Positions 1 to 64,000 are shown, counted from the first letter of the stretch. The stretch: DNA of 64,000 nucleotides from Candidatus Bathyarchaeota archaeon (GCA_043826455.1 JBDRQD010000030.1:61182-125181), one strand, 5' to 3'. Notes: a model not told the origin generated them from the sequence alone. Numbers and translations: made by a program.

Positions 1-1
1 G

Positions 2-151
2 TTACAAATCCTGTGTAACAATAAATACGGAAACCCCATCATACCCCATATAATAGCAGAGGACGAAAAAAGCAGCCAAAGTCTAATAGAAGAAATACAG
101 GACAAACACATCACCATCTGCGAGAAAACCCGGGAGATAGAATATGTCTAA
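2..151 (+). CDS. 3' end of a probable minimal nucleotidyltransferase (MNT) antitoxin, 5'-truncated by window edge
   Basis: Frame 2 is open from the edge (LQILCNNKYGNPIIPHIIAEDE...LIEEIQDKHITICEK...EYV*); stop at 149-151 overlaps the HEPN ATG at 144, typical MNT-HEPN coupling. Confidence 0.55.
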   Translation, partial: LQILCNNKYGNPIIPHIIAEDEKSSQSLIEEIQDKHITICEKTREIEYV

Positions 152-545
152 AACAAGGCATGTAAACAAGGAACTCTACCGAAACTATCTTCAAAAAGCA
201 CGTGAAAACTTAGAAACCGCAAAAGAGTCACTACAAGCCGGACGCTGGAACGCCGCCGTAATAAACGCGGTTCACAGCGGCATAAGCGCAACCGACGCCA
301 TAACCGTCTTTATGGTGGGTGTAAGACACGCAGGAGATAGGCACGAGGATGCTCTTGCGTTACTCCAAACCCTAAATCTACCAAAAGATACACTCAGGGC
401 AAAAAGTAGACAACTGAGTAGACTACTCAGCATCAAGAACGCCTCTGAGTACGAAGAGAGACTCATCAGGGAAAAAGAGGCGATAGAAGCCGTAAAAGAC
501 GCTGAAAGATACTTTGAATATGTGGAAGCTATACTTCACACATAA
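144..545 (+). CDS. HEPN domain protein (MNT-HEPN toxin-antitoxin partner)
   Basis: 133 aa helical protein with YLQKARENLETA...GRWNAA...A and C-terminal KNASEY...EA..A...AE pattern. Confidence 0.8.
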   Translation: MSKTRHVNKELYRNYLQKARENLETAKESLQAGRWNAAVINAVHSGISATDAITVFMVGVRHAGDRHEDALALLQTLNLPKDTLRAKSRQLSRLLSIKNASEYEERLIREKEAIEAVKDAERYFEYVEAILHT

Positions 546-649
546 CTCATCATCTATTCTTACATTTTAAGAGGAACTTGATCTTAGGTAACCAGCGTCA
601 ATAATATATCCCATAGTGGTCGCAGTCGTCGCCCTGGCCTCCCCAAGTA

Positions 650-1216
650 GTGTACGCGTTATACGCAGAGGGCTACCTGTACGCGGACGCCTACATGAGG
701 CTCTACATGCTTCAGTTCATCTCCCTCAGGTTAGGTGGAGTAGGTCTGGTAAGCCTCTTAATCGCGTTAAAGGAGACCCGCGTCGTCTTCACCTATTCTC
801 TCATCAACTTTCTGGTAACCATCTCCTTGGGACTGGTACTTATACCGGGGCTTGGCGTCAACGGGCAAATAGCATCCATCACTCTAGGCCCGTTAACCGG
901 GCTATCCTACGGGCTATGGTGGGTTAAGAAAAATCTGGGCATCACAATCGACTTTACAGTCGCATCCAAAACCCTTCTAGCAGCCATCGCCGCCTGCCTC
1001 ACCACCAACGTATTCGTCTCTATGTCTAACCTCAACCCCTGGCTCACTTTGCTTATAGACAGAGCCATATGCATGACCGTCTACGTCGCCTCAGTCATCA
1101 CATTAAAGGTGCTGAACCACAGGGACATAGACAACCTAGAGAACATCACCACCGGCCTAGGACCCCTATCGCCGCCCCTAACACACGTACTCAGATTGTT
1201 GAAACAGGTCACCTAG
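650..1216 (+). pseudogene. C-terminal fragment of an oligosaccharide flippase (MOP/Wzx-like)
   Basis: Only ~188 aa of multi-TM sequence (LIPGLGVNG..IA, DIDNLENI tail); the N-terminal half is missing. Confidence 0.6.
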
Positions 1217-1307
1217 TATGCGCACGCGGCCCCCCTCTCACCCCTTATATTTCACTGAACCCTAGCCACTTTAAACATGTTTTATAATCTCGTCAACCTA
1301 AACCAGC

Positions 1308-1323
1308 ATATTGGTACCAATAT
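1308..1323. repeat. Palindrome copy 1, ATATTGGTACCAATAT
   Basis: Perfect 16-bp palindrome with core TATTGGTACCAATA, intergenic. Confidence 0.9.
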
Positions 1324-1514
1324 AGCGCCGGGTGCTCACACCCAGCCCAATCAACTCACTTTGGACGCATAAGTGCTATCAAGCTTGATACTGGTTGAAT
1401 AGCGTCAGTTGTGCCGTTGAGAAAAAAGGGTGACCTCGCAATGCGGCACATGGTTGGCGGTATCAAAGAAATGGTGTTGATTGGATCTAATTCATTACCT
1501 TATCTGTGTTAGCT

Positions 1515-1877
1515 CTACCTCGATCCTCTCTGAGACCCACGTGGTCCCTGTAGAGCTCCAGTAGGATTACCCGGAGCTCGCCTCTTCTCAGGGTGGTTGG
1601 ACAGCAGGGCCTCTCTCAGGTCGGTGACCTGGTCCGATCCCTTCTTGAATGCTTGGATGTACCTGTCACGCAGGTAAGTGTACATGTCTCCCTCGAGGAG
1701 GCTGAGTATGATCCTCAGGGCTGTACCCCTCACCCTGGCATCAGTTGTCTCCAGGAGCCTCTCCATGGCTCCCTGTGTCGCCTCACGCACCCTGCGCCTC
1801 GACTCCTCGCTACCCCTGCTGAGGATGTTCTGGACAACCTTGGTTAAAGGTTGGATGCTGTGTTGACAATGTGTCAT
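1515..1877 (-). pseudogene. Probable degraded hypothetical gene
   Basis: Helical segment ERLLETTDARVRG...LREALLSNHPEK appears to continue in another frame as ELRVILLELYRDH. Confidence 0.3.
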
Positions 1878-1911
1878 AAGCAGTATAGCGACCTTACAAT
1901 GTGCTTGTTGA

Positions 1912-2127
1912 GTGGTTCAAGGTGAAGCGCATGCGGTTATTGGTGCTGTCAGAGGCTCTACTCTGGGATCGTCTATAGCTCTCGAGGAACTTGAGGCCTT
2001 AGGATGCACGCTAGTAGGAGCGCCCAGGTCCAAGGGAGAACCTGTTGACAGCGGCGATCATGGATGCGAGGATGTCTATATCTTGTTGAGGATCATGCGG
2101 GTTATGGCGGCGAAAGCGGCTGCGTAA
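1912..2127 (+). pseudogene. Possible nucleoside phosphorylase fragment
   Basis: GSSIALEELEALGC resembles the PNP/UDP-family A..LEEL..LG motif; the rest does not fit. Confidence 0.3.
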
Positions 2128-2700
2128 GCATCCATGGTGAGAGGTTGCATAGACTGAAGATTTGGGCAGGTGGCGTGGTGAGTTTACTATGAGCTTCGCC
2201 CAGTGTTCTCAGGGTATCTACGATTTAATGTCTTTTTTCAGATAGACCATAGTACACATTGGGGAGTCCTCGGCCCTCCAGGAAACCAGTTATTGGCTAC
2301 ACGTGTGGGGACCAGGAACTCTTCAACGAACTGGTTGAAAAGGTACTTCCTAACCAACGGGTTGGCTGGCGCTCAAGGATTCGCTCAAGACCCTGTTGAG
2401 ACTGAAGGAACTGGGCATCGCCGTTGGGAAACCTCCTTTGTAGGTAGGTTCGATAACCATGGGAGCCTAACAGGAACTTGGGTCATAACTACAGCAGGAG
2501 CAGCCTTAACCTGAGCCGGAACCAGTTGGGGAACCTCCTCAACTTAAGCAACAACCTGTTAATGAACCTCAGTAGAACCAGGCTAAGCAACCTAAACCTG
2601 AACTTAAACTATACTTACTAGAAATTCAGTTCCTAGGGACTGGTCCTTCGTGGCCGCCCGTTCAAGTTCAGTTTCAGGTTCCAATAGGGGTATAACAACC

Positions 2701-3049
2701 GGTTCACAAACTGGTTCACTCAGGTTCCTCTCAGGTTTCCTTCGTGTTATGCTCAGGTTTCTCTCAGGTTCAATTTGGCTATCCTCCAGTTATCGCTTGG
2801 TTTCCATCAGGCTTTCCCATGGTTTCCCTCAGGCTTTCCTCCGGCTTTCGCGTGGCTTCACTAAGGCTTCCTTCAGCTTCCCTTCAGCCTTCGCGTGGCT
2901 TCCCTTAGGTTATCCTTCAGCTATCCCGTGGTTTCCATCAGGCTTCCCTCCAGCTATCCCGTGGTTCCTTCCAGTTGTCACGCGGTTTCCCTCTAGCTAT
3001 CCTCCAGTTATGCCGTGGCTCCCCTCAGGTTCAACCAAGTTCACTCTCT
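2701..3049 (+). repeat. Degenerate tandem array, ~32 units of 10-12 bp (mostly 11), each starting RGYT
   Basis: Units such as ggtttccatca/ggctttcccat/ggtttccctca/ggctttcctcc/ggctttcgcgt; partial 33-bp higher-order repeat at 2897-2962. Confidence 0.9.
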
Positions 3050-3166
3050 AGCTCTGGATACGGCTCTCCAGTTGCTCAGCCAGAAGATGACAGGCTCGTG
3101 AGACGTGAACTTGGGGCCCTTCAACGAGGCGATGTGGGAAAATATTAGGTAGTTACTGGAGCCAAG

Positions 3167-3397
3167 GTGCCCTACAACTTCCACAGGATAGCCGCCGAGA
3201 TAAGCCGCCTCAGAGAGGTCCAGGAGCTCCACCTGATGGCTGGAGAATAGAACTTCATGGTCAAGATCAGGGCCAGGGACAGCGGAGAGGTGGGCAGCTT
3301 CGTCATGGACAGGCTTAGGCTCGTCCAGGGCGTGGAGCGGTGCCTCACGTGTATTGTCTTCGAGACTGTGAAGGAGTCAGCTGATATCCCTATCTGA
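3167..3397 (+). pseudogene. Lrp/AsnC ligand-binding domain pseudogene
   Basis: IAAEISRLREVQELHLMAGE*NFMVKIRARD...VERCLTCIVFETVKE with in-frame TAG at 3248-3250; no HTH upstream. Confidence 0.8.
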
Positions 3398-3418
3398 GCT
3401 TGCCCATTTAACCTAGTT

Positions 3419-3432
3419 TATTGGTACCAATA
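3419..3432. repeat. Palindrome copy 2, TATTGGTACCAATA
   Basis: Perfect 14-bp palindrome 21 bp after the Lrp pseudogene stop. Confidence 0.9.
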
Positions 3433-3504
3433 GGTTCGCCTCTTCACATGTATCATCATCACCTTATGAACGCCAAAGTGCAGCCTTGAAGTATATTTCA
3501 AGTG

Positions 3505-3732
3505 TTAGAAACGTTCTAGTTTACATATCTTGCACGGTTGCCAGATGTAGCGCTGCTTCTGGCTCTCATAGAAGTTGTATGCTTCCTCGACTGTCTTGAA
3601 GCTGAACCATCCGCCGGAGCCCCTCATGGCGCCGACACCCTTGGACAGGGATTCCTCGGGTCTGCAGAAGAGGCAGCTCTCATGGTGGAGCTTCCATATC
3701 CTTGTGGGCAAGTCGGCGTTGAGCCAGAACAT
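3505..3732 (-). CDS. Small putative metal-binding protein
   Basis: 75 aa with KLHHESCLFC and C-terminal PCKIC. Confidence 0.55.
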   Translation of the reverse strand: MFWLNADLPTRIWKLHHESCLFCRPEESLSKGVGAMRGSGGWFSFKTVEEAYNFYESQKQRYIWQPCKICKLERF

Positions 3733-3836
3733 TGTACGCGGATACGTCCCACGATGGTTAATTATGGTTTATGAATGACTGGTCATAAGCTGCCACGTCT
3801 CCTCCGGATGCCCGTAGAGGGGTATTGATACCCGCA

Positions 3837-4367
3837 TCAGGTGTCCTCGGCTCGCTCACCGGCGATGAGCCGCGCCCCTGTCAACGCCTTCTTGTACACG
3901 TCCACGTGCAGCCAGAAGCCGCACGCTATGAGAAGATCGAGGCACTCCACGAACTCGTCAAAAGTCAAGTGTCCCTCAGCCAAACCATACAACAATACGC
4001 CTACAGTGCCCATGGAGCGCACTCCAAACACCCGGGCCGTCCCAGCTGCCTCCCTCTCATCAACCAGGAAGACTGTGCCCAGCCTCCGGGCCAGGAGGAC
4101 CGCCTCGGCCTCGCCTGTGTGCAGCCCGGAGACTGCGACCAGGGCGGAGGCGTCGTCCTCGGCTTCCGCCGAGACCCGTAGCCATCCCTCCGCCAGGGCT
4201 TTCCTGATCAGCAAAGAGTCGGCGGACTCTCCGGAGGAGGCCTCCTCCCTCACCTTCTCCGGTATGAGGATCTCGCCGAAGAGGTGCTTCAGGGTGGAGA
4301 GCCTGTTGATCTTTGCCAACCAGATTAACGGACTGCTATCGCTAACTGCGCCTGCTTCGCTTGACAT
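3837..4367 (-). CDS. PIN-domain ribonuclease (DUF3368-like) toxin
   Basis: VSDSSPLI, IPEKVREE, LHTGEAEA..LA, LVDEREA, GTVGVL motifs. Confidence 0.9.
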   Translation of the reverse strand: MSSEAGAVSDSSPLIWLAKINRLSTLKHLFGEILIPEKVREEASSGESADSLLIRKALAEGWLRVSAEAEDDASALVAVSGLHTGEAEAVLLARRLGTVFLVDEREAAGTARVFGVRSMGTVGVLLYGLAEGHLTFDEFVECLDLLIACGFWLHVDVYKKALTGARLIAGERAEDT

Positions 4368-4662
4368 ACTCCAGGTCACGGTCCAGCTCATCTAGCGTAT
4401 AGGGTACGGGAACCTTACGCTCCTTCACGATCTCCATAATCTCTCTAAGGGAGAGGCCCGCCATCTCGGAGGCCCTCCAGAGGGTTACCTTACCGTCCCG
4501 GTAGTCCTTGACGGCTTCATCTATCCTTCTCTGTCGGAGAGCTGCATCCAGTAGACGCCTGATCAACTCGGAGCGATCAACCTTCTCCTTCTTCGCGGTC
4601 GCCTCGATCTCCTCAAGCATTTCTCTGGAGAGCCTCGCGGTCACTGATTCAAGAGACATCAA
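4342..4662 (-). CDS. UPF0175-family antitoxin with N-terminal RHH-like region
   Basis: DRSELIRRLL and AVKDYRDGKVTLWRASEMAGLS motifs; overlaps the PIN gene. Confidence 0.85.
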   Translation of the reverse strand: MMSLESVTARLSREMLEEIEATAKKEKVDRSELIRRLLDAALRQRRIDEAVKDYRDGKVTLWRASEMAGLSLREIMEIVKERKVPVPYTLDELDRDLEYVKRSRRS

Positions 4663-4752
4663 ACGTCGTGTACAAAAGAATCAATCGCACACTATAAGTA
4701 TTGCTTTCATACTGACAGCCTGAGACGAAGCCAGTTTATGCCTTTTCTTCAA

Positions 4753-5103
4753 TCAAGTGGGTTGAGGTTTTCCCGGCATGAGACTTGTTCCGCATTCTGG
4801 GCAGAACTTCACCTCGGCTGAGACACGGCTGCCGCATCCTGGGCATATCACAAGTGTTCTAACAACCTGTTGGGGCGGCTGCGGCTGTATCGGCTGCGAA
4901 ACAGCCCCTGTCTCGCCTTTAGACATTAAACCCATGATAAGAAAAACGATTCCAATGAAGGTGACCACAGGTGCAATCCTCGGGTCAAACATTTCTCCGG
5001 GAGATAGTAGACCCAGACTAGGAAGAATCGCCGCGAATACACCCAGACATATAAAGAAGATTCCAAACCCAACGTTGTTTTTATCCATGCCGGGTGCTTC
5101 CAA
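4753..5103 (-). CDS. Two-TM protein with C-terminal zinc ribbon
   Basis: Two hydrophobic segments, Pro/Gln linker, CPGCG...KFCPECG. Confidence 0.8.
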   Translation of the reverse strand: MEAPGMDKNNVGFGIFFICLGVFAAILPSLGLLSPGEMFDPRIAPVVTFIGIVFLIMGLMSKGETGAVSQPIQPQPPQQVVRTLVICPGCGSRVSAEVKFCPECGTSLMPGKPQPT

Positions 5104-5405
5104 GCTCTTTATGTAAGGACTCTAAATAGAGTTTGAGAATTAAGACATATTTAACGCTTCTATAGGGAATACTTGTTTTAAGGGGTTAATCAAAACCTCT
5201 TATGAATGTTAAGGAAGGGTAGAATGCGTTTTACCCCTAGCATCGATCATTAAAATATGTGATTTGTTATCAACTCAACACTTGCAGTCTGGGAAAGGAG
5301 GCATCGTGGGTACCCCATCAGAAATATTCTGGTTTCAGGAAAAGTATACCTTGGAGCAATAAGCTGAGATACTCCTCCCAGCAACTTCTCTCCAACTGAG
5401 ACACG

Positions 5406-6458
5406 TTAACTGATGGGCGCGTAAGTGGTCTCACCAACCCGCACGAACCGGGGCTGGTCCGAGGCTATGTCTCTGAAAACCGCGTCGACTCTATACCCCT
5501 GGATATCTCCACCAGTGTTCCACCGGTAGGTCTGATTGAATGGCCCTGTCCAGCTTCGGCTCTCAGGAGCCAGCTGATCCACAACAAGCCTCCTTGGAGT
5601 ATTCCCGGATCCATCATAGTACAGTCGGGTCACCTCGTAGCCATACAGCTGATACTTTGAACGATCATAGCTGGAGGTGCCCCACTCAATTAAAACCCGC
5701 CTGTTATCCCAGTTAGCCCTCAGGTTAAGATTGTCAGGCAGCCCCGAGAGTTGGTTCCCGACTCCCATAGGAGGGTTTACCGGGGGTGGTGGGACCCCTA
5801 TCGTGGAAGGAGGGACGCCGTGTTCCCCGCTGGGCGCATCAGGTTCTGATGCTAAATATTCTCCAGTACTAATGTAGCGACCACGTTTCTTGGGGTCGAG
5901 CCCGTGATGCTTTTTACTTGCTACGGTGGTCACTATTGAGATGAACATTATCGCAGCGAATACTACCACCGCTGTACCTACGGCGGATGCGGTCGTACCA
6001 GTAAACCCAATGGCCTCACCTATGAAGGAGAACATGTTCATAATGTCAAGGATCATGTAAGGCCAGCTAGTTCCTCCACCGGATACCCTCTGGACACTCC
6101 ACCGACCCGCGAGGCCCTGCCCGTCCACGTATGTCCCCTCTCCTGTGCCGTCTGACTTGATGGCCCCCGAGAAGGTCGCCGACCCGCCGCCATAGGGGGA
6201 AGGCCCCGTGAACCTGACGTTTCCTGCCGAGTCCACGGTCCCGCTCAGGGCCGGCGGGTCACTGGATACGACACCGCTACGTACTATGAAGCCGTTGTTG
6301 ACGCGGCGGGTCTCCCAGCCACTGGGCCCGTTGAGGTTATAGGCGTAGTTGTAGACGCCGTCGAAGGACGCGGCCTTAACCATGGTAACGGTATGGACCC
6401 GTGTCAGGCCACCCAAGAACATGATTATCAAGAACGCGAGAACCTTTTTCCCAGTCAT
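5406..6458 (-). CDS. Membrane-anchored hypothetical protein (beta-rich ectodomain, TM, Pro-rich linker, FN3-like C-terminus)
   Basis: Signal-like N-terminus, internal TM, LNLRANW...IEW...GYEVTR...YRVDA pattern. Confidence 0.65.
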   Translation of the reverse strand: MTGKKVLAFLIIMFLGGLTRVHTVTMVKAASFDGVYNYAYNLNGPSGWETRRVNNGFIVRSGVVSSDPPALSGTVDSAGNVRFTGPSPYGGGSATFSGAIKSDGTGEGTYVDGQGLAGRWSVQRVSGGGTSWPYMILDIMNMFSFIGEAIGFTGTTASAVGTAVVVFAAIMFISIVTTVASKKHHGLDPKKRGRYISTGEYLASEPDAPSGEHGVPPSTIGVPPPPVNPPMGVGNQLSGLPDNLNLRANWDNRRVLIEWGTSSYDRSKYQLYGYEVTRLYYDGSGNTPRRLVVDQLAPESRSWTGPFNQTYRWNTGGDIQGYRVDAVFRDIASDQPRFVRVGETTYAPIS

Positions 6459-6587
6459 CCGACCTCACCTAATCTATATCATCCCTATTCCTGTATATAT
6501 TAACCGATATGAGAAGCCAAGAATTGTAAAGACATACGAGTAACTTATGGGCTCTCCACGGTAAATACTTCTAATAAAAATGAGGGT

Positions 6588-6815
6588 TTAGAGGACTATC
6601 ATGGTGATGGTGGACCTCACATTCTCTAATCGCCGAATCTTCCAGCTGATGACATCCTTCAGCTCCTGCATAGTCGTCGCTTCGACCATGGTGATGATGT
6701 CGTAGACCCCGTAGACCATGTACGCCTCCTTCACCTCAGGGATCTTTGAGACCGCTTTGAGTACATCGGCCTCCGCCCCAATCTCCGCGTTGATCAACAC
6801 ATACGCCTTAGCCAA
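6588..6815 (-). CDS. Stand-alone Lrp/AsnC ligand-binding domain protein
   Basis: AYVLIN...VKEAYMVYGVYDII...IRRLENVRSTITMIV; TTG start with GGTGG RBS. Confidence 0.9.
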   Translation of the reverse strand: MAKAYVLINAEIGAEADVLKAVSKIPEVKEAYMVYGVYDIITMVEATTMQELKDVISWKIRRLENVRSTITMIVL

Positions 6816-6972
6816 ACCACCACCGATTCACACTAGCCCGTAAACGTTGATAAACGCTTCTCAACACAGTACTAGCAATATTACACTGGGACATATGAGT
6901 GATGGTCTCGATACTCTATCAGAGGCTTTGCCCGCGAGCGTTATGTTTCATGAGCCCGGTGTATGTTATTCT

Positions 6973-7581
6973 TTATATCAGGTCTGGGGGAACTTTGTCA
7001 TGCTGGAAGAATCGGTAGGTTTCGCAGGTTTCCCCTACGCAGTAGTATCTTGGCCTGCCTTTCCCCATGCAACAGCGTATGCACCTCGCCCGGTCCCGTA
7101 AACGTCTGACGGCCCGGTTTTTCCTTATCCAGAAAAACCGGTAAAAGGCCCTGAACTTGGGGCTCCTAATGACGGGCATCGCGGCGTCGAGCACCGCGTC
7201 ACGGAGGGCTCCGAGGGGTCGGAGGTCCACGGACTCTGTGAACCTGTCCTCCTCGGCGCTGTACGCATACACCTTGTCGAAGAGTCCTCGTAGCTGTCTC
7301 CAGTCGTGCCTACTGTACTGGGTCTCCGGGACCACCAGGACGTAGACGTCGGCCCAGGGGGACTGGTTTCTGCGTCGCCCTTTCTCGCGGAGCCTCCTGA
7401 TGCTGGGCCTGGTCTCGCACTCGACGTAAATGCTTCGTCTGCGGCGCATGAATTGTACGTCCGCTCGCTGGCTGCCGCTGCCGCTCCAGGGAACCATTAA
7501 TGACTCGAACCAGCATTGGCTTCCCTCCGCCATATGCCGCTCCACGGCCTTCTTGAGGGCTATGTGCAGCTGGGACTCCAT
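6973..7581 (-). CDS. Putative PD-(D/E)XK nuclease-fold protein with Cys-rich C-terminus
   Basis: ES.LH..LK, RADV...IYVECET motif; tail CIRCC...YC...TC. Confidence 0.55.
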   Translation of the reverse strand: MESQLHIALKKAVERHMAEGSQCWFESLMVPWSGSGSQRADVQFMRRRRSIYVECETRPSIRRLREKGRRRNQSPWADVYVLVVPETQYSRHDWRQLRGLFDKVYAYSAEEDRFTESVDLRPLGALRDAVLDAAMPVIRSPKFRAFYRFFWIRKNRAVRRLRDRARCIRCCMGKGRPRYYCVGETCETYRFFQHDKVPPDLI

Positions 7582-7704
7582 CTCAGGTTACTCTCCTAGA
7601 CCGCGGATATAGGTCTAACATGTGCAGCGCCCAAGTCTGTTTCCTTGATTTCGCAAGACTATTTCTGACCTTGAAAACACTCGATCCTGAACCTGTAGGC
7701 TTTG

Positions 7705-8463
7705 CTAGTCTCCGAGTCTTTCTATGATGCCCTCATAGGTTTTCAGGGCTTTGATGCCCTCCTCGGTGATCCTGTACTTGTATCGGCGGGCCGTGGCCTT
7801 CTCCCGGGTGAGGTACCCCTTGGTTACAAGATCATCAACCATGCTCTTCCCGGGGTTCCACGGGATAACCGTCCTGTTGAGCATCCTGTTCAGCACGGTC
7901 TCCCCCTCGTACACCGCCTTAAGCAGGTCATGGTACCTGTCCATGCTGGAGCGGGCCTTAACCTGGTACACAACCCGTGACCCATCCATCAGCGCATATT
8001 TCTCCCTCACCCTGTGGACGGCGCCAGCTATCACACCGGCGAAGGCCTCGGCGGTCTCCGCGTCCTTCTCCGAGAAGCGTCCAGGATGGCGGCTCTCGAA
8101 GTTGACTGTCCCCAGCACCTTTCCACCGTGGATAAGTGGGACGCATAGCTCGGACAGCATGGTGAAGCTGTCGCTGCCGTTGCCTGGGAAGTAGTCCGGG
8201 TCCTCTCTGGTGTCGTTGACCAACTGCGTCTGCCTGGTCTTTATGGTGCGGGCGTTTATGCTGGGCCAGTCCAGGTTCAGGTCCATGATCACTCGTTCGC
8301 CTATTGTGCTTACCGACTTGAGGATGCTGCCCTCTATTACGGCTAGGGCGACCTTGTCTGTGGGTATGACTGAGTACAGCATGGTTGTGGCGAACATGGC
8401 CACGTCTTCCAGGGTGTAGAACTGGTCTAGTGTTTCTCGGGTGAACCTTAGTTTTTCTTCCAT
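7705..8463 (-). CDS. GAF + winged-helix one-component regulator
   Basis: GAF (VNDTREDPDY..SELCVPL..GTVNFES..F) plus C-terminal wHTH (YKYRITEEGIKAL). Confidence 0.85.
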   Translation of the reverse strand: MEEKLRFTRETLDQFYTLEDVAMFATTMLYSVIPTDKVALAVIEGSILKSVSTIGERVIMDLNLDWPSINARTIKTRQTQLVNDTREDPDYFPGNGSDSFTMLSELCVPLIHGGKVLGTVNFESRHPGRFSEKDAETAEAFAGVIAGAVHRVREKYALMDGSRVVYQVKARSSMDRYHDLLKAVYEGETVLNRMLNRTVIPWNPGKSMVDDLVTKGYLTREKATARRYKYRITEEGIKALKTYEGIIERLGD

Positions 8464-8539
8464 ATCACCACACACGCGTGATATTCTGGGAGTCGATTAC
8501 AATACCCTCTTAAGAGATGTTCTTATAAGTTTAATGAAT

Positions 8540-8707
8540 TCAGTTACCAGCTTGGTCCTCACCCTCCACTTCCCTGATCTCTCTGATGTCCATCATCAGC
8601 AGCGTGAGTGTGAGCATGTCGCCGCCGATCATGCGGTGCAGGGCCCTGCCCCATACATGGTCCAGCGCCTTCACAAGGGCCTCTTTTATTTGTCCTAGTG
8701 GGTTCAT
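8540..8707 (-). CDS. Small hypothetical protein (55 aa, not in ORF track)
   Basis: MNPLGQIKEALVKALDHVWG...; ATG with purine-rich leader. Confidence 0.35.
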   Translation of the reverse strand: MNPLGQIKEALVKALDHVWGRALHRMIGGDMLTLTLLMMDIREIREVEGEDQAGN

Positions 8708-8908
8708 TTTTCTCACTTCAACCTCATCGCGCTTTCATGGCCTGATCATCTGGTTTCAGCGACTCTCCTCCGAGCCTATTTGGATCGAAACCAGCACAAC
8801 ATCCACAATATATACGTGTTATGGACGGCTCCCCGTACATACGTCGTGCAAAACCTATTTATGGTTTACCCAATCCATCCAATGAAACGGACACTTTAGG
8901 GATAAAAC

Positions 8909-9064
8909 ATGCCTGAACTAAGGGTCACTATACCTGACAAGATGAACGAACTGCTGGACGAGCTCGTGGAGACCGGGCTCTTCACCTCCAAGGCCGACCT
9001 GGTCAGGTTCGCCACCGTCGCCTACCTGAAGGAACTGGGCTGGATCAAGAAACCAGAAGATTAG
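8909..9064 (+). CDS. Ribbon-helix-helix (CopG/Arc/MetJ-like) protein, 51 aa (not in ORF track)
   Basis: MPELRVTIPDKMNELLDELVETGLFTSKADLVRFATVAYLKE. Confidence 0.85.
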   Translation: MPELRVTIPDKMNELLDELVETGLFTSKADLVRFATVAYLKELGWIKKPED

Positions 9065-9297
9065 AGTAGTCCTCTTCTAGCTTGGCTTTTAATCGATAGT
9101 GCCCCACAAGGTGAACTGCTCTACATTCCAAGGGCTTCTCTCCAGGGTGCCGATGACCGTGTCGAAGTCTTCCCGCTCAATGTTCTGCTCGCTGCACACT
9201 ATCAGCCAGGCTACCTCTTCTCCTTCCCCTATATGAGGAATTACACCTTGAGACGCTTTCCTTGTAATGACTGTGTCTTGATTGGAAAATCGTTTAT

Positions 9298-10581
9298 ATG
9301 CAAGCCAACGTTAAAAAAGAGTGGGTCTGGAGCGTGTGCGAGAACCCTATTAGAGTATTATTAGTAGACAGTGATCATCAGGCGGCCAGGTTCACCAAGG
9401 TCAACCTGAGGATCCTGGCCCCTGACATCGAGGTCACTCTCACCGGCTCGCCGGGGCAAGCGCTTGAAAAGTTGAAGCAGGAAGAGTACCACTGTGTCGT
9501 CTCCGAGTACGCGTTACCGGAGATGCACTTCGTCCAGCTATGCTCAAGAGTCAAGGAGCTCACCGACCTGCCCTTCATCCTCTACACGGGGTGGAGAGAC
9601 GAGGAACTGGCTGAGCAAGCCTACACTAGTGGAGTGGACACCGTCATCAGGAAAGAGGAGAGTATAGGCCACTTCAACATTCTCGTAAAGGGGATCCGCG
9701 ACGCAGTCGAAGCCTACTGGCAGAGAAGGCTCTACAGGGACATAGTGGAGGGCAGCCGCGACGCCATAATGATCACCGTCGAGTCCACGATAAAGTACGT
9801 CAACGACGCTTTCCTCGACATGTTCAGGGCCACACATGATAAGGTTGTAGACTCATCTATCATGGATTTCATGGGGCCCCTGGAGAGGCGCCTCATCGAG
9901 GGAGTCGAGGCACAGACGATTGTCCCTCGAAGACCCATAATCTATGAAATCGCCTACAGTCCCGTGAAGGGTGTAGAGCATAGATACGAGGCCTCTGCAT
10001 CCTCCATGACCTACAGAGGACAGACAGCTAAGCTGTTCTTCATCAGAGACGTTACGGATAGGCGTGAAAGAGACCATCTGCTGAAGGCGTTGTACAATCA
10101 CTTGATCCTTCTGGAAGAGACAAAAGAAGTATCTGAGGTGGCGGATATAACCTTGGACATCATGGAGCAGGTCCTGGGTTTCCAGTTCGCCTGCTTCCAG
10201 TTAGAGCGAGGTGGTGTCCTTCACGCTATTGGAACCAGAGGCGCACCTCTCATAAGTAAAGGTTTGCCGTTGACAGGCAATGGGGTGACCGTCCGAGCCG
10301 CGGTCACGGGTAGAACCCAGTATGTCCCGGATATCCGCGTGGATCCAGACTTCATCAAGGGTTCCACAGATTCCCTTTCGGAGCTAGCCGTCCCTGTGAT
10401 AATCGGCGATAGGGCAGTTGCGGTCTTAAATGTGGAGCGCCTGGAGGCCGATGCCTTCACGGCCTTCGACCAGCAACTCTTAGAGACATTAGCTCTACAA
10501 GTTGCCTCAGCCCTCAAAGGAGGCCCTCAATTGACGCGTATGGAACACGAAAAAGTCGCGAAGTCTCTAAACCCTCATTGA
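9298..10581 (+). CDS. Receiver-PAS-GAF signalling protein without output domain
   Basis: IRVLLVD..PFILYTG..K receiver; YRDIVEGSRDAI..YVNDAF..RDVT PAS; VPDIRVDPDF..SELAVP GAF. True start may be slightly downstream. Confidence 0.85.
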   Translation: MQANVKKEWVWSVCENPIRVLLVDSDHQAARFTKVNLRILAPDIEVTLTGSPGQALEKLKQEEYHCVVSEYALPEMHFVQLCSRVKELTDLPFILYTGWRDEELAEQAYTSGVDTVIRKEESIGHFNILVKGIRDAVEAYWQRRLYRDIVEGSRDAIMITVESTIKYVNDAFLDMFRATHDKVVDSSIMDFMGPLERRLIEGVEAQTIVPRRPIIYEIAYSPVKGVEHRYEASASSMTYRGQTAKLFFIRDVTDRRERDHLLKALYNHLILLEETKEVSEVADITLDIMEQVLGFQFACFQLERGGVLHAIGTRGAPLISKGLPLTGNGVTVRAAVTGRTQYVPDIRVDPDFIKGSTDSLSELAVPVIIGDRAVAVLNVERLEADAFTAFDQQLLETLALQVASALKGGPQLTRMEHEKVAKSLNPH

Positions 10582-10719
10582 GTAAAGTACGATTCATGGA
10601 ACACCGAAAAGGATTCTATGAGTAGACTTCCCTCTTTTCAGCCATAATTTGCGCGCTCGTGATCCTGGTTGTCCCTGCTAACGATGATCCATGAATCCGG
10701 CTCAACCGTTAAGACCATG

Positions 10720-10735
10720 GTATTGGTACCAATAC
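10720..10735. repeat. Palindrome copy 3, GTATTGGTACCAATAC
   Basis: Perfect 16-bp palindrome ~30 bp upstream of ATG 10767. Confidence 0.9.
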
Positions 10736-10766
10736 ACGTATATTTTGGGTTAACCTACACTAAGCT

Positions 10767-10997
10767 ATGGTTCGCAGGCACAGGATCAGCGAGGAGGAGG
10801 TTAGGCCTGTGATGAGGGCTGTGCATCGGTGCCTCGCCGAGATGGTTGGGGCTGAGCTGCTCTCCGAGGACGCGTACCACCTGTACACGTTACTGTGGAG
10901 GTTTAAGGAGCACAGGTCGGGGCCGCCCCACTACCCCGACGCGACCCGCGAGGCCATATTAAGTCTCCTTGATGAAACCTCTGCGATGCTCTGGTGA
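10767..10997 (+). CDS. Small hypothetical protein
   Basis: 76 aa ORF with plausible codon usage and AT-rich upstream region. Confidence 0.55.
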   Translation: MVRRHRISEEEVRPVMRAVHRCLAEMVGAELLSEDAYHLYTLLWRFKEHRSGPPHYPDATREAILSLLDETSAMLW

Positions 10998-11144
10998 GGG
11001 CGCGCAGGAGTAGCCACTGACTATTCCATACGTGTGTGTATCTACTACCTGCATAGTTTGAAAGGAAGCAGGTGATTAGGACTTTCACTCATGTGCCGCC
11101 AATCTGTGCGTAGGTTTCTTTCCACAGGGCTCCAAGTATTTGCC

Positions 11145-11795
11145 ATGAATTATGTTGTCGTTCTCGGTGAGGCGCTTCTCGCCGCCGAGCCCGAGGAGAA
11201 GGTCAGGATAGCCCATGCAATCTATGAGCTGGAGGACGCCCGGGCTGAGGCGTACCTCCTCGACGCGCTGGGCGAGTCTGACAATCAGGCGCGGGCAGCT
11301 GTAGCCTACGCCCTCAGCGTCTCCGCCACCCACAGATCAGAGGAGAGGCTAATCCAGCTCCTTGACGACTCCTACTTTGCTGTGAGGGTCTGGGCAGCCT
11401 GCGGATTGGCCCACCTTAGGAGTCGTGCCGCGGTGCCGAGGCTGATTGAGGCGCTCCACGATGAAGAGGAGGGTGTCGTGGCCGCCGCTGTGTCCGCCTT
11501 GGGGGAAATAGTGGACCGGAGGGCCGTGGAGCCCTTGGTGGGGCTTCTCACTGGCAGGAGGTACATCTCTGGAGTTTTACTGTCGCTGGGCTCCATAGGA
11601 GACCCCGGTGTAGTCGAGATCATCGCGGGCTACCTGGACGACTCCGACCAGGATATACGAGAATCAGCGTTGATAGCCCTCAGACGCTTCCCCGGCTCTG
11701 TTCCCCGCGCAGAACTGCAGAGGCTCCTGGAGTGGGAGAGGGATGCAGTGAATAGAGGCTTGGCCAGTTACCTGTTAGGACTTGAACCTAACTGA
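11145..11795 (+). CDS. HEAT-repeat (PBS lyase-like) protein
   Basis: Repeated L..AL.D....VR..AA.ALG units. Confidence 0.9.
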   Translation: MNYVVVLGEALLAAEPEEKVRIAHAIYELEDARAEAYLLDALGESDNQARAAVAYALSVSATHRSEERLIQLLDDSYFAVRVWAACGLAHLRSRAAVPRLIEALHDEEEGVVAAAVSALGEIVDRRAVEPLVGLLTGRRYISGVLLSLGSIGDPGVVEIIAGYLDDSDQDIRESALIALRRFPGSVPRAELQRLLEWERDAVNRGLASYLLGLEPN

Positions 11796-11882
11796 TGGAT
11801 CACATTGCTAACGCAACACAGCATTCACAGCCACTACATAATTTTAATATTAACTTAATTATATCAATAGCGGGGCGTCTGG

Positions 11883-12251
11883 ATGAGCTATGAACTTGAC
11901 ACCGGTAAGGAGGGCCTCCTAATGTTCTTCAAGCCCTGGGAGTTCAGGATCATGTCATACCTTTGGGGCATCAAGCCCTCGGGCGCTAACAGCAGAGCCG
12001 TCTGGATCCATAATCATCAAACCATGGCTGAGCCCATCAGCAGGACCTCGGTGATCAAATTCCTGAAGCTCATGGCTGAAAAAGGGGTTCTCACGGTAGA
12101 GGAAAAGTCTGGTAAAGGAGGCTACCAAGGGATATATTATCAGAAGTACACTGAGCCGGAGTTTAGGCAGTACATTGCTAAACACTTCATAACTAAGCTG
12201 TTGAAGGAGTTTCCTGAGAAGACGCGAAAAGTCATAGAGAGTTATACATGA
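11883..12251 (+). CDS. BlaI/CopY-like winged-helix regulator
   Basis: E.RIM.YLW...ISRTSVIKFL..M.EKGVL...GKGG...IY. Confidence 0.75.
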   Translation: MSYELDTGKEGLLMFFKPWEFRIMSYLWGIKPSGANSRAVWIHNHQTMAEPISRTSVIKFLKLMAEKGVLTVEEKSGKGGYQGIYYQKYTEPEFRQYIAKHFITKLLKEFPEKTRKVIESYT

Positions 12252-12314
12252 TAACGTGAGCACAATTAGGAATCATTTTAAATAACTCTTTTTGTATATT
12301 TTAATTGATATAAT

Positions 12315-12557
12315 ATGAGTGAAGTCAATTATGATCTTACTCCTGTTGAGAAAAAACCAGGCAGAAGGTATCGTAAAGGAAGCAAGTATGACCCTATACT
12401 TGATAAATTCCTCGAAGGTAAGCATAAACTAGTCACAGTTGATGTGGCTGGAAAGGAAGCTAACTACATTAGCATGCAGCTGAAGAAAAGGATCGATGCT
12501 CGCGGACTCAAGGTCAGAGTATCAGTGGCAAATAACAAAGCCTACCTAGAAAAATAA
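12315..12557 (+). CDS. Small basic hypothetical protein
   Basis: 80 aa, Lys/Arg-rich (KKPGRRYRKGSKYDPILDKFL). Confidence 0.65.
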   Translation: MSEVNYDLTPVEKKPGRRYRKGSKYDPILDKFLEGKHKLVTVDVAGKEANYISMQLKKRIDARGLKVRVSVANNKAYLEK

Positions 12558-12600
12558 CTTGCGTACAATTCTAATAATATCAAGGCGCAGGAGTAAGGTG

Positions 12601-13533
12601 ATGACTGAGATACTTGTGACCGGCGGAGCAGGCTTCATAGGCACTAATCTGGTCAACGAGCTGAGGCGCCGCGGCCACCGGGTTCACGCCGCAGACCTCA
12701 TCAACACAGACCGAGAAGGCTACACCCGGGTCGATGTCCGCAGCTACAGACAACTCGAAAAGCTGCTCGACGCCCACAAGTTCGATGTCGTATACCACCT
12801 GGCGGCGGAGTACGGCCGCTGGAACGGTGAGGACTACTACGAGAACCTCTGGCAGACAAACTGCGTAGGCACCAAGCACATTATACGGTTACAGGAAAAA
12901 CTTGGCTTCAGGATGATCTTCTTCAGCAGCGCCGAGGTATACGGCGACTACACGGGCACCATGACCGAGGACGTCATGATCAACAACCCCGTCAAAGACA
13001 CCCTCCAGATGAACGACTACGCCATCACCAAGTGGGCCGGCGAACTCATGTGCATCAACGCAGCCAAGATGACCGGCGCAGAGATAGTCCGCACCCGGCC
13101 AGTGAACTGCTACGGCCCCCACGAGCACTACACGCCCTACCGCGGCTTCATACCCAAGTTCATCTACCACGCACTACACAGGAAACCCTACACCGTCTAC
13201 ACAGGCCACAAACGCATCATCGACTACGTCGAAGACTCGTGCCGCACATGGGCCAACATAGTAGACAACTTCAAGCCGGGCGAAGTCTACAATGTGGGCG
13301 GCTGCCCCGAGTGGATGCACACCATCAAGGAGTACAGCGACATGGTCCTCGAGGCCGTGGGCCTCGACGACCGCCTGGTCACCTACAAGCCCACGGAGCC
13401 CCACACAACCCAGATCAAGACCATCGACTGCACCAAGGCTGTACGCGACCTCAAGCACGACCCCAAGGTGCCCCCCGAGGAGGGCATCAGGCGAACAGTT
13501 GAATGGATGAAGTGGTACTATAGGATGGATTAG
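12601..13533 (+). CDS. NAD-dependent nucleotide-sugar epimerase/dehydratase
   Basis: ILVTGGAGFIG, YHLAA, SSAEVYG, YAITK. Confidence 0.92.
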   Translation: MTEILVTGGAGFIGTNLVNELRRRGHRVHAADLINTDREGYTRVDVRSYRQLEKLLDAHKFDVVYHLAAEYGRWNGEDYYENLWQTNCVGTKHIIRLQEKLGFRMIFFSSAEVYGDYTGTMTEDVMINNPVKDTLQMNDYAITKWAGELMCINAAKMTGAEIVRTRPVNCYGPHEHYTPYRGFIPKFIYHALHRKPYTVYTGHKRIIDYVEDSCRTWANIVDNFKPGEVYNVGGCPEWMHTIKEYSDMVLEAVGLDDRLVTYKPTEPHTTQIKTIDCTKAVRDLKHDPKVPPEEGIRRTVEWMKWYYRMD

Positions 13534-13534
13534 G

Positions 13535-14530
13535 ATGAGCGTATACGACTGCGTGAAAGATAAGACGGTTCTGGTCACCGGCGGAGCCGGAGCCATCGGA
13601 GGCAACCTGGTCAGGAAGCTGGTCGAGCTCCAAGCCAAGGAGGTAGTGATCCTCGACAACCTCAGCAGCAGCTACGCCTGGAACATCCCCCCAGCCCCCG
13701 GCGTCAGGTTCATCCAGGGCGACATCCTGGACGACGAGAAACTCAAGTGGGCCTTCAAGCACAAGCCCGAAATCGTCTACCACCTTGCCGCCCACTTCGC
13801 AAACCAGAACAGCGTCGACAACCCTGAGACAGACCTCATGGTGAACGGCATGGGCATCCTTAAAGTGCTTCAATACAGCCAACTCACCGGCGTAGACCGC
13901 TTCATCTACGCGTCCAGCGGCTGCGGCATATACGGAGAGGACAGCCCCATGCCCTTCAAAGAGGAGTCCGTCTCCATGAAGCTCTACACCCCCTACCAGG
14001 TCACCAAGATGCTGGGCGAACTCTACACCAACTACTACCACAACCTCTACGACATGCCCACCGTCAACGCCCGGTTCTTCAACAGCTACGGCCCCGGCGA
14101 GGTCCCCGGCAGGTACAGGAACGTCATCCCCAACTTCATATACTGGGCCATCAACGGCCAGCCCCTACCAATAACAGGCACCGGCGACGAGACCAGGGAC
14201 TTCACCTATGTAGGCGACATCGTCGACGCCCTGATCCGCATGGCGTACTTCGATGAAGCAATAGGGGAAGCCTTCAACATAGGAACCTCCAGAGAGATAA
14301 TGATCAAGGACCTAGCACAGTGGATCAATGAATTAACTGAAAACTCGGCCGGAATCGTTTACAAGCCTCGCCGCAACTGGGATAAGAAAAACCGGCTTCT
14401 AAGTAGCATAGAGAAAGCCCGAAGAGTCCTCAGATACGATCCAAAGACCGACTTCAAGGAGGGCCTCGGCCACACCTACAACTGGTTCACAGAGAACCTG
14501 GACAACATCAAACACTCAGCAGAGTTCTAA
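13535..14530 (+). CDS. NAD-dependent nucleotide-sugar epimerase/dehydratase
   Basis: VLVTGGAGAIG, YHLAA, YQVTK, RFFNSYGP, GDETRDFTYV. Confidence 0.92.
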   Translation: MSVYDCVKDKTVLVTGGAGAIGGNLVRKLVELQAKEVVILDNLSSSYAWNIPPAPGVRFIQGDILDDEKLKWAFKHKPEIVYHLAAHFANQNSVDNPETDLMVNGMGILKVLQYSQLTGVDRFIYASSGCGIYGEDSPMPFKEESVSMKLYTPYQVTKMLGELYTNYYHNLYDMPTVNARFFNSYGPGEVPGRYRNVIPNFIYWAINGQPLPITGTGDETRDFTYVGDIVDALIRMAYFDEAIGEAFNIGTSREIMIKDLAQWINELTENSAGIVYKPRRNWDKKNRLLSSIEKARRVLRYDPKTDFKEGLGHTYNWFTENLDNIKHSAEF

Positions 14531-14619
14531 GCCGCCTGAAGACCTTAACCCTTACCCGACATCAGAAATCAACAACATGCCCCCCTAACAGATATAAACC
14601 CGTGTACAGAACCGTTTAC

Positions 14620-14850
14620 ATGGCCACCATGACACAGGTCCAAGTCAAAATACCGGAGAACCTCGTCAAAAAGATTGACGAATGGATCATAGACGGCAGG
14701 TTCACCAGCAGAAGCGAGGCCATCAGAACCATCCTCACCCTCTACGAGGAACGGGAACGCACCCGAGAGTTCTACACGATGCTCCACGGCAGAGCCTCCG
14801 AGGCCCAGGAGCACCCCGAGCTGCTCATACCCTTAGAGGAAGCCCCTTGA
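14620..14850 (+). CDS. RHH antitoxin
   Basis: VQVKIPENL..KIDEWI..GRFTSRSEAIR; stop overlaps the toxin start (TTGA). Confidence 0.85.
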   Translation: MATMTQVQVKIPENLVKKIDEWIIDGRFTSRSEAIRTILTLYEERERTREFYTMLHGRASEAQEHPELLIPLEEAP

Positions 14851-15110
14851 GGATCCTCCTCCACCCCAAGGCTGCCGAGTACCTCATGAAAAGTAGCGAC
14901 GATCCTCGGTCAAGAATAAAGCAGCGCCTACACGAGTTGGACGACCAGCCCGAGAAGAAGGGAAAACGACTGAAACACTCGCCCTATTATAGCCTTCGGA
15001 TAGGAGACTACAGAGCCATCTACATGGTAGACCCGGTTAAAGCCCAAGTCGTCATCCTGTACATCGGCCACAGAAAGGACGTCTACGACGCCTTCGATAA
15101 AATATTCTAA
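14847..15110 (+). CDS. relE: RelE/ParE-family toxin
   Basis: ILLHPKA...YSLRIGDYRAIY...ILYIGHRKDVY; TTG start. Confidence 0.9.
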   Translation: MRILLHPKAAEYLMKSSDDPRSRIKQRLHELDDQPEKKGKRLKHSPYYSLRIGDYRAIYMVDPVKAQVVILYIGHRKDVYDAFDKIF

Positions 15111-15147
15111 CTAAACAAACACGGCATATAGTAGCCGTACAATAATA

Positions 15148-15366
15148 ATGAAAGCCAAGAAAATAGGTCTCACTGCTCCAATCCCGTCGCTTCTCCAGGG
15201 GCTTCTCCATGGCGTACCCAGCTCTCGCCGGGCTGCCGTAAACCAAAGTATCGATGGGCACATCTGGCCAGAGACCTATACGGTTACCGTGTTCTGCAGG
15301 ATTGATGTCGTAGATTACCATGCAGTAATGAACGACGAGCACAGCGACTACAAGTGGGTAAACTAA
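15148..15366 (+). pseudogene. Possible NUDIX hydrolase C-terminal remnant
   Basis: Ends VMNDEHSDYKWV (NUDIX EH..Y.W motif) but has no Nudix box. Confidence 0.4.
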
Positions 15367-15652
15367 GCACCAGAAGACGCTCGCCCTCCTACTGCAAATG
15401 ATCTAGGAATCAAAGATCTTCCTACAATAATGACAACCATGCATCAACCGCTAAGAAAGGGTAGAGAGGTGTCCTAAGCAAAAAATCCGTAAAATATGGG
15501 TCTTAATTTATCCATTCAGCGGAGACGAAGCCGCCCCAAGGAATAGTAATAGATTACATGAAAAGCACTCACAATGGTTGAAGAACCCTTGCTTGCAACT
15601 CCCATTATTAGCACCAATCCCTTCACTATCCTGCCACATACAGAAAAGCACC

Positions 15653-15965
15653 GAAAAGCATCAACCCTGAAAAAGATGAATTTTTTTCCGCCTTATCCCG
15701 GCGGGGGCGGGATAAGAGGCACGGACACACTGGGTAATGAGTCCACTGTGAAAAAACGTAGGGGGGTACTATATTATGACGAATTTTTCTACCATAAAAC
15801 GGGTCACTCGCCACCCGCGAGGCCAAAAAAACCCGGGGAACACACGTGAAAAAGGTAGGGGGGTACCAATTTTAGGAAGAGAAAACCTCCTAAAATAGGG
15901 GTCAGAGCCCCATACATGAGGCAAAAGAAGCCCATGACCACGACACTCACACCAAAGAAGATAAC
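15653..15965 (+). repeat. Dispersed non-coding element, copy A
   Basis: GAAAAGCAT..AGATGAATTTT, CTTATCCCG/CGGGATAAG hairpin, GTGAAAAAGGTAGGGGGGTA, 11-6-11 repeat at 15869-15896; homologous to ~59974-60342 (-). Confidence 0.8.
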
Positions 15966-16003
15966 TAAAATCCTCTGAATTAGGTTGCCTCGTTCCTATG
16001 TTG

Positions 16004-16080
16004 TTCAAGGAGGGCATCGGTCACACCTATAACTGGTTTATGTGAACTGGGAAAACATCAAACAGTCAGCCGAGTTCTAA
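16004..16080 (+). pseudogene. Diverged duplicate of the last 25 codons plus stop of the 13535-14530 epimerase
   Basis: ttcaaggagggcatcggtcacacctataactgg...aacatcaaacagtcagccgagttctaa versus 14453-14530; 1-nt deletion. Confidence 0.9.
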
Positions 16081-16117
16081 CTCAACAATAAAATAACTGT
16101 ACATCAATCTTAGACTG

Positions 16118-17197
16118 ATGGCTCTCGGCATCATCCTCGGCACCCGCCCCGAGATAATAAAGATGGGCCCCATAATACGCCTATGCGAGAAGAGGTCCGT
16201 CCCCTACTACCTGCTCCACACTGGCCAGCACTACAGCTACGAGATGGATCAGGCCTTCTTCAGGGACCTGGAGCTACCCGAGCCCAGGATCAACCTGAAC
16301 GTGGGCTCAGGCACCCACGCGGAGCAGACGGCCAGCATCATGGTCGGCGTAGAGAAGACCCTGCAGAAGGAGGACACAGGCGTAGCCCTCGTCCAGGGGG
16401 ACACCAACACCGTCCTGGCCGGCGCCTTGGCCGCCGCCAAGCTCCAGGTTCCAGTGGGCCATGTGGAGGCCGGGCTGCACAGCTACGACAGGGGGATGCC
16501 GGAGGAGATCAACCGGGTGGTAGCCGACCACCTGTCCGACTTCCTCTTCGCGCCCACAGAGGAATCCAAGAGAAACCTCCTCAAGGAGGGCATACCCGAT
16601 GAAAGGATCCATGTCACAGGCAACACAGTGGTGGACGCCGTCCACCAGAACCTGGAGCTGGCCAAGGAGAAGTCAACGATCCTGAAGAAGCTGTCCCTGG
16701 AGCCCGGCCAGTACATGGTGGTCACAGCCCACCGCGCCGAGAACGTCGACCGCAGAGACCGGCTCACAGGGATAATAGAGGGCCTTGGCCTAGTCGCGGA
16801 GCACCTGGACCAGCCCATCATCTACCCCGTCCACCCCCGGACACAGAAGATGATCAAGGAGTTCAGGCTGACGACCCGGAACCTCAAGATCGTTCAGCCC
16901 CTAGGCTACCTGGACTTCCTGGCCCTGGAGGCATCATCTAGCCTGGTCCTCACCGACTCCGGCGGCGTCCAGGAGGAGGCCTGCATACTGGGCGTCCCCT
17001 GCGTCACGCTGCGGGAGAACACGGAGCGCCCCGAGACCCTTCAGGTGGGCTCGAATGTCTTGGTCGGGGCAGAGCCGGAGAGGATACTCCAAGGAGCCTT
17101 GGAGATGAGCCGGAGGAAGAGGGGTTGGCCTAATCCCTTCGGGGACGGAAACGCGGCGGAGAAGATTATTAAAATTATCGAGGAATCCCGAAATTAA
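16118..17197 (+). CDS. wecB: UDP-N-acetylglucosamine 2-epimerase (non-hydrolysing)
   Basis: GTRPEIIK, HTGQHY, QGDT, HVEAG, PEEINR, TDSGG.QEEA, ENTERPE, PFGDG. Confidence 0.96.
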   Translation: MALGIILGTRPEIIKMGPIIRLCEKRSVPYYLLHTGQHYSYEMDQAFFRDLELPEPRINLNVGSGTHAEQTASIMVGVEKTLQKEDTGVALVQGDTNTVLAGALAAAKLQVPVGHVEAGLHSYDRGMPEEINRVVADHLSDFLFAPTEESKRNLLKEGIPDERIHVTGNTVVDAVHQNLELAKEKSTILKKLSLEPGQYMVVTAHRAENVDRRDRLTGIIEGLGLVAEHLDQPIIYPVHPRTQKMIKEFRLTTRNLKIVQPLGYLDFLALEASSSLVLTDSGGVQEEACILGVPCVTLRENTERPETLQVGSNVLVGAEPERILQGALEMSRRKRGWPNPFGDGNAAEKIIKIIEESRN

Positions 17198-17221
17198 CGT
17201 GTATTGGTACCAATACACGTT
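17196..17221. repeat. Palindrome copy 4, AACGTGTATTGGTACCAATACACGTT
   Basis: Perfect 26-bp palindrome overlapping the wecB stop. Confidence 0.92.
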
Positions 17222-17364
17222 TATCGACACTGGGTATGCCTGAGTCTCTAAGGTACGTACGTGTCATTGTCTGCGCTCTGCCTGGCTCCTAGCGACTGGT
17301 CTTGGATCAGGATGCAAAGTTCTTAACAGCCAAAAATAATGCTACAGGTGCGCGGTGATCCTGG

Positions 17365-18540
17365 TTGGCTTCTGCCCTCAAGAACATAAGGATAGTTGAC
17401 CTCACTCAGCACCTCTCTGGCCCGTTCTGCACGATGCTTCTGGCAGACATGGGCGCCGAGGTCTTCAAAGTGGAGCCCATCTGGGGCGACGCCTCTCGCA
17501 CATCCGCCCAGTACCCCACGGTGGAGGGGCATAACGCTTACTTCATGCACGTCAACCGGAACAAGAGGAGCATCGTGCTGGACCTAAAAACTGGGAAGGG
17601 CGTGGAGGCCCTGAAGAGGCTCGTCGAGGTCTCAGACATCGTCGTCGAGAACTTCAGGCCGGGCGTCATGGACAGGCTCGGCATAGGATACGAGGCGCTG
17701 AGAGAGATTAACCCAGGGATCGTCTACGCATCCATCTCAGGCTTCGGGCAGAGTGGCCCCTACGTCAAGCGACCATCCTTCGACATCATCGCCCAGGCCA
17801 TGAGCGGATGGATGTGGCTCAACAGCCGGGAGACCCGAGGCCTAAACAGCCAAGCCCCCATGGAGCCGTCGTGCCTAGCAGGAAGCCCGGGGGACACCAT
17901 ACCGGGCGTCTTCTGCGCCCTCAGCATCCTGGCGGCGCTGCTCCATAGACAGGCCACGGGCCGGGGGCAGAGGATCGACGTTGCCCAGACAGACTCCCTG
18001 ATGGCTGTTTCGGGGCTGAGCCTAATCCGATACCTCTACTCAGGCGGCGCCGCCGATGAGCGGGCCGGTCGACCCTCCACCCAGATCCATGGAGTCTATG
18101 AGGCTAGAGACGGGTACGTGGCTGTCCGCGTCATCGGAGACGATGCGATAAAGTCCGTGGCTGATGTGACCGGCGTAGATGTTGATGAAGTCAATCCTTC
18201 CTCCGGCGCCCTGCGAGACTGGTTCAAGCAGAGGAGCAGAGACCAGATAGTTGATCTCCTCGCCGAGAAGGTCCCGTGCGCGCCGGTGGTCACAGACGAG
18301 GAGCTGGTGCAGGACCCAAACGTCAAGGAGCGGGGGATGATCATCGAACGACGGCACCTTCAGGGCTTCACCTACCGAACCATCGCGACAGGCGTAAAGT
18401 TCTCTGAGACACCCACCCGAATCGAGCTCCTCCCCCCTGAGCTGGGGGCTGACACCGTCGACGTTCTCCGGCTGATCGGGTACGACGACGATGAGATCAG
18501 GGTCTTAATGGATGAGGGCGCGGCGCGTGGACTCGCCTGA
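17365..18540 (+). CDS. Family III CoA-transferase (CaiB/BaiF)
   Basis: SGPFC..LLADMGAEV.KVE..GD, NRNKRS..LDLK, ENFRPG, SISGFGQSGP, PPELG. Confidence 0.93.
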   Translation: MASALKNIRIVDLTQHLSGPFCTMLLADMGAEVFKVEPIWGDASRTSAQYPTVEGHNAYFMHVNRNKRSIVLDLKTGKGVEALKRLVEVSDIVVENFRPGVMDRLGIGYEALREINPGIVYASISGFGQSGPYVKRPSFDIIAQAMSGWMWLNSRETRGLNSQAPMEPSCLAGSPGDTIPGVFCALSILAALLHRQATGRGQRIDVAQTDSLMAVSGLSLIRYLYSGGAADERAGRPSTQIHGVYEARDGYVAVRVIGDDAIKSVADVTGVDVDEVNPSSGALRDWFKQRSRDQIVDLLAEKVPCAPVVTDEELVQDPNVKERGMIIERRHLQGFTYRTIATGVKFSETPTRIELLPPELGADTVDVLRLIGYDDDEIRVLMDEGAARGLA

Positions 18541-18590
18541 GAATGTTTCGCGCGAGAAGAATTAATGTAGCGAGTCACCCTCTCATCATC

Positions 18591-19580
18591 ATGGGTTCAA
18601 CGATCCCCCATCACACCGATGTTGAGAGCCTCGTCAGGCGCTCTTCACTGATCTTCCCGGTAAACGTGGAGAGGTTCGCCGAGAAGGCGCACCTGCGGGG
18701 GGCGGACTGCGTCATCATGGACTTGGAGGATTCCGTGCCTGAGGGTGAGAAGGACAAGGCGAGGAGCCTGATCAGAGGCTACATACCCGTCGTCGGTAAG
18801 GGGGGCGGGGACGTCGCGGTCCGGATCAACCGCCCCATCAAACAGGCGACACAGGACTTGGAGGCCTCCGTGTGGCGTGGGCTGACCTGCGTGTCTCTAC
18901 CCAAGGTCGAGTCGGCGGAGGAGGTCCGGCTGATAGACCAGATCATAACCGGCTTGGAGAGAAAAAGAGGGATGGGTGTCGGCACCGTACAAATGGCTAT
19001 AGCCGTGGAGACGGCGCTCGGCGTAGTCAGAGCCTATGAGATCGCGTCCGCCAGCCCGAGAACAGTGACCATGGGCGTTGGCGCAGAGGACCTGACCCAG
19101 GAGATGGGCGTCCAGACAACCAAGGAGGGCCAGGAGCTATGGTACGCCCGATCGAAGGTCCTCACGGATGCCTACGCTGCCGGTGTCCAGCCAATGGGGC
19201 TAGTAGGAGTTGAGCCCTTCACTCTGCAGGAGCCTGAGAGGGCCTACGACACTGCTTTAAACTCCCGCAAGCTGGGCTACAAGGGCGCCCAGTCCATCCA
19301 CCCGGCGCCTATCCTCTATCTAAACAAGGGCTTCTCCATACCCCCTGAAGAAGTCGACCAGATGAGGAGGACCCTAGAAGCCTTCGAGGAGGGGCTGAGG
19401 AAGGGGACGGCTTCCGTGAACGTGGACGGCAGGATGATAGACATAGCCTCAGCGGAGAGATGCAGGAGGGTCCTCAGGAGGGCAGACGCCATCACGGGTA
19501 TGGATAGGAGGAAGAGTGAGGCCCTGAAAGACCCTGACCTCGTTGAAAGTAAGCTCAGGACCGCGTTAGATGACATCTAG
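18591..19580 (+). CDS. CitE/malyl-CoA lyase-like acyl-CoA lyase
   Basis: DLEDSV, VRIN, LPKVES, ETALG, GAEDL, G.MID motifs. Confidence 0.9.
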   Translation: MGSTIPHHTDVESLVRRSSLIFPVNVERFAEKAHLRGADCVIMDLEDSVPEGEKDKARSLIRGYIPVVGKGGGDVAVRINRPIKQATQDLEASVWRGLTCVSLPKVESAEEVRLIDQIITGLERKRGMGVGTVQMAIAVETALGVVRAYEIASASPRTVTMGVGAEDLTQEMGVQTTKEGQELWYARSKVLTDAYAAGVQPMGLVGVEPFTLQEPERAYDTALNSRKLGYKGAQSIHPAPILYLNKGFSIPPEEVDQMRRTLEAFEEGLRKGTASVNVDGRMIDIASAERCRRVLRRADAITGMDRRKSEALKDPDLVESKLRTALDDI

Positions 19581-19653
19581 GCACGCTATCCGCGGGTGGT
19601 GCTCACCCGGAAAAGGGTTTTATGCTCACGTTCTCGCATAACAATGTTACTTC

Positions 19654-20559
19654 ATGCAAGAGGAGCACGGAATCGTCTTCGACGTCAAGCACTTCGCCGT
19701 CCACGACGGGCCGGGCATCAGAACCACGGTCTTCCTGAAGGGGTGCCCCCTCAGGTGCCTCTGGTGTCACAGCCCGGAGTCCCAGAGCCTCGCCCCCGAG
19801 ATCATGATCCACCCTGAGAGATGCATCGGATGCAAAGCCTGCGTGAAGGCGTGCCCCCAAGGCGCACTGAAGCACCCAGGCGACCCTGAGCCGGCGGGCT
19901 GCACCCACTGCGGGGCCTGCGCCCAGGCCTGCTACTCGGGCGCCAGAGTCCTGCTCGGGGCCAGCCTTACCGTCGAAGAGGTCATGATCTCGGTCAGGAA
20001 GGACAAGCGGCTCCATGAGGCCTCCGGGGGCGGAGTCACGATCTCGGGAGGTGAACCCACGCACCAACCCGGGTTCACCTACACGCTGCTCCAGGCCCTG
20101 AAGGAGGAGGGCTACCACACGGCGCTGGACACCTGCGGCTGCACCACGTGGGAGACGCTTAAGCGGATGCTACCCCTCACCGATCTATTCCTCTACGACC
20201 TGAAGCACCTCGATCCTGACACCCATCGCAGATTAACGGGCAGGGACAACGACCTGATCCTCTCAAACCTTAGACGGTTGTCCGAGATGGATGCCCGCGT
20301 CGTGGTCAGGGTACCCCTGATCCCGGGCCTCAACGACTCCGAGGAGCACCTGAAGAGCGTAGAAGGGCTCCTCAGGGGCCTGAACGTGGAGGCCGTCGAG
20401 ATCCTGCCGTACCACAGGCTGGGGGTGCCCAAGTACGAGTCCCTGGGCAGAAGGTACACTTTGGCCGATCTGGAGCCACACAGCGAGGCTCACCTTCTCA
20501 GAGTCCAGGAGCACCTGAGAGCCAACGGGTTGAACGTAGTGGTTGAGGGATTGATGTGA
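19654..20559 (+). CDS. Glycyl-radical enzyme activating enzyme (radical SAM with ferredoxin insert)
   Basis: HDGPGIRTTVFLKGCPLRCLWCHSPE; CIGCKACVKACP and CTHCGACAQAC; GVTISGGEP; LPYH. Confidence 0.95.
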   Translation: MQEEHGIVFDVKHFAVHDGPGIRTTVFLKGCPLRCLWCHSPESQSLAPEIMIHPERCIGCKACVKACPQGALKHPGDPEPAGCTHCGACAQACYSGARVLLGASLTVEEVMISVRKDKRLHEASGGGVTISGGEPTHQPGFTYTLLQALKEEGYHTALDTCGCTTWETLKRMLPLTDLFLYDLKHLDPDTHRRLTGRDNDLILSNLRRLSEMDARVVVRVPLIPGLNDSEEHLKSVEGLLRGLNVEAVEILPYHRLGVPKYESLGRRYTLADLEPHSEAHLLRVQEHLRANGLNVVVEGLM

Positions 20560-22814
20560 GTAGAGTGGATGCCATCAGAAGAAACCTGGACCGATACGAG
20601 GTCGTCGAGACACCGATAGTCAGATCCACCGTGTTAAAGGAGCCCGGCGTCGAAGCCAAACCCGTGATCATCAGGAAGGCGCTGGCCCTGGAGCGCATGC
20701 TGGAGGAGGCCCCGGTCCACATCTACCCCCACGAACTCATCGTGGGCATCCCCTTCAGAGAGAGGCCGAGCCCCGAGGACCCATCCAAACGGCTGATACT
20801 TCCGGAGAGCGTGTCAGGGCAGGGTTACACGGACTTCGCCAACAAGCTCATCGCCCTGGGCCACCGGGACGCCACCTATCACCCCGTGATCCAGTGCCTC
20901 AGCAGATACGGCGGCAGCGACATGTTCTGCGTGTTCCCCCACTACGCGACCTCCGAGGAGGTCGACGAGGCCAGGAGGCTGGGCCTTGACGCGAACTGCA
21001 ACCCGGGCCACCTCCAAGGAGGCCACGCCCAGGTGATCAAGCACGGCTGGAGCGGCCTCAGGAATACAGCAGAGGACCACCTCAGCCGGTTAAGCCCAAC
21101 GTCTGAGCACACCCAGAGGCAGGCCGCCTTCCTGGAGGCCGTCATCATCACGCTTCAGGCCGCCCAGGGCTACGCCCATAGATACGCGCAGCACGCCGAG
21201 GACCTGGCCAGAAAAAAGGCCTCCGGCCAGCGAAGGAGCGAGCTCGCCAAGATAGCTGAGGTGTGCAGGAACGTGGCGGTCAGGGCGCCTCAGACTTGGT
21301 GGGAGGCCTTGCAGCTCAACTGGTTCACGCACCTGATCAATCACACGCAGGGCGCCCACCAGCTTGGACGGTTCGATCAGTACATGTGGCCTGTGCTCAG
21401 ACGGCAGCTTGAGAGGGGAGAGACGACCATGGATGAGGCCCAGGAGCTCCTGGAGTGTCTCTGGCTCAAGTTCAGCACCTACACGGCCGTGGACATGGAT
21501 AACCTTCAGAACATAATCATCGGGGGCATGACCCCTGATGGGGGCGACGCCACCAACCCCCTCAGCTACATGTGTCTGGAGGCCACGGACAAGCTGGGCA
21601 CCATTGACCCCAAGTGGAGCATCAGAGTACACAAGGATAGCCCCCAGGAGTTCCTGAGCCGCGCCGCCGAGATAATAAAGAAGGGGGGAGCCGAGCCCGG
21701 CATATACAACGACGAGATAATCATCAAGGCCCTCACAGACACCGGGGTCCCCCTGGAGGACGCGCGGGACTACACCAACGACGGCTGCTCTGAGATCCTC
21801 GTCCAGGGCAGCACAAACCCTTGGGCCTTCGAGGCCAGGGTGAAGCTCCTCAAGTGCCTGGAGTCGACTGTCGACGGCATCCAAGACCTCCAGACCTTTG
21901 AGGAGCTCTACGCCTCCTTCAAGGACAGGGTGTCGGTCGCTGTCTCCCTCGCCGTCTCCAACGCCAACGTCCTCCAGGAGGCCGTGCCTAGGATAAGCCC
22001 GAACCCGTGGATCTCCGCGGGGGTCGAGGGCTGCCTGGAGAAGATGATGGACGTCACCGAGGGGGGCGCCAAATATAACTCGGCGGCTGTGTGCGTGACA
22101 GGCTTGGCGGACGCCGTAGACTCGCTGGCGGCCCTGAAGAAGCTGGTTTACGAGGATAAGCTCATCGCACCAGTGGAGCTCCTCAAGGCCTTGAAGGCAG
22201 ATTTCGAGGGGCATGAGCGCATGAGGCAGCTCCTCCTGAACAGGGCCCCCAAGTTTGGTAATGACGACGACTACGTGGACAGCATAGCCACAGACCTCGT
22301 TGAGCACCTGCACCGCGAGGTCACGAGGCACAGGAACCCGCGGGGAGGCGGGTACGTCCTGGGCCTGTTCAGCTACGGAGACTACATCGGCCACGGCCTG
22401 GTCACGGGCGCCACACCCAACGGCAGGAGGTCCGGGGACAGCATATGCCCCAACTTCTCCCCCAGCCCAGGCAGGGACAAGGCCGGGCCCTGGGCCGCCA
22501 TGAAGTCCACGGCAAAGGTCAACCAGGCCCTCACAGCGAACGGGAACGCCCTGGACCTGACAATACACCCCTCGGCCTTCACGGGGCCCCAGGGGACAGA
22601 GAACCTGGTCAGTCTGATACGCGCCTTCAACTCGATAGGGGGCATTCAGGTCCAGTTCAACATAGTCGACTCGGAGACCTTGAAGGCGGCGCAGCGTGAG
22701 CCCGAGAAGTACCAGAACCTGACGGTGCGTTTGTGGGGGTTCCCCGCCTACTTCACCAGACTGCCGAGGGAGTTCCAGGAACACCTCATAGCCAGGTCAG
22801 AGCACAAACTGTAA
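20556..22814 (+). CDS. Glycyl radical enzyme (PFL2/dehydratase-like), substrate unknown
   Basis: GRFDQY, Cys loop DGCSE, APKFGNDD, GATPNGR, QFN, Gly loop VRLWGFPAYF; GTG start overlaps the activase stop. Confidence 0.93.
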   Translation: MSRVDAIRRNLDRYEVVETPIVRSTVLKEPGVEAKPVIIRKALALERMLEEAPVHIYPHELIVGIPFRERPSPEDPSKRLILPESVSGQGYTDFANKLIALGHRDATYHPVIQCLSRYGGSDMFCVFPHYATSEEVDEARRLGLDANCNPGHLQGGHAQVIKHGWSGLRNTAEDHLSRLSPTSEHTQRQAAFLEAVIITLQAAQGYAHRYAQHAEDLARKKASGQRRSELAKIAEVCRNVAVRAPQTWWEALQLNWFTHLINHTQGAHQLGRFDQYMWPVLRRQLERGETTMDEAQELLECLWLKFSTYTAVDMDNLQNIIIGGMTPDGGDATNPLSYMCLEATDKLGTIDPKWSIRVHKDSPQEFLSRAAEIIKKGGAEPGIYNDEIIIKALTDTGVPLEDARDYTNDGCSEILVQGSTNPWAFEARVKLLKCLESTVDGIQDLQTFEELYASFKDRVSVAVSLAVSNANVLQEAVPRISPNPWISAGVEGCLEKMMDVTEGGAKYNSAAVCVTGLADAVDSLAALKKLVYEDKLIAPVELLKALKADFEGHERMRQLLLNRAPKFGNDDDYVDSIATDLVEHLHREVTRHRNPRGGGYVLGLFSYGDYIGHGLVTGATPNGRRSGDSICPNFSPSPGRDKAGPWAAMKSTAKVNQALTANGNALDLTIHPSAFTGPQGTENLVSLIRAFNSIGGIQVQFNIVDSETLKAAQREPEKYQNLTVRLWGFPAYFTRLPREFQEHLIARSEHKL

Positions 22815-22846
22815 TCCCCCGTCCATACAGCTTTCTTGGATCGGCT

Positions 22847-22996
22847 CTATTTCTTGGTCTGGGTGCCGCAGCAGCTGCATACTATGTATCCCTGTTTCAG
22901 CTTCCTCTCTATGAAGTCGCTGCACTCCTTCTTGTCCAGGAAGAGGGGCTGCCCACAATCCTTGCAGCGCTCCTCAGGGGTCTCAGCTGTCGACAT
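22847..22996 (-). CDS. Small zinc-finger protein (49 aa)
   Basis: CKDCG...C...CSCCG. Confidence 0.6.
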   Translation of the reverse strand: MSTAETPEERCKDCGQPLFLDKKECSDFIERKLKQGYIVCSCCGTQTKK

Positions 22997-23110
22997 CCCT
23001 GATATCTTCGAGTCGATGGTTAATAACTTGTACCATAAAAGCGCCACATCGCATACGAGACAATTGTGTAGTTATTGTTGTCGTTATCTAGAAGAAACGC
23101 GTGTGTCCAG

Positions 23111-24799
23111 TCAAAGTTGTCTCCCCTGGGGTAATGTCCTGTACTGGGATATGGGTGCCAACTCGTACCTATCTATCAGCACGTCTATGATGGCGGGTTT
23201 ACCTGAGGCGAAGGCGGACTGTATGGCCTCCTTCAGTTCGCCTGGTCTATCGATTCTCTGGCCGTAGCAGTTGAATGCCTCGGCCACCCGCCCATAGTCT
23301 ACGTCGATGAAGTCTGATGATCTCAGCGCCTTTCCCTGGCCTCTCCACTTGAACCCGTAGTGGAGCATCCCCAGGGTGACGTTGTTGAAGACCACGGCCA
23401 CGAAGGGCTTGTCGCAGCGCAGGGCGGTCTCCAGCTCTGCTATGTGGTAGGCGACGCCGCCGTCCCCCGTCACGTCCAGCACCTTCCTGTTCCCGGCGGC
23501 GAACTTGGCGCCGATAGCCGCCGGGAGACTCCACCCCAGCGTCCCCGCGGCCCTTATGTAGGTCCTCCCGGGGGCGGCCAACGGGTAGAGAACCCCCGTC
23601 CATGCCGCCATTTGCCCCGTGTCGGCGACGAGGATATCCTGCTCGCCTAGAACCTGCCTGATCTCCTTGATGACGCGATGGGGTTTGATGGGCACCGCAT
23701 CGGAGCTCATCACAGCAGAGGCCTGGTCGCTCCACTCCTTCTTCAACGCCTCCACGTGTTCAAGGTACTGCCTTTTCTGGGGCTTATCCATCATCTTCCT
23801 CAACACTTTGTGAAGATCTCTGACCCCATTCTTGGCGTCGCATACCATTCTTGACGCCACATTGTAGTTCCTGCCAATGGTCTCTGCCTCGATGTCGAGT
23901 TGTAGTATGGTGGCGTCCTGCCCGGGCACGGTCCAGTTGTCCGTTGCCATCCCCCCTGCTCTGGAGCCGATAAAAAACACGACATCAGCGTCGTCCACTA
24001 CCTTGTTCGCCGTCGAGCTCGAGTATCTACCCACCACACCCACGGACAGCGGGTGCTCGTCTGGGATAGCCCCTTTTCCGCTGAGAGTCGTAGCCACAGG
24101 TATAAAGTAGGACTCAGCGAGCTTGATGAGTTCGTTCCAGGCACGTGATACCATCACCCCGCCGCCCGCAACTATCACTGGGCGCTGAGCTTTGGCGAGG
24201 ATCTCCGCCGCCTTCTTCACGTCCTCTGGGTCCGGGCTTGTTCTCGCCGAGGGGTACGTCTTACACCTCAGATCAGCGTACGGCTCAGGAACGTCGGCTA
24301 TACTATTTGCGGCGTCGTAGTGAAGATTGATGTGAACTGGCCCAGGGCATCCGCTTGTAGCGATTATGAAGGCGTCCCGGGTGATCTCGGCCGCTCTCTC
24401 AGCCTGGTAGATGTGGGCGTTCCACTTTGTGGTGGGCTCAAAGAAGGGCATCTCGTCCAGCTCCTGGTACTGGAACTTGTACAGCTCGGGGACGTTGGTT
24501 GAGCCCGTGAGAGCTATGACGGGCGTGCACGTCCAGTAAGCCTCGGATATACCGGCTGCGAGGTTAATTGCGCCCGGCCCAGCCTGCCCATAGCATACGC
24601 TCGGCTCGTAGCTTACCCGAGAGTAGCCGTCAGCCATGTACGCCGCCGCTTTCTCACTCCGCGCCAATACGAGGTCGATGCCCGCCTCCTCCATCTCGAT
24701 GAAGAGGGAGATCATGCCTCCTGAGACGTGGAAAAAGTGTTTTACTCCATGATTTTTCATGGTTTCCGCCACAGCCTTCGCTCCACTCATGTGAACCAT
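23111..24799 (-). CDS. TPP-dependent enzyme, acetolactate synthase-like family
   Basis: E.AAAYMADGY.R, GPGAIN, GPVH, GDGG...NN TPP motif. Confidence 0.92.
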   Translation of the reverse strand: MVHMSGAKAVAETMKNHGVKHFFHVSGGMISLFIEMEEAGIDLVLARSEKAAAYMADGYSRVSYEPSVCYGQAGPGAINLAAGISEAYWTCTPVIALTGSTNVPELYKFQYQELDEMPFFEPTTKWNAHIYQAERAAEITRDAFIIATSGCPGPVHINLHYDAANSIADVPEPYADLRCKTYPSARTSPDPEDVKKAAEILAKAQRPVIVAGGGVMVSRAWNELIKLAESYFIPVATTLSGKGAIPDEHPLSVGVVGRYSSSTANKVVDDADVVFFIGSRAGGMATDNWTVPGQDATILQLDIEAETIGRNYNVASRMVCDAKNGVRDLHKVLRKMMDKPQKRQYLEHVEALKKEWSDQASAVMSSDAVPIKPHRVIKEIRQVLGEQDILVADTGQMAAWTGVLYPLAAPGRTYIRAAGTLGWSLPAAIGAKFAAGNRKVLDVTGDGGVAYHIAELETALRCDKPFVAVVFNNVTLGMLHYGFKWRGQGKALRSSDFIDVDYGRVAEAFNCYGQRIDRPGELKEAIQSAFASGKPAIIDVLIDRYELAPISQYRTLPQGRQL

Positions 24800-24961
24800 A
24801 AAACGCCACCCACTTGTGTCCTACTTGTGATAGTAACAAGTAACCTGTAAACACTATATGTTTATTGCATATCCGCGCTAGCAGAAAATATATTTTATCT
24901 CATCCAACGCACTCCGATCATCTGGGTTAACCCTATAATCTAGGGCGTCCACGTATCAGTC

Positions 24962-26053
24962 ATGGTAAGAATCGGAGACCCCGTCGAGGAGATAGACACG
25001 CCCGCGCTGCTCCTCGACCTCGACATCATGGAGTCCAACATAAGGAAGATGGCCGACAGGTTCAAGCGAATGCCCGCGGACCTGCGGCCCCACGTGAAGA
25101 CCCACAAGATCCCCATCATAGCCTGGAAACAGATTGAGGCCGGGGCCATCGGGGTGACCTGCGCCAAGCTGGGCGAGGCCGAGGTGATGGCCGAGGCGGG
25201 GATCAGAGACATACTCATAGCCAACCAGGTGGTGGGTGAGCCCAAGGTCACCCGCCTCATGAGCTTGGCCAAGCACAGCGACGTCATCGTGGCCGTGGAT
25301 GACAGCCGCAACGTCAAGCACCTGGCGGAGAGGGCCCGTGAGAAGAAGGTTGAGCTCGGTGTCCTTGTGGAGGTGGACGTTGGCAACAACCGGTGCGGGA
25401 CCATGCCGGGCGAGCCAGCCCTCCAGCTGTCCAAGGAGGTGATGCGGTACCCCAGCTTGGACTTCAAGGGGCTAATGGGCTACGAGGGGTTCTGCCAGTT
25501 CATCCCGGAGCTGGAGGCGAGAAGGGCTAAGGCCACAGAGGCCATGGACAAGCTGGTGGGCACCAGGCACCTCCTGGAGAATAACGGCGTAGACGTGGAC
25601 ATCGTCAGCGGGGGCGGCACAGGCACCCACATGATAACCGGTAACCACCGGGGGGTGACCGAGGTGGAGGCGGGCAGCTACGTGTTCATGGACGCCAAGT
25701 ACAGCACAGTTGAGGGCTTGGAGGAGTTCGGTCAGGCCCTTACCGTCCTCTCCACCATCGTAAGCACCAGCCGCAAAGACAAAACAATATGCGATGTGGG
25801 GCTGAAAACCATGACTTTCGAGCACGGGATGCCCCTCATCAAGGGCAGAGACGACATGGAGTACGTGCGCGGCAACGAGGAGCACGGCCACATCCAGGTG
25901 GGGCCAGGGTTTGACCTGAAGCCCGGCGACAAGTTCGAGCTCATTCCCACCCACTGCTGCGCCACCACCAACCTCTACGATGTCCTGCACTGCGTCAGAG
26001 GCGGCGTCCTCGAGGCCGTGTGGAGGGTCCAGGCGAGAGGTAAGAGCCAGTAA
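24962..26053 (+). CDS. D-threonine aldolase / DSD1-family fold III PLP enzyme
   Basis: DTPALL, RPHVKTHK, GLMGYEG, SGGGTG, G.YVFMD, EEHG, HCC. Confidence 0.92.
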   Translation: MVRIGDPVEEIDTPALLLDLDIMESNIRKMADRFKRMPADLRPHVKTHKIPIIAWKQIEAGAIGVTCAKLGEAEVMAEAGIRDILIANQVVGEPKVTRLMSLAKHSDVIVAVDDSRNVKHLAERAREKKVELGVLVEVDVGNNRCGTMPGEPALQLSKEVMRYPSLDFKGLMGYEGFCQFIPELEARRAKATEAMDKLVGTRHLLENNGVDVDIVSGGGTGTHMITGNHRGVTEVEAGSYVFMDAKYSTVEGLEEFGQALTVLSTIVSTSRKDKTICDVGLKTMTFEHGMPLIKGRDDMEYVRGNEEHGHIQVGPGFDLKPGDKFELIPTHCCATTNLYDVLHCVRGGVLEAVWRVQARGKSQ

Positions 26054-26135
26054 GGATCATCTCATAACCCTTTTTTCGTTGATTCAGGCCTATGCAAGTC
26101 AAATCATAAAAGGGGCGAAGGGCACCATCTTCTCC

Positions 26136-27095
26136 ATGGAACCACCTACACTCAAGGACGTTCTATTCGCGAGGAAGACCATCGCGCCATACCTGGCCAA
26201 GACGCCGCTACACACATACTCGTTATTGAACGATTGCCTTGGCTTCGAGGCCTACGTGAAGCACGAGAACCATCAGCCCACGGGCGCCTTCAAGATTAGA
26301 GGAGGCATCAACCTCATCAGCCAGCTATCGCCGGATGAGCGGAGACGGGGCGTGATAACGGCGAGCACCGGGAACCACGGCCAGAGCATAGCCCTCGCGG
26401 GCAGGATGTTCGGGGTCGAGGCTAAGGTCTGCGTGATGGATGGGGCGAACCCCGATAAGGTTGCCGCCATCAAGAGCTATGGCGCGGAGATAATACAGCA
26501 AGGAGCAGACTACGACGAGTCGAGGCTCAACGCCGAGCGCCTCGCCAAGGAGTACGGCTACAGGTACGTGCACAGCGGAAACGAGCCCCTGCTTATCGCC
26601 GGCGTGGGTACCATGGCTTTGGAGATGATAGAGGATGAGCCGGACCTGGACGTGATGTTCTCGCCGGTGGGCGCAGGCACCAACGCGGCGGGCGTAGCCA
26701 TAGTCTACAAGGCCCTGAGCCCGGAAACTCGCATAATAGCCGTCCAGTCCGAGAACGCGCCCAGCGTCTACCTGAGCTGGAAGAGCGGCAAACTCGAATC
26801 CACCAGCTCAGCTAAGACCATAGCTGACGGGCTGGCTACAAGGCAGGCCTTCGAGCTGCCAACTAGGATTCTCCGCGAACTCGTGGACGACTTCGTGCTG
26901 GTGTCGGACGATGAGATCGCCCGCGCCATCAAGCTCTACGTGGAGAAGGTTCACACTGTAGCTGAGGGGGCGGGCGCCGCGACTCTGGCAGCCGCCGCTA
27001 AGATGAGGGACCGGCTTCAGGGTAAGAAGGTGGGCCTCATACTAAGCGGAGGCAATATCACTCTCGAGAACCTTTTGAGGTGCTTAGCCAAATAA
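26136..27095 (+). CDS. Threonine/serine ammonia-lyase (no ACT domain)
   Basis: KHENHQPTGAFKIRG, ASTGNHGQ, TIADGL, SGGNI. Confidence 0.92.
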   Translation: MEPPTLKDVLFARKTIAPYLAKTPLHTYSLLNDCLGFEAYVKHENHQPTGAFKIRGGINLISQLSPDERRRGVITASTGNHGQSIALAGRMFGVEAKVCVMDGANPDKVAAIKSYGAEIIQQGADYDESRLNAERLAKEYGYRYVHSGNEPLLIAGVGTMALEMIEDEPDLDVMFSPVGAGTNAAGVAIVYKALSPETRIIAVQSENAPSVYLSWKSGKLESTSSAKTIADGLATRQAFELPTRILRELVDDFVLVSDDEIARAIKLYVEKVHTVAEGAGAATLAAAAKMRDRLQGKKVGLILSGGNITLENLLRCLAK

Positions 27096-27200
27096 ATCAG
27101 TAGACTGGCTGCGGTGTGCAGCCGTCTCATTAAAATTCACCCGGGCTTGATTGAGAGACACAGTTTAAAGATAAATGCGTGTTCCGCGTATGTATCCTCC

Positions 27201-27458
27201 GTGCCAAGGGCCAGGAAGGGCGTCGTGCAGATACGCTTCGAGATACTTGAGTACCTCTACTATAACCCGGCCCCCCAGCCCAGGACCCACGTGTGGCGCA
27301 AGGCCACCACCCTGAGCTACGACGACTTCCTGAAGCATATGGAGTACCTGAGAGACCGAGGCCTCGTGGCGGAGGACGAGGAAGGAAACAGCGCAATCTC
27401 CCCGGAGGGCCGAGATGTCTTCAACAAGCTGAGGCAGGTGTTGCCCAGCATACTCTAG
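27201..27458 (+). CDS. Archaeal winged-helix protein
   Basis: I..EILE...TTLSY..F.K..EYL...GLV...ISPEG. Confidence 0.75.
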   Translation: MPRARKGVVQIRFEILEYLYYNPAPQPRTHVWRKATTLSYDDFLKHMEYLRDRGLVAEDEEGNSAISPEGRDVFNKLRQVLPSIL

Positions 27459-27506
27459 ATGCATCTTTGGTGCACAGACCTTAAAAGAACCCGGTAAGAG
27501 GCTGAT

Positions 27507-27839
27507 GTGATGGCGGAGAAGGAGAGAGAAGAGGCCAGGCTACCCCTGAGGAGCATCCACGATTTCCTTTTCGAGATAGACTCCGAGTGGAGCAGCTTCA
27601 GGACGGGCAGCCTCCTCAGCCTCATCACCACCATCCTCCTATTTCTCATCTTCCTGCCCAGGTACTTCCTGGTAACCCTACGACAGGGCGGCCCCCTAGA
27701 CAAGCTCGTCGCCGTCACCATAGCTGGCCTCCTAGTCTACAGCGCCTATACCTCCTGGAGGCAGCACAAGTTCTACCAGAGATGGGAAAAGCGTCTCGGC
27801 CTACTGCTGCACTTGGAGCAGGAGCTGCTGGGCGAGTAG
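27507..27839 (+). CDS. Two-TM hypothetical protein
   Basis: Two hydrophobic helices with charged termini. Confidence 0.7.
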   Translation: MMAEKEREEARLPLRSIHDFLFEIDSEWSSFRTGSLLSLITTILLFLIFLPRYFLVTLRQGGPLDKLVAVTIAGLLVYSAYTSWRQHKFYQRWEKRLGLLLHLEQELLGE

Positions 27840-27923
27840 ACCAAACCTGTTCACCAGAGATGAATACGAGGGGTGAGAAACCCCTATTATATATCTCGGC
27901 GAGGTACGCCCGGTGAAGACAAG

Positions 27924-28400
27924 ATGGAAAAGAAACATCTGGCGGCCATGTGCGCCCTGCTGGTAGCCTTCAGCGCGTTCATGGTCTTACCCCCCGTTTA
28001 TGCGGAAGGAGAAACAGACGACATGGAGTCGGTAACGAGACAAAACGGCGCCTGGAGACCGATAAACAGGCTAAGACTCCTCATCTACATCCTCAGGAAC
28101 GGAGAACCAGCGACAGTGACAGGCGACACAGTAGCCCTCGAGGGCCACATCCTGGTTATGAGCGTCACAGGCGACCTAGAGAACATCATCCTACCGGGTA
28201 AATGGGTGCTCGGCGGACAGATCATAGCCTTGCAGGAGCTCTACGATGAGTACATGTCAGGCGGCGAGATCACGGTCCACACACTAAAACTTGAGCTTGC
28301 TCAGGAGAGCAAGACTGTCACGGTCTACTTCGGCTACAAGATAGCGGCCGGCGGAGCCGTCGCCGAGGCAGTGCTCCCGTTCAACGTACAGGTACCTTAA
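27924..28400 (+). CDS. Exported hypothetical protein
   Basis: Signal peptide MEKKHLAAMCALL..VYA; GGTGA RBS. Confidence 0.7.
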   Translation: MEKKHLAAMCALLVAFSAFMVLPPVYAEGETDDMESVTRQNGAWRPINRLRLLIYILRNGEPATVTGDTVALEGHILVMSVTGDLENIILPGKWVLGGQIIALQELYDEYMSGGEITVHTLKLELAQESKTVTVYFGYKIAAGGAVAEAVLPFNVQVP

Positions 28401-28586
28401 AGCACGTACAATCTACTCTCCTCTTTTTTCTTATGCGCTAAAAAGTTACCTTATGTATATGCAATGTTGAGATACGCCGTGTGACCCATAAAATAACGTC
28501 ACATTTGTGTTTTCGACTGCAGAAAATATGAAACTTCAAACCATAATCAAATTATATAATTTTCATTCTATCCACAGACACAGATC

Positions 28587-30728
28587 ATGTACAAGCTTAG
28601 AGCAATGACGGTTTTCTTAGTCGTTATTCTAGCATACACCATTGTTCCGCCACACTCGGTGGCCGCCGCCGCGCCCGAGGCTACACTCGTGGGAGGGCGG
28701 ATAAGGCGAGACACCGTCTGGAGCCAGGAAAACAACCCCTACGTCTTGGAAGACGACCTCATCATCCCAGCCGGGGTCCGCCTAACCATAGAGGAAGGAG
28801 TCAAAGTCAACTTGACGCTGTGGTCGATCATCGTCGAGGGGGAGCTAAGAGCCGAAGGCGCCCCCGACAACAAGATATCGTTCCATATAACCATGCCGCC
28901 GCTTAAGGATAACAAGAAAGCGAGGATCTACTTCACCCCCGAGAGCCGCGCATACAGGGAAAACAACCAGGGGTGCATGATCGAGCACGCCCGCATAATC
29001 TGCGCGGACTACTCCATCAGTTACGGCGTGATCCATGCGAACCGGCTAAAACTCGACGACGTAGAAATAATCGGAGGATTATCCCACTGGAAAGAGTACG
29101 CCGTCAAGACCAACGGCACCATCACCAACTGCCTTTTCGATGGCCTGTACAGGGGTATCATGATGAAGGAAGGAACCATCGCCTACAACAGGTTCCTGAA
29201 CACGAGGTACGCCTCGGCAATCAACATAGGAAACGGGGAAGTTAAGAACAACCTCATCGATGGGGGGCGAGGCGGAATAAAAGTAAAGAACGCACTGGTC
29301 AAGGGGAACACCATAATTAACCAAGCAGGCTCAGGCATACACGTTAACAATTACGGCGCCCCATACGTCACTGGTAAACTATCTCCGATACTAACCCAAA
29401 ACACCATCATGAAATGTGAGAAGGCAGTAATATTGTCAGGTGAAATAAAGCCGATAATAGTGAACAACGTATTCACTGACAACATGTACGGAGTCTGCTT
29501 TGAGGTCGACGCCTTCTACAATGACGTCAAACCCAAGATAGAGTACAATGTATTCTATGGCAACGAGTACGATGTCTACAGCTACAAGGAAGACCCGAGA
29601 ATAGAGGTAAACTTGGATAACAACTGGTGGGGAACCACCGACCCCGCAGTGATTGATGAAAAAATATTTGACGTCAACGACAACCCGAGGCTCTGCTCAG
29701 TGATATACGCTCCCATCCTGAACGAGCCACCCAGATCATTACCCAAAGTATCATACCAGTTGACGGTAAACGAGCCCACCTCAATTGTTGAAATATTGAG
29801 CAGCGTAGATATAACTGGGAAGATCATCCCCCCCTTGACTGTGCTGAGCATACATGTCACATGTAATGGGCCTGATGGCGCAAGAGTAGAGAAGAAGGCG
29901 ATTACAGACTCCGACGGAGAGTTCTCACTCCAGTTCACCCCGACCTCGGTAGGCGTCTGGGGCTTCACTGTGGCTCCGGAGGAAAACGGGTTGGTCGAGG
30001 CAAACCTCGTGGAAGTACAGGTATACGTGACCAAGATAAAAAGTGAGATCGACCTCAGTTACTCCCCTAAAATCTGCTTTGAGGGCGCTGGGGTCACTGT
30101 CAACGGTTTACTAATACCAGGCATGTATAACGAGAAAGTAGAGGCCAGCTTCCTATGCCCTGATGGGTCAGAGAATAGAGAAACCGCCCTCACGGATAGT
30201 GGAGGCGCGTTCATGTACAAGCCTAATGACGCTCAGCCGGGTGTCTACACGGTCACGTTGACGTGGCCAGGAACCAGCGAGTACCAAGGCGTCACAGAAA
30301 CCCTCGTGTATAGAGTCCATTCTCCAAGCACGTTGAACATGGTAATAATGGATGAGTCAGGGTCACCAGTTCAAAACGCTGCAGTAGCATCTACGACCCA
30401 GCCCGAGGGCCAGATAAGCCTCTCAGGAGTAACAAATCCACAAGGCGCTTTAACCTTTGATAAGATACTGTCAGGCTCCTACACCTTCCAGGTGGAAAAG
30501 CAAAACTATGAGCCGAGCACAGTCTCATTAAATGTACCTGAAGGCGAATCAACGCACATCCAGTACGCCATAAAAAACAGAGCCGAGAACCCATCCACAG
30601 GCTCGCCTGCCTCAAGTGATGGCTCAGGCTCGGAGGGTGACCCCTGGTACATGGGGTTCGTACCCAGCGCCCTAACATTCGTTGTTCTCATAACTCTATA
30701 CGTCGTCTTGCATAGACTGAGGCGCTGA
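28587..30728 (+). CDS. Cell-surface protein: parallel beta-helix, Ig-like repeats, carboxypeptidase-regulatory-like domain, C-terminal TM
   Basis: Signal peptide; TVW...PY.L..D..I.AG.RLTIE.GV; N-rich beta-helix; NNWWGTTD; TDSDG.F repeats; TM anchor. Confidence 0.85.
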   Translation: MYKLRAMTVFLVVILAYTIVPPHSVAAAAPEATLVGGRIRRDTVWSQENNPYVLEDDLIIPAGVRLTIEEGVKVNLTLWSIIVEGELRAEGAPDNKISFHITMPPLKDNKKARIYFTPESRAYRENNQGCMIEHARIICADYSISYGVIHANRLKLDDVEIIGGLSHWKEYAVKTNGTITNCLFDGLYRGIMMKEGTIAYNRFLNTRYASAINIGNGEVKNNLIDGGRGGIKVKNALVKGNTIINQAGSGIHVNNYGAPYVTGKLSPILTQNTIMKCEKAVILSGEIKPIIVNNVFTDNMYGVCFEVDAFYNDVKPKIEYNVFYGNEYDVYSYKEDPRIEVNLDNNWWGTTDPAVIDEKIFDVNDNPRLCSVIYAPILNEPPRSLPKVSYQLTVNEPTSIVEILSSVDITGKIIPPLTVLSIHVTCNGPDGARVEKKAITDSDGEFSLQFTPTSVGVWGFTVAPEENGLVEANLVEVQVYVTKIKSEIDLSYSPKICFEGAGVTVNGLLIPGMYNEKVEASFLCPDGSENRETALTDSGGAFMYKPNDAQPGVYTVTLTWPGTSEYQGVTETLVYRVHSPSTLNMVIMDESGSPVQNAAVASTTQPEGQISLSGVTNPQGALTFDKILSGSYTFQVEKQNYEPSTVSLNVPEGESTHIQYAIKNRAENPSTGSPASSDGSGSEGDPWYMGFVPSALTFVVLITLYVVLHRLRR

Positions 30729-30806
30729 ATAACTACTGGTAGAGTAAGACTACATCCTCCTATGTTTCCCGGAAACCATTTAATGTCCTTCAGCCACACT
30801 TTAACC

Positions 30807-31067
30807 ATGTCCAAACCTTTAGTGAAAGTTGGTGAAATAAGCCACTACTACTCCAACATAGGTGTGGCCGTCGTCGAGCTGGCGGACACACTAAAAGTCG
30901 GAGACAGCATAACCGTGGCCGGCGCCACCACCGACTTCACCCAGGTGGTGAGATCCATGCAGATAGAGCATAAGCAGGTGGAGGAGGCCGGCGCCGGAGA
31001 CTCCATAGGGCTCAAGGTGCAGGATAGGGTCCGTAAAGGAGACGTCGTGTACAGGACAAAAATATAA
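30807..31067 (+). CDS. Stand-alone EF-Tu domain II-like beta-barrel protein
   Basis: VGEISHYY..IGVAVVEL..TLKVGD...F.Q.V.SMQIEH...A.AGD.IGLKV..RVR.GD.VY. Confidence 0.85.
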   Translation: MSKPLVKVGEISHYYSNIGVAVVELADTLKVGDSITVAGATTDFTQVVRSMQIEHKQVEEAGAGDSIGLKVQDRVRKGDVVYRTKI

Positions 31068-31128
31068 CCCTTCTTTTTCACTGAGAAATAATGTGATAAG
31101 CGTGGTAACCCACATTATCTTGAGGACC

Positions 31129-31575
31129 ATGGTTAAGGCATTAGTACTTTACCACTCTCAGCAGCACGGTAACACTGATAAGATGGCCAAGGCAGTGGCC
31201 GAGGGACTGGAAGCGGAGGGATGCAAGGTGACCCTCCACAACGCCAACACGAAAAGGTACCCCATCGAGGAGTATGCCGACTTCGACGCAGTGGCCTTCG
31301 GGACACCGGACTACTTCAGCTACATCGCTGGCACCCTGAAGACCTTCATGGACGACTGGTACATCAACAGGAACAAGCCAGGTTACGCAGGCAAACCCTA
31401 CGCCGTCTTCTACAGCCACGGAGGGGGTGGCAGGGTCAAAGACTCCCTGTCTCTCTTCAGCAGGGTGGGATCACAGGTCGGCAAGGCGGTGGAGTCGAGC
31501 GGAGCACCCAGCAAGTCGGTGCTGGACCAGTGCAGGGCGCTGGGGGCTGAGTTGGCGAAAACCGCTAACAAATAA
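31129..31575 (+). CDS. Flavodoxin/WrbA-like protein
   Basis: LYHSQQHGNT.KMA.AVAEG, GTPDYF, GKPYAVF.SHGGGG. Confidence 0.88.
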   Translation: MVKALVLYHSQQHGNTDKMAKAVAEGLEAEGCKVTLHNANTKRYPIEEYADFDAVAFGTPDYFSYIAGTLKTFMDDWYINRNKPGYAGKPYAVFYSHGGGGRVKDSLSLFSRVGSQVGKAVESSGAPSKSVLDQCRALGAELAKTANK

Positions 31576-31658
31576 ACCCTCTTTTTTCTGAGATATGATT
31601 TGTTATTCTATATCACTACACTCGAACCCTAATATCGAGTACTCCTGAAACAAGTGCA

Positions 31659-32570
31659 GTGATGAAGCCCCTCATCGTCGCATGTATCCCCGCGTATAAT
31701 GAGAGCAAGTCTATAGCGGACACAGTGAGCAAGGTATCAAAATACGTCGAGCATGTGATAGTGTGTGACGACGGCTCCAAGGACGGCACAGGAAAGATAG
31801 CCGAACAACATGGGGCTATAGTTATCTGGAACCCCACAAACCTAGGCAAGGGCGCAGCCCTCAGAAACTGCTTCAAGACAGCCAAGAAGATATCAGCTGA
31901 CGTCGTGGTCACACTGGACGCCGACGGCCAGCACAACCCGGACGATATCCCCAAACTGATGAGACCCATAATGAGGGGCGAGACAGACTTAGTGATAGGC
32001 TCACGGTACCTTGAGGGCTCAAGCATGGACCCCCCGCTGTACAGGCGCGTGGGGTTGACGGTCATCAACTCCCTCGGCCAGTCCGCCATGGTATCTGTAA
32101 AGGACACTCAGAGTGGGTTCAGGGCCTTCAACAAGAAGGCGCTGGAGCTCTTCGCGGACTCCGATGAGCCAGGTTTCGGCGTAGAGTCAGAGCAACTGGC
32201 AATAGCCCGCCGGTTTGAGCTGAGAGTACAGGAGGTGCCCACCACCATCAGGTATGCGGGACTTGAGAACACCTCCAAGAAGGACCCTGTGGCCCACGGC
32301 CTGGAGCTCGTCACCGTGGCCATCAAGCTACTCATCCACGATAGGCCTCTCATGATGATCGGTTTCCCAGGGGCTCTGTTCATCGCTTCGTCTATAGTGG
32401 CAGGCTATCTTTTAGTCAAGGAGTTCAACCTGTACGGCTACTTCAGTGTCCCCATGGCTCTGATCACCTTCACTTTTCTAACCCTGGGCACTCTTCTGAT
32501 ACTCAGCAGCCTAATATTCTACGCGATATTCCTGCTGAAACTGGAGTTAAAGAAACTAAAAATCGAGTAA
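31659..32570 (+). CDS. GT2 glycosyltransferase (polyprenol-phosphate glycosyltransferase-like) with C-terminal TMs
   Basis: IPAYNE, DDGSKD, GKGAA, DADGQH, GSR, DTQSGFRA. Confidence 0.93.
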   Translation: MMKPLIVACIPAYNESKSIADTVSKVSKYVEHVIVCDDGSKDGTGKIAEQHGAIVIWNPTNLGKGAALRNCFKTAKKISADVVVTLDADGQHNPDDIPKLMRPIMRGETDLVIGSRYLEGSSMDPPLYRRVGLTVINSLGQSAMVSVKDTQSGFRAFNKKALELFADSDEPGFGVESEQLAIARRFELRVQEVPTTIRYAGLENTSKKDPVAHGLELVTVAIKLLIHDRPLMMIGFPGALFIASSIVAGYLLVKEFNLYGYFSVPMALITFTFLTLGTLLILSSLIFYAIFLLKLELKKLKIE

Positions 32571-32702
32571 ACCCGTTTCAGCTACATTCTATAAAAATAG
32601 ATTATTTTTAGGGTGATATTCAGGCATATGGACACCTGTATTCTCTGTTCTTTAATTGTATTCCATATTTACACACAAGCTCTTTTCTCTTAATCATCTC
32701 GA

Positions 32703-33965
32703 TTGAAAGTCATGCCTTACCTTGACAGTGACGCAGTCTTCGATGGTCTTCAAAGGTGTATCCGGTGTCTTCTACCTGACAGTTTCCCCTACATACGGTT
32801 CGATGATTCAGGAGTGTGTAACTACTGTCACAGCGACACTCGGTCCGTGGAGAAGGGTGAGACGGCTTTCACCAGTTTGCTGGAATATTACCGAGGTAAG
32901 GGAAGAGAATACGACTGCATTGCACCCATCAGTGGAGGAAGAGACAGCGCCTACGTTTTACACCAGATGGTTACCAAGTATGACATGAGGACGCTGGCCC
33001 TCACTGTTGACAGCGGCTTCATCACCGACGAGGCTCTGAACAACATTGAAACCATCACCAGCAGCCTCGGCGTCGATCACGTTTGGATCAGAGAAGAAAA
33101 TCAGATACGGATAGCCAGGAAAAACACCGCGATAAAATTCCAAGGCTGGCTTAGGAACCCATCCATTCACAACGTTGTGCCCGTCCTTAACAGTGGAGAC
33201 AAGGTCATGAACCTCAGAATGTTCAGGTACGCTTCACAAAACGAAATACTGCTTCTACTAGGAGGCAACGTGGTTGGCACCAGCACCTACGAGCACGGTA
33301 ACTCGCGGACAGGATACCTGGGAGTGTTCCCCGACAACCACGGAGTCTACTCCTTCACCGACAAGATACGGCTAATACTATACTACGGCTGGGACTTTTT
33401 ATCCAACTCCTATAACTGGTACCCGAGTATCTTCACGGAGTACCTCACTGGAGCCGCCGTCTACTTCTTCGACCAGCTTCTCAAGCCGAGAGACGTAGAG
33501 ATGGTCGGATTCTACGACTACCTGCCGTGGAACGAGAAGCAGATAGTCAGCACCATCAAGAAAATCGGTTGGCGGGGCGCTGACGACACCACTACGACTT
33601 GGAGGATCGACGACTCAGCTTACTCGGTGATCAACTACCTGTACTTCTACCTGGCAGGGATCGATGAACACGTAGAGCTCTACAGCAAGATGATCCGGGC
33701 AGGACAGATAACACGAGACGAGGCGTATGCCCGGTGCAGAAGCGACTCGAATCCAAGGATTCCCAGCCTGGAGAAGGCCTGGAGGGGGCTTGGGGTCACC
33801 GAGGAGCAGGTCGATAAAGCTCTTAATAAGTATAGGGAGAAGATGATTAGACAATACCTGAAAGGAACGAGCTTCGAGAGATGCGTGTCCTCATACTCGC
33901 CCAGTACTTCCCCCCCGACCTTGGAGGCTCCTCAACCAGAGCCTACAACGTTGCACGGGGGCTAG
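32703..33965 (+). CDS. N-acetyl-sugar amidotransferase-like PP-loop ATPase (WbuX-like)
   Basis: RCIRCLLP..F...GVCNYC, YDC...SGGRDS, IR.G.ITRDEA. Confidence 0.8.
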   Translation: MKVMPYLDSDAVFDGLQRCIRCLLPDSFPYIRFDDSGVCNYCHSDTRSVEKGETAFTSLLEYYRGKGREYDCIAPISGGRDSAYVLHQMVTKYDMRTLALTVDSGFITDEALNNIETITSSLGVDHVWIREENQIRIARKNTAIKFQGWLRNPSIHNVVPVLNSGDKVMNLRMFRYASQNEILLLLGGNVVGTSTYEHGNSRTGYLGVFPDNHGVYSFTDKIRLILYYGWDFLSNSYNWYPSIFTEYLTGAAVYFFDQLLKPRDVEMVGFYDYLPWNEKQIVSTIKKIGWRGADDTTTTWRIDDSAYSVINYLYFYLAGIDEHVELYSKMIRAGQITRDEAYARCRSDSNPRIPSLEKAWRGLGVTEEQVDKALNKYREKMIRQYLKGTSFERCVSSYSPSTSPPTLEAPQPEPTTLHGG

Positions 33966-35167
33966 TGCTTAACGGCGTAAACACGACGGTGGTGACGTCA
34001 TACCCTCACTACCCGCACGGCGTCATATCTAGAGAATACGCTTGGAAACCTTATGCTGTTGAGCAGATGAACGGAGTCAAGGTAATCAGGACATTCATGA
34101 TACCCCTGGAGTCAAAGGGCCTAATGAGACGATTAGTCACGTTCATCGCCTTCATCATAAGCTCACTTCAGGGGCTCCTGCTCGTCAGAGACATCGATGC
34201 TGTGTTGGTGGCCAACCCAGACATCTTCGGAATAATACCTGGAATAGTCTATAAGCATGTTCACAGGTGCCCCATAATATTCAATGTCGATGACCTCTCC
34301 ATCGAGGACGTCGAAAACCTGAAGATGATGGAGGCACAATCCCTGCCCTTTAGGCTGGTTAAACGCGTCTCAAGCCTACTGTACAGGATGGTGGACGCTG
34401 TTACGCCGATAAGCCCAGGGTATCTTGAAGGCATACAACGGTTGGGAGTACGGAAGGGAAGGATATATCCCGTCCTGGGCGGGGTTGACCTCGACGTTTT
34501 CAAACCTCAACAAGGAACCATGTCCAGTGTCTTCACCGTCGCCTACAGTGGCTCCTTCTCGGTTGCCTACGACTTCGACCAGGTATTGGATGCCGCTGAG
34601 CTCCTCAGCGGAAAAAATAGCGTTGTCTTCATGATTCAGGGTAAAGGAGAGCTGGGAGAGGAACTTCAAAGGAAGGTATCGGCGAGACGCATTAGTAACG
34701 TCCAGTTAATCGATAAAATATTGACCCGCGACGAGGTCTCCGGCTTACTCGGCCAAGCTGACGCCCTGATCCTTCCCCTCAGAGACTTTGGCGCACCATA
34801 CAGGGGCATCTCATCCAAGATCTACGAGTACCAAGCTCTCGCTAAGCCCATTATTTGCTGCGCCAAGGGCCAGCCTGCCGACTACATTGAGGAGACCAGA
34901 TCAGGGATAGTCGTTACGCCGGGGGATAGTCGGGAGCTGGCCGATGCCGTGCTATTATTAAGTGAGGACGCCAACTTGGCCCGTTCTCTGGGGGAGTCGG
35001 GCCGTAAATACGTGGAGCAGAACGTAGCTCTGGATCGCATAGGATCGAGGATGAAGAGCGTCATAACTCATACCCTCAATGAGAAGCGAGGATACATTGA
35101 TCCGGGTTCAGGCGCTGAAAATAATCTAAAGAGCCGCGTAGATGCCCTCGATGAGGTGACAAGTTGA
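33881..35167 (+). CDS. GT4 glycosyltransferase (WbuB-like)
   Basis: QYFPPDLGG, PHYPHG, SKIYEY.A..KPII. Confidence 0.9.
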   Translation: MRVLILAQYFPPDLGGSSTRAYNVARGLVLNGVNTTVVTSYPHYPHGVISREYAWKPYAVEQMNGVKVIRTFMIPLESKGLMRRLVTFIAFIISSLQGLLLVRDIDAVLVANPDIFGIIPGIVYKHVHRCPIIFNVDDLSIEDVENLKMMEAQSLPFRLVKRVSSLLYRMVDAVTPISPGYLEGIQRLGVRKGRIYPVLGGVDLDVFKPQQGTMSSVFTVAYSGSFSVAYDFDQVLDAAELLSGKNSVVFMIQGKGELGEELQRKVSARRISNVQLIDKILTRDEVSGLLGQADALILPLRDFGAPYRGISSKIYEYQALAKPIICCAKGQPADYIEETRSGIVVTPGDSRELADAVLLLSEDANLARSLGESGRKYVEQNVALDRIGSRMKSVITHTLNEKRGYIDPGSGAENNLKSRVDALDEVTS

Positions 35168-36282
35168 AGGTCCTCCAAGTCTACGACAACCTGAGCCCAA
35201 ACACCTCAGAGGGCAGAAGAGTAATCACAGTGTCCAACGAGCTCACGCTTCGAGGCCACAGGGTCTCCATCCTCACAGCGGCTGAGCATGAAAACGATTT
35301 CACAGATGTACTCAGGGAAGGCGTCGAGGTAATCACCCACAAGCCCCTATTCAACGTGAGGAAGTTCGGGTTTTCCCCCTCGATCCACAGTATAATCTTA
35401 AAGGGGGACTATGACCTCATTCACGCTCACAGCTACCGGCACTACGGCACATTTGCCTCAGCGATACATAGTGCACGGTTCAAGACGCCCCTGGTTCTGA
35501 GTCCCTACGGAACCATATCCTACGCGTCATCCGAGAACTTCACAACAATGTACAGGCTGCAGGACATCCTCACCATGAAGCTGCCTCTCAGGCAGGCATC
35601 CAGGATCCTTGCCAACACCATGTACGAGAAGAACCAGATCATAGAGTACGGGGGAGACTCCTCCCGGATAGATGTCGTTTACCGCGAGGTGGACACAGAG
35701 CTCTTCAGGAAGGTGAAGAGCACCATGCTTGAACCTGGGACCATCATATACGTCGGAAGGGTCACGCCTCTGAAGGGGCTAGAGCTTCTAATAGACTCGA
35801 TGACACACATCAGCCCTGATTATAGCCTGGCCATTGTTGGGCCCATCGAAGACGAAAAATACCATGAGGCTCTTCGACACCAGGCTCAGACGCTTGGATT
35901 ATCTAATAGAGTTGGCTTCATCGGGCCTGTCGAGTACAGTGAGATACCTCTCTACCTCTCGTCAGCCGAAGCTCTCGTATTACCATCCTTGTACGAGAAC
36001 CTGGGCGGCGTCCTCTTGGAGGCGCAGGCGTGCGAGTGCCCTGTCGTGGCCACGGACGTCGGGGGCGTATCAGGGTCCATGGTCGAGGACGTAACCGGTT
36101 ACTTGATCAGGTGTAGAACACCAGAAAACTTGGCGGCCAAGATCAAGTTGCTCCTAGAGGATAAATCAAGAAAACAGTGGATGGGTGAACAGGGAAGAAA
36201 ATTCATCCAGAATAATTTCTCCATAGAAAAGTACATCGACAAAATCGCGGAATCCTACAGTTTAGCTATTTTAGATCGCTAA
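35164..36282 (+). CDS. GT4 glycosyltransferase
   Basis: DLIHAH, YVGRV...KG, LPSLYE..G..LLEA.AC..PVVATDVGG. Confidence 0.93.
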   Translation: MKVLQVYDNLSPNTSEGRRVITVSNELTLRGHRVSILTAAEHENDFTDVLREGVEVITHKPLFNVRKFGFSPSIHSIILKGDYDLIHAHSYRHYGTFASAIHSARFKTPLVLSPYGTISYASSENFTTMYRLQDILTMKLPLRQASRILANTMYEKNQIIEYGGDSSRIDVVYREVDTELFRKVKSTMLEPGTIIYVGRVTPLKGLELLIDSMTHISPDYSLAIVGPIEDEKYHEALRHQAQTLGLSNRVGFIGPVEYSEIPLYLSSAEALVLPSLYENLGGVLLEAQACECPVVATDVGGVSGSMVEDVTGYLIRCRTPENLAAKIKLLLEDKSRKQWMGEQGRKFIQNNFSIEKYIDKIAESYSLAILDR

Positions 36283-36325
36283 TATTTTATTTTAATGCCA
36301 CTGTAGGCCCGTTAATTCTAGTCGC

Positions 36326-36961
36326 CTAAATCTTTCTGAATAGGCCCACAATCTCATTTGAGCCATACAGCAATCCGATGATTAACCTGTTGACGCCGGG
36401 GGAGAACCTTATGACGTTTGGCCAGATATTGATCGACTCGCCTGTCACATGCTCTGGTTTAAAGTCTGCTCGCCTCGCCAGATTCGTAAGAGTCTGATAG
36501 TTGAAGCTATACAGGTGGCTGCCTATGTCTGGTAACTTGGCGTATGCGTTGGGGACCGCGACCAACATATGTCTCCCAGTCACCTTGTGGAATTCTCTTA
36601 AAGCAACGATAGGAGAGTCAAGGTGCTCCAAGACGTGTAGGCAGGTTATCAAGTCGTGTGAGTCGTTCTCGTAGGTTCGGGTTAACGTCTCGGCGCCCTC
36701 TACTTTCACGTTCAGACCGTTTTCCTGTCCCCACTTTACTAGGTTTTCGTCTATGTCGCAGCCGGATACTGTGTATCCTTTGCCCTGTAAGGTTTGTAGA
36801 AACTCGCCTCTGCCAAAACCAATGTCAAGGACGGTTTGAGTGTCTTCAGGTATGTAACTGAGGTAGTGTTGGTACTGTTTTGTTCTAATTGTGTTGTACT
36901 CTATGTGAATCGAATGAGTGTCGTTTTCCTCGTGTGTTGTGACTATTGTGTATCCTCTCAA
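36326..36961 (-). CDS. Class I SAM-dependent methyltransferase
   Basis: VLDIGFGRG, HVLEHL, VAVPN, HL.SF. Confidence 0.9.
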   Translation of the reverse strand: MRGYTIVTTHEENDTHSIHIEYNTIRTKQYQHYLSYIPEDTQTVLDIGFGRGEFLQTLQGKGYTVSGCDIDENLVKWGQENGLNVKVEGAETLTRTYENDSHDLITCLHVLEHLDSPIVALREFHKVTGRHMLVAVPNAYAKLPDIGSHLYSFNYQTLTNLARRADFKPEHVTGESINIWPNVIRFSPGVNRLIIGLLYGSNEIVGLFRKI

Positions 36962-37177
36962 ATATTGATGGCTGCTGATTTTAACTATATATTAATGCAT
37001 GTAGCCCATTCTACCCTATAATGTTACTTTTCTTTTTTAATGATCGATGCCGTGGTCAAGGCTGTACAGATTAAATGTCGCCAATCTCATGGTGAGTTTT
37101 AAAACTTGTCACGCTGATTATTTGTAGTAGCGGTCTATACAAATGCCATTATATTAACATACATTTACTAGAGTCTC

Positions 37178-40174
37178 ATGATTAGCCCGGGAAAACAGAG
37201 GTCACTGATATTACTGTTTTCCCCCGCAGTAATCATGCTTTCAATCACGTTTCTAGCATACAGTAACTGGTTTCCTGAGTCCCTCGGTTTCAAATGGCTG
37301 ATCCTATTAACCATCTTGAACATACCTGGCCTATACCTTTCGAACATGATGAAGGAGGAGCTGGGCCTTGACCTTGACGAGTTTCTCATGCTGAACCTGA
37401 TGATCAGCTCAATGGTCTCAGTTTTCACCTACATGTACCTGTCTTATGCAGTTCCTCAAGTCTCCCGGATTCACGTTTTCACAGCTCTGACTCTGCTCGT
37501 CCTTTTGCAGGGAGTTGTCTTTCACATGAGACGCTGGAGGTTTACCTTCTATCGCGATCTACCTGTGCTCAAGGTTCTTCAATGCGAGATAGCCGTCATA
37601 ACCAGTTGCCTAGTGAGCTCTGCCTTGGTCTTAAAGCGGTTCACACCCGAGTTATGGATTGGAAATGACCCCTGGGAGACGGCCATTGTTTGTAGGAACA
37701 TAATTAAGTTGGGGCTTTCTCCGACGGAGGCTCTCAGTTACTATGAGACTTTTCTCACGATGAGCCACCCTGTGTTCTACTACCTTGTGTCTCTCGTGTC
37801 CCTGGTGTGTGAGGTTGATGTCGATCTCATTGTCAGGTCTGGTCCCCTGGTTTTTGCTGCGGTCTGTGGAACACTGACGTACTTAGCCGTGAAGCGGGTA
37901 GTGAACCCTGCGGCTGGTTTGGTTGCCCCTGTTTTCCTTTTCTTGAACCCCTTTTTCAACTTCAGGTTCAGCATGCTGCTCAGGGAAAACCTTAGTATAA
38001 TGATCCTTGTGTTGTCCTTCACCCTTCTGCATGCGAGGAGGCGCGCTGATTACAGGATTTTACCGGGTTTCGTTATAGTTAATGGGCTGCTTCTTGCCGC
38101 AATCACGATCACTCATCCTTTTACCGTTCTTTTTCTTCTGGGGATAATGGTGGTGTATATTTACATTGATCATGTCAATAATGGGATCATATTTTTTAAA
38201 GAGGCAGTTATTTCATCCATTTTATGTATTGTGCTTATTATTCCAAACATAATTCCTATGTATATTCCTGTTAACTATTTTTTAATTAACAACAGATCGT
38301 CTATTGACGCCATGATAATCATTTCTGTGAGCGTATTCATCGCATCTGTACTTACATTTGTTTACATAAATAAAATATGGAGACTCGTTAATACTTTGGA
38401 TGTTAAATGGGTTAGAGGAGTATATGTGGGTGTTATTTTGTTGCTCTTTTCTTACATTATTTTTAAGCCGACGATTCTGAGCAACTACATGTATGAGTAC
38501 ATTAGGTTAAACATGTTCTCTACGATAGTTATCGTCCTCGGTGTGCTTGGCTTCATATTTGAGCCGTCTTCAACGAGAAACGTTATGGTAAGCTCTATGA
38601 CTGTTTCTGTTTCACTTCTTGTGTGCGTGTACCTCCTTGGAGTTGCGGTCCCCCTTGACCGCACAGCCGTCTACACAGCCTGGATTCTGTCATACTACGC
38701 GTCACTCTACTTCTCAAAGCTCTTAGATCCCTTCACGCTTAGACTGGTCAGCGTGCCCCATAATCTACGTGATGTTGCAGGTTTGCTGAAGAACTCTCAG
38801 CAATACCTTGTACTGCTGTTTCTATTATCAACCGTTGTCTACTGGGAGGCCTCAGCTCTACGCCCGAGCTTCACGGAGTTCTCATCCGCTGACATAGATT
38901 CAGCTCGGTTATTCGTCTCCTCTCTTGAGAAAGGGGACTTGGTCATTCCCATAAAAACAAATTATATCATACAGTATGTTGACGTTCCAAGAGACTACGT
39001 CGTCACCACCCACGCTGAAAGGGAGTGGATGTGGAGGATATGTGGTGCGGATACACCTGATCAACTGTTCGTGGATGCACCTGAGCGATTTGCGGGTGTA
39101 AAACGCCTAAAGTTCTGTCTCCTGTTCAATGACTTATTTGGGTCAAGGAGCCTCAAGCCCTCGAAAGAGTTTCTAGAAGAATACGGTGGCTTCAACTTTT
39201 ACGGGTCTTTGATCGTGTTCACGGTCGATGTGCCCTACGATGAGACCGGGAGGCCTTTGAATAGAGTAAAATATGTCAGCGGAGTCTCTGATGAGTCGAT
39301 CCTGTCCGGAGGATCGCCTGATGATCTGGGGGTCTTCGTCACTGGTGTGAGTAACATCGTCGTTGATCCCTCGCAGGGCATGAACCGATACAGGTTATAT
39401 TATGTCGGTGAGGATAGGTCTGGGATTATGGGAATATGGTGCGCACTGTCAAGCGATGGTTTAACCTGGGAGAGGCGTCCCGAACCGGTCATTTTAGGTG
39501 AGTACAGCGAGCCGTTCGTCATGGTGGACAACGGCGCCTTCCGCCTTTTCTGCGATGACACCGCCTCCAACGAGGTGATAAGCCTCAGCAGCCAGGACGG
39601 GGTCCACTGGTCCGGCAAGACGGTGATCGCAGCTAACCAGGATGCCTCAAACCTTTTCTGGAGAGCCTCGTCCCCAGTGGTCTGGGCTGAAGGCGGCTCG
39701 TATCACATAATATACGAGGAGACAACGGTTTCTGAGCAGGGGTCCAACGTATCTCTAGTTCAGTTAACATCAGAAGACTGTAGTAGCTGGACGGTTCAAA
39801 ACAGGCCCCTTCGACTATGGGCGGTCGACTACTCTTTCTGGACCGTAAAGTTGGACCGTGTACTAATCGATGACGTCGTCGTAACCGATGAAGGGACCAT
39901 ATTCGTTGTCAGGGCTCTGAGGAGCACCTTCAGTAATAAAACTTGGGTGACGGGTACCCTGTTCATGAAGCCAGGGCGCCCCGATCAATCATATTTCCAG
40001 GAGATCGAGTTGATGAATTTCCCCGCAAAGTCAGGCACCGTCGACGCTGTCCACGTGTTATTGGACTCAGGCACGGGTGCACCCATCTTCTACGTTTACG
40101 AACAGGAACTCGGCAATAATTCAGGAGCAGGTCTGTACATCGGCCATCCGATTGCTGCTCCTATGATCCATTGA
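37178..40174 (+). CDS. Large multi-TM GT-C-like protein fused to a C-terminal Asp-box beta-propeller
   Basis: Many TMs in the N-terminal ~560 aa; GNDPW loop motif; SSDGLTW, SQDGVHW, SEDCSSW boxes. Confidence 0.7.
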   Translation: MISPGKQRSLILLFSPAVIMLSITFLAYSNWFPESLGFKWLILLTILNIPGLYLSNMMKEELGLDLDEFLMLNLMISSMVSVFTYMYLSYAVPQVSRIHVFTALTLLVLLQGVVFHMRRWRFTFYRDLPVLKVLQCEIAVITSCLVSSALVLKRFTPELWIGNDPWETAIVCRNIIKLGLSPTEALSYYETFLTMSHPVFYYLVSLVSLVCEVDVDLIVRSGPLVFAAVCGTLTYLAVKRVVNPAAGLVAPVFLFLNPFFNFRFSMLLRENLSIMILVLSFTLLHARRRADYRILPGFVIVNGLLLAAITITHPFTVLFLLGIMVVYIYIDHVNNGIIFFKEAVISSILCIVLIIPNIIPMYIPVNYFLINNRSSIDAMIIISVSVFIASVLTFVYINKIWRLVNTLDVKWVRGVYVGVILLLFSYIIFKPTILSNYMYEYIRLNMFSTIVIVLGVLGFIFEPSSTRNVMVSSMTVSVSLLVCVYLLGVAVPLDRTAVYTAWILSYYASLYFSKLLDPFTLRLVSVPHNLRDVAGLLKNSQQYLVLLFLLSTVVYWEASALRPSFTEFSSADIDSARLFVSSLEKGDLVIPIKTNYIIQYVDVPRDYVVTTHAEREWMWRICGADTPDQLFVDAPERFAGVKRLKFCLLFNDLFGSRSLKPSKEFLEEYGGFNFYGSLIVFTVDVPYDETGRPLNRVKYVSGVSDESILSGGSPDDLGVFVTGVSNIVVDPSQGMNRYRLYYVGEDRSGIMGIWCALSSDGLTWERRPEPVILGEYSEPFVMVDNGAFRLFCDDTASNEVISLSSQDGVHWSGKTVIAANQDASNLFWRASSPVVWAEGGSYHIIYEETTVSEQGSNVSLVQLTSEDCSSWTVQNRPLRLWAVDYSFWTVKLDRVLIDDVVVTDEGTIFVVRALRSTFSNKTWVTGTLFMKPGRPDQSYFQEIELMNFPAKSGTVDAVHVLLDSGTGAPIFYVYEQELGNNSGAGLYIGHPIAAPMIH

Positions 40175-40236
40175 TCTGCCAGAAAGTAACGCGGGTTCTC
40201 TGAGTGTGATTTGAAATACAAACAACCATTCATACA

Positions 40237-41139
40237 ATGAAAAGTGGAACCCTATTCCATATGAGTAGCACTCTAGCCGAGGCCTACCAGCAGGTAAGAA
40301 AAACAAACCCCTTCCCCGGGCAGATGGATAGGAAGCTGGATAAGTACTCCGAGATCGTATCCGAGGTCAGAGGAGTCGCTGTGCCCGGGTCTGAAATACT
40401 ATCCATAGGGGCGGGCGTGTGTGAAGTAGAGGCTATTCTATCCGTATTAGGCTATCATGTGACCGCCGTCGACGATCTGAGCGACATCTGGCACTTTCTA
40501 GGCCGAAACAGGGAGAGGATCATGAGCTTCGCTGAGAGCCACGGGGTCAAGCTCATCATTAAGCCCTTCGAGGAGGCGGGGCTTCAACAACAGTTCGATG
40601 TTGTCATTCTGATAGATGTCCTCGAGCACATATTGTTCAGCCCCAGGGAGCTGCTGAACAAGGTGCTGGAGTGCCTTAAACCGGGGGGCGCTTTACTGGT
40701 TGAGACGCCTAACGCCGCCAGGCTCTACTACCGGTTGAGGCAGCTTCTTGGTAAGCCTAACTACATAGACTTAGAGGGTTTCTACTGGAGCGTCGGGCCG
40801 TACAGGTATCACTTGAAAGAGTACACGGCGGACGAGCTCAAGACCATGATGAGACTTCAAGGGCTGAAGGACGTACGTGTACGCTCTTACAACGTTGCCA
40901 CGAAGCTAGTTGACCCGGAGGACGGCCTCCATAGGGTGGCCCTGAAACTGTATGATCTGGTCTCGGGGGCGTGTTCCGGTTTCAGAGACACATTGATGAC
41001 CTCGGGAGTGAAACCAGAGGGCTGGAAGCCAGTTGAGGCGGACTTGGAGAAGATCATCCGGTATAGACCAGAGTTGATGAGCTACAATCTTGACAACCAG
41101 CCGCTGCATGAACTCGTGGAAGCCCGTGGGATGGGTTAA
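40237..41139 (+). CDS. Class I SAM-dependent methyltransferase
   Basis: ILSIGAG, FDVV...DVLEH, LKPGG.L..ETPN, H.KEYT. Confidence 0.9.
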   Translation: MKSGTLFHMSSTLAEAYQQVRKTNPFPGQMDRKLDKYSEIVSEVRGVAVPGSEILSIGAGVCEVEAILSVLGYHVTAVDDLSDIWHFLGRNRERIMSFAESHGVKLIIKPFEEAGLQQQFDVVILIDVLEHILFSPRELLNKVLECLKPGGALLVETPNAARLYYRLRQLLGKPNYIDLEGFYWSVGPYRYHLKEYTADELKTMMRLQGLKDVRVRSYNVATKLVDPEDGLHRVALKLYDLVSGACSGFRDTLMTSGVKPEGWKPVEADLEKIIRYRPELMSYNLDNQPLHELVEARGMG

Positions 41140-41142
41140 CGC

Positions 41143-42801
41143 ATGAGTGCCCATGAAGGAGAAACCCCCATCCGGTTCGGCGTCATGGCTGACGACCACA
41201 GTGTCAGCGATTGGCAGATGCTGTGCATCGAGGAGCTGATGAAGCTGGATGACGTAGAGCTGACCCTTCTCATCGTCAACTCCTCGGAGAAAAACGTCAC
41301 TCTCAGCCGCATCCTTAAGGCCGGGCTTGACACGGCGACACTTGAGGCGTATTACCGAATAGCCGGGTTCAAGGCAGGCAAGCAAAGAGAGCTAAACCTC
41401 CACGGCGAGGTGCCGACCCTTGAATGCGGCGTGGTGACCAAGAGAAAGTTCTCCCAATATTTTCTCGACGAAGACATCTCCAAGATAAGATCATACGGCC
41501 TCGACTTCATCCTCAGGTTCGGCTTCGGGATCATACGCGGCGACGTCCTGAGCGCGGCTAGGTACGGCGTCTGGTCCTACCACCACGGCGACGAAGAAAA
41601 GTACAGGGGCGGCCCACCCGGGTACTGGGAGATATACAAGGGAGATCCAGTCAACGGCGTCATACTCCAGAGGTTGACCAACCGCCTCGACGGCGGCGTC
41701 ATATTAAGGAAGGGCTACTTCCCCACGAACTTCGACTCATACCGGAACCACCGAGACTACATCTACTATGGGGCGGCGGGCTGGGCGGCGCAGGTCGTGA
41801 AAGACATCAGGAACGGAACCGCTGGGTACCTGAACGACTCCGCGTCCAAGACGGAAGCCCCCATCTATCGGGCCCCCAGCCCGATCCAGCTGGCTGGGAT
41901 GGTGGCGAAGACTAGGCTGCACCAGTTGAAGCGGCTGATGTCGCCTCAGCAACAGTGGAGCATAGGAGTGGTGCATGACGGGATAGGCTCGTTCGTTGAC
42001 GCCTCCTACTCTCCAGAAGTACACTGGTACTCTATAGAGTCAGACCGGTTCCTAGCCGACCCTTTCGGAGTGGAGACGGATGAGGGGCTAAGGATCTTCG
42101 TGGAGGACTTTTCCTTCAGAGACATGAAGCAGAGGATATCGTGCCTTTCCTACTGTGACGGCGTTTTCTCTCAACCCGTTATCTGTTTTGATCCTCCCTA
42201 CAATGTGGCGTACCCGTTCATCGTTCAGCATAGGGACTCTGTGTACTGTATCCCTGAGACCATGCATGGTAACCATGTAACGCTCTACAGGGTGCTTGAG
42301 GGCGGCGAGTTCAGAAAAGAACACGTGCTATTAGAGGGAGTAAGAGGAGTAGACCCCACAGTCATCCGGTTCAATAACAAGTGGTGGCTGTTTTTAACCA
42401 TAAACCAGAAAGGTAGCACCCACGACCTGTACATTTTCTACTCCGACGACCTGTTTGGCCCCTGGGTCGAGCACCATAATAATCCTGTTAAAACTGACGT
42501 CAGATCGGCTCGGTCGGCTGGGACGCCTTTCGTTAGTGATGGTAGACTCTACCGCCCTTCGATGGATTGTAGTATAGGGTACGGTTACAGGATAGTGTTG
42601 AACAGAGTGGACAAGCTAAGTGAAACCGAGTTCCATGAAACGCCGGTCAGAGCAGTGTCACCGGACGGGGAGTTCCCCGAAGGACGACACACATTGTCTT
42701 CAGCGGGGTCCTACGCCCTCATTGATGGGCACCAGAACATTAGAAACCGGTACTACTTCAGAAATAGGCTTAGAGAGGTCAGGCAACACCTCTCGTCATG
42801 A
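41143..42801 (+). CDS. Formyltransferase-like domain plus five-bladed beta-propeller (GINT1-N/GH43-like)
   Basis: GVWSYHHGD..KYRGGPP, LDGG; FLADPF, AYPF, CIPE, VDPT, GPW..H..NPV, AR.AG, RP.MDC. Confidence 0.75.
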   Translation: MSAHEGETPIRFGVMADDHSVSDWQMLCIEELMKLDDVELTLLIVNSSEKNVTLSRILKAGLDTATLEAYYRIAGFKAGKQRELNLHGEVPTLECGVVTKRKFSQYFLDEDISKIRSYGLDFILRFGFGIIRGDVLSAARYGVWSYHHGDEEKYRGGPPGYWEIYKGDPVNGVILQRLTNRLDGGVILRKGYFPTNFDSYRNHRDYIYYGAAGWAAQVVKDIRNGTAGYLNDSASKTEAPIYRAPSPIQLAGMVAKTRLHQLKRLMSPQQQWSIGVVHDGIGSFVDASYSPEVHWYSIESDRFLADPFGVETDEGLRIFVEDFSFRDMKQRISCLSYCDGVFSQPVICFDPPYNVAYPFIVQHRDSVYCIPETMHGNHVTLYRVLEGGEFRKEHVLLEGVRGVDPTVIRFNNKWWLFLTINQKGSTHDLYIFYSDDLFGPWVEHHNNPVKTDVRSARSAGTPFVSDGRLYRPSMDCSIGYGYRIVLNRVDKLSETEFHETPVRAVSPDGEFPEGRHTLSSAGSYALIDGHQNIRNRYYFRNRLREVRQHLSS

Positions 42802-42875
42802 TGGGTCCCTGTTCTATATGTAGCCTACACCTATTCAATTAGCTATAAATCGTCACCCGGCTTCCTGTTCCGCAT

Positions 42876-45782
42876 ATGCACGGCCTCAGATCGGTACCCC
42901 GCCTATTCTTAGATGCAGTGCCGATCACAGTCCAGGCCGCACTGGTTCTGTTGTCTCATAGTGCTAGCCTGGAGACCAGCACCCTGTACACCCTCGTGTA
43001 CTTCGTCGTTTTCTCCTTCATGACGCCCTATTATTTGTCGTCGATGATCGGCGACCGGTTCAGAATGGATGACCTTGAGGTCGTGTGCGTATCTTTGTTC
43101 TTCGGTTCAGCCATCCACATGACGGTCTATATTCTGTTGACGCAGATACTGGCGGAAGTATCGAGGCCACTTTTCTTGTCAGTCTTAACGGGGCTATCTT
43201 TGTGCTCCTATCTCCTCCACATCAAGTACAGGCGCAAGAGTGTCGAGAACGGGGCTTCGTTCATGGGAAAGGTGCTCGATGTGTTCGCTGCTTACCTGTC
43301 GGCGTTGACCGGGTTCTACTTGATCATCAGGGTCATCCCGAAGCTGTACTGGCGGGGACCAGATGCATGGGAGACGGCCTCTGTTGTGAGAACCATAGTG
43401 TTGAGGAGCCTGGACCCGGGTGAAGCCATCTCCTATTTCTACGGCTACGTGTATCTTTGGAACGCCGGGTTCTACTACTATCTCTCAGCCGTACAGCTCA
43501 TCGCAAACGCCTCAGTGGAGAACCTGCTCCGCTACGGTGGGGCTTTCTCAGCAGGGGCGCTATGCTTACTGACCTTTATCGTTGTGCGTAGAATGGCCGG
43601 GTCCTTCGCCGGCTTCCTGTCCGGGCTGCTATTGTTCTCGAACCCGATGTACCTGACCCGGTTCGTGACGCCTTTAAGAGAAGATTATGGCTTCGTTCTC
43701 CTAATCTTAGCCTTATTCTTCTTCAAGGTTAGGGAAGACCTTGAAGCTCAGCGCCCTAACGTTTTGTACGTATCCGTCATGGGCTTCATCTTCGCCTCCT
43801 CGGTCGTGGTTCACCTTTTGCCCAGCTTGTTTCTCTTCATGGTGCCAATGCTGCACACATTGTATTATTGGTTAAAAAAGGAGACCACGCTGATGATGGA
43901 AAACATCTACATTTTATTAGCTTCATGCGTTTTCATCAGCTACTATGTTATCTACCTTGGGGAGTCCCTGGCTTGGTTCATTGGCGTAGTGATCGAAGGC
44001 GGGGTTTTTCTGCTCCTCATTCCGATGCTATCCGTCGTTTTCATGTGGTACGCGTTGAGGAACGTACAAAATCCTGAGGTAGAGCATTACCGGAAACTTG
44101 GAGTTCTGTTATCCCTGCTTGTTATCTTCATCAACTTGTTCTTTACGTCTGAAAAATCGGGTGGCTTCAGGGCTCTTTCCCTGGACATGTTCTCGGGTGT
44201 TATCCTGTTGATAGGGTTATACGAGTTGTTAGCCAACTTGGGTAAAGTGCCTCTGTTTGTGTCCTCCATAGTCATGGTCACGGGTTTCTTCATAGCGTTC
44301 AGCTACGTCGGAGTCGTTGTGCCCATTGAGAGGTTCTCCATCTACTTGTCGTGGGTGGCCATCTACCTGTGCGCCAGCTTTCTTTCGCGTCTAATTAGCG
44401 TTAACTGGGTTCACGTGTCCAGCCTCCGGGAGATAGGGCAGTTGAGGAACATGAGGCCTGAGGTACTCTTTCTCGTGGTGCTGGTTTTGACGACCTCGTT
44501 AGGCGGCGCTCTTCAGACGCCCAGGTATCCCTATTACTTTGATGAGGTCGAGATAAGTGACACGCGGGTCTTTAACACAAGGGTTCGTGCATACGATCTG
44601 GTGATACCTCAGGAGACCCTGCGCCACCTGCTATACTACACTGAGACCAGCTACGGTAGCCTGGTCACTGGTAAAGACTATAGAGAGTGGCTGACAGGGG
44701 CCTACTCCGCGGATTCTCCAGGCGAGTTATCTGATCTCATCGAGTCCAGGTTCCCCGATAAAACGAGGGCCGTGTTTTTCACGACGACCAACCGGTACAA
44801 TGTCTATGATGACAAGTTCGTGAACAGAAGCATACTTGAGAACTATTGCCGTGAGTACTATGTCGGCCATGTCAGGTACTTCACCATGGATGTTCCGTAT
44901 GTCAGGAACAATGTTCCGGTGGAGAAGATAAGAAACGTAATTGTCGATTATGATAACCCGTTTATAACTGTCGTTGATGCTGTGGGCGCGGAGGCCGTCA
45001 CGAGCATCAGCAACGTGTACGTGGATCATGAGAACAGGTATCGCATGTTGTATACGACGGAGGAGGGACTCTGGTCGGCTGTTAGCGTCGCTGGAGTCAC
45101 CTGGGTTCATGATGGGACCCGGTTGCTGGATGGCTGCTTCCTCAACCCGTACCTCATAGAAAGTGGCGACAGGTATCACCTCTTCATCGAGGACCTCTCG
45201 GGGGGGACAGTCGCCTACTATGTCAGCGAAGACGCATACCAGTGGGATAGACGTGGTGATCTCAGTGGTCCTCTTTCTGATCACCTTTTCTACAGCGCAG
45301 AGGCGCCGGTCGCCTGGGTGGAGGACGGAGTCATGCGTGTGTTGTTCTGGGAGACGGTGGTAACCGAGGGTGTTCCTCGGAGCGGGTTAAGGTGCCTTGA
45401 GAGCAGCGACGGCGTGAGTTGGCGCGACGCCAAGTTGAACACGGATTGGAGGCTGATCACCGACCAGTACTACGCCGTTGAGTACAGGAAGATCATGTTA
45501 AGCGAGGTTTTTGCCTCAGAGGGCGAGCTGGTGTTTGTAGGCAGGTACCTCACAGAGGACAATGATAGGTCATATTCATGGAAATTAGGCGCGTTCAAGC
45601 CAGATTTGGGCACGGGTAGCCTACGTGTCTTCGCCTCATCCATCAGTGTTACCCCCCGTGACGGTCAAGTCAGCGTACGGAATTGCAGGGTGTTGAGGAA
45701 CCCCTCTGAGGGCGTGCTCGAATTCTACATTATGTTCGAGGACGATCTCACAGGCGTCTATAAGGGAAGCTTGGGCGATTAG
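42876..45782 (+). CDS. Paralog of 37178-40174: multi-TM GT-C-like protein plus Asp-box beta-propeller
   Basis: W.G.D.WETA, LF.NP..RF..LRE, DLVIP, DVPY shared with the paralog; SEDAYQW, SSDGVSW boxes. Confidence 0.7.
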   Translation: MHGLRSVPRLFLDAVPITVQAALVLLSHSASLETSTLYTLVYFVVFSFMTPYYLSSMIGDRFRMDDLEVVCVSLFFGSAIHMTVYILLTQILAEVSRPLFLSVLTGLSLCSYLLHIKYRRKSVENGASFMGKVLDVFAAYLSALTGFYLIIRVIPKLYWRGPDAWETASVVRTIVLRSLDPGEAISYFYGYVYLWNAGFYYYLSAVQLIANASVENLLRYGGAFSAGALCLLTFIVVRRMAGSFAGFLSGLLLFSNPMYLTRFVTPLREDYGFVLLILALFFFKVREDLEAQRPNVLYVSVMGFIFASSVVVHLLPSLFLFMVPMLHTLYYWLKKETTLMMENIYILLASCVFISYYVIYLGESLAWFIGVVIEGGVFLLLIPMLSVVFMWYALRNVQNPEVEHYRKLGVLLSLLVIFINLFFTSEKSGGFRALSLDMFSGVILLIGLYELLANLGKVPLFVSSIVMVTGFFIAFSYVGVVVPIERFSIYLSWVAIYLCASFLSRLISVNWVHVSSLREIGQLRNMRPEVLFLVVLVLTTSLGGALQTPRYPYYFDEVEISDTRVFNTRVRAYDLVIPQETLRHLLYYTETSYGSLVTGKDYREWLTGAYSADSPGELSDLIESRFPDKTRAVFFTTTNRYNVYDDKFVNRSILENYCREYYVGHVRYFTMDVPYVRNNVPVEKIRNVIVDYDNPFITVVDAVGAEAVTSISNVYVDHENRYRMLYTTEEGLWSAVSVAGVTWVHDGTRLLDGCFLNPYLIESGDRYHLFIEDLSGGTVAYYVSEDAYQWDRRGDLSGPLSDHLFYSAEAPVAWVEDGVMRVLFWETVVTEGVPRSGLRCLESSDGVSWRDAKLNTDWRLITDQYYAVEYRKIMLSEVFASEGELVFVGRYLTEDNDRSYSWKLGAFKPDLGTGSLRVFASSISVTPRDGQVSVRNCRVLRNPSEGVLEFYIMFEDDLTGVYKGSLGD

Positions 45783-45960
45783 TAGTTCTCGTTAAGTCGT
45801 ACAAACGTAGGCGTAAGCGTCGTCAAGCTGGTGGGTACTAGTGACCCCGCCACTCCGCATCGCGCGCGACTGCAGCCAACAGGCTGCCAGTGTCTCTGCG
45901 TTGAGTACAGTGATTGCTTGATGGTTGTCAATGAATCATATTTTATAGTTATTGGCACCC

Positions 45961-47541
45961 ATGATTTGGAAAGGTGGAGCCGTCTTGCTTGGAGTCGTAC
46001 TCGGTCTCATCCCGTTAGTTGTGCTGTTCTCCGGGATCATTGTGCTGAGGTGGCCCGTGCATAAGGCGGGGCTTCTCGGCGTCTCATTGACCATGATCAT
46101 AAGCTACTTCTACTCGGGGACGTCACCCGTCATCCTCGTCTACGGGTGGCTGTACGGTATCCTCATAATCCACAAGTACACGCTGGCCAACATGATGAGC
46201 TTCATCCTGGCCTTCTACATGCTGTCCCACGGCTGCTTCGAGGTCATCGGCAACGCCTTCAGGAGGATGCCTGGGGGCGTGGTCTACAAGGTGTACTTCC
46301 TGGGCTTCGGCATCGCCATACTGATGCTGTCGGCGGGGGCAGGCATCGACTGGATCGCCATCGTGTTGAACCAGATGGGCATAGGCACCTGGGCCATACC
46401 CATCCTCATCGACGGCTCCTGTGACGCCTTCAGCCACTTCGCGTACCTGTCTACCCCTATAACGGTGCCCACGGCCGTCTACGGTGGCACCTTCGGGTTC
46501 ACGGAGGCGGACCTGGCTGGCCTCATAGGCCGGTTCGCGTGGGTGGTCATCCCCCTCTTCGGGTTGGCCATTCTGGTGGTGCTCAGGCGGGACGGTAAGG
46601 TGGTTACTTGGAAGCACGCTGCGGCTGTGCTGGTCTACTGTTTGTCGTTGGCGGCCGCCGTGAACTTTTTCCTCAGCACAGTCAACATCATGGGGGTGGG
46701 GGTCCTTGTGGGCATCTACGCTGTGGCCGTCATGTTCCTGGTGAACGTTGTGGGCTCGAGGCTGGGGTACCTTAAGCCTGATGACTCTCTGGAGCCCATG
46801 ACGCCTGAGGAGCGTGGTAAGCTGGTCCGGTCTCTCTCGCCCATAGTCATTGTGTCAGTGCTGACCAGCGTGGTCTCACTGCCCTGGTTCTCAAGTGTGC
46901 TGGAGCAGTACAACTTCAATCTGCCTCTGATAGCGGACCAGATTATCCCGGTCCAGGTGTTCCAGCCCTTCGTCTGGGTGATGATCAGCATCCTCCTCAG
47001 CTTCCTGATCCTGCGGCCCACCAGGGAGAAACTGGAGCAGACGTGGAGCCTACTGGTTAAACGGCTGGTGCCCTTCGTGATAGCCACGTGGATATGCTCG
47101 GGAATGGTGTTCACCTACAACTGGAGTGGCATGGTGGTGAACGAGGCCAACAAGCTGGTGCTGCCCGCCGGCATGGAGAGCCTTAACCTCATCCACGCCC
47201 TGGCCATAGCCACGTCTAACTTGGGCCCTACACTGTACGTGGCCCTGGTCCCCTTCATGGCCGTCTTCGGGTGCATGCTCTTCGGCCACGAGCTCACATC
47301 GACTCTGTTCTTCACCAGGTTCCACTTCATCGCAGCACGTTCTCTGGGGATAACGAGGCCGCTGATCCTGGTGGCGGGGCACATGGTTGCGAACTTGGGC
47401 ATCGTGGACGTGCGTAAGATGATGAGGAGCCTGGCGATAATCGGAGCCTACGGTGAGGAGTGGAAGACCATGAGGTTCACCTTCGTCATGGGCCTGGTGA
47501 TAACCCTGCTGATTATACCCCTCCTGTTCATCCTCTTCTAA
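45961..47541 (+). CDS. L-lactate permease-like transporter
   Basis: Polytopic membrane protein; N-terminal P...L...V.RWP..KAG and C-terminal P.MAVFG....G....S..FF patterns. Confidence 0.65.
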   Translation: MIWKGGAVLLGVVLGLIPLVVLFSGIIVLRWPVHKAGLLGVSLTMIISYFYSGTSPVILVYGWLYGILIIHKYTLANMMSFILAFYMLSHGCFEVIGNAFRRMPGGVVYKVYFLGFGIAILMLSAGAGIDWIAIVLNQMGIGTWAIPILIDGSCDAFSHFAYLSTPITVPTAVYGGTFGFTEADLAGLIGRFAWVVIPLFGLAILVVLRRDGKVVTWKHAAAVLVYCLSLAAAVNFFLSTVNIMGVGVLVGIYAVAVMFLVNVVGSRLGYLKPDDSLEPMTPEERGKLVRSLSPIVIVSVLTSVVSLPWFSSVLEQYNFNLPLIADQIIPVQVFQPFVWVMISILLSFLILRPTREKLEQTWSLLVKRLVPFVIATWICSGMVFTYNWSGMVVNEANKLVLPAGMESLNLIHALAIATSNLGPTLYVALVPFMAVFGCMLFGHELTSTLFFTRFHFIAARSLGITRPLILVAGHMVANLGIVDVRKMMRSLAIIGAYGEEWKTMRFTFVMGLVITLLIIPLLFILF

Positions 47542-47595
47542 GACGCCTTTTTTCTACGCAAACCATCTTTAACCTCTTCACCATGAGTCTACCAC

Positions 47596-49164
47596 ATGCA
47601 TGATATCCTCTTGAGGGGCGGCCGGGTGGTGGACGGCATCGGGAACCCCTGGTTCCACGGGGACGTGGCTGTCAAGGGTGGCTTCATCACGGGCGTCGGC
47701 CGGATGGATGGCGAGGCCGAGACCGTGTTGGATGTGGAGGGGCTGGCGGTGGCCCCGGGTTTCATTGACACCCACAGCCACTCCGACCTTCTCCTCATCT
47801 CTGAGCCCCTGGCCGAGGCCAAGATAATGCAGGGGGTGACCACGGAGGTGGTGGGGCAGGACGGGCTGGGAGAGGCGCCTATTGACGCTGGCCACGTGGA
47901 GCAGTGGAGGAGGTATCTCTCGGGGCTTAACGGCGACCCTGACGTGGAGTGGAGCTGGAGGAGCTTCAGCGAGTACCTGGACGCGTTGAGTGAGGCGCGC
48001 CCGTCGGTGAATGTGGCGGCCCTCGTGGGCCACGGCAACCTGCGTCTGGCCACCATGGGGATGGATGACAGGAGCCCGGACAGCGGTGAGTTGGAGGAGA
48101 TGCGGCTTCTCCTCGCCCGGAGCCTGGAGGAGGGCGCCATCGGCTTCAGCACCGGCCTCATCTACGCACCCTGCATCTACTCTGAGACCTGGGAGCTGGC
48201 TGAGCTGTGCAAGACGGTGTCCGCCCTTGGCGGCGTATTCGTGGTGCACATGCGTGACGAGGGTGACAGGCTGGTTGAAAGCATGGATGAAGTGGTTCAG
48301 ATAGGATGCGAGGCCGGGGTGCCCGTCCATATAAGCCACTTCAAGGCCAGCGGAGAGGCCAACTGGGGCAAGTCGGCTGACGCTCTGAGGCGGCTGTATG
48401 AGGCGAGGAGGGAGGGGGTCCAGGTGTCCTTCGACCAGTACCCCTATACTGCTGGTAGCACTTTTCTCAGCAGCCTGCTTCCCCCGTGGGTGCACGCCGG
48501 CGGGGTGGACTTGTTACTCCGGCGGCTGAGGGACCCCCAGGTGAGGTCAAGGATCAAGGAGGAATCTAAGAAAGTTGGATCGCGGAGCCCCAGGTGGGAC
48601 CGTCTCCACTGCACAAACCTCAAGACGGAGGCGAATACCGGGTTTGAGGGCATGTCTATGAAGGATATAGCGGAGGCGCGGGGTCAGAGCCCGTTGGACG
48701 CCCTGATGGACATTGTCCTGGAGGAGAGTAATGCCACCACCATGATCTCATTCACCATGAGCGAGGACGACGTTAAACGGTTCATGGCGGACCCGCACGG
48801 GACGGTCTGCACCGACGGGATTCTCCTTGGGAAGCCTCACCCTAGGGCCTACGGGACCTTCCCCAGGGTCCTCGGGCACTACGTCAGGGAGGGAGTTCTG
48901 AGGCTGGAGGACGCCGTCAGGAAGATGACCAGCCTGCCCGCCCAGATCATGGGTCTGGAGGGGAGAGGCGTGATAAGGCCCGGGTTCAGGGCCGACATCA
49001 CCGTTTTCAGCCCCGACGCCATCAAGGACACGGCCACCTACGCGGACCCGAGGAGACACCCGGCAGGCGTCACCCACGTCATAGTCAATGGAGAGCTAAC
49101 CGTCCGTGACGGGGAGCACACTGGTGTGAGGGCGGGGCAGGTGTACAGGCGAGGACCGCGTTGA
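47596..49164 (+). CDS. N-acyl-D-amino-acid deacylase (D-aminoacylase family)
   Basis: APGFIDTHSHSD, QGVTTEV.G, STGL.Y.P, HMRDE, HISHFK, DQYPY, PHPRAYGTFPR. Confidence 0.92.
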   Translation: MHDILLRGGRVVDGIGNPWFHGDVAVKGGFITGVGRMDGEAETVLDVEGLAVAPGFIDTHSHSDLLLISEPLAEAKIMQGVTTEVVGQDGLGEAPIDAGHVEQWRRYLSGLNGDPDVEWSWRSFSEYLDALSEARPSVNVAALVGHGNLRLATMGMDDRSPDSGELEEMRLLLARSLEEGAIGFSTGLIYAPCIYSETWELAELCKTVSALGGVFVVHMRDEGDRLVESMDEVVQIGCEAGVPVHISHFKASGEANWGKSADALRRLYEARREGVQVSFDQYPYTAGSTFLSSLLPPWVHAGGVDLLLRRLRDPQVRSRIKEESKKVGSRSPRWDRLHCTNLKTEANTGFEGMSMKDIAEARGQSPLDALMDIVLEESNATTMISFTMSEDDVKRFMADPHGTVCTDGILLGKPHPRAYGTFPRVLGHYVREGVLRLEDAVRKMTSLPAQIMGLEGRGVIRPGFRADITVFSPDAIKDTATYADPRRHPAGVTHVIVNGELTVRDGEHTGVRAGQVYRRGPR

Positions 49165-49245
49165 GCGGGTACTCAGCCCTGATACACAAAATTGGGTACC
49201 AAACATTAATAAATCCTCGAATATCGAAGGAAATAGGCGAAACAC

Positions 49246-50832
49246 ATATCCATTAAAGTTGTTAACTGTGGAAATCTCATTGACGGTACGGGAAAACCCG
49301 CCGTCAGTGACGCCGTCATCGTGATACGCGGCAACAAGATCGCGGCCGTGGGTAAGAGGTCAGCCACCAAGATACCCGCCGGCGCTCAGGTAATCGACGC
49401 GTCGGGCAAGACGGTTGTCCCCGGGCTCATCGACTCTCACACTCACTTCCTTTCCTGGGGGTACAGGCTCGGCCACCTGCAGCTGAGTGAGGCCGACTCC
49501 ATAAGGGACGTGCAGGCCAGGCTCAAGAGCTACATCGAGTCCAGGAGGCTGCCGGAGGGTAAGTGGGTTCAGGGGCGGGGCTGGGACGACCAGTACCTCC
49601 GGGAGAGGAGGTACCCCAACAAGTACGACCTGGACAAGGTGTCCCCTGATAACCCTGTGGTGTTGACCCGGGTCTGCGGCCACATGATGGTCCTCAACTC
49701 CCTGGCCCTGGAGCTATGCAACGTCACCAAGGACACCCCCAACCCGCGGGGCGGGGTCATCGACAAGGACGACCAGAACGATCCTACGGGGGTCCTCCGG
49801 GACGCCCGGGGCCTCGTCTCCGAGTACATCCCTCCCCCAATCTACGAGGAGCTCAGGCAGGGCATCAGGGACGCGGCCAGCCTGGCACACAGCCTGGGCG
49901 CCACCACGATACACGACGCTAGCCGCCCAGACGAGGCCACCATGCACAACTCCACCCAGCCCTACGTGGACGCGCATAAGGAGGGTGACCTGGGGATAAG
50001 GGCCCACGTCATGACATGGTACCCGCGCATGTGGAGCGGGGACGAGTGGCTGAGCTTCGGCACACTGAAGATAGGGATCGACGGCTCCATGGGGGCCCAG
50101 ACCGCGCTGCTGTACGAGCCCTACGCCAACGACCCCTCGACCCGGGGCGTATACGTGGGGGACCAGGAGAGAAACAAGAGAGTGGTCAAGGAGGCCCACG
50201 GTATGGGTGGGCAGATAGCCATCCACGCCATCGGCGACAGGGCCGTCACGGAAGCGGTCAGCAGGATCGAGGAGGCGTTGGCAGAGCCCAGGGACGACCA
50301 CCGGTACAGGATAGAGCACTTCGAGTACCCCACCGACGAGGACATTGAACGAGCCAGGAAGCTGGGCATCGTGGCGTCCATGCAGCCCAACTTCGTTGGG
50401 GAGTGGGCGTGGCCCGGCGGCATGTACGAGACCCGACTGGGAAAGGAGAGGAACAGGCGGTCCAACCCCTACAGGCGTCTCCTTGACCTGGGGTTCCACG
50501 TGCCCTTCGGCTCGGACGGGATGCCCTTCCACCCCCTCTACGGCATCTGGTCGGCTGTGAACCACCCCAACCCTGAGAGCAGGATAACCGTGGAGGAGGC
50601 CGCCAGGTGCTACACTCTTGAGGGCGCCTACGCGACCCGCGAGGAAGGAATAAAGGGCTCCATTGAGCCTGGTAAACTGGCCGACATAGCCGTGCTGCCA
50701 ATGGACATCACCAAGCCGGAGTTCAAGATGAAGGTTACAGACCCGAAGGCCGTCGAAGAGGCCAAGAAGCAGTATAAGGGTTTGAAGGTCTACATGACCA
50801 TCCTGAACGGGGAGATCGTCTACAAGTCTTGA
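49246..50832 (+). CDS. Amidohydrolase_3 (YtcJ-like); start probably upstream of the tracked GTG at 49321
   Basis: PGLIDSHTH, GRGWD, DGSMGAQTA, HAIGDRA, RIEH, FGSD, GSIEPGKLAD; frame extends upstream as (I)SIKVVNCGNLIDGTG. Confidence 0.88.
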   Translation: MSIKVVNCGNLIDGTGKPAVSDAVIVIRGNKIAAVGKRSATKIPAGAQVIDASGKTVVPGLIDSHTHFLSWGYRLGHLQLSEADSIRDVQARLKSYIESRRLPEGKWVQGRGWDDQYLRERRYPNKYDLDKVSPDNPVVLTRVCGHMMVLNSLALELCNVTKDTPNPRGGVIDKDDQNDPTGVLRDARGLVSEYIPPPIYEELRQGIRDAASLAHSLGATTIHDASRPDEATMHNSTQPYVDAHKEGDLGIRAHVMTWYPRMWSGDEWLSFGTLKIGIDGSMGAQTALLYEPYANDPSTRGVYVGDQERNKRVVKEAHGMGGQIAIHAIGDRAVTEAVSRIEEALAEPRDDHRYRIEHFEYPTDEDIERARKLGIVASMQPNFVGEWAWPGGMYETRLGKERNRRSNPYRRLLDLGFHVPFGSDGMPFHPLYGIWSAVNHPNPESRITVEEAARCYTLEGAYATREEGIKGSIEPGKLADIAVLPMDITKPEFKMKVTDPKAVEEAKKQYKGLKVYMTILNGEIVYKS

Positions 50833-50944
50833 TCTGGGCCTGAAGACGGCCTCACCTATTTTTACCAATTTGAAATATTCCTGACGAAGGTTTGGATAAA
50901 AAATTTTAAGGCTACATTGAATCTTTCGGCTTACATGAAAGCCG

Positions 50945-51727
50945 TCATCTACCTTTGAACACCGGCTTCCTCTTCTCCAGGAAGGCCTTCATGCCCTCGT
51001 TCTTGTCCTCGGTGTCGAAGCACATGGCGTATAGCTCTGACTCCAGCTTATCGCCGTCACTCAGGTCTCCGTACGAGCTGAAGTTAATCAGCCTCTTACA
51101 GTATCCTATGGCTATTGGGGCGCGGCCAAGTATCCTGTCAACCAGTTTCCGGGTCTCTGGCAGCAGTTCCTCATGTTTGACGACTTTGTTAACGAGGCCG
51201 AGCATGTGGGCTTCCTCGGCGCCTATGCTCTCCCCAGTGAAGAAGAGCTGCTTAGCTCTCTTTGGGCCGATGATTCTGGGAAGCCTCTGAGTGCCGCCGA
51301 AGGGGGTCGTTATCCCTAGGCCGGTGGGAGGTTCACCGAAGGTGGCTTTCTCTGACGCTATTACGATGTCGCATGCTATAGTCAGGTCGCATCCGGCCCC
51401 GAAGGCGTAGCCGTTGACGGCGGCTATGATTGGTTTGGGGGTGGTCTCCATCTTGTCGAGTATCCGGTGTGTCATGGCGGCGAAGGCGGCTGCGCCGTCG
51501 CTGTTCATGTTTAGGAGTGCGTTTATGTCTCCGCCGGCTGAGAATGAGCGGTCACCGGCTCCAGTGATTATCATCACCTGAAGTTCGTCTGTGTCTGAGA
51601 ACTCGGTCAGCGCTTGTTCTAGTTCGAGGAAGGTGTCCTCTCGAAGGGCGTTAAGCACTTCGGGTCTGTTTATTTTGACCAATATGGTTCTGTTCTCTTT
51701 TTCGACGATAATGTCTTTAAAAGACAT
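50945..51727 (-). CDS. Enoyl-CoA hydratase/isomerase (crotonase) family protein
   Basis: INRPEVLNAL, FSAGGDI, AAVNGYAFGAGC, GGTQRLPR, EGMKAFLEKRKP.F.G. Confidence 0.92.
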   Translation of the reverse strand: MSFKDIIVEKENRTILVKINRPEVLNALREDTFLELEQALTEFSDTDELQVMIITGAGDRSFSAGGDINALLNMNSDGAAAFAAMTHRILDKMETTPKPIIAAVNGYAFGAGCDLTIACDIVIASEKATFGEPPTGLGITTPFGGTQRLPRIIGPKRAKQLFFTGESIGAEEAHMLGLVNKVVKHEELLPETRKLVDRILGRAPIAIGYCKRLINFSSYGDLSDGDKLESELYAMCFDTEDKNEGMKAFLEKRKPVFKGR

Positions 51728-51831
51728 GGGGGTCGTTACAGAAGTTTGTTGTCTCTATTATTTCATGGTTCTGGGAAGCGGGAAGGGATGCTGGTGGAGG
51801 TTACCCGGTGAGATAAACGTAGGCTGGGGAG

Positions 51832-53466
51832 TTAGGGCCTCAAGGTCTTTCCAGGTAGTGAGCCTGTGTGCTCGTTATCTTCTACCACAAGTACTCCGTT
51901 TACGTAGACTCTGTGTATGCCGCTTGGGTAAACTCTGGGAGCCATGAACGTCGCGTTGTTCCTGATCTCATCAGGGTCCCATAGTATGATATCCGCCCAC
52001 ATCCCGGGCCGTAGCAATCCTCTATCCATCAGACCCATACGCTGCGCGGGCAGTCCCGTACATTTTCTGACGGCGTCCTCAAGCCCAAGCAGCCTCTCCT
52101 CCCTTACCCATTTCTGGAAGAAGTACGGGAACTGGCCGTAGGCTCGCGTCGTTACCTCACTGACCGGTTTATCTGAGAGAGGTCCCTTCGGTGAGTCGTT
52201 GGCAGAGTCTATCGCCACGCTGCAATTATGGTGAAGTAAGGAGAAGTCGGTGTCCCATTGGCTTGTGATGGCTACTGCGCCCCAGGCTTTCTGGAATCCT
52301 TCTCCTTCCCGGACAAGTAACTCGAATAGGGCATCGAAGGGATCGAGTTTCATCCTCACGCCGATCTCCCTTAGATTCATTCCGTTGTACTCCGGGCTGT
52401 TATCTGTGTGAGCCACCATGAAACGGTCCCAAGAATCTAGGGGTCCGCGGACGCCCGCTAGGATGGGGCCGTACTGGCGGTTAATGAGATCGCTTCTAAG
52501 ATGCTCCTTAACCGCGGGGTCTGACAGCATCTCGTATGTGAACTTGGCTCCTTTTTTCAGGTACTTTGAGCCAATTATGATGGGCTCGATGAGGGAGCAG
52601 CCGCACCAGCCGTACCCGTTCTCAATGGTCCACGGGACCTGGTCAAAGGCGATGTCCAGTCCTCTGAGCCTTGCCTCATCACACAGGTCCACGATGTGCT
52701 TGGTCTTCCCGTCTGATGGAAAACGTGCTCCCCAGTGCACGCCCTCGACACGCACACCTGACTCCTCGCCTATCCGTATGGCTTCCTGTGCAGCCTCAAC
52801 AACCTTTACGTCCCTGCTTCTGATGTGGGTGGCGTAGAGGCCGCCATAGTGTGCCACGGTCTTGCATAGATCGATGAGGGCTTCGGTTGGTGTGAGGGTC
52901 TGTGGATCGTATTCGAGTCCTGAGCTGAGTCCAAAGCTTCCTTCCTCAAGGGAAGTTTCTAGAAGCGTCTTCATCTCTTCTACCTCGTCCTGTGTGGGGG
53001 CGCGGTCGAAGGCGTCCATCCCCATGGCGGAGATTAACAGGTTCCCGAGCCCCGTCAAGGTTCCCGCATTAAGGGCTAGTCCTTTCGCTTCCAGAACGTT
53101 AAGGTATTCGCTGGTCGTATACCAGTCTACCTCGAACCCACGTAATTCCTTTATGATTCCTTTTCCTAACTCGTTAAGCGGTGCAGCTGAGGAACCACAG
53201 TGGCCGTTCAGGACGCTAGTTATTCCTTGCCTGGTGAAGCTGTCTGCCTCAGGATTCACGATGAGTGAGAAATCACTGTGTGAGTGAATATCTATAAAAC
53301 CGGGCGAGACCGCCAACCCTAAAGCATCGATGGTCTCAGCGCTTTCGCCTGTAACCTTACCTACGCTGGATATCCTCCCATCTTTGACAGCGAGGTCGCC
53401 GCGGAACCACGGGTTACCTGTTCCGTCGAGAATTTTAACGTTCTTAATCAGGAAATCATAATCCAT
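51832..53466 (-). CDS. D-aminoacylase-family amidohydrolase
   Basis: SPGFIDIHSHSD, QGIT..L.GHCG, SSGLEY.P, RAYG.FP, DRGLLRPG.WAD. Confidence 0.9.
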   Translation of the reverse strand: MDYDFLIKNVKILDGTGNPWFRGDLAVKDGRISSVGKVTGESAETIDALGLAVSPGFIDIHSHSDFSLIVNPEADSFTRQGITSVLNGHCGSSAAPLNELGKGIIKELRGFEVDWYTTSEYLNVLEAKGLALNAGTLTGLGNLLISAMGMDAFDRAPTQDEVEEMKTLLETSLEEGSFGLSSGLEYDPQTLTPTEALIDLCKTVAHYGGLYATHIRSRDVKVVEAAQEAIRIGEESGVRVEGVHWGARFPSDGKTKHIVDLCDEARLRGLDIAFDQVPWTIENGYGWCGCSLIEPIIIGSKYLKKGAKFTYEMLSDPAVKEHLRSDLINRQYGPILAGVRGPLDSWDRFMVAHTDNSPEYNGMNLREIGVRMKLDPFDALFELLVREGEGFQKAWGAVAITSQWDTDFSLLHHNCSVAIDSANDSPKGPLSDKPVSEVTTRAYGQFPYFFQKWVREERLLGLEDAVRKCTGLPAQRMGLMDRGLLRPGMWADIILWDPDEIRNNATFMAPRVYPSGIHRVYVNGVLVVEDNEHTGSLPGKTLRP

Positions 53467-53806
53467 GATTCACTGTTTCCTGTACGGTATTTAATATCGA
53501 TGCAAGCTAAGTTGCTATGCTGACTGTATCAGGTTAACACCATGGCGCACGCGTGATGTACATGATACCTAGTGATGGAAAGAGAGAAAAGTAGAATAAT
53601 AAAGTGAAATGTTGGGGTTTAGGGGCATAATTTTATCCCAACTAATAACGTTAGAATTTTAGAAGCTCACGCTTTTCTCCATGAGGGTTGATAATAGTCA
53701 GTATATGCTCAATAAGGATACTGTATGCGATAGAGTGTTGATGAGTATATATTAAATCTACATAGAGTATTTCTTGTAGTTTGAAGTTCAACGAAGGCTA
53801 ACATCC

Positions 53807-54646
53807 ATGTTTAAAGATATTTATCAACAGCAGCCAAGGGAAATCCGATTTATCTTGAAAATTGCAGTAACCCTCACACTGACCCTACTATTTATCGTGG
53901 TCAGTAGAATCAGTTTGATATTCCTAGTTCAACAAATTTTCATTTTCCAGGGGGCATCATCATCCATTGCATATCAAAATGCGCAAATCTTTGTAGCTGA
54001 ATCATCTATGGGCTAAGCTGTTGCGAGTTTCTTAGACGCTACTTTAATACTCGTACTGGTCTTCGTCTCAGTAACACATATAGAGAGACGTAAGTTTCTC
54101 ACGGCTGACATTGGTTTGGATTTAAATCGTAAAACCTTACCCTTCGTGGCAGTTGGATTGGCTACTGGAAGCAGCTTATTCCTTGGAGCTGTTGTGTTTG
54201 GATTATTTCTAGGCACACAAGAGTTACCAATGTTTCCTAATCTCGTTCAGTGGCCAACCATAAACACATTATTTGCTACGATAAGCTTTTGTATTCTGAA
54301 TAGCTTCTGGCAGGAGACTGTGTTTCGAGGATACTTGCAGACTCGTGCTGTTGAGGAATATGGTAGATTATTTGGAGTTCTAACAGTATCAGTGGTGTTT
54401 GTCGTTCTTCATGGACTAGTACAAACATTAACATTCATGGGAATAATCTCAGGTCTGTTACTTTTCAGCTTCATAGGACTGCTGTATGATAAAACAAGGT
54501 CACTCTACTTGGTGACTGCGATTCATGCCGTTCTAAACTTCCTGCCGACACTTTTCAACATATTGTGGCAAGGGCAGGAAACGGTCGTCACATATGGTAT
54601 AGCATTAATACTACTGATTCTGGCGATACGCCCCATGCGTGAGTGA
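53807..54646 (+). pseudogene. CPBP (CAAX protease/Abi) family gene interrupted by an in-frame TAA at 54014-54016
   Basis: ORFs 53807-54016 and 54116-54646 share one frame; QE..FRGYL, F..LH, HA..N motifs; AT-richer than flanks. Confidence 0.75.
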
Positions 54647-54719
54647 TTTTATTCAGAGTGAAAAAAGGGGTTGGGTTTGAGGCAATATTTTTTCCCAACT
54701 TCCCACGTGGTTGGTTGGG

Positions 54720-55097
54720 CTACGTTTTTACTCCCACAAGCAGGAGAACCGTCCTCCTGTCGCCCGTGTTATAGAACCCGTGCGGGACGTTCACCGGCAG
54801 AAACACCGCATCCCCCGCCTTCACCTTCCTCCTCTCCTCCCCCACCTGAACGGTGCCTCCGCCCCTCAGGACGAAGTAGACCTGCTCCGCGTCCCTATGC
54901 GTGTGCATGTTGTTGGTCTCCCCAGGCTCCAGTGTGATCCTGGCGAAGTGGCGGAAACTCTTCATGGGCTCAGGCTTCCTAGCATTGAACACCTTACCGC
55001 TCTCGTCCTCCTGCCAGAATATCTGGTAGAGGGCCGCCGCCCCGTGGGCGTCCACGAGGGGCTTCTTCTTGATTGATGTGACCCGTTTAACGTGCAT
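54720..55097 (-). CDS. Cupin domain protein
   Basis: LEPGE...HTH...EQVYFVL.G.G...GD.VFLP..VPHG. Confidence 0.9.
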   Translation of the reverse strand: MHVKRVTSIKKKPLVDAHGAAALYQIFWQEDESGKVFNARKPEPMKSFRHFARITLEPGETNNMHTHRDAEQVYFVLRGGGTVQVGEERRKVKAGDAVFLPVNVPHGFYNTGDRRTVLLLVGVKT

Positions 55098-55155
55098 ACA
55101 GTTTAAGACGCCGCGAACATGTATAAGCTCTGGGTAGGGTCTCCCGCACCTCTGC

Positions 55156-55770
55156 TCACAGCCTCTTAGACGCGGCAGCTAACCTGCTCACGGCCAGGTT
55201 CGTGAGGAAGTTGATCCGCTCCACGTCCAGGTAGCCCTGGACGGTCTCATCGTAGAAGACCCTCGCGTCGGCCTCGAACTCAGCGGACTCGCAACTCAGA
55301 ATAATGGTCAGTGGCACAAGGGGAAGCGCCTCCAACCGGACAGCCACGTCGCCATAAGGAAACTCTACGCGCTCACCCTCCAGTCTCTCGGCGCACGCCA
55401 CCAGGGCCCCGGGGTCGCCTCTGAACCTCTCAATGATCCTGTCCCTCGTCCTCCTGTTGTCCAGGTCCCCGAACCGGGCACCCCTAAGCTGCTTATACGA
55501 CATCAATCTCCCCGGGGTCTCAACGTGCTCAGCCTCGCTGTACCCTGAAAGCACATAGAAAACCGTCTGAACCATGTACCTGCTCCAGGGGTCCTCACCC
55601 CTCAGCCGGCCCCCCGTCAGATCATCTGTCACCGACCCGTCTCCGAGGTCCACACTCAACCCGAGAAACCTCAGCTCACCCTGGTCGGGGAACCCCAGCC
55701 TGCCCCTCAGACCGACCAACTTGTCCTTGCAGGCATCCCAGCTCCATAACCCCGAGGGTTGAACAGTCAC
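55156..55770 (-). CDS. DUF3786-like protein
   Basis: YGD.AV.L.ALP.VP....L....EF.A...V.YD.....YL..E. Confidence 0.65.
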   Translation of the reverse strand: MTVQPSGLWSWDACKDKLVGLRGRLGFPDQGELRFLGLSVDLGDGSVTDDLTGGRLRGEDPWSRYMVQTVFYVLSGYSEAEHVETPGRLMSYKQLRGARFGDLDNRRTRDRIIERFRGDPGALVACAERLEGERVEFPYGDVAVRLEALPLVPLTIILSCESAEFEADARVFYDETVQGYLDVERINFLTNLAVSRLAAASKRL

Positions 55771-56057
55771 GACACCATGATGGGCGGTTCACGTATAATG
55801 CTGTTACTAAGCAGTGTGAAAACAGGAAAAAGAACCCGAAGCCTAATGGAAAAGAAACTGTATCTAAAATTTAGCTAAATGCAATCCAAAAAAACATCAC
55901 ACTCTTCCACACAGCTGTCATCAACCCCCCTAATCACCAAATTACAAGCTACATACAACAAACCCTGGACCCCCCCCAAAATCGACAATTCCCAGCCACT
56001 GGGACCAAACCCTACAAAAGGTGGAGGTGCGAACGCCCGCGTCCACACATGACACCA

Positions 56058-56177
56058 CTACTTAGCTACCTTCACCATGTTCTCGCCGCAGCAAACCAGG
56101 GTCCCGGCTCCGCTCTCCAACACCTTGACCTTGTTGCCGCATATCTCACAGAGGTAGACCTCATTAACCTTGGTCAT
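56058..56177 (-). CDS. Stand-alone desulforedoxin-type Fe(Cys)4 protein, 39 aa (not in ORF track)
   Basis: MTKVNEVYLCEICGNKVKVLESGAGTLVCCGENMVKVAK matches Y.C..CGN.V.V...G.G.LVCCG..M. Confidence 0.9.
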   Translation of the reverse strand: MTKVNEVYLCEICGNKVKVLESGAGTLVCCGENMVKVAK

Positions 56178-56247
56178 GGGACAAATAACGGAGCCGACAC
56201 GTTTATACTTGTAGTTCAAGCTACGAAAAAACTGAAGCGGTCCACAT

Positions 56248-56793
56248 TCAGCCCTGCTCCTCGCTGGTGATGGTCCGCTTCGCTATCTCCACCAGGTCCT
56301 CAGGAGGCACAGGCTTCATCAGCACCTTCCTTATCTTCTCCTCCTTCTCCAGCTCCTCCTTGTAGCTGCTATACCCCGTAATCATGATGACCTTCATGTC
56401 CGGCTTCCTAAGCCTGATCCGCCTAGCCAGCTCATCCCCCAGCATATCAGGCAGGTTCATGTCCAGGATCACCAGATCGTAATGCAGCTTACTGGCCTTG
56501 AACAGAGCGCTGACGCCGTTGTTAGCCGAGTCCACGTTGAAGCCCACGTTCTCCAGGATGAGCTTGAAGGTGTTCACCAGGTTGGGGTCGTCATCCACAA
56601 CAAGAATACTCTTGAGCTTACCAACCTCTGAATGGGCGACGCCCTTACCCTCTGAAGCCTGGGCCTGAGCGCCGCCGTTCACCGAGTTCTTAATGTCCTT
56701 AACCTGATCAGCAAGCGACTGAATCTTGGAGTCCTGCTCCTTCAGCTTAGCCAGAATTAGGCTTAACACCTCATCAATCTTCAGGTTGGACAT
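56248..56793 (-). CDS. Response regulator receiver with N-terminal coiled coil
   Basis: ILVVDDD, LVILD..LPD..G, MITGY, KP. Confidence 0.9.
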   Translation of the reverse strand: MSNLKIDEVLSLILAKLKEQDSKIQSLADQVKDIKNSVNGGAQAQASEGKGVAHSEVGKLKSILVVDDDPNLVNTFKLILENVGFNVDSANNGVSALFKASKLHYDLVILDMNLPDMLGDELARRIRLRKPDMKVIMITGYSSYKEELEKEEKIRKVLMKPVPPEDLVEIAKRTITSEEQG

Positions 56794-56998
56794 GGTGCAC
56801 CGGCTATTGCTGCTTTTTCCATGTAAACCCGTATATTAACGATGATCGTCACACCGCTCTCTATCTGAGTTCTATAACTGTGGTTGGCTCAACGAACCTA
56901 TCCGTTGAAGTGGTAGAACAGTATTCACTACCCCGTTTCCGTAATAGCTTAATGAGTCGCTAAAAAAAGACCACCGTTCACTCACAGGTGAACAAGCC

Positions 56999-57511
56999 TT
57001 GATGCGGACACACGACACACTTCAGGAGTGGGTGAACGCCCACAAAGCCAAGAGCCTAAAGCAGCTCAAAGAGGTATACACAGAGGACTCCATCTTCCAC
57101 CGCACAGGAACAAAGGCCACCATGGCCGAGGACCCGGCCCAGAAGGTGGCCGAGTTCGACCACGCCACAAAGACGCAGCGCTCCGCACGACCCTCCTGGG
57201 TCATGGGCGACGAGATCCGCGCCGAGGTGACGGAGAGGAGCGCACTACTAGAGGCCGCGGGGATACATGAGGCCCGCTACGTTGGCCAGTTCATCATCAG
57301 AGGCACCCAGATAGAGTCAGTGCAGCTCGAGCCCACACCTGAGACAAGGCAGGCCACTGACCAGGCCCTGTCACAGTTCATCGAGTGGGCTTCTAAGAAG
57401 AGGCCCGAGCGTCTAGCTCAGGTCATGCCTGGGGGGAGGCTGAGATACGACGCGAAGTCCGGGCGCCAACTACTGAAACTGCTACGTGAGTGGAGAAAGT
57501 CCACCGAGTAA
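56999..57511 (+). CDS. Hypothetical protein, possibly NTF2/SnoaL-like
   Basis: W..A.....L.....YTED.IF pattern. Confidence 0.5.
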   Translation: MMRTHDTLQEWVNAHKAKSLKQLKEVYTEDSIFHRTGTKATMAEDPAQKVAEFDHATKTQRSARPSWVMGDEIRAEVTERSALLEAAGIHEARYVGQFIIRGTQIESVQLEPTPETRQATDQALSQFIEWASKKRPERLAQVMPGGRLRYDAKSGRQLLKLLREWRKSTE

Positions 57512-57608
57512 CCTGGACCACCCCATTTTTCTTGTCAACCATGACGAGGCGCCTTAGGCTGCAAGGATCAAACAACATTTATTATCAGAGGCTCCCCCAA
57601 ATGAAACA

Positions 57609-58970
57609 ATGATTTTCGAGAAAATCAAGTCCCAAGTCGTCTCACACCTCTCATACCTCATAGGCTCAGAGGCTGAGGCCGTGGTAGTGGACCCCCAGCG
57701 AGACTGCAGAGTCTACGTGGACATCGCCCAGCGGGAGGGGCTCCTGATCAAGCACATCTTCGAGACACACCGCAACGAGGACTATGTAATAGGGTCGCTG
57801 GAGCTGTCCGCCCTTACTGGCGCCAGCGTCCACCACGGGCCATGGCCCGAGTACAGGTACGGCGAGGTACTCAGGGACGGCCAGACTTTCCAGGTAGGCA
57901 AACTCGAGGTGAAGGCCATCCACACCCCCGGACACACCCCCGGGTGTATGAGCTACTCTGTAGCCGACAAGGCCACAGGGGGAGAAACCGTGCTGGTCTG
58001 TACCGGGGACACCCTATTCGTGAACGAGGTGGGCCGAACCGATTTCGGGGGCACCAATAAACGCAGGGAGTGGTCGGAGAACCTATACAACAGCATCCAC
58101 AGGAAGCTGCTGCCCCTGGGAGACCACGTTGTCATCTGCCCCGCTCACGGCTCAGGAAGCGTGTGCGGCTCGGGGATAGCGGCCCGGGAGATCAGCACCA
58201 TCGGCGCAGAGCGCCGGATGAACCCCTACCTCAAGATGAGCAAGGAGGAGTTCGTCTCCCACAAGATCAACGAGCACCACCACTACGCCCCATACTTCAC
58301 AATGATGGAGAAGCTCAACGTAGAGGGGGCTCCACCAGTAGGCTCCGGCCCCAACCCCCCTCCCCTGACACCCAAGAAGCTACAGGAGATGGTGGAGGCC
58401 GGGGCGGTGGTTGCAGACACTAGGCCGCCCCCCGCCTATGGAGCAGGCCACATAGCGGGCTCCTACAGCCTCCCCCTGGCCCGGCTAGGAATCGGGGGCT
58501 TCGTGCTACCCTATGACAAGCCTATACTGCTCGTGCTGGGTAATCAAAGCCAACTCGACTACACGGCTAGGAGCCTCATGAGGATGGGCTACGACAACCT
58601 AGGAGGCTACCTGGGCGGCACAATAGTAACTTGGTACAAGGAGGCGTTGCCAGTCACGACTCTCAGCCTCATGACTGTCACGGACCTGAAGGAGAGGATG
58701 AGCCAGGAAGAGTGGTTCATCCTGGACGTGAGGAGCGAGGACGAGCACAGCCAGGGCCACATAGAGGGAAGTCTCAACCTCTATGCTGGGACACTGGATG
58801 ACAACCACAGGAAAATACCCAGAGACAAGCCCGTGGCCGTCACATGCAAGACCGGGACCAGGTCAAGCTTCGCCTGCAGCATACTGCTGAGACGCGGCTT
58901 CAAGAACCTGCACAACGTCCTGGGAGGCATGGACGCCTGGAAGAGTAAGGGCTACCCGACAACCAAGTGA
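57609..58970 (+). CDS. MBL-fold hydrolase with two rhodanese domains (persulfide dioxygenase/Blh-like)
   Basis: VVDPQRD, ETHRNED, HTPGHT, TGDTLF..EVGRTD, PAHG.GS.CG; GHI.G and CKTGTRS. Confidence 0.9.
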   Translation: MIFEKIKSQVVSHLSYLIGSEAEAVVVDPQRDCRVYVDIAQREGLLIKHIFETHRNEDYVIGSLELSALTGASVHHGPWPEYRYGEVLRDGQTFQVGKLEVKAIHTPGHTPGCMSYSVADKATGGETVLVCTGDTLFVNEVGRTDFGGTNKRREWSENLYNSIHRKLLPLGDHVVICPAHGSGSVCGSGIAAREISTIGAERRMNPYLKMSKEEFVSHKINEHHHYAPYFTMMEKLNVEGAPPVGSGPNPPPLTPKKLQEMVEAGAVVADTRPPPAYGAGHIAGSYSLPLARLGIGGFVLPYDKPILLVLGNQSQLDYTARSLMRMGYDNLGGYLGGTIVTWYKEALPVTTLSLMTVTDLKERMSQEEWFILDVRSEDEHSQGHIEGSLNLYAGTLDDNHRKIPRDKPVAVTCKTGTRSSFACSILLRRGFKNLHNVLGGMDAWKSKGYPTTK

Positions 58971-59038
58971 CAACAATAATGAGGGCGAAGGTCAGGTAGT
59001 AAACAAGGTTTTTACATCGCTGTTCAGTAACCCACATA

Positions 59039-59500
59039 ATGGGTCCTCTAGGCGTTACCGGATACTTGCTGGGCGGACTGATAATCGGCCTAGCCGTATC
59101 CATGGTTTACATCCTGACTGGCTTACACGCCACCCAGAGCAGCTTCTTCAGCACGACCCTGAGCTACTTCAGTAAGCTCCCCTACTTCCGGAGAAAAAGT
59201 CTCCTCGAGTCCAGAGATTGGAGGCTGTACTTCGCGGCCGGCGTCATCCTCGGCGCCCTAATATATACTGTTACCATTTCACCTGACGGTTTCTGGGTGT
59301 CCTCTATCCCATGGTGGCGCCTTCTGTTAGGAGGACTGCTTGTCGGCTTTGGCACGAGGCTTTCCAGCGGGTGTACTTCTGGCCACGGCATCAGTGGCTT
59401 GGCGTCTCTGTCAACTACGTCCTTGATAGCGGTAGTCACCTTCATAGTCGTCGGCGTCATCACAGCTAATATCATGATGCTGCTGGGGGTGACGCCATGA
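59039..59500 (+). CDS. YeeE/YedE-family sulfur transporter subunit
   Basis: GGLIIG, GGLLVGFGTRL.SGCTSGHGI.G. Confidence 0.9.
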   Translation: MGPLGVTGYLLGGLIIGLAVSMVYILTGLHATQSSFFSTTLSYFSKLPYFRRKSLLESRDWRLYFAAGVILGALIYTVTISPDGFWVSSIPWWRLLLGGLLVGFGTRLSSGCTSGHGISGLASLSTTSLIAVVTFIVVGVITANIMMLLGVTP

Positions 59501-59904
59501 ACCGCCGAAACATGGTCCTTTTCATTGGAGGCCTCGTGTTCGGCTTCGGTCTAGCCGTAGGTGGGATGGCTAAACCGGAGGTCGTGCTAAGCTTCCTGCA
59601 GTTGAAGGACATGGGGCTGCTACTGCTGATGGGGTCGGCCGCGGGCACCGCCTTCATAGCCATTAACATTGTGCCCAGGTTTCTGGAGAAGCCCTTACTG
59701 GGGGGCGAGTTCAAGCCAAGGACGCGTGAGCTGACCAGGAACACATTGATTGGGGCCGCGATATTCGGGATCGGGTGGGGCCTGTCGGGGCAGTGCCCAG
59801 GCTCCGCGTTGTCCAGCTTAGGTCTTGGTAATATTCCCATCATCATCGGCATAGCGGCTATGTTCGCTGGGGCTTACGTGATGGGTCGGTTCTTCGGCTC
59901 CTAA
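59497..59904 (+). CDS. YeeE/YedE-family sulfur transporter subunit
   Basis: GLVFGFGL...GM..P..V..FL, G..IFGIGWGL.G.CPG. Confidence 0.9.
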   Translation: MNRRNMVLFIGGLVFGFGLAVGGMAKPEVVLSFLQLKDMGLLLLMGSAAGTAFIAINIVPRFLEKPLLGGEFKPRTRELTRNTLIGAAIFGIGWGLSGQCPGSALSSLGLGNIPIIIGIAAMFAGAYVMGRFFGS

Positions 59905-59973
59905 GCCATCTTCAGTCTCCTTGCGAGATTAAACCCCGAGCGTGATCTCAGGTATTACTATATATGATTCGGG

Positions 59974-60342
59974 TTATCTGTCATGGTCATCGGTCTCTCG
60001 GTACTCGGGGCTTCATTTTAGAAGGTTTTTTCCTCCTAAAATCGATACCCCCTACCCTTTTTCACATCAGGCTCTCCATCACGCCGTGCTTTATGTGTTG
60101 AACGTACCGTGTTTTTGTATGGAATGGACAGCGTTTTTGCGTAGATTCATGCGGCGTCGGACCGGTTCCGCGGCTCCTTTTGGCGTGGGGCACCTGTTTC
60201 CGGTTTTTCTTGCTCTACCCCCTCCCCCCTCTCTCGGGAGCTTCTGCGCTGTTGCGGTGGGCGTAGCGTTTTCCGGGGGTGGCTTATACCCTCTAGGAGG
60301 GTATAACAAGGAAGAAAATCCATCTCCTGCTTCATGCTTTTC
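59974..60342 (-). repeat. Dispersed non-coding element, copy B
   Basis: Reverse complement reads GAAAAGCAT..AGATGGATTTT, TTATACCCTC/GAGGGTATAA hairpin, GTGAAAAAGGGTAGGGGGTA, 11-6-11 repeat at 60015-60042. Confidence 0.8.
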
Positions 60343-60443
60343 ATAGGTGAGGTTCCTTAAATCCATCGACTCAGGAGCAGGAAAACACAGCTTGAAACCT
60401 CTACATTTCTTCAAACGCCTTTGAACCACGCACACCAATCAAG

Positions 60444-60809
60444 TCAGGACGGTTTCAGTAGGTGGCTAGAGATGGTGCGTGAGACTGCGATGATCGGCAC
60501 CCCTAATGTGGACTCCAGCTCTCCCTTAAGAGCCTCCACAAGTAGATCTATTCCCGGCACCCCGGTCCTAGCCATGTCCTCAGGAGAGGTGGTTATCAGA
60601 ACAAGTTCCGGCTTCTCCAGTCGGATTACCTCCGCAAGTTCACCCAGTTTAAGCTCGCTGTGGTAATCAACCGAATCTATTACACCATCTTCCACCGCCG
60701 GGGGGCTGTTTCTGGGGTCAACAGTGACTATCTTTATCCTAGGGTTCTTCCTCAGCTGAAGCAGAACCTTTGCCCCAACTCTCCCTGCTCCAACTACAAG
60801 GATACGCAT
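60444..60809 (-). CDS. Single Rossmann (TrkA-N-like) NAD-binding domain protein
   Basis: RILVVGAGRVG; directly downstream of the DASS transporter. Confidence 0.7.
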   Translation of the reverse strand: MRILVVGAGRVGAKVLLQLRKNPRIKIVTVDPRNSPPAVEDGVIDSVDYHSELKLGELAEVIRLEKPELVLITTSPEDMARTGVPGIDLLVEALKGELESTLGVPIIAVSRTISSHLLKPS

Positions 60810-60866
60810 ACATGAGCCTCCAAGATTATACACGCAAACCACAATTTAACTTGAACCGGAAGCACT

Positions 60867-62270
60867 TTAGACCAGGTTCAACAGGGCTAACAGGTAGAAC
60901 AGAGCTACCAGTAGAAGCGAACTTACGAAGGTTATAATCATCCCATACTTGAACATGTCCCCAGGTTCAACTATCCCGGTGGCTGAGATGAGCGCCATCC
61001 TTCCCGACGCTGAAGGCAGGGCGTAGCCGAAGGTCGTGGCCAAGGTCAAAGGTAGCACAAGCTGCACCGAATTGAACGCCGGGTTAGCCCTCGCTATCTC
61101 GATCATGATGGGGGCGAAGACGGCGACAACGGTGGCGTTATTTACCACATTAGTCAACAGGGCTGAGGCAAACACAACGAACACTAGGCTTACAAGAAAA
61201 TTGGGGCCGCTGATAATGGGTGAAACCAGGTTGGTCAACCACACCGTCGCCCCCGACCGGTTGAGAGCCTCACCGAGGGCTAAACCCGCCGATATGGCGA
61301 AAAACATCCCCCAGCTAACCCCCTTCACGTCCTCCCACTCTATGATGTTCCTAAGAGACATGTAGGCCACGGCGACGATGCCCACGACGGCGGGAGACAT
61401 GAAAGTAACCGGGAGCCCCAGCACAGCCTCGATCGAGGCCCCGCCTATCCATAGGCTGATCGTCAACGCCATTACTATCAATATCTCCCACTCGACGCGC
61501 CTCAGCTTCCCTAAACCATCAAGTTCTTTTCGGACCACATCTAGTTCCAGGTTCTTCACCTTTACAGGGTTTATCTTTAATAAAACCCAGTAAGTAGCGG
61601 GAAACACCACAAGTAAAGAGGGTACACCGTACTTCATCCAGTCCAGAAAGGTCCAGACCCTGATACCTGACAGGAACTCGGAGGCCACCGCGTTCGAGGC
61701 TGATCCCGTTAAAGTCGCCATGCCGCCGATGCTGGCGGCGTAAGCTATCCCGAGAACCAGCAGCACGAGTAATCTTCGGGCGCTCTCCTTGTCTGTGACC
61801 TGATTAGATATCGTGATAGCTACCGGGATGAGCACAGCGGCCGTCGCGGTGTTCTCCATCCACATCGACATTACGGCTGCGATACCCATGAGCCCTAATA
61901 GAAGCATGTTAACATTTCCCAGAGACGCAACTATGACCGACAGGGCTAGTCTACGGGTGATGCCGTTTTTACGAAGAGCCTCCGCGATGAACAAGCTCCC
62001 AAGGATAAGTATGATTATCGGTCTGGCGAGGGGCTCGAAAGCCTGCTTAGAGTCCGCTAAGCCCAATGCCACGAGCACCACCGGCACCATCAGGCCTGCA
62101 AAAGGGAGGGGCACCGGCTGGAGCGCGAAAATAGTCCCAGTGAAGGCGAAGGCGGTTAAAGCACGTTTTCCCGCCTCTGATAGCCCAGCTGGCGTCGGTA
62201 GAGCCAGTATAAGTAGGGTTACAGCGACGACCACGACAAATCTGTAGGAGAACCCCAGGATCTTTCTCAT
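60867..62270 (-). CDS. DASS/SLC13 anion:Na+ symporter
   Basis: SMWMENTATAA.LIP, AYAASIGG.ATLTGS..N, TN...N.A, W..V..V.W. Confidence 0.92.
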   Translation of the reverse strand: MRKILGFSYRFVVVVAVTLLILALPTPAGLSEAGKRALTAFAFTGTIFALQPVPLPFAGLMVPVVLVALGLADSKQAFEPLARPIIILILGSLFIAEALRKNGITRRLALSVIVASLGNVNMLLLGLMGIAAVMSMWMENTATAAVLIPVAITISNQVTDKESARRLLVLLVLGIAYAASIGGMATLTGSASNAVASEFLSGIRVWTFLDWMKYGVPSLLVVFPATYWVLLKINPVKVKNLELDVVRKELDGLGKLRRVEWEILIVMALTISLWIGGASIEAVLGLPVTFMSPAVVGIVAVAYMSLRNIIEWEDVKGVSWGMFFAISAGLALGEALNRSGATVWLTNLVSPIISGPNFLVSLVFVVFASALLTNVVNNATVVAVFAPIMIEIARANPAFNSVQLVLPLTLATTFGYALPSASGRMALISATGIVEPGDMFKYGMIITFVSSLLLVALFYLLALLNLV

Positions 62271-62418
62271 GAAACCCTAGTTCACCAGAGTATCGGAACC
62301 TAAAAAGATGTCTTGTGATTCCGGGTATTACCTCAGACTCCGCTGAGTTGACTTTATACTAATCATGGGTGCCTATTTGTTCGATTCTTTTATCAGAACC
62401 CGATGCGTCAGAGTACTC

Positions 62419-63357
62419 ATGAAGCGGTTCAACGTCGAGGGCAGCTGGCCTGCGCTAGTCACACCATTTGATGCCGCCGACGAAGTCAACTACGATGTCC
62501 TAAGGCAACTCGTGAGCTTCCACGCCGAGAACAACAGCGGCGGCGTCCTCCTCATGGGCTCCACGGGGGAAGCCATCCTCCTCACCAGGGACGAGCGCCA
62601 GAAGATCATTGACACGGTCATCGACGAGGCCAGCGGCAAGCTGCCAGTGATGGTAGGTGTTGCGGCGGTGAGCACCCGCGAGACCCTGGAGAACGCTAGG
62701 TACGCCAAGGAGGCGGGGGCGGACTGCGGCCTCATCGTCCAGCCTCCTTACATCAAGCCCACCCAGGCAGCCCTCTACCAGTACTTCAAGGACGTAGCCG
62801 ACGCCGTGGACCTACCACTTGTGATATACAACAACCCGGAGAGGTGCGGGGTCAACGTTGAGCCCGAGACCGTGGCGAGACTGGCCCAGCACCCCAACAT
62901 CGTGGCCGTCAAGGAGGCCGGACCCAACCCCTACGGTGTGATGAGGGTCATCGAGCTCACCCGGAGCGAGTTCAACGTCCTCTGCTGCGACTGCGCCTAC
63001 TACGCTCTCATACCCGTGGTCATGTCCTCAGGCGGCAAGGGCACCAGCAACGTCACAGGCTCGCTGTGCCCAAGGGAGTTCGCGGAGATGAGCAAGCCCT
63101 GGGGCAACTATAATGACGTGCTAACCACCCGGGAGCAACTGTACAGGCTGCTGCCCCTCATCAGGATGATGTACAGCGAGTCCAACCCTGTGCCGTTGAA
63201 GGCAGCCTTGAACATGGTTGGAGCCGACGTAGGTAAGCCCCGGAGGCCCCTGCTCGAGCTAGGCGACGGCAACATGAAGACCTTGAGGCAGACCATGGAG
63301 CGCCTAGGCATCTTGGATGATGAAAGCTACCAGCGCCGATTCTTCTCCAACAATTAG
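62419..63357 (+). CDS. Dihydrodipicolinate synthase-family lyase
   Basis: ALVTPF, GSTGE, PPY.KP, IYNNP, VAVKEA, NPVP.KAAL. Confidence 0.9.
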   Translation: MKRFNVEGSWPALVTPFDAADEVNYDVLRQLVSFHAENNSGGVLLMGSTGEAILLTRDERQKIIDTVIDEASGKLPVMVGVAAVSTRETLENARYAKEAGADCGLIVQPPYIKPTQAALYQYFKDVADAVDLPLVIYNNPERCGVNVEPETVARLAQHPNIVAVKEAGPNPYGVMRVIELTRSEFNVLCCDCAYYALIPVVMSSGGKGTSNVTGSLCPREFAEMSKPWGNYNDVLTTREQLYRLLPLIRMMYSESNPVPLKAALNMVGADVGKPRRPLLELGDGNMKTLRQTMERLGILDDESYQRRFFSNN

Positions 63358-63426
63358 CCCCCATAAATGCAGCGCTACATCTAGGCGATGGATTTCTAAA
63401 AAGAAGGGGAAGGAGAAAAAAGGAGC

Positions 63427-63999
63427 TTAGTCTATCACCATTACGGTGGTATAGACGGCAGGTATCTGACGCTCTATGGCAAGGACCGCGCCCGTGGAGG
63501 GCCTCAGCTCGATCCTGAACTCCTCGTAGGGCCTAGTGTACACGTCGGCACCAATCGGATCCATGTCGTCACTGTTCAGAGCCGTGAAGTCTACGGTCAC
63601 TTTGAACTTTTCACCAGTCTCAATCAGCCTGTCGCCGTCGCTGTTGACCCCCGTGATGGTCATGATGGTGCCGTTGCTGGCGTAGATCTCGCCGTGGCAC
63701 CTCTGGTTAGTGTAGGTAGCCACCAGCTTGTCGTCGCTGAGGTCCACTGGCTCGTGTCCCTGGCTCAGCTTGATGTAGAATGTCAGTTTCTGTAGATACA
63801 CGTTCTGCTGGCTGCCGGTGACGTTACCGAACTGTCCGATGAGCCCGCTGTCCATCAGTATAGATGAGCTGGCCTCAGTCATGCCTGCGCTGATCACCGA
63901 CTGCGCTTTCTCCGCTGTCAGGAAACCCATGTTCAGCACGACGAAGGCGAAGGCAGCCGCCGTAATGACGAAAGCCACAAGGATAATGGCTGTCTCCAG
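63427..63999 (-). CDS. flaB: Archaellin (archaeal flagellin), 5'-truncated by window edge
   Basis: LETAIILVAFVITAAAFAFVVLNMGF class III N-terminal helix; DGD.LIE.GEK and F.IE.RP..GA.L.I.R.IP. Confidence 0.9.
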   Translation of the reverse strand: METAIILVAFVITAAAFAFVVLNMGFLTAEKAQSVISAGMTEASSSILMDSGLIGQFGNVTGSQQNVYLQKLTFYIKLSQGHEPVDLSDDKLVATYTNQRCHGEIYASNGTIMTITGVNSDGDRLIETGEKFKVTVDFTALNSDDMDPIGADVYTRPYEEFRIELRPSTGAVLAIERQIPAVYTTVMVID

Positions 64000-64000
64000 C

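Follow-up and report, generated by a model that had tools for sequence, protein, structure and literature searches.

A dispersed non-coding element of a Candidatus Bathyarchaeota archaeon as a probable type II MITE with IS5-type ends

Background

Two intergenic stretches in a Candidatus Bathyarchaeota archaeon genome lie in opposite orientation, 44 kb apart, and share a series of short ordered blocks. Both are contained in the 64,000 nucleotides of DNA that were analysed (hereafter the window), and are here called copy A and copy B. What kind of element are they, and how did they come to be there? The original prediction offered three options: a non-autonomous mobile element, a structured RNA, or a recombination/replication cis-site. 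It also ranked the pair as a candidate for an undescribed system.

Type II MITEs are defined in PMC10969869. In the part of that source available to us, archaeal examples are described from Sulfolobus, halophiles and Desulfurococcus; SM1-SM4 of Sulfolobus solfataricus are present at 25-44 copies each. A full-text literature search found no MITE descriptions in Bathyarchaeia or Bathyarchaeota. The word stem 'Bathyarch' does not appear in the accessible portion of the main text of bioRxiv 10.1101/2024.01.18.576219; the 18,091 automatically called archaeal MITEs in its supplement may already include the present family.

Results and Discussion

Copies A and B

The ordered blocks reported for A and B are present in the sequence. 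They comprise both palindromes, GAAAAGCAT, an AGATG..TTTT.TCC block and ATGACC.GACA/GATAAC. No inverted repeat in the window is longer than the 51-bp block (second module of A against the module of B; 84% identity). The similarity of A and B is real and far above chance, but the two are not a pair: dozens of further loci match B. The limits of both copies were revised (Table 1). The 5' end of B lies about 60 bp beyond the limit first described, and A has no left end; the best left-end score around A (15301-16100) is -0.2. Terminal inverted repeats and target duplications were missing from the earlier description. B lies between convergent YeeE/YedE-like and upstream genes, and its conserved core also matches diverged repeats of other members of the genus. 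A tRNA scan of the window found none.

A G-rich tract had been listed among the shared blocks; it is a different, non-homologous segment in each copy. B has a central G-tract. In A the central part is missing altogether, and there are two A/G-box modules (boxes at 15751-15770 and 15848-15867). The combination of kept motifs and pairing with variable linkers had been taken as a sign of selection, which is a weak argument. The hairpin forms of A and B are two alleles found over many copies (7:7 among 15 aligned), so the compensatory change is probably a single event, and the linker differences between copies reflect deletion and module shuffling.

Table 1. Features of copies A and B (positions counted from the first nucleotide of the window)
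Feature	Position	Strand	Evidence
Copy A, probable short-type MITE copy, 5' end lost	15653..15975	+	profile E 1.8e-15; alignment
A palindrome 1, CTTATCCCG-N7-CGGGATAAG, C allele, after T tract	15692..15716	+	
A first A/G-box module, TGTGAAAAAACGTAGGGGGGTAC plus imperfect palindrome	15747..15800	+	
A second A/G-box module, TTTTAGG..CCTAAAA palindrome (the 51-bp block)	15846..15896	+	
A right terminal inverted repeat, GATAACTAAAATCCTC	15960..15975	+	right-end matrix score 30.0
Copy B, probable full-length (439 bp) MITE copy, decayed ends	59963..60401	-	profile E 3.3e-105
B right flank TATA, likely second, mutated target-duplication copy	59959..59962	-	
B right terminal inverted repeat, decayed, GATAACCCGAATCATA	59963..59978	-	matrix score only 5.7
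B single A/G-box module with palindrome	60015..60065	-	
B conserved core, ..CAAAAACGC.GTCCATTCCATACAAAAA..	60086..60150	-	
B central G-tract, GGGGGGAGGGGGTAG, absent from A	60215..60229	-	
B palindrome 1, TTATACCCTC-N3-GAGGGTATAA, A allele	60284..60306	-	
B left terminal inverted repeat, GAGGTTTC, then 4-bp deletion relative to family	60390..60401	-	
B left flank TGTA, likely one target-duplication copy	60402..60405	-	3/4 match to right flank

Family size and distribution

The source genome (G000) is a draft of 2.95 Mb in 81 contigs, in which our own simple gene caller found 2649 genes. Searches with A and B as queries gave 55 merged loci; copy B alone matched dozens of other loci, many at E<1e-30. 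A family profile built from 15 aligned copies found 59 loci covering 20,750 bp, and had no matches in a reversed-genome control. Eight of the 59 are at contig ends and some of these are halves of one copy, which puts the family at about 55 copies rather than 59. The element had been described as present twice; this holds for the window, which contains only A and B, but not for the genome.

The copies are intergenic. At every one of the 59 loci, at most 30% of the sequence falls inside a called gene. A tblastn search of the 2649 called proteins plus the transposase described below against 53 copies found no coding remnant; its sole match was an overlap of 14 aa with a neighbouring ORF call. These results support the earlier proposal that the ORFs overlapping the element are spurious. 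Spacers between convergent genes are enriched for copies (17/47 copies versus 186/1228 spacers) and those between divergent genes are depleted (5/47 versus 393/1228), as would be expected if promoter insertions are purged. Pairwise identity of copies has a median of about 71% and reaches 92% (pairs with at least 200 shared columns).

Among 31 other genomes of the genus, four (G029, G013, G008 and G019) have clear family matches; G013 has 13 mostly partial loci in 1.66 Mb. The exact left-end 22-mer occurs at seven metagenome loci, none of which has a transposase match. It was not found in the species-genome collection, from which near genomes may be left out.

Anatomy of the element

Two-ended copies are 269-657 bp long and are bounded by 16-bp terminal inverted repeats, GAGGTTTTCGATTAAC and GAGGATTTTGATTATC (consensus from 23 left and 23 right ends). 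A full copy begins with GAGGTTTTCGATTAACCGTG; the reverse complement of its right end is GAGGATTTTGATTATCTTCTTT. Its parts follow in the order left end, purine-rich stretch, T tract with palindrome 1, central part, tandem modules and right end. The central part contains the G-tract and the conserved core. Each module consists of an A/G-box plus a palindrome, and there are one to three in tandem. A 270-bp type is without the central part. A belongs to it, carries two modules and lacks a left end. Each of the four possible pairings of a hairpin allele with a central allele is represented (10, 8, 7 and 4 copies), which suggests recombination between copies.

Across 15 copies, pairing in palindrome 1 stands at 94%, with two pairs changed on both sides, and each of three different module sequences keeps its hairpin (51 modules, mean z -1.85). 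That palindromicity is kept in three unlike module sequences is real; protein binding, termination, or repair by template switching are candidate reasons. The same observations could speak for a multiplied gene of a conserved, structured non-coding RNA, as in the second option of the original prediction, but other results make this very improbable. The stability of the module hairpins does not differ between the strands (z -1.85 and -1.85, p 0.86), which fits a symmetry of the DNA rather than an RNA. The main compensatory pair of palindrome 1 is the single 7:7 allele split described above, and the consensus fold of the whole element is weak (-15.5 kcal/mol, covariation term -0.18). Rfam gave no match at gathering score in the window, nor at E<=1 in six full-copy loci. 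Inverted ends, duplications and empty sites, moreover, would not be expected of an RNA gene. A sigma-70 promoter and terminator scan of B, a scan not suited to archaea, returned values at shuffle level.

Signs of transposition

Among the 17 two-ended copies in G000, an exact 4-bp flanking duplication was found in six (approximately zero expected from cross-pairing of flanks) and a 5-bp duplication in one. The remaining ten have neither; three of the 17 have doubtful ends. In G029 and the metagenome loci the 4-bp duplication was present in six of ten two-ended copies, one of these being orthologous to a copy in the first count. The halves on contigs C17 and C3 share a 58-nt overlap, with TAGA on either side. 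A perfect duplication is seen at neither copy in the window: at B three of four positions agree and the ends are decayed, and A has one end only.

Filled and empty sites were compared at orthologous loci. The B site is empty in seven of 15 non-self loci; the other eight hold only one of the flanking genes. In these seven genus relatives the genes that flank B nearly abut, with 79-83 nt in the measured segment versus 606 in G000. A copy on C15 is common to G000 and G029 and absent from G013, and a copy on C48 is absent from both G013 and G008. The empty sites are too diverged for the single target copy to be read, and the two genes flanking A are not adjacent in G008 or G013. Together, the ends, the duplications and the empty sites bear out the first option of the original prediction, a non-autonomous mobile element.

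Four sequencing runs were also searched, as contig pieces. Element-like pieces pile up in one DNA run and no joint skipping the element was found, a pattern that speaks neither for nor against mobility.

The third option, a replication or recombination cis-site, would make the element either a set of ORB-like boxes with G-strings or a mosaic of REP/BIME type moved by an HUH transposase. The tandem A/G-box with its G run has an apparent likeness to ORB G-strings, and so have the mosaic palindromes to BIME organisation. Against this, the approximately 55 copies differ between close relatives and are bounded by IS5-type ends and 4-bp duplications. HUH transposition is not known to make such target duplications; their presence does not fit REP/BIME with RAYT, and we give a cis-site hardly any credence.

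A partner IS5 element

If the copies are MITEs, an autonomous element with the same ends would be expected to move them. Of 401 genomes of the class, 37 contain the 16-bp end motif; in the taxonomic family of G000 the figure is 23 of 70. Two facing motifs are separated by 1236 bp in G112, which belongs to that family, and by 1210 bp in G201. The element in G112 has a 4-bp duplication (TATG/CATA) and one ORF of 312 aa, the product of which scores 230.4 bits on NF033581 (cut-off 140), passes the IS5 test, and carries DUF772 and DDE_Tnp_1 domains. An identical protein is found in a record of a Candidatus Bathyarchaeota archaeon (L342). Homologues of this transposase are present in 27 of 71 family genomes. 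At the 29 homologue loci examined, 15 elements are two-ended and ten of the 15 have an exact 4-bp duplication. These partner elements are 1.18-1.24 kb long with a single-ORF DDE transposase and GAGG/GAGA ends. The 4-bp duplication and the G(A/G) ends would be compatible with subgroup IS5.

The ends of the G112 element are identical to those of the MITE at 14/16 and 16/16 positions in the same polarity, a match to a known IS family that speaks against an undescribed system. The likeness is confined to the ends. Unlike the IS5-family element (NF033581), the window element has no transposase, and only about 16-24 bp are common to the two at each end. This bears on the possibility that the copies are remnants of a decayed gene, or internal deletion products of an IS5 element (type I MITEs). 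In favour of such an origin, the terminal 24 bp on both sides follow those of IS5 with matching polarity. On the other side, the tblastn search described above revealed no protein remnant, and a search of 15 IS5 elements with the family profile gave no match (E<=10). This origin is disfavoured, and we regard it as most unlikely.

Relatives in other archaea, mostly methanogens, have related ends and 4-bp duplications in 21 of 30 elements for which an end pair was called (35 tried); where the ends were correctly called, 8-14 of 16 positions match the MITE end. The nearest named plasmid matches are methanogen IS5 transposases (57%) and the IS5-like ISAzo41 (36%).

G000 itself has only two stop-containing fragments of the transposase, both on C32, one with a left end. 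No intact partner transposase was found in the MITE-bearing genomes G000, G029, G013, G008 and G019 (drafts, 64-98% complete); the last four had no match to this transposase at all. A genome-wide scan of G000 with the end matrices found no facing pair around a transposase.

Other transposases in G000 comprise six DDE_Tnp_1 matches, no DDE_Tnp_1_2 matches and one DDE_3 match. They were rejected as partners; their end repeats, where found, begin GCGC or CGCG and not GAGG. A search for ISAzo13 as a partner gave no matches in G000 and likewise none in control genomes, and so carries no weight.

Origin and spread of the family

A and B are two of approximately 55 gene-less copies, and it is very likely that these are type II MITEs mobilised in trans by the DDE transposase of an archaeal IS5-family element that has the same ends. 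The copies are short and non-coding, have terminal inverted repeats and 4-bp target duplications, and are multicopy with filled and empty orthologous sites. In related genomes there is an autonomous IS5 element whose ends and duplication length are the same and whose interior is dissimilar.

The IS5 transposase would bind ends of the form GAGG(A/T)TTT(C/T)GATTA(A/T)C, cleave mostly A/T-rich intergenic DNA with a 4-bp stagger, and insert the element there. The burst of transposition is probably old, because the copies are about 71% identical, G000 has several sites in common with its closest relative, and only a broken transposase is left in G000. After the burst, copies would have lost ends (as in A) or deleted the centre (the 270-bp type); others may have gained one to three tandem A/G-box modules and exchanged segments by recombination.

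Compositional polarity around the copies

Could the element also act on its neighbourhood after insertion? In addition to being a MITE, it might be a local strand-specific mutator under which its own strand shifts towards A+C over about 1 kb of flank on either side, for instance if G-tract structures leave the other strand exposed. This is compatible with the MITE reading, and we consider it improbable. At four-fold sites, the element strand has an A+C excess both downstream (34/47 positive, mean +0.069, p 1e-4) and upstream (31/47 positive, +0.055, p 0.03). The excess is also seen relative to element-free G013 orthologues, downstream (20/27 positive, +0.040, p 0.01) as well as upstream (17/22 positive, +0.075, p 0.002); this comparison used 1150 G013 orthologue pairs and covers 1.66 Mb of the approximately 2.4-Mb G013 draft. 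Position-matched controls gave +0.035 at filled sites (23/35, p 0.018) and -0.001 at empty orthologues. The copies themselves drift to A/C in 36 of 53 cases (p 2e-4, with shared subfamily changes not independent).

Several results weigh against a mutator. Regression to the mean accounts for the downstream excess (residual +0.003, p 0.73), and the per-element residual has p 0.08. Strong zones (excess >0.2) are found on 39 of 388 element-free sides versus none of 35 element sides with orthologues, and element-free spacers likewise show coherent skew (r 0.27, n=676). A reciprocal test on the G013 copies gave three of seven sides positive, and one site has approximately 0.9 A+C in both G000 and G013. 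Orientation-biased insertion is a known alternative; in the part of PMC3971601 available to us it is shown for bacteria and not for most IS5 subgroups.

A one-directional mutator is not supported, the skew being small and two-sided. A small two-sided A+C polarity around the copies does exist. The strong skew zones occur without the element and do not originate from it. The polarity may come from the element or from orientation-biased insertion, and the data do not separate the two. Were the element a mutator, the G-tract and palindrome modules of a MITE would act on the chromosome after insertion, and in Bathyarchaeia a transposon would leave an oriented, heritable mark in the base composition of nearby genes. 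If the element causes the polarity, the local skew zones of such genomes would become testable.

Comparison with known systems

REP/BIME, ERIC, Correia, RUP and BOX are dispersed intergenic mosaics with palindromes, like the element described here. Correia and RUP, both of IS630 type, have TA duplications, and REP relies on an HUH enzyme; the present element differs from all three in having IS5 ends and 4-bp duplications. As characterised in the available part of PMC10969869, type II MITEs are typically <500 bp, with inverted ends of 4-30 bp and direct repeats that decay with age; they are intergenic, with many truncated copies, internal stem-loops and a likeness to the partner IS at the ends only. 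The element shares all of these features. It differs from the type II MITEs covered there in sequence and host, in not being A+T-rich, and in its mosaic allele combinations; some Bathyarchaeia copies also reach 657 bp through one to three tandem A/G-box palindrome modules. The family is thus likely to be ordinary in kind, not a new kind of system.

Conclusions

As a very likely type II MITE, the element gives a large, uncultured class of archaea a MITE family and a likely transposase for it. The ends and the transposase may be of use as a transposon tool or as a strain marker.

Surroundings of copy A

Copy A of the MITE, which lacks the left end of the family, lies next to a duplicated gene end. 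The 3' 78 bp of an NAD-dependent epimerase gene are present twice, with about 86% identity and a 1-bp gap. Between the two repeats are an RHH/ParE-like toxin-antitoxin pair and copy A itself; the arrangement resembles what is left of an island that had integrated at the 3' end of a gene.

A lone motif resembling the MITE end (AGAGGTTTTGATTAACC) is found on the minus strand at about 5184-5200 of the window; the family profile has no match around it. The window also contains degenerate tandem copies of an 11-nt unit (2723-3035; GGTTTCC/TCAGG type) and four occurrences of an operator-like palindrome, TATTGGTACCAATA (1299-1322, 3409-3432, 10711-10749 and 17187-17216), two of which share a longer, 30-bp match.

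Coordinates of repeats, genes and element copies (G000, the draft genome containing the window; G013 and G019, other genomes of the genus; C, contig; L, extracted locus)
Feature	Location	Remark
NAD-dependent epimerase gene	window 13535-14530	
First epimerase 3'-end repeat	window 14453-14530	
RHH/ParE-like toxin-antitoxin pair	window 14602-15110	
Second epimerase 3'-end repeat	window 16004-16080	shortly after copy A
Module-split MITE copy	G000:C31:8145-9574; G013:C19 (L280); G019:C82 (L020)	
Second A+C-rich repeat	G000:C36:49400-49650; C46:60730-60980; C77:2360-2510	
Partner-IS5 remnant	G000:C32:11125-12440	broken, rearranged; one left end, internal stops

Interrupted and rearranged copies

One MITE copy is interrupted by a two-gene module resembling VapBC (named by eye). 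Both G000 and G013 have it at the same site, adjoining a PCNA-like gene; G013 also carries the 3' end of this gene in duplicate, on either side of a second module, which resembles MNT/HEPN. There is no sign at the split-copy site that the VapBC-like cargo moved together with the MITE, because the ends of the split copy are decayed. In three other copies, a second, A+C-rich repeat (CACCACCGCCACC..GGTGGCGGTGATG..CCCCCCCTCCCCCC) adjoins the 3' part or takes its place. Two copies at assembly breaks of G000 (contig ends C16, C17, C3 and C37) share an identical 58-nt stretch, which points to recent duplication or gene conversion.

Strand composition

Kilobase-scale zones of strand skew are common in G000 where there is no MITE (39 of 388 control sides exceed 0.2). 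By eye, the composition of the IS5 elements (L155-L184) goes from A+C-rich at the 5' end to G+T-rich at the 3' end.

Diverged repeats in related genomes

Intergenic repeats carrying the G-tract and core motif of the MITE are found in diverged form in four genomes of the genus: G011 (L069), G027 (L070), G017 (L071) and G020 (L072). Those of G011 and G027 lie between the same pair of genes, and one in G017 bears a GAGG..GATTATC end. These repeats are possibly older sister families of the MITE.
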